This document shows positions 1 to 64,000 of a DNA stretch of 64,000 nt, piece after piece (position 1 is the first letter of the stretch; every line of letters starts with the position of its first letter). This stretch comes from Mustelus asterias. Taxonomy: Eukaryota. The notes beneath the pieces were generated by a model, which worked only from the letters and a program-made list of their open reading frames with translations, did not search any database and had not been told where the DNA came from. The DNA lies in the NCBI RefSeq assembly GCF_964213995.1, contig NC_135808.1:12958001-13022000 (forward strand). The letters are read 5' to 3'. A program made the position numbers and the translations under genes.

Positions 1-844
1 CTGAGGGAAAATTAAGCATGTCCAATGCGCCTAACCAGCACTTCTTTCGGACTGTGGGAGGAAACCCATGCAGAAACGGGGAGAATGTACAGACTCCACA
101 CAGGCAGTGACCCAAGCCGGGAATCGAACCTGGGTCCCTAGCGCTGTGAGGCTTCAGTATTAACCACTTTGTCACCATTTTCTTAGAGCTTCAGCACCTC
201 AGAATTTGACACTACACTCCTGACTACCTCCTTATTGTCAATCTGAAACCCTTAAAAGTGCTGACGCTCTGACAAAGGGTCGTCCAGACTCAAAACGTTG
301 GTTCTGTTCTCTCTCCACAGATGCTGTCAGACCTGCTGAGATTTTTCCAGTGTTTTTTGTTTTTGTTTCAGATTCCAGCATCCGTTTTTATTTTAGTTGA
401 GGGAGGAGCCAGTTACGAGCTTATCAACTTCCTAACTTTCAACTGTAAAGCAAAGAAAGAGATAAGGGCCGGAATTTTCTGACTGTTCATGCCAGCGGGA
501 TTTTCCCATCCTGCCACAGTGAACGGAAATTTGGCTGTGTCACCGATTTCTCCATCTTCGCTGCAGGGGGAGCGTGACATGAACGGGCGGTAAGATCGTG
601 CCCAAGGATTTGATTTGACTTGATTTATTATTGTCATATGTATTAACATACAGTGAAAAGTAATGTTTCTTGCGCTCTATATAGACAAAACATACCGTTC
701 ATAGAGAAGGAAACGAGAGAGTGCAGAATGTACAGTAATAGCTAGGATGAAGAGAAAGTTCAACTTAATGCAAGGTAAGTCCATTCAAAAGTCTGATGGC
801 AGCAAGGAAGAAGCTGTTCTTGAGTTGGTTGGTACGTGACACTA

Positions 845-1305
845 TTAAAGCAGTCCAGGTTCAAATGCAGCCCGACCTGGACAACATTCAGGTTTGGGCT
901 GATAAGTGGTGAGTAACATTCACATCACATAAATGCCGTGCTGATCATGTCCATGAAGAGAGAATCTAACCATCTCCCACGGAGGTTCAATTACCTTCAC
1001 CAAATTCCCCACTATCAACACCCTGGGAATTATCATTGACCAGAAACTGAACTGGACCAGTCATATAAATACTGTGGCTACAAGAGCAGGTCAGAGGCTG
1101 GGAATTCTGGGTGGAGTAATCCACCTCCTGACTCCCTAAAACCTGTCTGCCATCGACAAGGCACAAGTCAGGAGTGTGATGGAATACTCTCCACTTGCCT
1201 GGATGAGTGCCACAATACTCAAGAAGCTCAACACCATCCAGGACAAAGCAACCCCGTTGTTTGACAACCCATCCACCACACTAAACATTTACTGCCTCCA
1301 CACTG
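845..1305 (+). mobile_element. L2/Crack-like LINE RT fragment
   Basis: DLDNIQ.WADKW, MEYSPLAWMSA..LKKLNTIQDKA. Confidence 0.65.
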
Positions 1306-1526
1306 ATTATAAAATTCCTACAGTGCAGAAGAAGGCCATTCAGCCCATTGAACCTGCACCAACAGCAATCCCACCCAAGCCTTAATCCCATGTGTTTACC
1401 CGACTATTCCCTTTTACCTACACATCTTGGAACATGCAGGGGCAATTTAGTGTGGTTAATCCAACTAACTTGCAAATCTTTTGATTGTGGGAAGAAACTG
1501 GAGCACCCGAAGGAAACCCATGCAGA

Positions 1527-2335
1527 CAAAGAACAAAGAGATTTACAGCACAGGAACAGGCCCTTCGGCTCTCCAAGCCTGCACCGACCATGCTACCCGA
1601 CTTAACTAAAACCCCCTACCCTCGCACCTTAAACCTATACCCCCTAGTAATTGACTCTTCCACCCTGGAAAAAAGCTTCTGACTATCCACTCTGTCCATA
1701 CCTCTCATAATCTTGTAGATTTCTATCAGGTCTCCCCTCAACCTCCGTCGCTCCAGTGAGAACAAATCAAGTTTCTCCAACCTCTCCTCATAGCTAATGC
1801 CCTCCATACCAGGCAACATCCTGGTAAATCTTTTCTGTGCCCTCTCCAAAGCCTCCATATCCTTCTGGTAGTGTGGCGACCAGAATTGAACACTATATTC
1901 TAAGTGCGGCCTAACTAAGGTTCTATCAAGCTGCAACATGACTTGCCAATTTTTAAACTCAATACTCCGGCCAATGAAGGCAAGCATGCCGTATGCCTTC
2001 TTGACTACCTTCTCCACCTGCATTGCCACTTTCAGTGACCTGTACACCTGTACACCCAGATCCCTTTGCCTATCAATATTCTTAAGGGTTCTGCCATTTA
2101 CTGTATATTTCCTATCTGTATTAGACCTTCCAAAATGCTTTACCTCACATTTGTTCGGATTAAACTCCATCTGCCACCTTTCTGCCCAAGTCTCCAACTG
2201 ATCTATATCCTGCTGTATTCTCTGATGGTCCTCATCGCTATCCGCAAATCCACCAACCTTTGTGTCGTCCGCAAACTTACTAATCAATCCAGTTACATTT
2301 TCTTCCAAATCATTTATATATATTACAAACAGCAA
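1527..2335 (-). mobile_element. CR1 3' fragment inserted in a SINE
   Basis: ORF 1616..2371 FADD, HLEY.VQFWSP. Confidence 0.9.
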
Positions 2336-5300
2336 AGACATTGGGAGAATGTGTGGACTCCGCATAGACAATCACCCAAGCCGAGAATTGAGCTTCAGTC
2401 CCTGGCGCTGTGAGGCAGCAGTGCTAACCACTGAGCCACCATGCCGCAGTATGTTTCATCAACGCAGTGCACTACAGCAACTCACCAAGCCTCCTTTGAC
2501 AGCATTTTCCAGTCCTACAACTTGTACCATCTAGAAAGGCAAGCAGCAGCTGCATGGGAACACGACCACCTGCAAATTCCCCTCCAAGGCGCACACCATC
2601 CTAACTTAGACCACAACTTCTCGCATGACTCAGATGAAGAGCCAGTGAAACACGGCCTAGTTGGCTGTGTCTCAATTGCCTCAGAATTGTTGTTGGCTCC
2701 TGCAACGCCCCCTTTTGCAGTCGTGGGGATGTGTCCAAATTAAATCTGTCAACTGTGACTGTGGAGAGGAATTCCAAAGGAGGAAAGAGTCTTTGGAATA
2801 CCCTCTGTTACCACAGTCACAAGAATCTGAACGCCTTCAACTCTGGAGACAGAGAATGCATGGAAATCGGACACAGATTTGGAAACATGACAGGAAGATT
2901 TCATAGCTTCAGGACATCTCAAAGTGCTTTGCTGCCAATGAGGTACTTTTGTAATGTACAGTATTCATGCAAGAGGTACAGCACCAAGTGTGCACCCACA
3001 CACAGAATTGATACAGTAGCCAAATAATCAGTTTCAGTGAGACTGGGTGGAAGATAATCATTGGCACGAAACCGGGTAGCACTCACAGCCCATCTGCAGA
3101 ATAGTTGGATCTGTTAGGTCCGTCTGAAAGGACAGATGGTGCCTTGGGGCCCACCAACGCCTCTACTTTCTCAGGAGGCTAAGGGAATTCAGCATGTCCA
3201 CTACGACTCTCACCAGTTTTTACAGATGTACAAACGAAAGCATCCATTCAGGATGTAACACAGCTTGGTATGGCTCCTGCTCTGCCCAAGACCGCAAGAA
3301 ACTGCAAAGGGTTGTGAACGTAGCCCAGTCCATCATGCAAAGCAGCCTCCTATCTACTGACTCCGTCTACACTTCCCGCTACCTCATAAAAGCAATCAGC
3401 ATAATCAAGGACCCCACGCACCCCGGAAAAACTCTCTTCCACCTTCTTCCAACAGGAAAAAGGTACAAAAATCTGAGATCACGAACCAACTGACTTAAGA
3501 ACAGCTTCTTCCCTGCTGCCATCAGAAGTTTGAATGGTCCTACCATATATTACGCTGATCTTTCTCTTCACCCTATTGGTAACTCCAACATTACATTCTG
3601 CACCCTATCCTTTCCTTCTCCTCTATGTACTCTATGACTGTTTTGTCTCTAATAACTCACAAGAAACAAAACATTTCACTATCCCAATACATGTGGTAAT
3701 AATAAATCAAATCAAATCAATTCAATTGGTTTTATGTTCTATCTGGAAGTCGCATCTCTGGCAGTGTAGCACTCCCTAAGTACTCCACTGAAGTGTCACC
3801 CTAGATTTGATACTCAAGTTCCTGGAGGTGAACATGAACAAGAAACCTCCTGGCATGGAGCCAAGGATTGTTTTCCTTCATTCTTACATGAGACGTGGGT
3901 ATTACTGGCAAAGTCAGCATTTATTGCCAGTCCCTAATTTCCCTTAAAATGAGTGGCTTGCTAGGCCACTTCGGAGGGCAATTAAGAGTCAACCACATTG
4001 CTGTGGGTCTGGAGACACAAGTAGGCCAAACTCAGTTAGCAAAGCAGCTTTCTTTCCCCAGAGGACATTAGTGAACCCGATGAGTTATTATGTCAATCAA
4101 TTATAGCTTTATACTTACCATTTCTGAGACTAACTTCATATTCAAAATTTATTGATTGAATTCAAATTGCCATGGTGGGATTTGAACCCATATCCTCAGA
4201 GCATTAGCCTCGGATTCTGGATTCAGTGTGTTTGCAGGCCTGTGGAAGCACTGTTCAGTCTGACACCTGCTGGTCACTCATTGATACTGCACCATGGCTG
4301 CAGGCAAGGAAGTTGAAATGCATTGAAGTTAGGCCTAAAGATTGCAGAAGACCAGATATAAGTTATCCCTAATATTTACCGTTGGATGGTAAACTCACCT
4401 TTGCTGCTCCATATCCGGTTGTGTTGGCAGTAGAAGTCGGGGAGATATGGCCGAAGTTTAAAATGCAATGGCAGATATTTTATAAATCATAGAATCACTA
4501 CAGTGCAGAAAGAGGCTGTTCGGCCCATCAAGCATGCACTGACAACAATCCCACCCAGGCCCTATCCCCAACATCATATATTTAACCTGCTAGCCCCGCT
4601 GACACAAAGGATTTGATTTTGATTTGATTTATTATTGTCACAAGTATTTACAGTGAAAAGTGTTGTTTCTTGCGCGTTATAAAGACAAAACATACCGTTC
4701 ATAGAGAAGGAAATGAGAGAGTGCAGAATGTAGTGTTACAGTCATAGCTAGGGTGCAGAGAAAGATCAACTTAATGCAAGGTAGGTCCATTCAAAAGTCT
4801 GACGGCAGCAGGGAAGAAGCTGCTCTTGAGACGTTTGGTATGTGACCTCAAGCTTTTGTATCCTTTTCCCGAAGGAAGAAGGTAGAAGAGAGAATGTCCA
4901 GGGTGCATGGGGTCCTTAATTATGTTGGCTACTTTGCCGAGTCAGCGGGAAGTGTAGACAGAGTCAATGGATGGGAGGCTGGTTTACCATGGTCAATCAA
5001 CTTAACCCGCTCTTTGGATTGCGGGAAGAAACCAGAGCACCCGGAGGAAACCCATGCAGACACAGAGGAGAATGTGCAAACTCCACACAGACAGTCACCC
5101 AAGGCCAGAATTGAACCCAGGTCCCTGGCGCTGTGAGGCAGCAGTGCTAACCGCTGTGCCACCGTGCTGCCCAAATAATCATTCACTGAAATGGTTAAAT
5201 CAATGATTCTGGTGTACTGCAAAGGTGCTCTGGTGCTAAAAAGAAAGATGTGCATTTGAAAAGCACTTTGCACAACCTCAGGACACCCCAAAGCATTTCA

Positions 5301-7160
5301 AGGCGAATAAATAGGTGAAACTGCAACTTCTGTAGTTCAATAGGCAAACACAGGGGGAATTTGTGTGCAGTAATATCCCATAAAGCAGAATGAGATCAAT
5401 AGCCATTGAACCTATTTTGATAGTATTGGTTGAAGGCATAATCACTGTTGGCACAGTAGTTAGCACTGCTGCCTCACAGTGCCAGGGACCCGAGTTTGAT
5501 TCCAGGCTTGGGTCACTGTCTGTGTGGAGTTTGCACGTTCTCCCTGTTCCTGCGTGGGTTTCCTCCGGGTGCTCTGGTTTCCTCCCATACTCCAAAAATG
5601 TGGTTGATTGGCCATGCAAAATTGCCCCTTCGTGTCAAGTGGATTTGCAGGGTAAATATGTGTGGTTATGGGGATAAGGCCTGGGTGGTATTGTTGTCAG
5701 TGCAGCTTTGATGGGCTGAATGGTCTCCTTATGCTCTGTCGGGATTCTTCTATAACTCTAAATCTTGTTGTTTGACATTGGAATTCAGGTCATTGTTCTG
5801 AGTTGAGTAACTGGTAGCCACTATTTTGATTTGATTTATTATTGTCACATGTATTAGCATGCAGTGAAAAGTATTGTTTCTTATGCACTATACAGACAAA
5901 GCATACCGTTCATAGAAATCATAGAAATCATAGAAACCCTACAGTGCAGAAGGAGGCCATTCGGCCCATCGTGTCTGCACCGACCAAAATCCCACCCAGG
6001 CCCTACCCTAACAATAATCCCTCCTTCAATGTCAACAAAACAAAGGAGATGGTCATCGACTTCAGGAAATGTAGTGGAGGACATGCCCCTGTCTACATCA
6101 ACGGGGACGAAGTAGAAAAATAGAGAAGGAAACAAGGGACTGCAGAATGTAGTGTTACAGTCATAGCTAGGGTGTAGAGAAAGATCAACTTAATGCAAGG
6201 TAGGTCCATTCAAAAGTCTGACAGCAGCAGGGAAGAAGCTGTTCTTGAGACGGTTGGTATCTCAAACTTTTGTTTGAGGTACCGACGGAAGAAGGTGGAA
6301 GAGAGAATGTCCGGGGTGCGTGGAGTCCTTAATTGTGTTGGCTGCTTTGCTGAGGCAGCAGGAAGTATAGACAGAGTGAATGAATGGGAGGCTGGTTTGC
6401 GTGATAGATTGGGCTACATTCACGGCCTTTTGTCATTTCTTGCGGTCTTGGGCAGAGCAGGAGCCATCCCAAGCTGTGATACAACCAGAAGAACGTTTTC
6501 TATGGCGCATCTGTAAAAGTTGGAGAGAGTCGTAGCGGACATGCCAAATTTCCTTAGTCTTCTGAAAAAGTAGAGGCGTTGGTGGGGCTTTCTTAACTAT
6601 AGTGTCGGCATGAGAGAACCAGGACAGGTGGTTGGTGATCTGGACACATAAAAACTTGAAGATGAGATCGACCTGGAGATAACAAGTAGTGAAGTTTGGA
6701 GTTTCGCAACTCTCTTGTGAAAGATCATGAGCTAACTGTGTTTCTTCTCCAGTATCTCCAGTCAGCAATCATGTTAAACATTTGAATCAGCTTTGTCAGG
6801 GCTGCGAATAATCCTACACACCCTTTTGCTGAACACACTCAGTGCTTTCACAATGCTGTTTTGCGATTCCGCTTGTTATAAGCGAGGCAATCCACAACAA
6901 CCACGCACTAATTAGAATCAAGGCGTTTCATTCCCTACAAACAAACTGACCAACGTACCTGACAACGTTTGATAAACCACCCACTGAGGCCCCAGAGATA
7001 ATCTCAGAAAATTCTACTCCATAGCGTAGAATGATCATTACTCGCTGATGACTTCTTAACCACAATTTGTCATCTGGAGACTGTACAAGATTGCCACATA
7101 ATTTTGCCTCATTGAAAATGAATCAGCACGAGACTGAGGGACAGTTGTATTCAGTGTAAA

Positions 7161-7166
7161 TTTATT
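7161..7166 (-). terminator. Candidate polyadenylation signal AATAAA of the 5-TM Ig gene
   Basis: tttatt on + strand in unique sequence downstream of the stop codon. Confidence 0.5.
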
Positions 7167-7436
7167 AAAATGATGGACTGTTAGCGCTTCCATACTTGTC
7201 GATAACATACAAGGGAAAACTGGCGCTCGCAACTCTCCACATTTCAGCATTCAAGGGTGCAAATATCAACCATGATTGAATGGCGGAGCAGACTCGATGG
7301 GCCGATTGGCCTATTTCCGCCCCTATGTCTTATGGAAAATCATGAGGTGTGAGCTCAGCTCCCCGCCTGATATTTCAAGTCTAAATTTAAGGCACTTTGT
7401 TGATGGCAGCAGTGCTCCTAGATTTAAAACAGTTCC

Positions 7437-7516
7437 TCACTTGGCGGCAGTGCTCTCTGATGGAATCAGTTTTGCAATAGTGGTTATGCTGGATTTAATT
7501 ATGTTTCCTTCAGCTC
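7437..7516 (-). CDS. Exon 10 (terminal): GAEGNIIKSSITTIAKLIPSESTAAK*
   Basis: cttttgtctttctttag| strong acceptor, in-frame TGA at 7439-7437; AATAAA ~270 nt downstream. Confidence 0.65.
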
Positions 7517-9076
7517 CTAAAGAAAGACAAAAGTGAATTTAAAGGTAGGCAGGCTTATTTTATTCAAACATGCAAAAATGTAAAATCAACACTTCTTCAT
7601 TTGAATTTGATTTGACCTTTTTTTTGAGTGAAGCATTAAATCAAGCTTTTCCTTTAATACATGAACCATTGAGTCATACAGCATAGAAATAGGCCCTTTG
7701 TCCCAACAAGTCTACGTTGACCATCAAACACCAATCTGTACTAATCCCATGCCTTGGCGATGTAAGTCCTTTTCCAGATCCTTCTTAAATGTTGTGTGAG
7801 TAGCTGCCTCCACCACCAGTTTAATTAGTCAAGACTTCTTCAGATACAGAAACAGAGGTTATACTGCTGCTGTACAGCGCCAGGGACCTGGGTTCAATTC
7901 CGGCCTTGGGTGACTGTGCGGAGTCGGCACGTTCTCCCCGTATCTGTGTGGGTTACCCCCCCAGGTGCTCCAGTTTGCTCCCACAGTTGAAAGATGTGCA
8001 GGTTAGGTGGATTGGCCTTGCTAAATTGCCCCCTTAGTATCCCAAGATGTGTAGCTTGGGGGGGATTGGCAGAGTAAGTGTGTGGGGCTGTGGGGATAGA
8101 GCAGGCGGTGGGCCTGGGTGAGATGCTCCGACTCTCTGACAGAGCATCCCACCCAGGCCCTATCCCCGTAACCCCATGGGCGGGATTTTCCAGCCATGCT
8201 CGCCCCAAAATCGGAAAATCCCACCTCAGGTCAATGGACCTTTCCATGGTCCGCTCCTCGCCCGCTACGATTCCCGTGGCGGGCGGAACAGGAAAATTCA
8301 TCCCTATGTACTTACCTCACTAATCTCCCTAACTTACACATCTTTGGTCACTAAGGGACAATTTAGTATGGCCAATCCACCTAACCCGCACATCTTTCGG
8401 ACTGTGGGAAGAAACCAGGGCACTCAGAAGAAACGCACGCAGACACAGGGCAAACGTGCAAACTGCACACCGACAGTCACCCAAGACCGGAATTGAACCT
8501 GGGTCCCTGGCGCTGTGAGGCAGCAGTACCAACCAATGTGCCACCACGCTGTCCTAAAATACAGGGGTCTTCTCCACTTATGGGGAGGCGATGGCCCAGT
8601 GGTATTAGTGCTGGACTATTAATCCAGAATCTTAGCTAATGTTCTGGAGACCTGCGTTTATATCCCACCACGGCAGATGGTAGAATTTGAATTCAATTTT
8701 AAAAATATCTGGAATTAAGAATCTACTGATGACCATGAAACTATTGTCGATTGTCAGAAAAACCCATCTGGTTCACTAATGTCCTTTAGGGAAGGAAATC
8801 TGCCATCCTTACCTGATCTGGCCTACATGTGACTCTAGAGCTACAGCAATGTGGCTGACTCTCAATTGAGCACGGGCAACTAGGGACGGGCAATAAATGC
8901 TGGCCAGCCAGTGATGGCCATGTCCCACAAATGAATAAAAAAAACTTCAAAACTGCAAAATGAAACAAAATCTTTCTATTCCCACCACAATGATGGCAGG
9001 GACATCCAATTATAGAAAGGGTCAGGGTGGCAGCTGTATTTCTGACAAAGTACTTGTATTTGGTTCCAATACTTAC

Positions 9077-9163
9077 CACTATGTTGACACTCATCAGAAC
9101 TTTTTACGCTTGTGTAGGTATTTGCAGATGGAGTTCCACTTGTCCGTCTTTTCCAATCTATGT
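9077..9163 (-). CDS. Exon 9: cytoplasmic tail (HIDWKRRTSGTPSANTYTSVKSSDECQHS)
   Basis: ctttgcgtcaacag| ... |gtaagt; 87 bp, phase 1-1; basic KRR juxtamembrane patch, YTSV motif. Confidence 0.75.
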
Positions 9164-10246
9164 CTGTTGACGCAAAGGTGCAATGAATTATATTGATACA
9201 AAAATGAATTGGACAAAGATTTTCAGTAACTGGATGATCAGAATCAGTCCGTAGGTTTTTGCCTCAGGACACCTTGGAGTGGATTTTATATTCTCCGATT
9301 GCGTGATGTGAAGGATGAGGGGAAGCATATAAACTCCCTTGGGGGCATTACCCACCAAATGCCCCTGCCCACGCCACAACTGTACGGATGTCAGTGCAGC
9401 TGTTGGGTCGTCCACCCTTGAACCAATTGAGAATATGGGCAATGGTGGCACAGTGGTAGTGTCACTTGACTGATAATCCAGAGGCCCTAGCTGGGACATG
9501 GGTTCAAATCCCATCACAGCAAGTGGTGGAACTTAAATTCAACTCATTGATAAATCTGGAGTTAAAGACAAGTCCGAGTGATACTGACCATAAAAACTAT
9601 CATTGATTGTCGTAAAAAACAGTCTGGCTCACAAATGTCCTTTTGTGTTGTTTAGAAAAAAGAGACACAACTCTGTCATAGCTTTTTGTCTTGCACTCAG
9701 AGGGACAAATGCCAGAATACCAAATTTCAAAGGGAACGACAAATTCATAGGAGACGCAGTGGCCTAGTGGTATTGTCACTGAATTAGTAGGATCAAGGCA
9801 GATGGTGAAACTTGAATATAATAAAAATCTGGAATAAAAAGTCTAATGATGGCCATAAAACCATTGTCAATTGGTCTAAAAGCCCATTTAATTCACTAAT
9901 GTCCTTTATCAGACCCACATGTGACTCCAGATCCACAGCAACCCGACCTCAACCACTCCTTGTTGCAAAGTCCTCCCTGCTTCAATAGTTCACATAAAAT
10001 TCATAGAAATCCTAAAGTGCAGGAGGAGGCCGTTCAGCCCATCAAGTCTGCACTGACAACAATCCCACCTAGGCCCTATCCCTGTAACCCCATAGATTTG
10101 CCCTGCTAATCCCTCTAACCTACGCATCCTGGGTCACTAAGGGGAACCAATGCACCTAACCTGCACACCCTTGGACAGTGGGAGGAAACCGGAGCACCCG
10201 GAGGAAACCCACGCAGATACGGGGAGTATGTGCAAACTTCATACAG

Positions 10247-10600
10247 TAAGAAGTTTAACAACACCAGGTTAAAGTCCAACAGGTTTATTTGGTAGCAAAA
10301 GCCACACAAGCTTTCGAGGCTCTAAGCCCCTTCTTCAGGTGAGTGGGAATTCTGTTCACAAACAGAATTTATAAAGACACAGACTCAATTTACATGAATA
10401 ATGGTTGGAATGCGAATACTTACAACTAATCCAGTCTTTAAGAAACAAAACAATGGGAGTGGAGAGAGCATCAAGACAGGCTAAAAAGATGTGTATTGTC
10501 TCCAGACAAGACAGCCAGTGAAACTCTGCAGGTCCACGCAACTGTGGGAGTTACAAATATTGTGACATGAACCCAATATCCCGGTTGAGGCCGTCCTTGT
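10247..10600 (-). mobile_element. Penelope-like element 3' end/pLTR (GIY-YIG C-terminus GLNRDIGFMS; hammerhead core CTGAAGA...GAAA)
   Basis: Translation of minus strand near 10560-10595; other copies at 35363-35572, 37240-37413, 40040-40188, 41218-41293, 59762-60260. Confidence 0.8.
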
Positions 10601-12789
10601 GTGAAACTCCATACAGACAGTGACCCGAGCCGGGAATCGAACCTAGGTCCCTGGAGCTGTGAGGCAGCAGTGCTAACCACTGTGCCGCATCTCACCCTTG
10701 CGATGATTTTAAAGCGATGAGTTATCACAAACTCCCTATTGTTGCCCATTCACTACCAAAACCAATTTGAAAAACCTCTGAGCCTTCAATGTTCCAGTAG
10801 AAATAACCCCAGTAATTCCAGTCTCTCCCTGTGCTCCCATACATCCTTCTGACATGTACGAATCCCAGGCGTGGGATCCCCAAGTATGGATCAGATTGAA
10901 ACCAATACGTCACACACCAAAATTTACTGTCAGACTTAATTCCAGCCTTAATGTTTTCCTGGACAACAGAGCAGAGGAAACTTGAAGGTTCAGCAGGGTT
11001 CCGAAACAGCTTTCACACAAGAAAAGATGGCATGTTTAGGATTGTTCAGTAAGTGCTGTCCAATCATGGAGTCACATCTAATGTTGGACGCTATGTTCTG
11101 AATGTTGCAAGAACAGGCTGGAGCTCAATTAATCAAATCTCAACATCATGCTTAGTACAGAAGGACAGGGGATGGTTCCTCTGGGTGCAGTGGCCCTTAT
11201 CCTGCAATGCAACAGGACTCCTTAACACCTGGTCATTTACAAATGGAAATTGATAGTATGAATAAAAGCAAAATACTGCAGATGCCAGAAATCTGAAATA
11301 TAAAGGGAAAACACTAGAAAAACACAACAGGTCTGGCACCATCTGTGGAGAGAGAAACATTTTGAGTCCAAATGATTCCATCAGAGCTTTCACTGCCTTC
11401 TCCCTTCTTCCTCAGGCTTTTTTGCCAGACTGGCTGAGTTTTCCCAACATTCTCTGTTTGCATTAATGACAGTCTGATCATTTGACATGTTAACATATAT
11501 CCCCCCACATGTTTACTTTCAGTGACTGGTGTACAAGGACACCCAAGTTCTGTTAAATGTTCCCCTCTCTCAATCTATAGCCATTCTAATGAGTTCAGCC
11601 CAAAACGGGATGGATTTGTTCAAACTATTACTGTTGTCAATTTAAGGCAAGATGTTATCTTTATCATTTAAGTTTTTAAAGTTTATTTATTAGTGCCACA
11701 AGTAGGCTTACATTAACACTGCAATGAAGCTACTGTGAAAATCCCCTAGTCGCCACACTCCGTTGCCAGTTCAGGTACACGGAGGGAGAATTGAGCATGG
11801 CAATGCACCTGACCAGCACATCTTTCAGACTGTGGGAGGAGACCGGAGTACCCGGAGGAAACCCACGCAGACACGGGGAGAACGTGCGGACGCCGCAAGA
11901 CAGTGACCCAAGCCGGGAATCAAACTCTGCCACTGTGGAAGATGAACTCCTAATCATGTGGGATGTAGAGGATGCTTACTCGGAGACCAGCGGCACTGTG
12001 TCGTTAACAAAATAGAACCAAGAAATGCAAAATGAATAAAGAACATTGATAAAGATTCTCCAATTCAGTGTTCCTGACACAAGCCAGGCAATTTCAGTAA
12101 ATTTCACACTCTCAGCTCATCATTGCATTTAATGAAAATGTACAGAGCTGGAGGTTTGAGAATTTATTATTTGTTATTAGTGTCACAAGTAGACTTACAT
12201 TGATGCTGCAATGAAGTTACTGTGAAAATCCCCTAGTCGCCACACTCCGGTGCCTGTTTGGGGACACTGAGGGAGAATTTAGCATGGCCAATGCATCTAA
12301 CCAGCACGTCTTTCGGGAATTGAACCCAGGTCCTTCGCGCAGTGAGGCAGCAGTGCCAAGCACTGTGCCACCGTGACACCCAAAACCACGTGGGAATGGA
12401 CTGATCCTCTCAAAGTCCATTCCATTCTTGAAATGCAATGAAGTTACTACGAAAACCCCCTAGTTGCCACACTCTGGCACCTGTTCGGGTACACTGAGGG
12501 AGAATTTAGCATGGCCAATGCACCTAACCAGCATGTCTTTCGAACTGTGGGAGGAGACCAGATCACCCGGAGGAAACCCACACAGACACGGGGAGAATGT
12601 GCAGACTCCACACAAAGGGAATCGAACCAGGGTCCCTGGTGCTCTGAGGCAGCAGTGCTAACTATTGTGCCATGTTTCCTAGCTGTTCATCATGAGTAAC
12701 TGAAGTGAAAAACCCATTCAAGGTTTCTGCTCACAGGACCGTGAGTCCTTTATAATAGATTTTAAACAACATCTGTTATCATTGCTTAC

Positions 12790-12891
12790 GTATTTTGTAG
12801 AGCTGAAAGGTTGCACCAAGAATAACCAATGTCAATACCACAGCAGGGATTATCGTTGGCCATAAGTAGGCTGCTGGTTCACATTCTTCAC
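12790..12891 (-). CDS. Exon 8: extracellular loop Cys + TM5 (GEECEPAAYLWPTIIPAVVLTLVILGATFQLYKI)
   Basis: ccctctgttgccag| ... |gtaagc; 102 bp, phase 1-1. Confidence 0.85.
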
Positions 12892-14917
12892 CTGGCAACA
12901 GAGGGATAAATAGCTGAAATGTAGTTTTAATGAACAGATTGGGTGGGAAAATAATGCAATCCATTCACAACAAGTGTAATAAATGGGTGCAATACATAAG
13001 TCATTAGAAAAATTAAATGTACCCACATTAGCATTTATTAGTATCACAAGTAGGCTTACATTAACACTGCGATGAAGTTACTGTGAAAATCCCCTAGTCG
13101 CCACACTGTTCTGGTGCACTGAGGGAGAGTTTAGCACGGCCAATCTACCCAACCAGCACGTCTTTCGGACTGTGGGAGGAAACCGGAACACCCAGAGGAA
13201 ACCCATGCAGGCACGGGGAGAACGTGCAAACTCCACACAGACCCAAGCTGGGAATTGAACCTGGGTCCCTGGTGCAGAGAGGTAGCAGTGCTAACCACTG
13301 TGCCACCGTGCTGCCCACTTAGATAATTGCCACGAAAAATCCTTGGCTCACAATTTTCAGCTTGTCTCATGAGTTATGTTCGATGTGACAATTATAATCA
13401 GGCAATTGAGGTTGGTCTGCTTGAATATTAACTCCCTGATTAAGGGCCAAATTGTTGGTCCAGTCAGGGAGCCCCATGCTTTGTACTCAAACAGGAGTGT
13501 CGCTTCCTCTGGCACTCCAGAGGTAGACTGCATACTGAGAGCAATCTGTATAGTGTTGTTGGATCTTGTAAATAAAGGACTTTTGATGAAGGGATTTCCA
13601 CCTCCGAGGACTTATTACAGTCAATTTGATATTTTTTATATCTCTTTCATTATTATGAAATACCAGGATATTCCCTATTAGCACTCCTGACACTCCCAAC
13701 TCAGGAAATGGTGTGGCTTTAGATTGTGATTTTTATTAACTGGCAACATGAAAGTTCGCAAGGTCACACGCAGGGTGGCAAAAGTATTAAAGCTGCCAAT
13801 CCCAGCCAGCATGTTCATCAGATATTCACCTGCCAGAGCAACTCGTAAGTTCGAAAGATTCCAGAGATTTTAAAGAGTTTGATAGAATGAATAAGAAAAC
13901 CAGCTCCTTTGGGAAACGTAGCTTACCAACTCTCAAAAAAGCCACTCAAGAATGAAAAAAAAGGATGAGCAGAAATGTTTTTACAAATGATCATGAAACA
14001 ACTGGGAATACTTTGCCACAGGGTAAGGCTGAGACATAAACTATTGCATCTCAATGGAAAATTGAGTAAACATTTGAAGGCGAGGCCAAAACATTGTGCG
14101 ATTTCAAGCAGAAATTAGATATAGCTCTTGAGGGAGATGAGGGAGTCCAAAGCTAGGGGTCATAGTTTGAGGTTATGTAAACCTTTTAGGACTGAGGTGA
14201 GGAGAAATTTATTCACCCAGAGGGTGGTGAATGTGTGGAATTCACTACCACAGAAAGTAGTTGAGGCCAAAACGTTGTGTGATTTCAAGAAGAAATTAGA
14301 TATAACTCTTGGGGGTAAAGGGATCAAGGCTTGGGTTGTTTTCTCTGCAGCAGAGGAGATTGAGGAACAACCTGATTGAGGTGTTCAAGATTATGAGGGG
14401 CATGGACAGGGTGGATAGGGAGCAGCTGTTCCGTTTAGTTGAAGGGTCAGTTACGAGGGGACATAAGTTAAAAGTGAGAAGTGGGAGATTTAGGGGGGAT
14501 TTGAAGAAAACCTGTTTTACAGAATGTACCGCAGAAAGTCGTTGAGGCCAAAATGTTGTGAGATTACAAGAAGAAATTAGATATAGCTCTTGGGGCCAAA
14601 GGGATCAAGGGATATGAGGGAAGGTGGGATCAGGGAATTTGATGATCAGCCATAATCATAATGAATGGTGGATCAGGCTTGAAGGGCTGAATGGTCTACT
14701 CCAGCTTCTATCTTCAATGTTTTTCTGAAGCAGGCAGAAAAGGCCACGAGGAGCAAAGGTAATTGCGTTAGATTTGAATTGGTTGAGCAATGATTTGGTG
14801 GCATGGTAAACTTAATAGCTCGATGGATTCCCATGAAACTGTGGCAAAATTGACCGAGCTCTCTCAATCGCTGTTAAATTCATCAATTCAATTCTGAAAG
14901 TATCATTGAACACTCAC

Positions 14918-15013
14918 CAGCTTGTTTCATCACTTCTCCAATCAGGATACTCGACACACATATCCCGATGATCCCACCCACTGGAGCTGCTAAACCAAAA
15001 ATGACACGGCAGC
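14918..15013 (-). CDS. Exon 7: TM4 (RCRVIFGLAAPVGGIIGICVSSILIGEVMKQA)
   Basis: tgatttgttcccag| ... |gtgagt; 96 bp, phase 1-1. Confidence 0.83.
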
Positions 15014-17296
15014 CTGGGAACAAATCAAACAGGAGAAGCTTGACCAGGACACGAATCCCCATCTCCCAAAAGGAAAAAGAAACTTTAAACTTGGAAACAA
15101 GAGGATACCAGATAAACTTGTTCAAATTTGTCTTGAGAACTTTAAAATGGAACTATAGTATTAACGGTACTGATTTTTAAAATGGGATTTAACAATTTTG
15201 CACTGGCTTTTCCTTCCGTCTGCCTCCAGCTGTGTTGCTGGGAAATGCAACTGATCGGGAAAAATTTTAAGGGGCATCTTGACAAATACATGAATAGGAT
15301 GGGAATAGAGGGATATGGTCCCCGGAGGGGGAGGGGGTTTTAGTTCAGTCAGGAAACATGGTCGGTATAGGCTTGGAGAGCCGAAGGGTCTGTCCCGGGG
15401 CTGTAATTTTCTTTGTTCTTTGTATTGATCATTCAGCTGCAATGAATACGGGAAAATCGGGTGGAGAAGGCTGTGTGCCTCTGAGACAGACCATGTGATT
15501 CGCCAGACAGAAAATAAGGTGAGCTCTCTCTCTTCCTCATTCTCCTCTATTTGCTGTGTCCCAGTGATCAACTAATCCTAACGAGAGGAACGTGAAACAC
15601 AAAGTTAGGAAGGAGACCCGAGGTCCAAGCCCCATTTCAGTGTCTTGAGCATACAGTCAGCTCAGTGAAGTACTGAGGGAGTGTGCGACACTGTTGGGGG
15701 TGCTATCTTTAGGATAATGGGCGGGATTTTGCAGTCTTACTCATCCTGAAACCGTAAAATCCCGACGAGGTCAACAGACCTTTCCAATGTCCACTCCTCA
15801 CCCGCTCCGATTCCCATGGCGGGCGGGACAGGAAAATCATAGAATCATAGAATTCTACAGTGCAGAAGAAGGCCATTTGGCCCATCGAGTCTGCACCGAC
15901 CACAATCCCACCCAGACCCTATCCCCATAACCCCATGCATTTATCCTAGCTAGTCCCCCTGGCACGGCCAGTCCACTTAACCCGCACATCTTTGTACTGT
16001 GGGAGGAAACTGGAGCACCCGGAGGAAACCCACGCAGACACGGGGAGAACGTGCAAACTCCACACAGACATTGACTGAGGCCGGAATCGAACCCGGGGAT
16101 CCCTGGCGCTGTGAGGCAGCAGTGCTAACCACTGTGACATCGTGCTGCCCCAAAATTCCAGCCAAGATGTTCAACTGAGGTCTCTTACTCCCACTCAGAT
16201 GAATGTATCACGTTATTTTAAGGCCAATATTGACCTCTAAAATATGACCCAGTCATCCACCTCATTGATGCTTGTTGGACCATTTTATATCTAATTTGGC
16301 TACTGTGGTCTCCTACTTTAAACAATGATTGTTCTTTAAAAAGGTCACCCTTGGTTGTGAAGTGCCTGATGTTGTGAAAGTGCTTTTAAGAATGCAAGTT
16401 GGTTCATCCAACTCAGTGGACAGCACTATCAGTCTAATCCAACAGTGATAGAAGATAATTACTCAACATAGAATCCCTACAGTGCAGAAGGAGGCCATTT
16501 GCCCATTGAGCTGGCACTGACTCTCTGACAGAGTATCGTACCCAGGCTCTCTCCCCACCCTATCTCTGTTAGACAACACAATTAACATCTAACCCACACA
16601 TCCTGGACACTAGGGGCAATTTAGCATGGCCAATCCACCTAACCCCCACATCTTTGGAGTATGGGAGGAAACTCCCGCAGACACATGGAGAACGTGCAGA
16701 CTCCACACAGACAGTGACCCAAGGCCGGAATTGAACCCAGGTCCCTGGCGCTGTGAGGCAGTTGTGCTAACCACTGTGCCACTGCACATCAATATACCAC
16801 ATCTCATTCACAAACCATGCCCTAACACATTAAATCCAGTCAAATTATCATAGAATCATAGAATCCCGACAGTCAGAAGGAGGCCATTTGGCCCATCGAG
16901 CCTGCACCAACAACAATCCCACCCAGGCCCAATCCCCATAATCATGGTATTTACCATGCCATTAAGGGGCAATTTAGCATGGCCAATCAACCTACCCGCA
17001 CATCTTTGGATTACAGCAATAGAATGGGACAAAGGAAACAGTTTGCTCAATGACAAGGCCATAAAGGTCTCCAGCAACACATCATTTGCTTTGGGAGGCA
17101 CAGTGGCCAACTGCATATCAATGGCAGGGCTTAAAGAGAAAGCATTAAAATGAGAGTTGACTCACAGGATGAGATTAATGGGACTCTTTAAAAGAAGCAG
17201 AGATTGCAAAGTGAAAGTTTAATTAAGGGTCTTAATATCAGGAAAGATTTTGATAGGAATGATATTCATAATAATACAACTGTTATCTGAACTTAC

Positions 17297-17416
17297 GTTT
17301 GGTCGACAAGATCTTATGCAACGTCTCACAGGTCACCATATTAAAGGCAAAATATATGGTTATTATTAGATGCACGAATAAAAGCACTAACAGAATCATA
17401 GCGCTTCCAGAAGGTC
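17297..17416 (-). CDS. Exon 6: TM3 (GPSGSAMILLVLLFVHLIITIYFAFNMVTCETLHKILSTK)
   Basis: ttgttcttttcttag| ... |gtaagt; 120 bp, phase 1-1; not in ORF track (too short). Confidence 0.85.
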
Positions 17417-18409
17417 CTAAGAAAAGAACAAAAGGTGAATAAAATTACACACATTCATTAGCTAAAAAAGGAATACAAATGAAAACTACATATTCCTTCA
17501 TGTAATTCTTCATTGATAGACTCATATATGTTTACAAGCAGATATGGCATCATTTGACCCATTAGATCCATGTCAGTATTTTGCAAGAGTAATTCTAAAT
17601 TAAGTCTCACTGCTTCACCGTCTCCCCATTTTTATCTAAAGTCTCACTGCCTCAGGGAAAAGGGCACTTCACCAGCTTTGAGTTCCCCTCAAAGTCCCGC
17701 AACTTTCTGACTGGAAATATATCACCATTCATTCATAGGGGAGGCAATGGCCAAGTGGCATTATCACCAGACTATTAATCCAGAAACTCAGCTATTGCCC
17801 TGGTGACCTGTGTTCAAATCCTGCCATGGCAGATGGTGAAATTTGAATTCAATAAAAAATATCTGGAATTAAGAACCTATTAATGACCATTGTCGGGAAA
17901 ACCCATCTGGTTCACTCATGTCCTTTTGGGAAGGAAGTCTGCCGTCCTTACCTGGTCTGGCCTACATGTGACTCCAGAGCCACAGCAATGTGGTTGACTC
18001 TCAATTGAGCTCAGGCAGCTAGGGATGGGCAATAAATGTTGGCCACCCAATGACGCCCATGTTCTAAGAATGAATAAATTTTTAAAAATTACATTCACGA
18101 TCACCGCAACTTCCCGCCTACCAGTCTTGTCAGAGTCCTTTCACCTCATGAACTGCAGTGGTTCAAGAAGGCAGCTCACCGCCACCTTCACATGGACAAT
18201 TAGGGCAATAAACGCTGGCCTAGCCAGCAACACTCACATCTCATGAATGAATTAGAAAGAACAAGTGCTCCGTGTGACAGAGTAATCTGTGTGCAAACAC
18301 TCAACATCAAGAAATTCTTGCTGTCTTCTCTCCACGCTCATTAGCAAGTATAAAGAGGTAACCTTCAGACTGATGACTGTTATTGACTCTCCTATTTGCA
18401 CTGTTCTCC

Positions 18410-19020
18410 ATGAGATGAAGTGGAAGTGTTTGAGAGCTTCATGTTTCTAGGTGTTCAGATCACTAACAATCTGCCCTGGTCCCTCCACGCCGACGCTACA
18501 GTTAAGAAAGCCCACCAACGCCTCCACTTTTTCAGGAGGCTAAGGAGGTTTGGCATGCCCGCTACAACTCTCACTAATATTTACAGATACACCATAGAAA
18601 GCATTCTTTCTGGCTGTATCACAGCTTGGTATGGCTCTTGCTCACCCCAAGACCGCAAGAAACTACAAAAGGTCGTGAATGTAGCCCAATCCATCACTCA
18701 AACCAGCCTCCCATCCATTGAATCTGTCTACACTTCCTGCTGCCTTGGCAAAGCAGCCAGCATAATTAAGGACCTCATGCACCCTGGACGTTCTCTCTTC
18801 CACCTTTTTCCATCGGGAAAAAAATACAAAATTCTGAGATCATGTACCAACCGACTCAAGAACAGCTTCTTCCCTGCTGCAGTCAGACTTTTGAATGGAT
18901 CTACCTTGCACTAAGTTGATCTTCCTCTACACCCTAGCTGTGACTGTAACACTACATTCTGCACTCTCTCCTTTCCTTCTCTATGAACGGTATGCTTTGT
19001 CTGTATAGTGCACAAGAAAC
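18410..19020 (+). mobile_element. Rex1/Babar-type LINE 3' fragment (further copies ~605-840, 3150-3720, 4615-4985, 5825-6660, 25860-26360, 55510-56540, 57910-58470)
   Basis: ESILSGCITAWYGSCS...HPGRSLFHLFPSGK...RLKNSFFPAAVRLLN C-terminus; other copies end in (aaatc)n tails. Confidence 0.85.
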
Positions 19021-20022
19021 AAAGAACAAAGAACAATACAGCACAGGAACAGGCCCTTCGGCCCTCCAAGCCCGCGCCGCTCCCTGGTCCAAACTAGACC
19101 ATTCTTTTGTATCCCATTCCCACTCCGTTCATATGGCTGTCTAGATAAGTCTTAAACGTTCCCAGTGTGTCCGCCTCCACCACCTTGCCTGGCAGCGCAT
19201 TCCAGGCCCCCACCACCCTCTGTGTAAAATACGTCCTTCTGATATCTGTGTTGAACATTGTTCCCCTCACCTTGAACCTGTGACCCCTTGTGTTCGTCAC
19301 CTCCGACCGGGGAAAAAGCTTCCCACTGTTCACCCTATCTATGCCTTTTATAATTTTATACACCTCTATTAAGTCTCCCCTCATCCTCCGTCTTTCCAGG
19401 GAGAACAACCCCAGTTTACCCAATCTCTCCTCATAACTAAGCCCCTCCATACCAGGCAACATCCTGGTAAACCTCCTCTGTACTCTCTCCAAAGCCTCCA
19501 CGTCCTTCTGGTAGTGTGGCGACCAGAACTGGACGCAGTATTCCAAATGCGGCCGAACCAACGTTCTATACATCTGCAACATCAGACCCCAACTTTTATA
19601 CTCTATGCCCCGTCCTATAAAGGCAAGCATGCCATATGCCTTCTTCACCACCTTCTCCACCTGTGACGTCACCTTCAAGGATCTGTGGACTTGCACACCC
19701 AGGTCCCTCTGCGTATCTACACCCTTTATGGTTCTGCCATTTATTGTATAGCTCCTCCCTACATTATTTCTACCAAAATGCATCACTTCGCATTTATCAG
19801 GATTGAACTCCATCTGCCATTTCTTTGCCCAAATTTCCAGCCTATCTATATCCTTCTGTAGCTTCTGACAATGCTCCTCACTATCTGCAAGTCCTGCCAA
19901 TTTTGTGTCGTCCGCAAACTTACTGATCACCCCAGTTACACCTTCTTCCAGATCATTTATATAAATCACAAACAGCAGAGGTCCCAATACAGAGCCCTGC
20001 GGAACACCACTAGTCACAGGCT
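19020..20022 (-). mobile_element. CR1 3' fragment inserted at the end of a Rex1/Babar copy
   Basis: ORF 19094..20017 with RT motifs. Confidence 0.92.
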
Positions 20023-22124
20023 TCCATCAGACTTTTGAATGAACGGTATGCTTTGTCTCTATAGCACGCAAGAAATAATACTTTTCACTGTATGCTAATT
20101 CATGTGGCAATAATAAATCAAATCAAATGTCACTTTCAGAAATGATTTGCTCATCATAACTTTATCATTGGACACTCACCAGTCTGTCCCAATACTTCAG
20201 CAAACAGAAAAGGCGTTGCAATGATATCTGCCACCGACGATACGATATTGAAAATTTCACGGCACACTGTGAATGAATAAAGCATTGGTCACACACGTAC
20301 ATGCACAAACCCTGACCTGTCTGTCTCCAAGAGTGCCTCTGGAGAATGCAACTGGTCAAGAATTAGTATTAGGGAGATTTCTTATTCCTGCACTTGTGAT
20401 TATTGAGTCAATCCTGTGTAATGAGTACAGGAGTCTTTAAGTGTATTTATTATGTCACAAGTAGGCTTACATTAACACTGCAATGAAGTTATTGTGAAAA
20501 TCCCCTAGTCGCCACACTCGGGTGCCTGTTCGGGTACACTGAGGGAGAATTCAGCATGGCCAATGCACCCTAACCAGCACGCCTTTCAGACTGCAGGAGG
20601 AAACCGGAGCACCTGATGGAAACCCACGCAGACATGGGGAGAATGTGTAGACTCCACACAGTCACCCAAGCAGGGAATCGAACCCGGTCCCTTGCGCTGT
20701 CAGGCAGCAGTGCTAACCACTGTGCCACCCAAAACCGTGTGGGGAGGGGCAGCTCCTCTGAGAGACCATTCTTGAAATGGAATTCTCGAATATACTTCAA
20801 TTCATGGATAGAAAATGAGGTGGCCTCCCTCGGGGATGTGCAGTGCTCTCCACCTGCTGGATCCAGCTGATCAGTTAATAGCAGGATGGAGAAAGAATGA
20901 CTACAACATTGGCTTTAAAGAGCAATTGTGGCTGAGAGTTAAGCATGCTGGGATATTTGGTCAAGCTATAATCAAGCACAGGTGCAAGCTGCAAAGTTAC
21001 TGAGAGCTGTGATCTGGTCTGTGAGCTGTGTTGACCAAATAAGAATAGTTGTTTGAACTAAGATTGACCCAACAGAGCCATGCCCGTATATGGGTTGAGG
21101 CAATGTGACCAACATGCCATTTAAACAAAGTTTTCTATCAATAACTCCATTGGCCTAGTTGGACAATGTGACCAGTTTCCGGTTACAGCTTTGTCTGGGT
21201 GCCAGAGAACTTCAGGTTGGGGCAGTTTGGAGATAAAAGAGACATTTCAGCCTTTTGTCTTCAGCGATAACTCAGATCAACCATGGCAAGAGTGCCCTGA
21301 AGAACATCTTCAGAGAAGGACCATGAGGATGGAATCTTAACTGGGGACAGACCTGGCCATTTTGTTCTAAATTGGATAGCATCTATTTTCAGTTAATGAA
21401 TTGGAGTTAATGTTCAGTTAAAGTTAATGTTCAGTAGAAGAGTTCAAGTGTTGCAACTGTCGTACGTTTGAGTTTGGTATCAAAAGTATTAAATTTTAAG
21501 TGAATCTGAGTCAACTCCTGTCGATTGGTTTGTCATATTTAACTGAGTGTTTGGAAAGAGCTGAAGCTAGGAGCCGAATAAGAAAGATTAACCCAAAGGT
21601 CATAGGTTCAAGCTTCATTTCAGAGACTTGAGAACGCCATCTAGACCAGCAGTTCAGTGCAGTATAGGGATTATTGCAGTGTCCGCTGTCATTTAGATTA
21701 GATGTTTAATTAGGGTCTCTCGTTTCCCTCTGAGATGAAGGTAAAAAGATCCCAACCTGATCAAAGGGAATTCCCAAAGCAGTTGGATTTGTTCACCAAA
21801 ATGATAGGTTTCATAGTCTTTGTCTGGTGCTAACACACCACCTGGCAAATTTATCCAATTCAAATCCAGGTGGTCATGGTGAGGTTAGAATTCACAACCT
21901 CTTGAGTTCTTAGCGTCGTACGTTGTTACTACACTGGAATATTTTCGACTGGATTTTTACACTCTGTTGCTGGTAGGTTTGAAGACATGGGGGTGGGGGG
22001 GGAGGGGGTTTTCAAAAAGCAATGCATGGTCTGCCCACAACCCACCCGTCAAGTCCTTAAGTGGCCCCTAAGGGCCTCACTCTGCCCCTGTCACTATTTA
22101 ACCCACAGCAGGAGGTGAACATAC

Positions 22125-22229
22125 CTTCAGTCTGCATCCAACACACACACGCAATGAAAAGAAAGAGAAATGAAAGCACTGGGGCAAACTCCAGGAAATG
22201 TTGCATCTTCTCTCGAACGAACTGGAACC
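22125..22229 (-). CDS. Exon 5: TM2 (RFQFVREKMQHFLEFAPVLSFLFLFIACVCWMQTE)
   Basis: cttattttctcag| ... |gtatgt; 105 bp, phase 1-1. Confidence 0.82.
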
Positions 22230-22261
22230 CTGAGAAAATAAGCAAATTGCTATCAACAATA

Positions 22262-22825
22262 TAATACATAAAACCTTGGTTAGGCTGTATTTAGAGTATT
22301 GAGTGCAGTTCTGGTCGCCACACTGCCAGAAGGACATGGAAGGTATGGAGAATGCAAAGAAGAATGTTGCCTGGTCTCGAGGGCATTGAATAGAAGGAGA
22401 GGTTGAATAAACTGGGATTGTTTTCACTGGAAAAAGGGAGGCTGAGGTGAGACCTGATAGAGGTCTACAAAATTATGAGAGGCAGAGACAGGGTGGATAG
22501 TCAGAAGTTTTTTCCCAGGGTGGAAGTGTCAATTACAAGGGGGCACACGTTCAAGGCGAGAGGGGGAAAGTTTAAGGGAGATGCGCGGGGGAAGTTTTTC
22601 ATGCAGAGAGTGGTGGATGCCTGGAAAGCGCTGCCAGAGGAGGTGGTGGAAGCAGGCACATGAGCAACATTTAAGAAGCATCTGGATGGATACATGAATA
22701 GGGAGGGAATAGAGGGATACGGACTAAGGACAGAAGGTTTCTTTTTTAGTTTAGTTAGGGCATCATGAAAGACACGGGCTTGGAGGGCCGAAGGATCTGT
22801 CCCTGTGCTGTACCTTTCTTTGTAA
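22262..22825 (+). mobile_element. CR1 3' fragment in the TM1-TM2 intron
   Basis: Degenerate RT C-terminus and 3' tail. Confidence 0.8.
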
Positions 22826-22977
22826 TACTTAAGCAGAAATTATTCATACAATAAAAGTAATCATGCTGAAAGTCGAGGTCCAAAATTTAATATTTAAAAG
22901 TTTCACAGGATTTCTAATATTAAACCGTAAGATTTAACTTTTTAATATAAAACTGTGCAAAGAACAATTTCTCTTAC

Positions 22978-23109
22978 TTTCTTTGCAGTATTTACTCCAG
23001 CATTGGGCTTTACTCAAAAAGGTTATAACAGCAGTTAACAGTGTGGCAACAGCAGTCACAAACGCAGCGATGGAAAATGCCACAGTGCTGTAGTGTATAT
23101 ATGCAAGAC
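22978..23109 (-). CDS. Exon 4: TM1 (GLAYIHYSTVAFSIAAFVTAVATLLTAVITFLSKAQCWSKYCKE)
   Basis: atttctatttcag| ... |gtaaga; 132 bp, phase 1-1, long hydrophobic run followed by basic residues. Confidence 0.87.
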
Positions 23110-24292
23110 CTGAAATAGAAATATTGTTTTTGTTACACTTTTAGCCAAACCAGATTGCAAAATGTAAACAGGGACATTTTGCCCCTCATAAACGTACCAA
23201 TTGAAGTCTGCTGTGTTAAACATTAATACACCTCCTGCGTTAGTAGCAAGGTCCTCCACGTGCTAGTTATCATATACAGATAGAATTAATAGCGATCAAG
23301 TATACAAAATCATTCTGAACAATTAAACAGGCCTGAGAATAAGACAAACATCATGTGAATACAGTAACATTACATAGTGTAGCCCGAGTACATTTCACCT
23401 TCTTCAAACCTGGGCTAAACTTCCTATCCCATAAGCCTATCACTAAAATTGTCTTCCCTCTTTCTCCACACCATTGCCCAACTCAACCCTAACGCCAGAC
23501 CAACTGAAACTCTTATGAATCTCTTAACCTACTTGCTGCATCACCCACGGAAAACACTTGTTGCAAACTTACTTACGACAGCATTTATAAAATTCCAACT
23601 GCTTAGCCTTTCACCCTCTATTCAGTACAACATATCTGGAGCTACTGATTTGACCAACTGCACCCTCATCTCCACGTTTGATGTCCTAGCCCCCAGTCAA
23701 ACCAATACTGTCTCTCACCCTGGCTGCTCACCCAATGTGGCTCGCATCTCTGCTCCCTTACAAATCCGAGGTATGCAGACTTGATCGGGTATGGTGGACT
23801 TCTGGCTTATCCATTCACTGCCAGATCTGCCTGGACCACGTAAAGTGCTGTCATCTCATTCCCATTCCAAAATCACCAGGAATGCAACTTTGACCATTGC
23901 CTGCTACAGTGGTTAGCGCTGCTGCCTCACAGCACCAGGGACCCAGGTTCAATTCCGGCCTCGGGTCACTGTCTGTGTGGAGTCTGCACGTTCTCCCCGT
24001 GTCGGCGTGGGTTTTCTCCGGGTGCTCCAGTTTCCTCCCACATTCCAAAAGATGTGCGGGTTAGGTAGCAAATTGCCCCTTAGTGTCAGGGAGATTAGCA
24101 GGGTAAATACGTGGGATTAAGGGGATAGGCCCTGGGTGGGATTGATGTCGCTGTAGACTTAATGGGCCGATTGGCCTCCTTCTGTACTGGAGGGATTCTG
24201 TGATTCTACTATTCTCTATTGTAAAACATCACTTAAAGGCCTCATTCTTCTCTCCTCCACCCTCACTTCATTTTCACCTGAAACAGATACAT

Positions 24293-24423
24293 TGGCCAAA
24301 ATCTTCAACCTCATCCGCATCTGGGATTCTCCAGTCCCGCCGCCGTGAACGGAGATTTGGCTGAGCGCCAAATTCTCCATTCTCACTGACAGCAGTGACG
24401 TAGGAGACCGGAGAATTCCGGCC
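24293..24423. mobile_element. Short MITE-like element with GGCCGGAATT-type termini (copies ~477-604, 8178-8300, 15720-16165, 37729-37865)
   Basis: Imperfect terminal inverted repeats, shared internal sequence, 3-bp ATT flanks in this copy (PIF/Harbinger-like, inferred). Confidence 0.5.
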
Positions 24424-24819
24424 ATTATTTTTAACTTACACTGCTTCCCAAATCAGAGTCGGCAGTAACATTTCACACGATAGGTATAGTTATCAAGGTC
24501 TTGTACGCTGGAAGATACAACCCTCCCCGCTTTATAGATTCAATGCTAAACTATCAATCATGTACTTAGGATGCAGTATAAAGTACACTCCACTCTGTCT
24601 CTGAAGTGACTGTTTCACCAGGAACAAACCGAATATTTTCTGCTTGCCACATTGAACATCTTGCCAGTACTCTCTGACTGCCACTGCTAACTGAAAAAGA
24701 AATGGCAGGAAAATGGTTCAAATTGTGCAATACCAGTCCATGATTTTCCATTCTCTCCCATGGAAATTTCAGATCATTTGTGGGTCAATCCATGTTTAAA
24801 AATGAGAATAATAGAACAC

Positions 24820-25732
24820 AATGGAGGTGTAGTGGACAGTGAGGAAGGTTTTCAAAGCTTGCAGAGGGATTTGGACCAGCTAGAAAAATGGGCTGAAAAA
24901 TGGCAGATGGAGTTTAATGCAGACAAGTGTGAGGTATTGCACTTTGGAAGGACAAACCAAGGTAGAACATACAAGGTAAATGGTAGGACACTGAAGAGTG
25001 CAGTAGAACAGAGGGATCTGGGAATACAGATATGTAATTCCCTCAAAGTGGCGTCACAGGTAGATAGGGTCGTAAAGATGGTTTTGGTACATTGGCCTTT
25101 ATAAATCAAAGTATTGAGCATAGGAGTTGGAATGTTATGGTGAGATTGTATAAGACATTGGTGAGGCCGAATTTAGAGTATTGTGTGCAGTTTTGGTCAC
25201 CTAATTACAGGAAGGATATTAATAAGGTTGAAAGAGTGCAGGGAAGGTTTACAAGGATGTTGCCGGGACTTGAGAAACTGAGTTACAGAGAAAGGTTGAA
25301 TAGGTTAGGACTTTATTCCCTGGAGTGTAGAAGAATGAGGGGAGATTTGATAGAGGTGTATAAAATTATGATGGGTATAGATAGAATGAATGCAAGCAGG
25401 CTTTTTCCACTGAGGCTAGGGGAGAAAATAACTAGAGGACATGGGTTAAGGGTGAGGGGGGAAAAGTTTAAAGGGAATATTAGGGGGGGGCTTCTTCACA
25501 CAGAGAGTGGTGGGAGTGTGGAATGAGCTGCCAGATGAAGTGGTGAATGCGGGCTCACTTTTAACATTTAAGAAAAACTTGGACAACTACATGGATGAGA
25601 GGGGTGTGGAGGGATATGGTCCAGGTGCAAGTCAGTGGGACTAGGCACAAAAATGGTTCGGCACAGGCAAGAAGGGCCAAAAGGCCTGTTTCTGTGCTGT
25701 AATGTTCTATGGTTCTATGTATGGTTCTAATG
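24820..25732 (+). mobile_element. CR1 3' fragment
   Basis: ORFs 24760-25526, ttctatg tail. Confidence 0.9.
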
Positions 25733-26457
25733 TTAAAGGTTGAATGCAAGGGATGTCACTGAAATATTATTTTTCAATCGGAAAGTAACTATCTGGATAA
25801 ACCCAGCAGGTCTGGCAGCATCTGAGGAGAGAGAAGCACTGTTAACATTTTGAATCCATCGACCAAGACTCTCACCAACTTTTACAGATGCACCATAGAA
25901 AGCATTCTTTCTGGTTGTATCACAGCTTGGGATGGCTCCTGCTCTGCCCAAGACTGCAAGAAACTACAAAGGTTGTGAATGTAGCCCAATCCATCACGCA
26001 AACCAGCCTCCCATCCATTGATTGTCTACACTTCCCGCTGCCTTGGCAAAGCAGCCAACATAATTAAGGACCCCACGCCACCCCGGACATTCTCTCTTCC
26101 ACCTTCTTCCTTCGGAAAAAAGATACACATACCAACTGACTCAAGAACAGCTTCTACCCTGTTGCCATCAGATTTTTGAATGGGCCTACCTTGCACTAAG
26201 TTGATCTTTCTCTACACCCTAGCTATAACACTACATTCTGCACTCTATCCTTTCCTTCTCTATGAACTGTATGCTTTGTCTGTATAGGATGGAAGAAACA
26301 ATACTTTTCACTTATACTAATACATGTGGCACTAATAAATCAAATCAAACCAAAATCAAATCAAAACTGTATTTTTGTCTCTCCTCATATGCTGCCAGAC
26401 CTGCTGAGTTCATCCAACATTTCCTGTTCTTGCAACTAAGTACCTGGGTTGACTCAC

Positions 26458-26727
26458 CATGAATAATAAGAGCGTATGACTTGGTCCTCTTGCTAACAGG
26501 ATTCTCCATGATGCAAGTATAGTTCCCGCAGTTTGACTTGATGGCTCTGGAAATAATCAATGTGCTGTTGTTTTGCACTAGTTGATATTGTTGGCCATTC
26601 GTTATCACTTCGTCATCTTTCCACCACAGAGTGGAACTCGCTGTCCCTGCAGATACTCGACAGGTCAGTTCAATGGTGGTATCCATGCAGGTGGAATTGC
26701 CAACAATCGAAGGTTCAGGAAGTGCTT
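26458..26727 (-). CDS. Exon 3: IgC2 domain (CD2/SLAM/CEACAM-like)
   Basis: tttatctcttcag| acceptor; EALPEPSIVGNSTCMDTTIELTCRVSAG...WWKDD...NNSTLII...KSNCGNYTCIMENPVSK...LIIH; |gtgagt; 270 bp, phase 1-1; canonical C-W-C plus YxCxxxNPVS. Confidence 0.92.
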
Positions 26728-38219: not shown

Positions 38220-39840
38220 AGAGGCTGGGGGGCAAAAAAAGGCTGGAGGGAGGGGGGGGCAAAAAAAGGCTGGAGGGGGGGGCAAAAAAGGCTGGAGGGA
38301 GGAGGGGGGGCAAAAAAGGCTGGAGGGAGGGGGGGGGCAAAAAAAGGCGGGGGGGAGGGGGGGGCAAAAAAAGGCTGGAGGGGGGGGCAAAAAAGGCTGG
38401 AGGGAGGAGGGGGGGCAAAAAAGGCTGGAGGGAGGAGGGGGGGCAAAAAAGGCTGGAGGGAGGAGGGGGGGGCAAAAAAGGCTGGAGGGAGGAGGGGGGG
38501 GCAAAAAAGGCTGGAGGGAGGAGGGGGGGCAAAAAAGGCTGGAGGGAGGAGGGGGGGCAAAAAAGGCTGGAGGGAGGGGGGGGCAAAAAAAGCTGGAGGG
38601 AGGAGGTGGGGCAAAAAAAGCTGGAGGGAGGAGGGGGGGCAAAAAAAGCTGGAGGGAGGAGGGGGGGCAAAAAAAGCTGGAGGGAGGGGGGAGGCAAAAA
38701 AGGCTGGAGGGAGGAGGGGGGGCAAAAAAAGGCTGGAGGGAGGAGGGGGGCAAAAAAGGCTGGAGGGAGGAGGGGGGCAAAAAAAGGCTGGAGGGAGGAG
38801 GGGGGGGGGAAAGGCTGGAGGGAAGAGGGGGGGCAAAAAAAGCTGGAGGGAGGAGGGGGGCAAAAAAGGCTGGAGGGAGGAGGGGGGCAAAAAAAGGCTG
38901 GAGGGAGGAGGGGGGGCAAAAAAAGGCTGGAGGGAGGAGGAGGGGGGCAAAAAAAGGCTGGAGGGAGGAGGGGGGGCAAAAAAAGGCTGGAGGGAGGAGG
39001 GGGGGCAAAAAAAGGCTGGAGGGAGGAGGGGGGGAAAGGCTGGAGGGAGGAGGGGGGCAAAAAAAGCTGGAGGGAGGAGGGGGGCAAAAAAAGCTGGAGG
39101 GAGGAAGGGGGGCAAAAAAAGCTGGAGGGAGGAGGGGGGCAAAAAAAGCTGGAGGGAGGAGGGGGGGGCAAAAAAAGCTGGAGGGAGGAGGGGGGGGCAA
39201 AAAATGCTGGAGGGAGGAGGGGGGCAAAAAAGGCTGGAGGGAGGAGGGGGGGCAAAAAAAGGCTGGAGGGAGGAGGGGGGCAAAAAAGGCTGGAGGGAGG
39301 AGGGGGGCAAAAAAAGGCTGGAGGGAGGAGGGGGGGAAAGGCTGGAGGGAGGAGGGGGGGCAAAAAAAGCTGGAGGGAGGAGGGGGGCAAAAAAGGCTGG
39401 AGGGAGGAGGGGGGCAAAAAAAGGCTGGAGGGAGGAGGGGGGGGCAAAAAAAGGCTGGAAGGAGGAGGAGGGGGGGCAAAAAAAGGCTGGAGGGAGGAGG
39501 GGGGGCAAAAAAAGGCTGGAGGGAGGAGGGGGGGCAAAAAAAAGGCTGGAGGGAGGAGGGGGGCAAAAAAAGGCTGGAGGGAGGAGGGGGGGGCAAAAAA
39601 AGGCTGGAGGGAGGAGGGGGGGGCAAAAAAAGGCTGGAGGGAGGAGGGGGGGCAAAAAAAGGCTGGAGGGAGGGCAAAAAAGGCTGGAGGGAGAGGGGGG
39701 CAAAAGAAAAGCTGGGGGGGCAAAAAAAGGCTGGGGAGGGGGGTCAAAGAGGCTGGGGTGAGGGGGGTCAAAGCGGCTGGGGGGAGGGGGAAAAGAAGCT
39801 GGCGTGGGGGCAACGTTGCTGGAGGGAGGGGGCAAAGGGG
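38220..39840 (+). repeat. G/A-rich minisatellite, ~28-30 bp unit GGGGGGCAAAAAAAGGCTGGAGGGAGGA, >50 copies
   Basis: Direct reading; unit length varies in G and A homopolymer runs; explains the spurious 500-640 aa low-complexity ORFs. Confidence 0.97.
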
Positions 39841-40353
39841 TTAGGCAGGGTGTAAAGTGGTTAATGGAATCCATAGAATCCTGACAGTGCAGCAGGCCAT
39901 TCAGCCAATCGAGTCTGCACGACCACTATCCCACCCAGGCCCTATCCCCATTTACCCTGCTAATCCCCCAACACTGGGGCTAATTTCACATGGCCAATCC
40001 ACTTAAGCGGCACATCTTTGGACTGTGGGATGAAACCCAGTAAGAGTTTTAACAACACCAGGTTAAAGTCCAACAGGTTTATTTGGTAGCTTGGTATTTG
40101 CTACCAAATAAACCTGTTGGACTTTAACCTGGTGTTGCCAAAACTCCCACTGTGTTCACCCCAGTCCAACGCCGGCATCGCCACATCAGGACGAAACCCA
40201 CGCAGACATGGGGAGAATGTGCAAGCTCCACACAATCACCCGAGGCAGGAATGGAACCCGGGTCCCTGGTGCTGTGAGGCAGCAGTGCTAACCACTGTGC
40301 CACACCTTTAAGCGGTAATTTAGTGAAGGAACATGAAGCAAAGTCTGAGCAAT

Positions 40354-40371
40354 GAAAAGAAAGCGAAACTG
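40354..40371 (+). promoter_or_regulatory. ISRE consensus GAAAGCGAAACT in intron 1
   Basis: Matches GAAANNGAAACT, with an additional upstream GAAA. Confidence 0.45.
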
Positions 40372-40545
40372 CGCCATTTGCAGAGAGGAGGACTGAAATC
40401 CCTGGGAGTGTCTGTAGTGGCTCTAATATCCCTGTGCAGGGGGAGAGGGAATGTGACCCACTCCCTGGAGTCGGCTCCCATTCATTCCCCGTTGTGCGGG
40501 AATTGCCTCTCACCCTGTTTCCCCCCTCTCCCTCCCCCTCCTCAC

Positions 40546-40612
40546 CTTCTGCCCCGCCGGCCCGGAGCTGGAAGAGGACGGGCAGCAACAGGAGTGGGAA
40601 TCGCTGCTCCAT
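40546..40612 (-). CDS. Exon 1 (signal peptide MEQRFPLLLLPVLFQLRAGGAE) of Ig-superfamily 5-TM gene
   Basis: ATG at 40612, hydrophobic leader of 22 codons +1 nt, then GAAG|GTGAGG donor (phase 1); lies in a CpG-rich non-repeat island. Confidence 0.85.
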
Positions 40613-40619
40613 CCCCGCA

Positions 40620-40810
40620 ACGTCTTAACTTCTAGCCAGCATCCAGAGATCAGTGTGGACCCCGATCCGCTCTCACCCTCTTCACAAGCGGACTGGGATC
40701 CGGATTCACTCGCTTCCGATTCCACTGGGGCTCTGAGTGAGCGATTGTCTGAACACAGGAGGGGGCGGAAGGAGCCAACCTGTTTACAAAAAAAATCGAA
40801 ACTCAACAAT
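40620..40810 (-). promoter_or_regulatory. CpG-rich proximal promoter/5'UTR with GC-box/ETS (ggggcggaag), forkhead (tgtttac) and IRF-E-like (aaaatcgaaact) motifs
   Basis: Motifs at 40761-40771, 40781-40787 and 40792-40803, directly upstream of exon 1. Confidence 0.5.
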
Positions 40811-41632
40811 TTCGATGGAAAGAATTTGTGACCGCAAGAGTCTGAGCCAGAACCAAGCCAGAGTAATTCAGTTCCTTAGCAATCCCACACCCCATTCCAG
40901 GATTTATAGAACAGTACAGCACAGTACAGGCCCTTCGGCCCTCGATGTGTTCTTTTCTTTTTTTTCAAAATGGATCACTTAACAGTTAGTGAATCCCATT
41001 CAATAGATGCCAGAGCCAATTACTGCTCCCAATTACTCAATGCCACCTGTCCTTCAACACTAGTCCTCTTTTATGTCAAACAAATAAACTAACTCAAATT
41101 AATTTAGGGACAAAGTAAAAGGGGCAACTCCCCAAAAAGGAGGGGGAACAGCCCGAACAAAAAACAAAGTACAAAGGAACACCCCATTCCAGTAACTCTG
41201 CAAACTCATTTTGAAATCATGATGTGGAGATGCTGGTGTTGGGCTGGCGTGGGCACAGTGAGAAGTCTCACAACACCAGCTTAAAGTCCAACAGGGGCGG
41301 CACGGTAGCACAGTGGTTAGCACTGCTGCTTCACAGCTCCAGGGACCTGGGTTCGATTCCCGGCTCGGGTCACTGTCTGTGTGGAGTTTGCACATTCTCC
41401 TCGTGTCTGCGTGGGTTTCCTTCCTCCCACAGTCCAAAGATGTGCGGGTTAGGTTGATTGGCCAGGTTAAAAATTTCCCCTTAAAGTTCTGAGATATGTA
41501 GGTTAGAGGGATTAGTGGGTAAATATGTGGGGGTAGGGTCTGGGTGGGATTGTGGTCGGTGCAGACTCGATGGGCCGAATGGCCTCCTTCTGCACTGTAG
41601 GGTTTCTATGATTTCTATGAGGTTTATATGGT

Positions 41633-41906
41633 TGATGCACGTCAATCGAGCACAAGACACAAGGCTTCGGTAACTGAAGGCTTTTATTGCCTAACAATGG
41701 AACTATTAGAACATAAGTACACCACTCCAGACTGAAGGGGTCCCGCCCGAGCAGGGGGTCTTATACCTCTCCCAGGAGGCGGGGCCCGACTGGGATGTGC
41801 CACAACAGCAACAACCACAGGTGTATTAATCCCACAGTGTAAACACCCTAGCCCAACAACAACATTAGAACAACCCCACAGTGGGAACCAACGATGGTTC
41901 ACCACA
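41633..41906 (-). repeat. Gypsy 3' LTR (274 bp)
   Basis: Matches 46002-46319 apart from 2 substitutions and a 44-bp duplication. Confidence 0.95.
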
Positions 41907-41976
41907 TTCACCCCTCCTTTGAGAACAAAGGCCGGCGGGGTGCGAAAACAGACTATATAAAAAAAATGTCAACAAT

Positions 41977-44900
41977 CTACAAGTCCAGACGGTCTGGAGG
42001 ACCGCACCGTTGTTGTGACCTCCTCAATACCGGCGGTGACACCGGAGCAGGTGCTTGCGGTGGCGTTCTCTCCAAAACAGCGTCCGGCTGTCCTCTCGCG
42101 GACTCACGGGCCGGTTGACCCTGATGAAGCGGTAGTGCAGGGGATCCCGGTACATTCTTCGATGGCGCCGATCTCCGAGTCTCAGGCAAGCTGTACAGTG
42201 GAGTATAACTGTTATGCACTGGTCCCGGTGCTGACCGCGCCACGTCCGGGGGAGAAATAAGAGATAGGGGATTCGTGACTGGGGGTATGGGAGCGACAGG
42301 GGTTGCTACGTCCCCTGCGGGCGCCAGGTCTCGGATCGAGACTGTGTCCTCTCGCCCGTCAGGATATGCCACATAGGCATACTGAGGGTTGGCGTGGAGG
42401 AGGTGGACCGGTTCGACCAAGGGGTCGGACTTGCGGGCCCTCACATGTCGCCGCAGAAGGACGGGTCCTGGGTACGTCAACCAGGCTGGTAAAGATATCC
42501 CCGAGGACGACTTCCGAGGGAATGAGAACATCCTCTCGTGGGGAGTAGCATTGGTTGCCGTACACAGGAGGGAGCGAATGGAGTGAAGCGCATTTGGGAG
42601 GACCTCCTGCCAATGGGAGACTGGAAGGCCTTTGGACTTCAGCGCCAATAGGACAGCCTTCCAGACTGTAGCATTCTCTCTTTCCACCTGTCCATTGCCC
42701 CTAGGGTTGTAACTCGTGGTCCTACTAGAGGCAATCCCGTATGAGAGCAGGAATTGCCTCAAGTCATTACTCATGAACGACGAGCCCCTGTCGCTATGTA
42801 TATAGCTGGGGTACCCGAACAGGGTAAAAAGATCACGGAATGCCTTGATCGACGTGTCCGCACAGGGGACAACAAACGGGAACCGGGAGAACTCGTCTAT
42901 GATGTTAAGAAAGTACACGTTCCGATCTGTTGAGGGAAGGGGGCCCTTAAAATCCACACTCAGCCTCTCGAAGGGGCGAGTGGCCTTGACCAAATGTGCC
43001 CGGTCAGGTCGGTAAAAGTGCGGTTTGCATTCCGCGCAAATCCGACAGCTCCTTGTCACTGACCTGACGTCTTCCACCGAGTAAGGCAGGTTGCGGGCTT
43101 TGATGAAGTGGTAGAGCCGAGTGACCCCAGGATGGCACAGGTCATTATGGAGGGCGTTCAAGCGGTCCTCCTGCATAGTAGCGCATGTTCCGCGCGAGAG
43201 GGCATCCGAGGGCTCATTGAGTTTCCCTGGACGATACATAATATCGTAATTATAGGTGGAGAGCTCAATTCTCCACCGCAAGATCTTGTCGTTCTTGATC
43301 TTGCCCCTCTGCGTGTTATTGAACATAAACGCCACGGACCGCTGGTCCGTGATCAGGGTGAACCGCTTCCCCGCCAGGTAATGGCGCCAGTGTCTGACGG
43401 CCTCCACAATGGCCTGGGCCTCCTTTTCCACCGCTGAATGCCGAATTTCGGGACCTTGAAGGGTGCGGGAAAAAAACGCGACGGGCCTGCCTGCCTGGTT
43501 TAGTGTGGCGGCCAGGGCGAAATCAGATGCATCACTTTCCACCTGAAAAGGGATGGATTCGTCCACCGCGTGCATCGTGGCTTTCGCAATGTCGTGCTTC
43601 AATGCCTTGAAGGCCAATTGGGCCTCTGGCGTGAGTGGAAAAGTCGTGGACTTAATAAGCTTCCGGGCTTTGTCCGCGTAGTTGGGGACCCACTGCGCAT
43701 AATAGGAGAAGAAGCCTAGGCATCTCCTCAGTGCTTTTGCGCTAGCAGGCAAAGGAAGTTCAGCAAGGGGGCGCATACGGTCGGGATCTGGGCCAATGAC
43801 CCCGTTCTCCACTACGTATCCCAGGATGGCTAACCGGCGCGTACGGAATACACACTTCTCCCTGTTGTAGGTCAGATTCAGGCGAGATGCAGTGCGCAAA
43901 AAGTTCTGGAGGTTTGTGTCATGGTCCTGCTGATCACGGCCGCAGATGGTGACATTATCCAGGTACGGGAAGGTAGCCCGCAGCCCATTCTGGTCCACCA
44001 TTCGGTCCATAGCACGCTGGAAGACTGAGACCCCATTGGTGACACCAAATGGAACCCTAAGAAACTGATACAGACGACCATCCGCCTCAAAAGCCGTGTA
44101 ATGTCGGTCCTCTGGGTGGATGGGGAGTTGGTGGTAGGCGGACTTAAGGTCTATGGTGGAGAACACCCGGTACTGCGCAATCTGATTGACCATATCAGAT
44201 ATGCGCGGGAGAGGATACGCATCCAGCTGCGTATATCGATTAATGGTCTGACTGTAATCAATGACCATCCGGGGTTTGTTCCCGCTCTTAACCACCACGA
44301 CCTGTGCTCTCCACGGACTAACACTGGGCTGTATGATCCCTTCTTTGAGGAGCCGCTGAACCTCAGATCTGATGAAGATCCGATCTTCAGCGCTGTAACG
44401 CCTACTTTTAGTAGCGATGGGCTTGCAGCCTGGTACCAGATTCTTAAATAAAGAGGGTGTGGTGATCTTTAATGTGGAAAGATTGCATGTGGGGCGCTTT
44501 GGACAATTTGGAGGCTGCAGCTGGTCCCCTACTGTCAGCGAAGGGAGTGGCCCACCGTACTGTAGGATCACACTCTTCATGTGGACCATAAAGTTTAGTC
44601 CGAGGAGAATTGGTGCGCAAAGATGCGGCAACACAAGGAGCCTGTATCGCTCATAAATTGTGCCCTGCACTTTCAGAATTACCACACAACGTCCTTGAAC
44701 CGGTACAGATCGGGACCGTGATGCCATAGAAATTGTCTGTTTGGCAGGTAGAACCCGGAGTCCACACCTCTTTACAGTGTCAGGGTGAATAAAGCTCTCA
44801 GTGCTCCCGCTGTCAAACAGACAATAAACTGTACGACCATCTACCTTAATGTTCATCATTGAACAGTCAAGCCTGTGGTGCTTAGCCTGGTCCAGGGTGA

Positions 44901-45960
44901 TCGACGCCACCGTTGGCCCTTGGACGTCACTGCAGGCAGCTGAGGTCGATGCTGAGGACCCCTGCTGGTCGCTCCTGGTCGTCGTCGACCAAAATGGCCG
45001 CCCCCATGAATCGCACATGGTTGAGGGCGCCAAGCGTAGCGACTCCTGGTGGTCATCCTCCTCCGACTCCGCCGACCACAATGGCGTCGTCCTGGACTCG
45101 CACGTGGACGGACCTCGTGGGTACTTCGACGTCGATGGTGATGATCCCCGTTCTGGAGGGTCACAGGCTGCACTGCCGTTCTTGGGCTTCGATCTGCAGA
45201 CTTTCGCGTAGTGCCCCTTTTTACCGCATTGATTACAGACCACCGCTTTAGCAGGACACTTTTGCCGTGGATGCTTGGCTCCTCCGCAGAAGTAGCACCG
45301 CGGGCCGCCTGGGGCTGCCGCCGTCGTCGGGTCTATATGGGAGCACACCATAATACTGCACTTCGAGCCCGTGGGGTGAGGAGGGATTTGTGACTGCTCC
45401 TGCCACGTTGTCTCCACGTGGTCCTCCGGATACAGGACCAAGCTCTTCGAAGCCGCCTCAAGCATTTCAGCCATCTCCATAGCTTGGGTCAGGTTGAGAT
45501 TCCCCTTCTCCAGCAGCTTGAGACGGATGTACGAAGACCCTACCCCTGCCACAAACGCATCTCGGGCGAGGTCGTACATGTACTGCTCAGCCGACACAGC
45601 TTTGCAGTCGCAGCCCCTGGCAAGCTGCAAGAGCTCATTGGCGTAATCCTCCATGGTTTCGCCCGACTGCCGACGTCGTGTAGCGAGGAGGTAACGAGCG
45701 TGGATCTCGTTGGGAGGTCTCGTGTAGCGCTTTTTTAAAAGCTCGAGGGCCCTCGGGTAAGTGGTGGCCGCACGGATCGCGAGGTAGACAGTGTCGCTTA
45801 CCCTCGCATGGAGGACCCGGAGTCTGTCGTCATCCGTGATGACCGCTGCAGAGGCTGCCAGGTAGTCCTCGAAACACTTCAGCCAGTGGTCGAAGGTGTT
45901 AGAGGCGCCGACCGCACGTGGATCCAGCGTCAGAGGCTCTGGCTTTAGTATTTGTTCCAT
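41977..45960 (-). CDS. Gypsy gag-pol polyprotein (1327 aa): two Zn knuckles, protease DSGS, RT, RNase H (ESDASD), integrase HHCC + DDE
   Basis: CYFCGGAKH..C..CNQCGKKGH..C; LFDSGS; DLKSAYHQL, PFG, YLDN; HNDLCHPG..CRICAEC; VDFKG/HSDRG/VERE; RT-RH-IN order. Confidence 0.95.
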   Translation of the reverse strand: MEQILKPEPLTLDPRAVGASNTFDHWLKCFEDYLAASAAVITDDDRLRVLHARVSDTVYLAIRAATTYPRALELLKKRYTRPPNEIHARYLLATRRRQSGETMEDYANELLQLARGCDCKAVSAEQYMYDLARDAFVAGVGSSYIRLKLLEKGNLNLTQAMEMAEMLEAASKSLVLYPEDHVETTWQEQSQIPPHPTGSKCSIMVCSHIDPTTAAAPGGPRCYFCGGAKHPRQKCPAKAVVCNQCGKKGHYAKVCRSKPKNGSAACDPPERGSSPSTSKYPRGPSTCESRTTPLWSAESEEDDHQESLRLAPSTMCDSWGRPFWSTTTRSDQQGSSASTSAACSDVQGPTVASITLDQAKHHRLDCSMMNIKVDGRTVYCLFDSGSTESFIHPDTVKRCGLRVLPAKQTISMASRSRSVPVQGRCVVILKVQGTIYERYRLLVLPHLCAPILLGLNFMVHMKSVILQYGGPLPSLTVGDQLQPPNCPKRPTCNLSTLKITTPSLFKNLVPGCKPIATKSRRYSAEDRIFIRSEVQRLLKEGIIQPSVSPWRAQVVVVKSGNKPRMVIDYSQTINRYTQLDAYPLPRISDMVNQIAQYRVFSTIDLKSAYHQLPIHPEDRHYTAFEADGRLYQFLRVPFGVTNGVSVFQRAMDRMVDQNGLRATFPYLDNVTICGRDQQDHDTNLQNFLRTASRLNLTYNREKCVFRTRRLAILGYVVENGVIGPDPDRMRPLAELPLPASAKALRRCLGFFSYYAQWVPNYADKARKLIKSTTFPLTPEAQLAFKALKHDIAKATMHAVDESIPFQVESDASDFALAATLNQAGRPVAFFSRTLQGPEIRHSAVEKEAQAIVEAVRHWRHYLAGKRFTLITDQRSVAFMFNNTQRGKIKNDKILRWRIELSTYNYDIMYRPGKLNEPSDALSRGTCATMQEDRLNALHNDLCHPGVTRLYHFIKARNLPYSVEDVRSVTRSCRICAECKPHFYRPDRAHLVKATRPFERLSVDFKGPLPSTDRNVYFLNIIDEFSRFPFVVPCADTSIKAFRDLFTLFGYPSYIHSDRGSSFMSNDLRQFLLSYGIASSRTTSYNPRGNGQVERENATVWKAVLLALKSKGLPVSHWQEVLPNALHSIRSLLCTATNATPHERMFSFPRKSSSGISLPAWLTYPGPVLLRRHVRARKSDPLVEPVHLLHANPQYAYVAYPDGREDTVSIRDLAPAGDVATPVAPIPPVTNPLSLISPPDVARSAPGPVHNSYTPLYSLPETRRSAPSKNVPGSPALPLHQGQPARESARGQPDAVLERTPPQAPAPVSPPVLRRSQQRCGPPDRLDL

Positions 45961-46001
45961 ACTCTCCTTTCCGTCGAGAGCTTAGTGTTAGGCAATAAAA
46001 T

Positions 46002-46319
46002 TGATGCACGTCAATCGAGCACAAGACCCAAGGCTTCGGTAACTGAAGACTTTTATTGCCTAACAATGGAACTATTAGAACATAAGTACACCACTCCAGA
46101 CTGAAGGGGTCCCGCCCGAGCAGGGGGTCTTATACCTCTCCCAGGAGGCGGGGCCCGACTGGGATGTGCCACAACAGCAACAACCACAGGTGTATTAATC
46201 CCACAGTGTAAACACCCTAGCCCAACAACAACATTAGAACAATCCCACAGTGTGAACACCCTAGCCCAACAACAACATTAGAACAACCCCACAGTGGGAA
46301 CCAACGATGGTTCACCACA
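46002..46319 (-). repeat. Gypsy 5' LTR (318 bp, with internal 44-bp tandem duplication)
   Basis: Duplicated ccacagtgt(a/g)aacaccctagcccaacaacaacattagaacaa unit. Confidence 0.95.
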
Positions 46320-47718
46320 ATGGTAGCACAAGCTACCACATGTGGCTGGTTTCAGATCTCTAGCTGCAGAAAATTATCCTCCTTACCCCTTGCCCACCCC
46401 ATTCCCAAGCCCCTTGTATCTCTCCCCAAATCCTGAAGTCTGCGTCCACCCCTCAGACCTTATCCTCAGCTCTATAATGGGAACAGTTTTCCCTTTAATA
46501 CTGATTTTGTACACTTCAGTCTCCTTTGCTCTGACCCCAGCTTCTCCAATTTAGTGTTGCAACTAAAATTCCACAGCCCTGGAATTACTCTGATGACTCT
46601 CCTTATAATAATAAAAGTTTATTTATTATTGTCACATTCAGGCTTATATTAACACTGCAGTGAAGTTACTGTGAAAATACCCTAATCACCACACTCCGGC
46701 GCCTGTTCAGGTACACTAAGGGAGAATGCACTCCCAATGCACCTAACCAACACATCTTTCGGACTGTGGGAGGAAACTGGAGCACCTGGAGGAAACCCAC
46801 GCAGATACGGGGAGAACATGCAGACTCCGCACAGACAATGACCCAAGCCGGGAATCGAACCCAGATCCCTGGCGCTGTGAGGCAGTAGTGCTAACCACTG
46901 TGCCACCCATGTAGATGCAGAATTAAAAAAAACTTCCTCACACCACCGCACCCCAACCCCTTTGTATCTCTTGCCCAAATCCTGAAGTCTGTGTCCCCTT
47001 AGCTATATAATGGATACAGTTTTCTTTTTAATACTGATTTTGTACACCTCAGTTTCCTTTGCTCACAACCCCAGCTTCTCCAATTTAGAGTTGTAACTAA
47101 AATTCCTTAGCCCTGGAACTACTCTGATGACTCTCCTTGTGTACCAACTCACAGTGGTTAGCTGCCTCACAGTGCCAGGGACCCGGTTTGCTTCCCGGCT
47201 TGGGTCACTGTCTGTGCGGAGTCTGTACATTCTCATCGTGTCTGCGTGGGTTTCCTCTGGGTGCTCCGGTTTCTTCCCACACTCCAAAGGGCCTGGGTAA
47301 AACGCTCTGTCTGAGAGTCGGTGCAGACTCGATGGGCCGAACGGCCTCCTTCTGTACTGTAGGGATTCTATGAGCAGACATAAGAACAGAAGTAGGCCAT
47401 TTGGCCCATCAAGTCTGTCCCACTATTCAGTGCGGGTTAGGTGGATTGGCCATGCTAAATTGCCCCTTAGTGTCAGGGGGACTAGCTGGGGTAAATACAT
47501 GGGGTTATGGGAATAGAGCCTGTGTGGGATTGTGGCTGGTGCAGACTTATGGGTTGATGGCCTCCTTCTGCACTATAGGATTCTATGATTCCATGATTCT
47601 TACTGAGACGTATAGGACTCTCAGGGGGCTTGACAGGGTAGATGCTGAGAGGCTGTTTCTCCTTGTGGGTGCATTTAGGACCAGAGGACATAATCTCAGA
47701 GTAATCATCCATTTAAAA

Positions 47719-49965
47719 TCTTTCCAATGCTATCTCCTTCACGATAGCATTGGAAAGAGATAGGGTCAGGCAGGCTAGGAAAGTGTTTCTCTGGAGTAAA
47801 GGGAAATACAGTGTCATCAGGGAGGAAATTAGACGGGTAAATTGGAAGGAGGCATTCTTGGGGAAAAGTACCGAAGGAAAGTGGAGGATTTTCAAGGAAT
47901 GTTTGTCTGGAGCTCTGCATGACAACGTTCCGATGAGACAGGGGGGTGTTGGTAGGGTACGGGAACCGTGGTGCACGAAGGTTGTGATGAACCTGGTGAA
48001 TAAGAAAAGAGAGGCGTACAGAAGGTTCAGAGAGCTAGGAGGTGTTAAGGATTTAGAGGAGTATACGCGATGTAGGAAGGAGCTTAAGAAGGAAATTAGG
48101 AGAGCGAGAAGGGGTCATGAGAAGACCTTGGCGGGTAAGATTAAGGAGAATCCCAAGGCTTTCTACAAATATGTCAAGAGTAAAAGGATGAGATGTGAAG
48201 GCATAGGACCCTTAAAAGGTGAAGGGGGAAAAGTTTGTGCGGAACCGTTAGAAATGGCGGAGGTGCTTAATGAATACTTTACCTCGGTATTCACGGTGGA
48301 AAGGGATCTGGGTGGTTGTACTGCTGGATTGCGGAGGACAGAAAGGATCGAGCATGTGGACATAAAGAAAGAGGATGTGTTGGAACTATTGAATGGCATC
48401 AAGGTTGGTAAGTCGCCGGGACCGGATGGGATGTACCCCAGGTTACTGTGGGAGGCGAGGGAGGAGATTGCGGAGCCTTTGGCGATGATCTTTGCATCGT
48501 CGATGGAGACGGGAGAGGTTCCGGAGGATTGGAGGATTGCGGATGTGGTCCCTATATTCAAGAAAGGGAACAGGGACAGCCCGGGAAATTACCGACCGGT
48601 GAGTCTAACCTCAGTGGTTGGTAAGTTGATGGAGAGGATCCTGAGAGACAGGATTTATGATCATCTAGAGAAGTTTAGTATGATCAAAAGTAGTCAGCAC
48701 GGCTTTGTCAGGGGCAGGTCGTGCCTTACGAGCCTGGTTGAGTTCTTTGAAAATGTGACCAAGCACATTGACGAAGGAAGAGCGGTGGATGTGGTCTATA
48801 TGGACTTCAGCAAAGCGTTCGATAAGGTCCCCCATGCAAGACTTCTTGAGAAAGTGAGAGGGCATGGGATCCAAGGGGCTGTTGCCTTGTGGATCCAGAA
48901 CTGGCTTGCCTGCAGAAGGCAGAGAGTGGCTGTGGAGGGGTCTTTCTCTGCATGGAGGTCAGTGACCAGTGGAGTGCCCCAGGGATCTGTTCTGGGACCC
49001 TTGCTGTTTGTCATTTTCATAAATGACCTGGATGAGGAAGTGGAGGGATGGGTTGGTAAGTTTGCTGACGACACCAAGGTAGGTGGTGTTGTGGATAGTT
49101 TGGAGGGATGTCAGAAGTTGCAGCGAGACATAGATAGAATGCAAGACTGGGCGGAGAAGTGGCAGATGGACTTCAACCCGGATAAGTGTGTGGTGATCCA
49201 TTTTGGCAGATCCAATGGGATGGAGCAGCAGTATAAAATGAAGGGTACCATTCTTAGCAGTGTAGAGGATCAGAAGGACCTTGGGGTCCGGGTCCATAGG
49301 ACTCTTAAATCGGCCTCGCAGGTGGAGGATGCGGTCAAGAAGGCGTATGGCGTACTAGCCTTCATTAATCGAGGGATTGAGTTTAGGAGTCGGGAGATAA
49401 TGCTGCAGCTTTATAGGACCCTGGTTAGACCCCACTTGGAGTACTGCGCGCAGTTCTGGTCACCTCATTACAGGAAAGATGTTGAAGCCATTGAAAGGGT
49501 GCAGAGGAGATTTACAAGGATGTTGCCTGGATTGGGGGGCATGCCTTATGAGGATAGGTTGAGGGAGCTTGGTCTCTTCTCCCTGGAGAGACGAAGGATG
49601 AGAGGTGACCTGATAGAGGTTTACAAGATGTTGAGGGGTCTGGATAGGGTGGACTCTCAGAGGCTATTTCCAAGGGCTGAAATGGTTGCTACGAGAGGAC
49701 ACAGGTTTAAGGTGCTGGGGGGTAGGTACAGGGGGGATGTCAGGGGTAAGTTTTTCACTCAGAGGGTGGTGGGTGAGTGGAATCGGCTGACGTCGGTGGT
49801 GGTGGAGGCAAACTCGTTGGGGTCTTTTAAGAGACTTCTGGATGAGTACATGGGATTTAATGGGATTGAGGGCTATAGATAGGCCTAGAGGTGGGGATGT
49901 GATCGGCGCAAATTGTGGGCCGAAGGGCCTGTTTGTGCTGTGGCTTTCTATGTTCTATGTTCTAA
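47719..49965 (+). mobile_element. Young 5'-truncated CR1 LINE (710-aa uninterrupted ORF2 portion)
   Basis: RT motifs, (TTCTATG)n tail, TAAAAT duplication at both ends within an older CR1. Confidence 0.95.
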
Positions 49966-50449
49966 AATAGAGATGAATAGAAATTTCTTCTCTCAGAGGG
50001 TACAGGATCTGTGGAATTCTTTAGCAGAGGCCTGTAGAGGCTGGATCATTAAGTATGTTTAAGGTAAGATAGACAGATTTTTAATCAGTAAGGGAATCAA
50101 GGGTTATGGGAATAAGGTGGGAATGTACAGTTGAGGATTATCACATCAGATCAGTCATGATCTCATTGAACAGTGGGGCAGACTCGATGGGCCAAATGGC
50201 CTACTTCTGCTCTTATGTCATAGCTAATTGAATCCCTACAGTATAGAAGGAGGTAATTGGGCCCATTGCGTCCGCACCAACTCTCAGACAGAGTGTTTTA
50301 CCCAGGCCCTTTCTCCCGCCCTATCCCCGTAACCCTGCACATTTCCCATGGCATATCCATCTAACCTACGCATCTAGGGACACTAAGGGACAATTTAGCA
50401 TGGTTGACCCACCTAACCTGCATATCTTTGGAATGGTCATCATTAGACT

Positions 50450-52640
50450 TTTAATGATAGGTCTGGCCCAAAAAGTTAAAATTCTAAATTGGGGCAAGGC
50501 CAATTTTGATGGTATCAAGCAGGAACTTTCAAAAGTTAATTGGGGGAGTCTGTGGGAAGGCAAAGGGACGTCTGGTAAGTGGCATGTTTTCAAAAGTGTG
50601 TTAACTAGGGTTCAGGATAAACACATTCCTCTTAGAGTGAAGGGCAAAGCTGGCAGAAATAGGGAGCCCTGGATGACCGGGATATTGAGGCCCTGGTCAA
50701 GAAGAAGAAGAAAGAGGCACATGACATGCATAGGCAGCTGGGATCAAGTGAATCCCTTGAAGAGTATAGGGGGTGTAGGAGTAGAGTCAAGAGAGAAATC
50801 AGGAGGGCAAAAAGGGGACACGAGATTGTTTTGGCAGATAAGGCAAAGGAGAATCCAAAGAGCTTCTACAAATACATAAAGGGCAAAAGAGTAACAAGGG
50901 AGAGAGTAGGGCCTCTTAAGGATCAACAAGGTCATCTATGTGCGGATGCACAAGAGATGGGCGAGATCCTAAATGAATATTTCTCATCAGTAATTACTGT
51001 TGAGAAGAGCATGGATGTTAGGGAACTTGGGGAAATAAATAGTGATGTCTTGAGGAGTGTACATATTACAGAGGAGGAGGTCCTGGAAGAGCGCATCAAG
51101 ATAGATAAATCCCTGGGACCTGATGAAGTGTATCCCAGGACATTGTGGGAGGCTAGGGAGGAAATTGCGGGTCCCCTCGCCGAGATATTTGAATCATCGA
51201 TAGTCACGGGTGAGGTGCCTGAAGATTGGAGAGTGGCAAATGTTATGCCTTTGTTTAAAAAGGGCTGCAGGGAAAAGCCTGGGAACTACAGGCCAGTGAG
51301 CCTCACATCTGTGGTGGGTAAATTGTTGGAAGGTATTTTGAGAGACAGGATCTACAGGCATTTAGAGACGCAAGGACTGATTAGGGACGGTCAGCATGGC
51401 TTTGTGAGTGGAAAATCATGTCTCACAAATTTGACTGAGTTTTTTGAAGGGGTGACCAAGAAGGTAGATGGGGGCAGTGCAGTTGATGTTGTCTACATGG
51501 ACTTTAGCAAGGCCTTTCACAAGGTACCGTACAGTAGGTTGTTGCATAAGGTTAAATCTCACGGGATCTAGGGTGAGGTATCTAAATGGATACAAAAGCC
51601 AGAGGGTGGTTGTAGAGGGTTGTTTTCCAAACTGGAGGCCTGTGCCTCAGGGATCAGTGCTGGGTCCACTATTATTTGTCATTTATATTAATGATTTGGA
51701 TGAGAATATAGGAGGCATGGTTAGTAAGTTTGCAGATGACACTAAGATTGGTGGCATAGTGGACAGTGAAGAAAGTTATCTCCAATTGCAACGGGATCTT
51801 GATCAATTGGGCCAGTGGGCTGACGAATGGCAGATAGAGTTGAACTTAGACAAATGCGAGGTGATGCATTTTGGTAGATTGAACCAGGGCAGGATTTACT
51901 CAGTTAATGGTAGGGCGTTGGGGAGAGTTACAGAACAAAGAGATCTAGGGGTACATGTTCATAGCTGCTTGAAAGTGGAGTCACAGGTGGACAGAGTGGT
52001 GAAGAAGGCATTCAGCATGCTTGGTTTCATCGGTCAGAACATTGAATACAGGAGTTGGAATGTCTTGTTGAAGTTGTACAAGATATTGGTAAGGCCACAC
52101 TTGGAATACTGTGTGCAATTCTGGTCACCCTATTATAGAAAGGATATTATTAAACGAGAAAAGAGTGCAGAAAAGATTTACTCGGATGCCACCGGGACTT
52201 GATGGATTGAGTTATAAGGAGAGGCTGGATAGACTGGGACTTTTTTCTCTGGAGCATAAGAGGCTGAGGGGTCATCTTATAGAGGTCTATAAAATAATGA
52301 GGGGCACAGATCAGCTAGATAGTCAATATCTTTTCCCAAAGGTAGGGGAGTTTAAAACTAGAGGGCGTAGGTTTAAGGTGAGAGGGGAGAGATACAAAAG
52401 TGTTCAGAGGGGCATTTTTTTTCACACAGAGGGTGGTGCGTATCTGGAACAAGCTGCCAGAGGTAGTAGTAGAGGCGGGTACAATTTTGCCTTTTAAAAA
52501 GCATTTAGATAGTTACATGGGTACGATGGGTTTAGAGGGATATGGGCCAAATGCGGGCAATTGGGATTAGTTTAGGGGTTTTAAAAAAAGAAAGGGCGGC
52601 ATGGACAAGTTGGGCCGATGGGCCTGTTTCCATGCTGTAA
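50450..52640 (+). mobile_element. Degenerate CR1 LINE ORF2
   Basis: Frameshifted RT ORFs 50400-52497. Confidence 0.9.
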
Positions 52641-53384
52641 AGCTCTATGACTCTATGACTAATTCCAGGTTTTAATTTCATTGAAATTTCACCACCAGCA
52701 GTTGTGGGATTGTAACCCGGATTACCAGAGCATTACCCTGGAATACCACGGCCTCCCCTTGTGAAAGGGAGTCTCCATATTGTGGGCAGCATTCCCTCAG
52801 TCAGTTAGAGCCAGAGTCTGCCTCTCATCCTATCCCCCATGCCCATCCTTGACCCCCACTAACCCCCATGCATCCCCCATGAACATTAACCTGAACTTCC
52901 CCAAAAGCTTCCTCAGATTCTCCTCAATAACCTCCTCAAGGCCCTGAAAACTTCGCCTGAGAACATCAAAATCTTCACCACTCCAAAAACCTCCTCATCG
53001 ACATCTCTCTCCCCCCAGTTTCTGAAAAGTTAAATATTTCCTTCCTGAACAAAGTTAGCCCCAAAAAAGGGCTTTTCTGACCTGAAAGCGGTCCCTGAAA
53101 CTGAAGGCGGTTCATTTCCTTTTAAGGGAAATATGCAAATGAGAAAGCGAATGTTTTATCAACGTTTCCCTTTTTGGATAGGAACATTCAAACATTTATC
53201 AGAATAATATGGAAGGATTGAAGGAAGGACCTTGATGCAGAAGTCTTCAAGCAAAGCGTGTGACACCTTGGCCTTTGAAACTCACTCAATGTGACTGTAA
53301 GATGTACTGTTTAATGTCGGCTGGCAGCATGTGAGACTTTTGGCGCTAACTTACCAAGTAAAGGCGAAGGTGTGAAGTTTTGAT

Positions 53385-54245
53385 TTTGTGCTATAACCAA
53401 CTTCAGAGCGTAACCTGGATTGTTTAAGGGTGAAGACGTGATCCTGAGAGACTGGAGAGAGAGCGCGCGCTATAACCAACTTCAGAGCATAACCTTATGC
53501 GGGGATGAAGATTTGATGCTGAGGGACTGTGGAGCTATAACCAACTCGAGAGGAGAGTATAACCTGTTGTGTTGGTTGCACTTTTGTTAGATCCCCTTGT
53601 CTATTAGGTGTCTTCTCAATGGAAACTTGATCTTGGTTGTTCTGTTACTGAAGGAGTTGATGGCCGAGTCTGGTGGAGCTCCACACCAATATGTGGGCAA
53701 CACTTTGGATGCTTTGAATGTGCTTCTGTTGTGGCGCATATCCTTCTGGATACCTGTGGATTTGAGGCTTTGGATGTCCATTGTCTGCAGGGCTTCCCCA
53801 GTGCTGGATATGCAAATATTGCTTCTTGCAGCAAATTCCTGAGGACGGAGACCTGTTGTACCTGAAAATACTCAAACCAGAGCCTCACTTTACCCTGCCA
53901 TCTCAATGGGACTGTGGTGATTGTGTTCATCTACAACCCTTGGGTTCCATACATCGCTCTGCTCACCTTCCTTGCCAGGTATGTTAACAAGGTTAGCAAC
54001 TGTTCAAAGATCAGGGAAAAGTATGGAATCTGGACCATCAAGTGCAAGGTCAAGGTGACACTGAAGACTGATAAGTGTAATCCTCTACACCCCCACCCCC
54101 CCGCATCCCATCCCCCCATCTTTGAAATCCAAGGAAGCCATGGCTATCATTTCTGGCCAGATGTTTGTTCCTGTGGAAAGTGCTGTGCTCTCATCTGCAG
54201 GAATGGCAAGCACGAAGGACATCTCAGATTTGACAAATGTCTCTA
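53385..54245 (+). pseudogene. Degenerate L1/Tx1 ORF1 (ZCCHC3-like) with tandem ctataaccaact repeats at its 5' side
   Basis: VFIYNPWVP..LTFLARYV..KYGIWT.K.KVKV..HPP.F.I.G..GY then Cys/His knuckle remnants. Confidence 0.6.
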
Positions 54246-56789
54246 ATGTATTATGTTTCTTGTGCATTTAGAAATCATAGAAACCCTACAGTGCAGAAAG
54301 AGGCCATTTGGCCCATCGAGTCTGCACCGACCAAGATTCCACCCAGGCCCTATACCCACATCCCTACATATTTACCCACTAATCCCTCTAGCCTACGGCA
54401 CGGTAGCACAGTGGTTAGCACTGCTGCTTCACAGCTCCAGGGTCCCGGGTTCGATTCCTGGCTCGGGTCAGTCTGTGTGGAGTTTGCACATTCTCCTCGT
54501 GTCTGCATGGGTTTCCTCCGGGTGCTCCGGTTTCCTCCCACAGTCCAAAGATGTGCGGGTTAGGTTGATTGGCCAGGTTAAAAAAAAAAATTGCCCCTTA
54601 GAGTCCTGAGATGTGTAGGTTAGAGGGATTAGTGGGTAAATATGTGGGGGTAGGGCCTGGGTGGGATTGTGGTCGGTGCAGACTCGATGGACCGAATGGC
54701 CTCCTTCTGCACTGTAGGGTTTCTATGATCCCGGGACACTAAGGGGCAATTTAGCATGGCCAATTAACCTAACCCTAATCTTTGGACTGTGGGAGGAAAC
54801 CGGAGCACCCGGAGGAAACCCATGCAGACACGAGAATGTACAAACCACACAGGCAGTGACCCAAGCCGGGAATTGAACCCAGGTCCCTGGAGCTGTGAAG
54901 CAGCAGTGCTAACCACTGTGCTACCGTGCCGCCCCACATTTGTTTAGTGGTTTGTTCTATTGATGCCACTTTGTCCACCTGGCAGCCCATGTCACTGCAG
55001 CAGCATAATCTTAATTGCTGGAATGTTTGTCTCAAGTGGTTTAATGCAAGGTAGTTACTTCACTGTTTCCCCTGGGGTTTTCAGAGTGGGGCTTGATTTT
55101 GGTCTTTACAGGGAAAGTCGTGACTGGGTGGGGCTGGGCTCGCAGGAACCCAGTTAAGTTGTGTGGGGGCTATGAAGGAAATAGTTCTGAGTCTGGATTT
55201 GGAAACTGGGATCTGCCAGAAAGGTCTGAAGTTTTACCGAAAGAGAAAATGCTGGAAAATCAGGTCTGGCAGCATCTGTAAGGAGAGAAAAGAGCTGATG
55301 TTTTGAGTCCAGATGACCCTTCAGCTTAAAACTTAAGCTCTTCTCTCCTTGCAGATGCTGCTAGACTTACTGAGATTTTCCAGCATTTTCTCTTTGGTTT
55401 CAGATTACTGCATCTGCAATAATTATATGGAGAACTATAACCAACTTGAGAGGAGAGCAAATGATGGCTGAATCTAGTGGAGCTCCACACAAATATGTGA
55501 GCAACACTTTGGAAGGAACTACAAAAGGTAAACGTAGCCCAATCCATCACGCAAACCAGCGTCCTATCCATTTGATTTGATGTATTAACATAAGTGAAAA
55601 GTATTGTTTCCTGTGCGCTATGCAGACAAAACATACTTCATAGAGAAGGAAACGAGTGCGGAATGTACTGTTGCAGTCATAGCTAGGGTGCAGAGAAAGA
55701 TCAACTTAGTGCGAGGTCGCTCCATTCAAAAGTCTGACAGCAGCAGGGAAACAGCTGTTCTTGAGTCAGTTGGTGCGTGACCTCAGACTTTTGTATCTTT
55801 CCCGAAGAAAGAAGGTCAAAGAGAATGTCCGGGATGCGTGGGGTCCTTAATTATGCTGCCTGCTTTGCTGAGGCAGCAGGAAGTGTAGACAGTCAATGGA
55901 TGGGAGGCTGGTTTGCATGATGGATTGGGCTACGTTTACGACCTTTTATAGTTACTTGCGGTCTTGTGCTGAGCAGGAGCCATACCAAGCTGTGATACAA
56001 CCGGAAAGAATGCTTTCTATGATGCATCTGTAAAAGGTGGTGAGAGTCATAGCTGACATGCCAAATTTATTTAGTCTTCTGAGAAAGTAGAGGCGTTGGT
56101 GGGCTTTCTTAACTATAATGTCGGCACGGGGAGGCCAGGACAGGTTGTCGGTGATCTGGACACCTAAAGACTTGAAGCTCTCGACCCTTTCTACTTTGTC
56201 CCAGTTGATGTAGACAGGGGCATGTTCTCCTTTACACTTCCTGAAGTCGATGACAATCTTCATTTTGTTGACATTGAGGGAGAGTTTACTGTTGCTGCAC
56301 CAGTTCACAAAGTTCTTGACCTCATTCCTGTGCTCTCTCTTGTCATTGTTTGAGATCCAACCCACTATGGTGGTGTCAGCAAACTTGAAAATTGAATTGG
56401 AGGGGAATTTGGTTATAGATGTATAAGTATAGTAGGGTGCTGAGAACACAGCCTTGTGGGGCACCTGTGTTGAGGATGATCGTGGAGGAGGTGTTGTTGC
56501 CTATCCTTATTGATTGTGGTCTTGAGTTAGGAAGTTCACTTACTAATGAAGTCAGCTACTGTAGTGGCATACTCGTTCGGGCTGGTCGCAGAGTTTTTAA
56601 ATACTGACCAGTCCGCTGACTCCAAGCAGCCCTGTAGGGGATTAGCGGATTCCTCAGACCAACATTGCACGACTCTGATGGATTCTCCTGCTTCAGTTTT
56701 TGCTTGTAAGCTGGGAGCAGGAGCACAGCCTTGTTGTCTGATTTACCAAAGTGTGGGTGGGCAATAGAGCGGTAGGCACGTTTAGTTTA

Positions 56790-57910
56790 TTTCAAAAATA
56801 TACTTTATTCACAAAAAGAAACTCAAATAAGACATTTCAAATGACAGATCCAATAGTTACAAACAGTCCAATAAATGAATCATTTTTACCCTACAGTACA
56901 GTGCTTATTTACAAAACATTACATTCATTACATTTCATTACTTAAAACTATGTACATGCATCACCCGAGTTTACTGTGTGCCGTTATTTTTCAGGTTGGC
57001 ACACAGTTACGCAGGCCGAGGGTATTCTGCAGTTACCCGGCCCTCGGTCTGCCTCGGTTGAGACGCTTTACACGGTGGCCTTTCCCCTTTGTGACTTTGC
57101 GGCGGCTGCCCAAAGCTTGAGCGCGTCCCTGAGCACGTAGTCCTGGACCTTGGAATATGCCAGTCTGCAACACTCAGTCGAGGACAATTCTTTCAGCTGG
57201 AAGATCAGCAAGTTTCGGGCGGACCAAAGCGCGTCCTTCACCGAGTTGATGACCCTCCAGCAGCAGTTGATATTTGTCTCGGTGTGCGTCCCCGCAAACA
57301 GCCCGTAGAGCACAGAGTCCTGTGTCACCGAGCTGCTCGGGACGAACCGCGACAAATACCACTGCATCTCACTCCAGACCTTCTTTGCAAAGGCACATTC
57401 CACAAGGAGGTGTGCGACCGTCTCATCAGCCCCGCAGCCGCTTCGAGGGCAGCGTGTGGTGAGGTTGAGCCCTCTGGCGTGCATAAAGGATCTGACGGGG
57501 AGTGCCCTTCTCACCACCAGCCAAGCCAGGTCTTGGTGCTTGTTTGTGAGTTCTGGTGATGAGGCATTCTGCCAAATGACATTGACAGTCCGCTCAGGGA
57601 GCCATCCGACAGGATCTGCTGTCTCCTTTTCTCTCAGGGCCTCAAGGACATTACGTGCTGACCACTGCTTGATAGCCATGTGGTCAAAGGTGTGTTTCCG
57701 GAAGAATTTCTCCACGAAGGACAGGTGCTGCGGTACGGTCCAACTACTTGGAGCGTTCCGCGGCAATGTGGCCAGACCCATCCTCCGAACACTTGGGACA
57801 GGTAGAACCTCAAAAAATAGTGGCACTTGTTGTTAGTGTACCGAGGATCTACACACAGCTTGATGCAGCCGCACACAAAGGTGGCCATCAGGATGAGGGT
57901 GGCATTGGGA
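56790..57910 (-). mobile_element. L1/Tx1-clade ORF2 3' fragment (zf-RVT)
   Basis: CPRSGCGADETVAHLLVECAFAKKVW; AATAAA near 3' end. Confidence 0.85.
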
Positions 57911-58898
57911 ACTTTTTTTGTTTGATATTTGTGTAGCAGTGGTCTAGGGTGTTTGGGCCTCTGGTGGAGCAGGAGACGTGTTGGTGGTAACTTGGTAGAA
58001 CGCTCTTGAGCTTGGTCTGATTGAAGTCCCCGACCATGATGAACAAGGCCTCGGGATGTTTCGTCTCAAGGTGTATATTTTGGTGTATATTTTGTCCAGT
58101 GTGATCTTCACGCCCGCATGGGGTGGGATGTAAACTGCTGACTCCATTGACTCTGTCTATAGTACCAGCTGCCTCAGCAAAACAGCCAGCATAATTAAGG
58201 ACCCAACGCACTCTCTTCCACCACCTTCCGTCGGGAAAAAGATACAGAGGTCTGAGGTCATGTACCACAACCAACTCAAGAACAGCTTCTTCCTGCTGCT
58301 GTCAGACTTTTGAATGGGCTTAGTTGATCTTTCTCTACACCCTAGCTATGACTAACACTAAATTCTGCATTCTCGTTTCCTTCTCTATGAACAGTATGTT
58401 TTGTCTATAGTGTGCAAGAAACAATACTTTTCACTATGTTCATACATATGACAAATCAAATCAAATAATTTGCTTTTATCTCTGAAGTTTTGCTGTTTGA
58501 CGGTAGATCTTTCTCTGGAAACTGCTGTATGGGGGTCAGGAAATCTGTACCTTTCTACCTGTACCTTTCTATCTATCCCAAGGGGTCAAAAGGCAGAAAC
58601 TCTAGCATCCACTTGAGCATAATCTGTTTTTGGTAATAATTGGTTCTGAAGTAGGATATATGCCTGTGGGGATTTTGCTTAAATTAGAACTATAGCAATA
58701 AATAGCTGTTAAGAATTATACTTTGTCATGTTTTAATTGGTTACATTTATGCTGTTGAAGGGAGATTTAAAGAATAGGTTTAGAGAAAATAATATTGTTA
58801 GTTTAGGTGCCTATATAACAATTTATATTCGTAGGTACCTGTACAGCAATTTATATTGGTAGGGATAGATAGTACAGAATAAATGTGTATGAATTTAT

Positions 58899-59479
58899 TG
58901 TTATACGATCACAAAAGGCATGCATTTCAGCTCCACCATATTAACAGAAGTTCAGAATATTAAAATGACACAAAATGCATACTAGCTGGGCTGGTTTAGC
59001 CACATTCCTGAACACAATTAGCTGGCTTATTCACAAGCTTGTGTATAATAGACCACATACTGGTGGCTGGTACCAGTCTATGGTCCAAGGTCTTGGATGA
59101 AAACCAGACACATGAGATTAGGGAGGGCATTCATAGAAAATGATAAGGAGGCCGACTGGACAAGGAGTATTGTAAATTCAAGGACTCCAGATGGGAGAAA
59201 GGAACAAAATACTAATGAGTCGTGTCCATGGGACCACGAGCTGATCATGCATATGCCCTCCTTATGTCATGCCTTTTCCATTGGATATGTGACTAATGTA
59301 TATATTGGACAAGGTCCAGCTGTGATGGGCTGTGTAGGTGCTTGAAAAATATATAAGAATGGATGTTTTTCCTTTGTTCGTCGGAGAGAGGTACCAGATG
59401 CCATCTCCCTGCCGGTGAAATAAACCGTTTGATGCGAGGACCTGAGCGTTGAGTGATTTCTTTGAGACTCCCGCTAACA
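58899..59479 (+). mobile_element. ERV 5' LTR (~580 bp)
   Basis: Terminal inverted repeat TGTTA...TAACA, TATA (atatataag ~59350), AATAAA ~59419, immediately followed by a tRNA PBS; 5' boundary inferred. Confidence 0.7.
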
Positions 59480-59482
59480 GTT

Positions 59483-59500
59483 TGGTGCCGTGACTCGGAT
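59483..59500 (+). other. Primer-binding site TGGTGCCGTGACTCGGAT (tRNA-His)
   Basis: 18-nt complement of the vertebrate tRNA-His 3' end, as in HERV-H and walleye epsilonretroviruses. Confidence 0.9.
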
Positions 59501-59761
59501 TCCTCAGTTGACTGATACCATCAGAGAACCAGGTGAGTATATTTACTCATATAAGTACAGACTTATCACGAGACACGGGTGGTATTCGGCGACTGACGAA
59601 TTCCGAACTTGTGAACAGGGTCTGGCCAGCAGTCACATGGCGGTGGGTAGTTCGTTAAGAGATGTAGGCATTGTTTACTGTATTAGAATAACTTGACTTG
59701 TGACCCGGCAATCAGCCAAAAAAAGTGTCTACTATAAGTAATCCGGAAAGGATTAAAAGAA

Positions 59762-60262
59762 ACATGATGTGGAGATGCCGGCGTTGGACTGGGGTAAACA
59801 CAGTAAGAAGTCTCACAACACCAGGTTAAAGTCCAACAGGTTTATTTGGTAGCAAAAGCCACTAGCTTTCGGAGCGCTGCTCCTTCATCAGGTAAGGGGG
59901 AGTTCTGTTCACAAACAGGGCATATAAAGACACAAACTCAATTAACAAAATAATGGTTGGAATGTGAGTCTTTACAGGTAATCAAGTCTTAAAGATCCAG
60001 ACAATGTGAGTGGAGAGAGCGTTAAGCACAGGTTAAAGAGATGTGTATTGTCTCCAGACAGGACAGTTAGTGAGATTTTGCAAGCCCAGTCGTGGGAGTT
60101 ACAGATAGTGTGACATGAACCCAAGATCCCGGTTGAGGCTGTCCTCATGTGCGGAACTTGGCTATCAGTTTCTGCTCAGCGACTCTGCGTTGTCGTGTGT
60201 CGTGAAGGCCGCCTTGGAGAACGCTTACCAGAAGATCAGAGGCCGAATACCCGAAGATCAGA
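59762..60262 (-). mobile_element. Penelope-like fragment inserted in the ERV leader, with canonical hammerhead core
   Basis: CTGATGA-aggagc-agc-gctcc-GAAA at 59867-59891 (minus); LNRDLGFMSHY. Confidence 0.82.
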
Positions 60263-60779
60263 GCCCGAATTGACAGATTAATATAATTATAGATGAGGGA
60301 AATAATTCAGTGGAATAAATGAGAAAAGAAAATGAACAGGGTAATAAAAGATATGTTATAGAGGAGCTGATAGTAAACAGAGGAGGACAGAATAAAAAGT
60401 GAGATTCATTGGACACGAGAGACATTTAAAGGGATTCTAGGAAGTAGAATGCAGTTTAGGTGATAGCTATGGTTGAAGGGACAAAGTTTCCTTAAAAGAA
60501 AGAAGAGGTAAGATAGACACTAAACTGTTCTGAGTTTGGGATGATTTTAACATAAGAAAATGTGCTGTAAGCAAGTTGCCTTAATAAAATGATGTGATTT
60601 AACAACAAACAATAAAAACAAGTTATGGCCTGGGATCAAATTGAAAGGTTTGATTTCTGTTTCAAAGATGTTATTAGGTTACAGAATTTGGTAAAAAACA
60701 TTGCAGAGGACTGGGGGAAGGTTATTTGTGTACAATGGCTTTTCACCAGAAAAGGGGCAAGACCTTTTGCAGATTGAAG

Positions 60780-61125
60780 ACTTTTGAGCTATTGTAGGAA
60801 GTTTGTGGAAGATTATGCCCAGGTGCTCAAGCTCTTATAGGACTTGATGCAGGGAGGAAGGGCTAGTCAGGAAAAGATAGAGGGGGGAGATGCAGAAGTG
60901 CAGGCTTTGTGACAGCACCAGCTTTGGGATTGCCTGACATCACCAAACCATTCCACACTTTCTGTAAGGAAAATGATGGAATGCAGGCAGCTGTACTTGC
61001 TCCGCAGCAGGGACAGACTATTAGTGAGAGTGACCCCTGAACAAGTGAGGCTTGCACCCAAATGGACCGGACCCTACGACATCATTATGACCAGTGACAC
61101 TTGTGTTTGTATTGATATGAAAACT
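60780..61125 (+). pseudogene. Deleted class I ERV pol remnant (RT connection + integrase C-terminus)
   Basis: Translates to YCRKFVEDYAQV..., VTAPALGLPDITKPFHTFC, LAPKWTGPYDIIMTSDTCVCI with stops and large deletions. Confidence 0.8.
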
Positions 61126-61379
61126 GAAGAGTTAGAATCCAAAGGATAATGTCTGAGCCCACCATGATCCCGATATGCTGAATGTTACCAGGCGTGGGTT
61201 AGCAATTGGGCGTTCACGTTTATTTTTCATTTATATGGGGTGTACATTATTTTTAAATGGCCAATATCATGGACTCGACCAAGGTGCCGCTTGCCGGAGC
61301 CACCTGAAGAGATAGAAATGTTAAGGCCCGCCTAACCTAAATCAGATTCTCTCCTTTTACCCCGAGGGCATCAACTCGC

Positions 61380-61910
61380 ATGGAAGGAGTTAAATTAATA
61401 CTACCAACTTCTAATGCATGGTGCCGCCAGGCTCCTTTTTTAAACCTATAGGTCATGAAATGTAAATGGGTACTTCAAATGCAACACACCTTGGCGGGCC
61501 GAAATCCCATGGGCTACGGAGCATTGTACAACTTCACCGACGGAATCTGCATTCCAGCAGGAAAAGACTGGACTAAAGACAGGACTTTAATGCTTGGTTC
61601 CAAGTTTGTGCGGGCAAGGGTCGCGTGTGTCAAATGCACTTCCGATGGGACCACCGGTTGTGCGGATCGCAGGGAAGCGCGGGAGCAAGATGGGTGTGTT
61701 TTTGGAATTATATGTGCCCATCCCAACTGCCCAAGAAGGGACTCGGAGTATGTGGATATTATGAGGAGACGGATGCAGCGGCACTGTCCCTGTGTTTGTT
61801 TTTCCCTTCCTACTACTCCACCGTCCACTCCGACTCCCTCTCCAGCAATATTGACACGTCCCATGGTTTTTAACGGACCAGAAAACAGGATTGTATTTTT
61901 AAACGAAGGA
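61380..61910 (+). pseudogene. Cys-rich ERV env-like/accessory N-terminal ORF, truncated by CR1 insertion
   Basis: Position after pol; ORF 61455.. with many Cys and a Pro/Thr-rich stretch; homology not verified. Confidence 0.45.
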
Positions 61911-61911
61911 G

Positions 61912-64000
61912 TCTGCAGGGAGCGGGCGGAGGGCGGAGCTGAGCGTAACTGTGAGTATAAAACTAACTTACTTTTTTTTCAGAGCAGCCGGAAACCGGAA
62001 GTCGGCCGTGGGGAATTCTGGGAAGGTTTGTTGTTTGCATTTACAGTGCGGGTCGCAGTGGTTGCTGGTTAAGTGTTTTATTTTTACCTGTATATAAGTT
62101 GGGCGGTTATCCAGAGAGGATGGAAGTGAAGGCAGTGCAATGTTCCTCTTGCAGAATGTTTGAGGTGAGGGACGCCATCAGTGTCCCTGCTGATTCCACC
62201 TGTGGGAAGTACACCCATCTCCAGCTCCTCAAAAACCGTGTTAGGGAACTGGAGCTGGATGAACTTCGGATCATTCGGGAGGCAGAGGTGGCCATAGACA
62301 GAAGCTTCAGGGATGTAGTTACTCCGAGGAATGAAGATAGATGGGTGACGGTTAGAGGGGCTGGGAGGAAGCAGTCAGTACAGGGATCCCCTGTGGTCGT
62401 TCCCCTCGGCAACAAGTATCCCGCTTTGGATACTGTTGGTGGGGGGCGGGGGCGGGGGCGGGGGGCGGGGGCGGGGGCGGGGGGCGGGGGCGGGGCGGGG
62501 GGTGGGGGTGGGGCAGCCTACCAGTGGTGAGCCGCAGTGAGCGGATCTCCAGCACTGAGTCCGTCCCTGTGTCTCAGAAGGGAAAGGAGGAGAGCAATAG
62601 TTATTGGGGACTCGTTAGTTAGAGGGATAGATAGGAGGTTCTGTGGCAGCAAAAGAGACTCATGGATGGTATGTTGCCTCCCGGATGCAAGGGTCCGTGA
62701 CGTCTCGGACCGTGTTTTCAGGATTCTTAAAGGGGAGGGGGAACAGTCACAAGTTGTGGTACACATCGGTACCAATGACATAGGTAGGAGAAGGGACGGG
62801 CATTTAAAACAGGAATTTAGGGAGCTAGGGTGGAAGTTGAGAGCCAGGACAAACCATGTTGTCATCTCTGGTTTATTGCCGGTGCCACATGATAGCGAGT
62901 TGAGGAACAGGGAGAGAGTGCAGATAAACACGTGGCTGCAGGGATGGTGCAGGAGAGAGGGTTTCAGCTACGTGGATAATTGGAACGCATTCTGGAGAAG
63001 CTGGGACCTGTACAAACAGGATGGGGTTGCACCTGAACCAGATGGGCACCAATATCCTGGGAGGGAAATTTGCTACGGCTCTTCAGGGGGGTTTAAACTA
63101 ATTTGTCAGGGGGATGGGAAAAGGAGCTGTAGTCCAGAAGTCAGTGTTGGGTGTAGTGAGGAAGATATCAAGGTTGCAGGAGTGTACCGGTAGACAGGAA
63201 GGTGGGTTGAAGTGTGTCTACTTCAATGCAAGGAGCATCTGAAATAAGGTAGGTGAACTTGGAGCGTGGATTGGTACTTGGGACTACGATGTTGTGACCA
63301 TTATGGAGACATGGTTAGAACAGGGGCAGGAATGGTTGTTGGAAGTTCCGGGGTATAGATGTTTCAGTAAGAGTAGGGAAGGTGGTAAAAGAGGTGGAGG
63401 AGTAGCGTTGTTAATCAAGGATAGTTTAACGGCTGCAGAAAGGCAGTTCGAGGGGGATCTGCCTACTGAAGTAATATGGGCTGAAGTTAGAAATAGGAAA
63501 GGAGCGGTCACGTTGTTAGGAGTTGTCTATAGACCCCCAAATAGTAATAGAGATGTGGAGGAAGAAATTGCTAAGCAGATTATGGATAGGTGTGGAGGTC
63601 ACAGGGTAGTTGTCATGGGTGACTTTAACTTTCCAAATATTGATTGGAACCTTTATAGGTCGAATAGTTCGGATGGGGTAGTTTTTGTACAGTGTGTGCA
63701 GGAGGGTTGCCTAACACAATATGTGGATAGGCCGACAAGAGGTGGGCCACATTGGATTTGGTACTGGGAAATGAACCGGGCCAAGTTTTAGATTTGGTTG
63801 TGGGAGAACACTTTGGAGATAGCAACCACAATTCGGCGTCTTTCTTTATTGCAATGGATAGGGATAGGAATACGTACGGCAGGGCAAGGTTTATAATTGG
63901 GGGAGGGGTAATTATGATGCGATTAGGCAAGAATTAGGGAGCATAAGATGGGAACAGAAACTGTCAGGGAAAGGCACAAATAAAAAGTGGAGCTTGTTCA
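61912..64000 (+). mobile_element. 5' end of a CR1 LINE: 5'UTR, ORF1 (Zn finger + SGNH esterase-like), start of ORF2 endonuclease; frameshifted
   Basis: AVQCSSC..CGK, IVIGDSLVRG, VVHIGTND; ORF2 METWL..GGGVALL..YRPP..GDFNFP. Confidence 0.9.

What the first reader, a model, noticed from the sequence alone, without database searches (positions are those of the whole stretch)
7437..40612. Hidden 11-exon gene: CD2/SLAM-like Ig ectodomain fused to a CD47-like five-pass membrane domain
Seen: eleven minus-strand exons in unique islands, each with a pyrimidine-AG acceptor and/or GT donor. All introns are phase 1 and the exons splice into one stop-free 1671-nt CDS: SP-V-V-C2-TM1-TM2-TM3-TM4-TM5-tail. 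The loops obey the positive-inside rule: K/R-rich after TM1, TM3 and TM5; acidic or neutral (QTEGPSGS, EVMKQAGEECEP) outside. Established: CD2/SLAM/CEACAM proteins have a Cys-less V plus C2 ectodomain but a single TM or GPI anchor, and CD47 (with its poxviral homologues) is the textbook Ig + 5-TM protein but has one V domain. Inference: this is either a chimeric or ancestral CD47-related receptor class in cartilaginous fish, or an independent Ig-5TM invention. It could be a SIRP-type 'self' marker or a decoy. The ORF track shows only fragments of it.
Basis: partly seen in the sequence, partly recalled or inferred. Interest (0 to 1): 0.93.

Follow-up and report, generated by a model that had tools for sequence, protein, structure and literature searches.

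The report
Shark Ig protein, five-pass anchor
This is a real shark gene, already in the public annotation but unnamed, for a cell-surface immunoglobulin-type protein held in the membrane by five helices; it belongs to a large shark-and-ray gene family that I could not find described in print.

Summary
All eleven exons are real. Each has AG/GT borders, phase 1 and no stop. They lie in order inside two RefSeq proteins of Mustelus asterias LOC144496861, an 'uncharacterized protein' of 585 and 483 aa. So the gene is not hidden.

The layout holds: signal peptide, V(-V), C2, five hydrophobic helices, short tail, with positive-inside loops.

It is one gene of a family. 81 of 199 fetched proteins carry the same membrane module. 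Those whose names I looked up come from 12 shark and 6 ray/skate species.

The ectodomain is of the CD2/SLAM/CEACAM type.

The membrane module shows no sequence relation to CD47. No CD47 membrane family matched 22 modules at E<=10, and no solved chain matched. It shares CD47's layout, including a conserved Cys in the TM4-TM5 loop and an odd Cys in the adjacent Ig domain. Their co-variation is not significant.

A fold comparison and RNA reads could not be obtained. Eight paper searches found no description. The scan noted a likely paralogue 372 kb away (s1-892298).

The parts
40546..40612 (-). Exon 1: ATG and signal peptide (67 nt, ends in phase 1, donor GTGAGG)
   Evidence: residues 1-22 of P0004/P0151
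36522..36827 (-). Exon 2: V domain 1, no Cys (306 nt, phase 1-1); used in both RefSeq isoforms
   Evidence: Pfam V-set 3.1e-08, 34.2 bits against cut-off 26
32599..32904 (-). Exon 3: V domain 2, a tandem copy of exon 2 (11 of 306 nt differ; 5 synonymous, 6 not); in isoform X1 only
   Evidence: Pfam V-set 3.6e-09; repeat period 3923
26458..26727 (-). Exon 4: C2/I-set domain with four Cys (270 nt, phase 1-1)
   Evidence: Pfam I-set 2.8e-12
22978..23109 (-). Exon 5: linker, helix 1 and the K/R-rich start of inner loop 1 (132 nt)
22125..22229 (-). Exon 6: rest of inner loop 1 and helix 2, ending in the family's CW..E motif (105 nt)
20180..20266 (-).
17297..17416 (-). Exon 8: helix 3 and K/R-rich inner loop 2 (120 nt)
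14918..15013 (-). Exon 9: helix 4 and the start of outer loop 2 (96 nt)
12790..12891 (-). Exon 10: outer loop 2 with the conserved Cys (ECEP), then helix 5 (102 nt)
9077..9163 (-). Exon 11: cytoplasmic segment (87 nt), conserved W-K/R-...-TGTPS motif
7437..7516 (-). Exon 12: last 25 codons and the TGA stop. The annotated frame is not the one that orthologues use; AATAAA lies 270 nt after the stop

Best explanation
This is gene LOC144496861 of the starry smooth-hound, Mustelus asterias: twelve minus-strand exons spread over 33 kb of repeat-rich DNA. It encodes a membrane glycoprotein with these parts: a signal peptide; one or two Cys-less V domains (a recently duplicated exon, of which the shorter isoform keeps only one copy); a C2 domain; five membrane helices, each on its own phase-1 exon; and a short cytoplasmic tail without tyrosine signalling motifs. 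The loop charges put the Ig head outside and the tail inside. In this orthologue group an extra 87-nt exon lengthens the first outer loop. The gene belongs to a clustered multigene family found in sharks and in rays/skates. My most likely mechanism is as follows. The V domain binds a partner on another cell, as CD2/SLAM/CEACAM heads do. The five helices form one bundle. The membrane-proximal C2 domain is tied to the bundle's TM4-TM5 loop by a disulfide that fixes the orientation of the head. Any signal then passes sideways to neighbouring membrane proteins rather than through the tail. In other words, it works like CD47. Shown: the exons, the reading frame, the family, the hydrophobic segments, the loop charges and the conserved Cys positions. 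Inferred: the topology, the helix bundle, the disulfide, the binding and the signalling route.
For: Splice borders, phases and open frames for all 12 exons. The two RefSeq proteins map back onto exactly these exons. V-set and I-set matches were found exon by exon. A profile of the membrane module finds 81 of 199 fetched proteins. The named ones come from 18 elasmobranch species, including models from a second annotation effort (the scyTo_ and chiPu_ names). The membrane exons are 59-67% identical to the Carcharodon and Scyliorhinus orthologues. Of 17 distinct members scanned, 14 give five hydrophobic 19-residue segments beyond the signal peptide; two give fewer and this gene's product gives six. 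Inner loops hold 4-6 K/R; outer loops are acidic (sequences). The Cys in outer loop 2 is present in 42 of 54 full modules. The extra C2 Cys is never present without it: 34 have both, 12 neither, 7 the loop Cys only, 0 the C2 Cys only. Tails have a median of 44 aa; 0 of 54 hold an ITAM, 0 of 54 an ITSM and 1 of 54 an ITIM-like motif. CD47's features are taken from passages of PMC8410850 and PMC7206415.
Against: No structure model could be made. RefSeq and the other models are predictions. On a tree, the Cys co-variation is not significant (4 supported independent pairs, median p 0.5). A crude hydropathy scan calls six segments in this species, because the extra exon scores 1.74-1.78. The last exon is read out of the orthologues' frame, and that frame carries two stops here. 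Between paralogues the Ig head (60-62%) is better conserved than the membrane part (34-48%). That pattern fits a conserved ligand better than an arms race.
Confidence: 0.7

Rival explanations
1. The five-helix module shares ancestry with CD47's. The family would then be a sister or ancestral form of CD47 that kept a CD2-type V domain on top of the membrane-proximal Ig domain.
For: The order of parts is the same: an Ig domain directly before five helices, then a short motif-less tail. A conserved Cys sits in the same loop (TM4-TM5) that carries CD47's C245 (PMC8410850 passages). A nearly invariant Gly lies at the outer start of helix 3, where CD47 has its conserved G191. There are sub-threshold V-set_CD47 (PF08204) matches on the C2 domain in 4 of 10 members (E 0.0018-0.09). 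From recall, not from a call: CD47 also encodes each helix on its own exon.
Against: No CD47 membrane-region family was among the matches of 10 full proteins (E<=1) or of 22 isolated modules (E<=10). A module profile matched no solved chain at E<=10, although the paper reports a deposited full-length CD47, 7MYZ. The Atlas feature search from P0019 listed only ordinary Ig clusters. The PF08204 scores are no better than those of several other Ig families on the same domain.
Confidence: 0.3
2. The module is an independent invention: an elasmobranch-specific five-helix domain added to a CD2/CEACAM-type receptor, convergent with CD47.
For: No sequence relative outside elasmobranchs turned up in any search. 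The exons are all phase 1-1, so they could be added one at a time. One such addition is visible: exon 7 is present in one orthologue group only, and it scores against a helix-4 profile above all or nearly all shuffles in 2 of 6 orthologues (0 and 1 of 200 shuffles reach the real score).
Against: The searches were seeded with shark sequences, capped at 150 rows or limited by shared words, so absence elsewhere is not shown. The parallels with CD47 listed above also count against it. In the other 4 of 6 orthologues exon 7 is not distinguishable from shuffles (11-140 of 200 reach the real score).
Confidence: 0.45
3. In this gene the extra exon is a sixth membrane helix, so the product is six-pass with its tail outside the cell.
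For: The segment IFNIVSSVADIIATPFLFA passes a 1.6 Kyte-Doolittle threshold in M. asterias (1.74).
Against: The same segment scores 1.06-1.49 in six orthologues and carries 2-6 charged residues. Family members without it keep the same loop charges. The K/R-rich loops after helices 3 and 5 would end up outside.
Confidence: 0.08
4. This is a gene-model artefact: a single-pass Ig receptor gene wrongly chained to unrelated downstream exons.
For: All the models are computational, and I could show no transcript.
Against: The same chain is predicted in 18 species by at least two annotation efforts. All exons are phase-compatible and open. The downstream exons have no start codon or signal peptide of their own. 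The rest of the window holds no other family gene, only transposon ORFs.
Confidence: 0.04
5. The M. asterias copy is decaying and no longer makes the ancestral protein.
For: Read in the orthologues' frame, the last exon gives their conserved C-terminus interrupted by two stops. The annotated frame gives 25 unrelated residues.
Against: The other eleven exons are intact and keep every family motif and Cys. A changed short tail need not abolish function. Both V copies are open.
Confidence: 0.12

Closest known systems
CD47 (integrin-associated protein) and poxviral CD47-like proteins
   Same: An Ig domain is followed directly by five membrane helices and a short tail without tyrosine motifs. A conserved Cys sits in the TM4-TM5 outer loop, and an unpaired Cys sits in the adjacent Ig domain. 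This is the arrangement that in CD47 forms the C15-C245 tether (PMC8410850, PMC7206415 passages).
   Different: The ectodomain has two or three Ig domains, not one. The distal V domain has no Cys at all, whereas CD47's IgV has the canonical disulfide. No sequence match to a CD47 membrane family or to any solved chain was found. It is a clustered multigene family, whereas PMC8410850 describes CD47 as a receptor without homologous family members.
CD2/SLAM family (CD2, CD48, 2B4)
   Same: A distal V-set domain without the canonical disulfide plus a membrane-proximal C2 domain with extra Cys. The Pfam Receptor_2B4 family scores above its cut-off in 3 of 10 relatives (27.7-31.2 bits against 21). 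NCBI names some relatives 'CD48 antigen-like' or 'CD2-like'.
   Different: Those proteins are single-pass or GPI-anchored, and SLAM members signal through ITSMs (recalled). Here there are five helices and 0 of 54 tails hold an ITSM. The window's own protein gives no 2B4 or SLAM match at E<=1.
CEACAM / CEA family
   Same: The best solved relatives of the full-length profile are CEA (1e07_A, 1.7e-48) and CEACAM1 (1.2e-30). CEACAMs also have an N-terminal V-like domain followed by C2-type domains (PMC8274849 figure legend).
   Different: CEACAMs are single-pass or GPI-anchored, with ITIM or ITAM-like tails (PMC8274849 figure legend; PMC3628338 abstract passage).

Membership tests
CD47 | A single N-terminal IgV domain with the canonical intradomain disulfide (PMC7206415 passage) | tested here: not met
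   The ectodomain is V(-V)-C2. The V exons encode no Cys at all.
CD47 | Five membrane-spanning helices after the Ig domain | tested here: met
   Of 17 distinct members scanned by hydropathy, 14 give five segments beyond the signal peptide. This gene gives five plus the marginal extra-exon segment. No dedicated topology predictor was on hand.
CD47 | Sequence match to the CD47 membrane-region family of Pfam (I recall it as PF04549; neither the accession nor the name appeared in any output) | tested here: not met
   No such family among the matches of 10 full proteins at E<=1 or of 22 isolated modules at E<=10. The library does hold the CD47 Ig family PF08204.
CD47 | Sequence similarity to solved full-length CD47 (7MYZ, PMC8410850) | tested here: not met
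   The module profile matched 0 chains at E<=10. I did not verify that the copy holds 7MYZ, and that chain carries a BRIL insert.
CD47 | A long-range disulfide between the Ig domain and the TM4-TM5 loop | tested here: inconclusive
   The loop Cys is present in 42 of 54 modules. The counts are 34 both, 12 neither, 7 loop Cys only, 0 C2 Cys only. The independent-pairs test is not significant.
CD47 | A short cytoplasmic tail without tyrosine motifs, varied by splicing | tested here: inconclusive
   Tails have a median of 44 aa, with no ITAM or ITSM in 54. Alternative tail splicing was not examined.
CD47 | The same fold of the five-helix bundle | not testable with these tools
CD2/SLAM | A distal V domain without the canonical disulfide plus a proximal C2 domain | tested here: met
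CD2/SLAM | A match to Pfam Receptor_2B4 or SLAM above the cut-off | tested here: inconclusive
   There is no match for the window's protein. Receptor_2B4 is above its cut-off in 3 of 10 relatives; SLAM is always below its cut-off.
CD2/SLAM | A single-pass or GPI anchor; ITSM tails in SLAM members (recalled) | tested here: not met
   Five helices; 0 of 54 tails hold an ITSM.
CEACAM | An N-terminal V-like domain plus C2-type domains | tested here: met
   The best solved relatives are CEA and CEACAM1.
CEACAM | A single-pass helix or GPI anchor with ITIM/ITAM-like tails (PMC8274849) | tested here: not met
CEACAM | Position next to the conserved CEACAM neighbour genes (PMC3628338) | not testable with these tools
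   The rest of the window holds only transposon ORFs.

The most novel reading that the evidence does not exclude
Sharks and rays carry a whole clustered family of immune-type Ig receptors built on a CD47-type five-helix bundle with the same Ig-to-loop disulfide. The family would be the surviving sister or ancestral form of CD47. In that case CD47's odd architecture arose from a CD2/CEACAM-like V-C2-5TM receptor by loss of the distal V domain, and CD47 is not the only five-pass receptor of the vertebrate immune system.
Probability: 0.3. Interest if true: 0.8.

Novelty: new variant of a known kind. Interest (0 to 1): 0.6.

Why it matters
[quoted passage not shown] This window holds one gene of a conserved shark-and-ray family with the same overall build but a different, CD2/CEACAM-type head. 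Database names for its members are scattered: 'uncharacterized', 'HEPACAM-like', 'CEACAM1-like', 'contactin-6-like', 'VEGFR2-like'. If the bundle proves related to CD47's, the family shows where CD47 came from. If not, it is a second, independent way of mounting an Ig head on a multi-helix base. Either outcome is testable with a structure prediction and a few cDNAs. An immune role is not shown.

Tried and rejected
Pfam scans of the six membrane exons one by one gave nothing useful: four had no match, and the best matches of the other two were DUF7708 at 0.067 and Zip at 0.12.

The word-indexed protein search reached only close relatives. It found 6 proteins with the P0004 membrane region, 3 with the module alignment and 37 with the full alignment. 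All were elasmobranch. It cannot show absence elsewhere.

The Atlas feature search from the stored homologue P0019 listed ordinary Ig clusters, with the best score at 0.91, probably its own cluster. It says nothing about the membrane part.

A scan of viral contigs for poxviral relatives could not start, because the module alignment has no stretch conserved enough.

I could not run a profile-profile comparison with CD47. No tool returned a CD47 sequence, and sequence from memory is not accepted.

I tested the idea that exon 7 is a copy of the helix-4 exon. Inside the window the match is weak (35% over 31 residues, E 0.039). Against a helix-4 profile, 0 and 1 of 200 shuffles reach the real score in 2 of 6 orthologues, and 11 to 140 of 200 do in the other four, including this gene at 30. 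I keep it only as a suggestion.

I rejected the idea of a fast-evolving V domain. V1 and V2 differ by 5 synonymous and 6 non-synonymous changes, and the paralogues' V domains are better conserved than their membrane parts.

I looked for synteny, but the window holds no other cellular gene.

Paper searches that found no description of the family. For most rows I saw only the listing. I read passages of PMC8410850, PMC7206415, PMC3628338 and PMC8274849. Supplements were closed. The supplementary species lists of PMC8410850 might show whether a cartilaginous-fish CD47 is known.
Full report
What is there. I read the minus strand between 7437 and 40612 exon by exon. Every acceptor is AG after a pyrimidine-rich run and every donor is GT. 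Each internal exon is a multiple of three, so all introns are phase 1, and no exon contains a stop. An AATAAA lies 270 nt after the stop.

The joined step. I searched them one at a time: Pfam, the window itself, and, with the V2 exon alone, the library of 1.84 billion representatives. That last search returned P0004, 483 aa, 94% identical to V2. P0004 is the public model of this very gene: XP_078073557.1, 'uncharacterized protein LOC144496861 isoform X2 [Mustelus asterias]'. A 585-aa isoform X1 (P0151) sits in the same cluster. Twelve exons give 1758 nt, which is 585 codons plus the stop. Dropping V2 gives 1452 nt, which is 483 codons plus the stop.

The domains. Each V exon matches the Pfam V-set family above its cut-off (3.1e-08 and 3.6e-09), and the C2 exon matches I-set (2.8e-12). 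The V domains contain no Cys; the C2 domain has four. V1 and V2 lie 3923 nt apart inside a duplicated stretch that is 90-96% identical. They differ at 11 of 306 nt, 5 synonymous and 6 not. This agrees with the scan's note s1-891480. A profile of 35 full-length relatives finds CEA and CEACAM1 as the best solved relatives (1.7e-48 and 1.2e-30). Pfam's 2B4 family is above its cut-off in 3 of 10 relatives, though not in this protein.

The membrane part. A 19-residue hydropathy scan finds five segments beyond the signal peptide in 14 of 17 distinct members examined. Two members give fewer. This gene's product gives six, the sixth being the extra exon at 1.74. That same stretch scores only 1.06-1.49 in six orthologues and carries 2-6 charged residues. 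I therefore read it as an insert in the first outer loop, not as a helix. The loops after helices 1, 3 and 5 hold 4-6 Lys/Arg, and the two other loops are acidic (sequences). That places the Ig head outside and the tail inside. The tail is short: the family median is 44 aa. Of 54 tails, 0 hold an ITAM, 0 an ITSM and 1 an ITIM-like motif.

A family, not a one-off. A profile of the membrane module finds it in 81 of the 199 proteins I had fetched by then. The names I looked up come from twelve sharks: Mustelus, Heptranchias, Hemiscyllium, two Scyliorhinus, Heterodontus, Cetorhinus, Rhincodon, Carcharodon, Chiloscyllium, Stegostoma and Pristiophorus. They also come from six rays or skates: Pristis, Hypanus, two Mobula, Hemitrygon and Amblyraja. 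Several genes sit on one chromosome or contig: at least three in M. asterias, six in Pristis and five in Hypanus. The scan's note s1-892298 describes a similar gene 372 kb from this window; I did not check it. The names are 'uncharacterized' or borrowed by similarity, such as HEPACAM-like, CEACAM1-like, CD48-like, contactin-6-like and VEGFR2-like. Some models (scyTo_, chiPu_) come from a different annotation effort from RefSeq's. The membrane exons are 59-67% identical to the Carcharodon and Scyliorhinus orthologues. The extra exon occurs only in this gene's orthologue group. No chimaera or bony vertebrate appeared among the hits. However, the searches started from shark sequences and were capped or limited by shared words, so absence elsewhere is not shown.

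Is it CD47-like? In layout, yes. According to passages of PMC7206415 and PMC8410850, CD47 has one IgV, five helices and short tails. It also has a disulfide from the Ig domain (C15) to C245 in the loop between helices 4 and 5, and a conserved Gly at the outer top of helix 3. In this family a Cys sits in the helix 4-5 loop in 42 of 54 full modules. An extra Cys sits in the C2 domain's D-C-G-x-Y-x-C motif. The C2 Cys is never present without the loop Cys: 34 have both, 12 neither, 7 the loop Cys only, 0 the C2 Cys only. Two of the seven are isoforms without a C2 domain. In members such as P0001 and P0020 these two are the only non-canonical Cys in the C2 domain and that loop, which argues for a pair. 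On a tree the co-variation rests on too few independent events to be significant (7 and 4 changes; median p 0.5). This partly tests the scan's note s1-891506. A Gly at the outer start of helix 3 is nearly invariant.

In sequence, no. No CD47 membrane-region family appeared among the Pfam matches of ten full proteins at E<=1 or of 22 isolated modules at E<=10. A module profile matched no solved chain at E<=10. The V-set_CD47 matches on the C2 domain (4 of 10) are below the cut-off and no better than those of other Ig families. The Pfam accession of the CD47 membrane family is from my recall, and I did not verify that the solved-structure copy holds 7MYZ.

Expression. I have no direct evidence. 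The run search with the C2 exon listed no holder on record as RNA. Two small runs of the same organism hold the exon completely but are of unknown kind. The case that the gene is real therefore rests on splice sites, open frames, conservation across 18 species and independent gene models.

An oddity at the 3' end. Read from its first base, the last exon encodes ELKET*LNPA*PLLQN*. That is the orthologues' conserved C-terminus (S. canicula ends ELKETRLNPGAPQLNN) with two stops and the same final stop. The annotated phase-1 frame gives 25 unrelated residues. So the tail of the M. asterias protein has left the ancestral frame. This could be a remodelled tail or the first sign of decay. The other eleven exons are intact.

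Verdict. This is a real, annotated but uncharacterized gene. It is one member of an elasmobranch-wide family that mounts a CD2/CEACAM-type Ig head on five membrane helices. It most likely works as CD47 does, with a head tethered to a helix bundle and signalling sideways. Membership in the CD47 family is not supported by sequence, and the fold remains untested. Eight full-text searches found no paper that describes the family.

Noticed in passing
window 7469-7516 (minus strand): Read in the other frame from its first base, the last exon gives the orthologues' conserved C-terminus with two in-frame stops (ELKET*LNPA*PLLQN*). The annotated frame is therefore not the ancestral one.
   Followed up: partly
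window 38227-39719: A 28-nt minisatellite of about 54 copies lies in intron 1. It produces 530-644-aa proline- or glycine-rich pseudo-ORFs in several frames on both strands.
   Followed up: no
window 41977-45960 (minus strand): An uninterrupted 1327-aa gag-pol ORF of a gypsy-type retroelement lies just upstream of the gene's first exon. The scan's note s1-891545 concerns its primer-binding site.
   Followed up: no
window 29567-31549 (+), 47750-49882 (+), 19094-20017 (-), 34451-35317 (-): These are long open reverse-transcriptase ORFs of LINE-type elements. Three of them lie inside introns of the gene. One LINE fragment begins right after the V1 donor site and continues the open frame.
   Followed up: no
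window 22978-23109 (minus strand): Exon 5 holds two further GTAA donors upstream of the used one, both also in phase 1. Using either would trim the K/R-rich inner loop without breaking the frame.
   Followed up: no
P0004, P0151, P0153-P0158, P0191 (relatives, not window coordinates): All 9 proteins with the extra 87-nt exon, which starts with a Cys, also have an extra Cys in the first strand of the C2 domain. Only 7 of 35 without the exon have it. This hints at a second Ig-to-loop link, but it is one orthologue group and so one event.
   Followed up: partly
relatives listed: The precomputed Pfam accessions PF28321 and PF28299 are attached to some family members but are absent from the Pfam copy I could scan. 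I do not know what they are. If one of them models the membrane module, the family is already catalogued there.
   Followed up: no
same genome, 372 kb before the window: The scan's note s1-892298 describes a similar V+C2+five-helix gene. RefSeq lists LOC144496849 and LOC144497485 on the same chromosome.
   Followed up: no

Follow-up and report, generated by a model that had tools for sequence, protein, structure and literature searches.

The gene in the window

The window, a stretch of 64,000 nucleotides of the Mustelus asterias genome, carries the annotated but uncharacterised gene LOC144496861, which was found as a 100% identical protein match to the C2 exon query. The gene has two products, P0002 (483 amino acids) and the isoform P0014 (585 amino acids). 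Mapping of the protein onto the window gives a model of 12 exons on the minus strand, from 40612 down to 7437, ordered as signal peptide, two V-type Ig domains, a C2 domain, six hydrophobic exons and two tail exons (Table 1). All of the exons have AG/GT ends, each intron is in phase 1, and the spliced exon model is identical to the annotated protein P0014. Sequencing runs were consulted for one of the hydrophobic exons, here termed exon X, and its two joints, and the remaining joints follow the annotated protein and the splice signals. Cysteines are numbered as in P0002.

Table 1. Exons of LOC144496861 and selected cysteine codons, in positions of the window
Feature	Positions	Strand	Remarks
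Exon 1 coding part: start codon and signal peptide	40546..40612	-	Exact P0002/P0014 residues 1-22; GT donor; phase 1
V-type Ig exon 1, without B-F disulfide	36522..36827	-	Pfam V-set
V-type Ig exon 2	32599..32904	-	Recent tandem copy, 96/102 residues identical; in isoform P0014
C2/I-type Ig exon, membrane-proximal domain	26458..26727	-	Pfam I-set
C138, C-x-D-T cysteine, 9 before B-strand Cys	26687..26689	-	Lineage-restricted; 4/47 relatives; codon verified
C191, D/N-C-G cysteine, 5 before F-strand Cys	26528..26530	-	46/47 relatives; likely Ig end of the tether
TM1 exon	22978..23109	-	
TM2 exon, C286 and C288 near outer end	22125..22229	-	
Exon X, diverged TM4-exon copy within TM2-TM3 loop	20180..20266	-	C295 at 20264-20262
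TM3 exon and basic inner loop	17297..17416	-	
TM4 exon	14918..15013	-	
TM5 exon, outer loop first, C398 at 12883-12881	12790..12891	-	Likely membrane end of the tether; 46/47 relatives
Cytoplasmic tail exon 1	9077..9163	-	
Cytoplasmic tail exon 2, stop codon included	7437..7516	-	

The cysteine motifs quoted in the initial annotation of this DNA were found on the minus strand where it had placed them. The C2 exon codes for the canonical pair C147/C196 and for two extra cysteines, C138 (in NSTC) and C191 (in NCG), with no cysteine in the G strand, and the TM4-TM5 loop has a single cysteine, C398, in the motif EECEP. Two numbers require correction. The hydrophobic exons after the C2 exon are six in LOC144496861 rather than five. 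Three spare extracellular cysteines had been counted, a figure that leaves out exon X, which adds C295 to the TM2-TM3 loop, as well as C288, located where TM2 ends on the outer side; there are at least four on the outside, or five when C288 is included. The proposal that one spare cysteine would be left free for dimerisation is thus rejected, since the count was wrong and exon X supplies C295.

A family of V-C2 proteins with five predicted helices

LOC144496861 belongs to an uncharacterised and unnamed family of surface proteins, which combine V and C2 domains with five predicted membrane helices. A profile of ten membrane regions retrieved 47 proteins at E <=0.001 among 1.84 billion representatives, and a further search, for which 13 distant members served as query, returned 100 proteins. 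Named members come from chimaera, sharks, rays, salamander, caecilian, turtles, alligators, birds (chicken LOC422295) and echidna, and the shark and tetrapod profiles align over all five helices (probability 99.6, E 8.6e-25). No placental, marsupial or teleost protein with the membrane region occurs among the named matches (10 unnamed matches of the first search were looked up), a result still compatible with members in these groups, and the sole teleost match has 29% query coverage and Ig families only. In the 1.46 Mb around the window, C2 exons are full in 13 cases and partial in one more; nine genes are multi-pass, and a further four V-C2 units end in a lone TM5-like exon.

The labels that databases attach to these proteins (HEPACAM, CD48, 2B4, CEACAM, hemicentin) were rejected, as they reflect the Ig domains alone. 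In the ESM Atlas, chicken LOC422295 matched a single unnamed Ig cluster (110 members) together with Ig families, while the membrane region gave no usable feature match there and, by structure, just generic bundles. Searches of the open literature, which covered Creative Commons papers in PMC and bioRxiv, brought up no account of the family.

Most family members have five hydrophobic segments downstream of C2. An AlphaFold2 model of the C2 domain and membrane part of a relative, P0039, built with 54 sequences, has five long helices beyond the Ig domain (pLDDT 86.6, pTM 0.72). The corresponding model of the LOC144496861 protein itself (17 sequences) was poor, with a pLDDT of 45, and was left out of all geometric arguments; a complex prediction for C2 and the bundle, in which the alignment went unused, scored 0.00 and speaks neither for nor against contact. 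Lysine and arginine residues in P0002 number 6 in loop 1, 1 between TM2 and TM3, 4 between TM3 and TM4, 1 between TM4 and TM5, and 4 in the tail. By the positive-inside rule, this pattern implies that the TM4-TM5 loop lies on the outer side, where CD47 also has it, and we infer an outer position for the loops of the LOC144496861 protein.

Conservation and joint loss of C191 and the loop cysteine

After exclusion of three non-members, 177 fetched proteins were considered. Removal of 66 partial or exon-skipping forms left 111 with a complete C2 domain and membrane part, and de-duplication at 80% identity reduced these to 47 relatives. Of the 47 relatives, 46 have C191, in a D-C-G motif, and 46 have the cysteine of the TM4-TM5 loop (C398); for each of the two, the count before de-duplication was 110 of the 111 proteins. 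The exception is one and the same protein in both sets, P0041, which has neither cysteine. Other positions are sparsely occupied: a C138-type cysteine occurs in 4 of the 47, a G-strand cysteine in C2 in 1, and a cysteine at the CD47 position, eight residues before that of the B strand, in none.

A second case of joint absence comes from a paralogue in the locus (G000:C8:12.379-12.403 Mb), which reads D-G-G in the C2 domain and K-G-F-E-P in the loop, and in which the V through TM5 exons are open and have AG/GT ends. This paralogue is closest to P0037 in three of five exons and lies outside the clade of P0041, which clusters with P0048 and P0038. As read from these genes, both cysteines have been lost in two separate lineages. 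Among the nine multi-pass genes of the locus, both cysteines occur in seven; of the other two, one retains the loop cysteine alone and the other lacks both. C191 is gone and the loop cysteine kept in the gene at C8:12.47-12.49 Mb, where a new cysteine forms the last C2 residue and the TM3 exon was not detected; in P0054, which the coverage filter places outside the count of 47; and in three near-identical single-pass copies, which have gained C138-type and G-strand cysteines. The loop cysteine is never lost without C191, and the genes in which C191 alone is gone are all rearranged or partial. The probability that the two losses of the loop cysteine would lie within three C191 losses among 53 genes is 0.002, or about 0.004 with P0054 as a fourth C191 loss; both figures are post hoc and assume independence.

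Because the two cysteines are almost universally present and jointly lost, and C138 is rare, the C191-C398 pair is the likely counterpart of the CD47 tether. We consider it probable that in this Ig-type surface protein, with five predicted helices, C191 of the C2 domain is bonded to C398 of the TM4-TM5 loop. The initial annotation had proposed a long-range tether of this general kind and had named, as what would speak against it, pairing of the two extra C2 cysteines with each other together with a non-conserved loop cysteine; the retention of the loop cysteine in nearly every relative favours the idea, whereas its assignment of the Ig end to the C-x-D-T cysteine, C138, fares poorly with so few carriers.

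Judged by antibody-domain geometry, C138 and C191 would both point towards the next domain, with the G strand between them. A tether from C138 to C398, with C191 free or bonded to C295, would draw on the location of C138 at the membrane-facing A'-B turn, and on the single-pass copies that have lost C191, gained a C138-type cysteine and retained the loop cysteine. The likeness of C-x-D-T to CD47 is nevertheless off by one residue, since C138 lies nine residues before the B-strand cysteine and the tether cysteine of CD47, C33, lies eight before C41 (PMC10902115). The scarcity of C138 also means that in most members the loop cysteine needs another partner. A tether from C138 is thus very unlikely.

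The bond between C191 and C398 might instead join two copies of the protein, or the protein and a partner, which would make it a covalent dimer link and not an internal tether. Such a bond would fit the joint conservation and the joint loss equally well, and the loop cysteine is retained in single-pass paralogues. Yet Ig-domain geometry leads one to expect both positions, within a single chain, close to where C2 meets TM1; the bond known from CD47 is internal; and independent self-pairing of each cysteine would not predict that they are lost together. We regard an inter-chain bond as improbable, and the internal C191-C398 tether is retained as the preferred reading. As an observation in its own right, joint loss does not separate an intra-chain from an inter-chain bond.

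Exon X and a second candidate pair

Exon X is an 87-base exon that most relatives lack. Its DNA alignment to the TM4 exon scores 57, a value reached by 0 of 500 shuffles (18.0 +/- 3.2), and no match was found between exon X and the other ten exons of LOC144496861. At the protein level, five of six comparisons with TM4 segments were reached by 0 to 25 of 2000 shuffles, and the TM4 segment of P0010 gave no signal. By this sequence evidence, exon X goes back to a duplication of the TM4 exon in the clade of LOC144496861, with the copy placed in the first outer loop. It is spliced in: contigs in three of four sequencing runs cover it exactly, with the TM2 and TM3 exons at their loose ends. Two of these runs (X12 and X15) come from one sample and the third (X1) from a different organism and study, and the fourth run, X2, gave no cover; no run is on record as RNA.

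The six carriers of exon X form one clade (support 96). In all of them the exon starts with C295, and C138 is present in the four carriers that include the start of C2; P0023 has C138 and lacks exon X. C191 and C398 are retained in those exon X members that have both regions. Since C138 and C295 arose in one clade, the four cysteines can pair with none left over. Whether C295 pairs with C138 is a matter of about equal weights on either side, for the two belong to one evolutionary event and the cysteine could derive from the TM4 exon, which has a cysteine in 20 of the 47 relatives. In the exon X clade C295 may thus bond to C138, and a covalent dimer would then be without a spare cysteine.

The same four cysteines also permit a different arrangement, with C138 bonded to C191 within the C2 domain and C295 to C398 between the outer loops, whereby the clade would have given up the Ig-to-loop tether. 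The origin of C138 and C295 in one clade agrees with it. However, by antibody-domain geometry C138 and C191 would be separated by the G strand and lie too far apart, and 42 relatives keep C191 without C138. This arrangement is highly unlikely, and C191-C398 with a possible C138-C295 pair is preferred.

As a copy of a membrane exon that is spliced in, exon X could also be a sixth helix. Its Kyte-Doolittle value in P0002 is 1.78, close to that of TM4 in P0016 (1.77), so that it could span a membrane; TM3-TM5 would then be flipped, C398 would be cytoplasmic, and the LOC144496861 protein would have no tether. Against this, the loops downstream retain their inside-positive pattern, the other five exon X sequences have values of 1.06-1.36 and contain acidic residues, and exon X members retain C191 and C398 wherever both regions are present. 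Exon X probably does not cross the membrane, and a sixth helix is extremely doubtful.

Comparison with CD47

In CD47 the second outer loop serves as the anchoring point of the Ig domain, through a C15-C245 bond (PMC8410850; PMC10902115). The abstract of PMC8410850 presents CD47 as the sole five-pass receptor of the immune system, section 10 of that paper reports no membrane domain similar to that of CD47, and a survey of the human Ig superfamily assigns CD47 to a group labelled Tetrapoda (PMC13262535). The family described here shares with CD47 an Ig domain followed by five membrane helices with the N-terminus out, as judged from hydropathy, the K/R pattern and the AlphaFold2 model of P0039; LOC144496861 departs from this plan by one extra hydrophobic exon. 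The TM4-TM5 loop cysteine is conserved in both, stands in a C-x-P motif in 24 of the 47 relatives (C245-I246-P247 in CD47), and is linked by a disulfide to the Ig domain in CD47 and probably so here. In CD47, as in the five-helix family, exon borders put the cysteine close to where the fifth membrane exon begins. The number of exons that separate the Ig exon from those of the tail is also five in both, as deduced for CD47 from PMC10902115.

The differences are no less marked. CD47 has a single IgV domain, whereas these proteins have two or three Ig domains, V-(V)-C2, with the V domain free of disulfides; their likely tether cysteine precedes the F strand and is not that found before the B strand in CD47. 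Unlike CD47, in which the linker into TM1 reads RVVSWF, they have glycine and unrelated residues there, with no SWF. The Pfam membrane domain of CD47, PF04549, was absent from the best 25 of 32 families for 10 membrane-only stretches, and gave no match for 14 proteins at E 0.01 or for 10 proteins at E 10. A sequence search of the PDB returned no CD47 chain. Searches of the shark's own genome for the two Pfam CD47 families gave no match, nor did their controls, an outcome compatible with either presence or absence of CD47 in this species. Structural searches of the PDB with Foldseek and VIA-align gave almost solely Ig-domain matches, with CD47 outside the top 50, a result with which a shared fold is still compatible. 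The top viral fold match was a squirrelpox CD47-like model (324 columns, E 1.2e-4), at a TM-score of 0.28 and an rmsd of 16.4 A, which attests to a like order of parts but not to a like packing.

Orthology to CD47 was rejected on account of the missing PF04549 domain and PDB match, the other ectodomain and the other tether position. For a more distant shared ancestry, the exon count, the cysteine of the fifth exon and C-x-P are soft points in favour. Convergence is at least as likely as descent, since duplication comes easily to one-helix exons in phase 1, of which exon X is an example. The family could be an older sister of CD47, both stemming from an Ig-plus-five-helix ancestor composed of one-helix exons, the fifth of which began with a cysteine; the tether would have shifted to another cysteine of the Ig part as the outer domains were exchanged, and a second, expanding class of five-pass receptors for self and non-self would persist in non-placental vertebrates. 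We consider this history unlikely.

Comparison with other Ig-type receptors

CD2/SLAM-type V-C2 receptors have a disulfide-free V domain and a C2 domain with a second, A'-G disulfide, one membrane helix, and ITSM motifs in the tail. The present family resembles these, and CEACAM and HEPACAM-type receptors, in its disulfide-free V domain (an F-strand cysteine is found in 0 of 42 sequences) with a C2 domain, and in its tandem, fast-changing cluster; weak profile matches are to Receptor_2B4 (30 of 70) and SLAM (8 of 70). It differs from the CD2/SLAM type in having five helices, although four copies in the locus are of the single-pass type, and in having no second A'-G disulfide. ITIM and ITSM motifs are absent from all 47 tails and Y-x-x-I/L/V occurs in just 5, which makes signalling through the bundle or through partners more likely. 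Skint1, of the butyrophilin family, is described as having IgV and IgC domains and three membrane helices (PMC4382165). It is thus alike in the succession of IgV/IgC-type domains and multiple membrane helices, and unlike in the number of helices and in the V domain, which lacks a disulfide here; no butyrophilin label occurs among the named matches of the family.

Implications

The LOC144496861 protein is likely to be a receptor of the adhesion or recognition type. An immune role may be suggested solely from its CD2/SLAM-like outer domains and the tandem expansion of the locus. The C2 domain would be pinned to the helix bundle at two places, by the linker between C2 and TM1 and by the likely C191-C398 bond, which we infer; the V domain would sit atop C2. 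The bond would thereby fix the angle of the outer domains on the bundle, much as the long-range bond of CD47 does, and the disulfide-free V domain would presumably be presented to a protein ligand on another cell.

The locus shows how such a bundle is rebuilt by means of one-helix exons, as seen in the duplicated TM4 exon, the four-helix paralogue and the single-pass paralogues. The present work describes, besides CD47, a second Ig-plus-five-helix family, which extends across jawed vertebrates and has been labelled in databases by its Ig domains alone. The two families probably employ the same device, an Ig domain tied to the TM4-TM5 loop, by way of different cysteines. Whether by descent or by convergence, the family offers a natural comparison for the role of the five-helix bundle and its tether, and chicken LOC422295 provides a tractable member in which this role may be tested.

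Exon duplication and rearrangement around LOC144496861

The V exon of LOC144496861 has recently been duplicated in tandem together with its flanks, the two segments (window 32572-33312 and 36496-37227) being 92.9% identical over 742 bases and the encoded domains agreeing at 96 of 102 residues. One or both copies are present, depending on the annotated isoform. A stray copy of the TM5 exon (L013; see table; Mb values and G000:C8 positions refer to the shark contig carrying the locus) is without the portion encoding the TM4-TM5 loop cysteine and without an obvious acceptor. In one paralogue four membrane exons were detected and no TM3 exon was found. Because its C2 and TM1-TM4 exons resemble one subfamily and its TM5 exon another, the sequence suggests that this paralogue is a chimeric gene.

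Features of the LOC144496861 window and cluster
Feature	Position	Strand	Context
LINE-type element reverse transcriptase frame, open, 698 residues	window 29453-31549	+	intron between V2 and C2
Open 1334-residue frame	window 41977-45981	-	upstream of LOC144496861 first exon
Purine-rich tandem low-complexity array, ~2 kb	window about 37900-39900		LOC144496861 intron 1
Paralogue: V-V-C2 plus four detected membrane exons	G000:C8:12.471-12.489 Mb		
Stray TM5-exon copy of LOC144496861 (L013)	G000:C8:12,946,061-12,946,144		~19 kb beyond stop codon

Mobile elements and neighbouring genes

The 1334-residue frame looks like the gag-pol of an LTR retrotransposon, its family being assigned by eye, and several reading frames are open across the purine-rich array. 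Fragmented retrovirus-like frames, also called by eye, lie past the right end of the cluster (L132-L134; 13.35-13.38 Mb). Interspersed in the cluster are three exons that encode V-type domains belonging to another Ig family and carrying two additional cysteines mid-domain (G000:C8:12,527,375; 12,842,857; 13,122,648), and EGF-repeat exons, for which Notch1 is the best PDB match, occur ~190 kb from it (L135-L139; 11.92-11.97 Mb).

Variation in the predicted number of membrane helices

Among the relatives, database isoforms P0004, P0009, P0011, P0018, P0019 and P0022 each leave out a single membrane exon in frame, and such skipping, if it occurs in real proteins, would invert the downstream helices. 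At G000:C8:12.60-12.81 Mb there are four V-C2 units, each followed by a TM5-like exon only; three of them are near-identical to one another and are recent copies. These units are single-pass versions derived from the five-helix gene, and their set of cysteines is altered.
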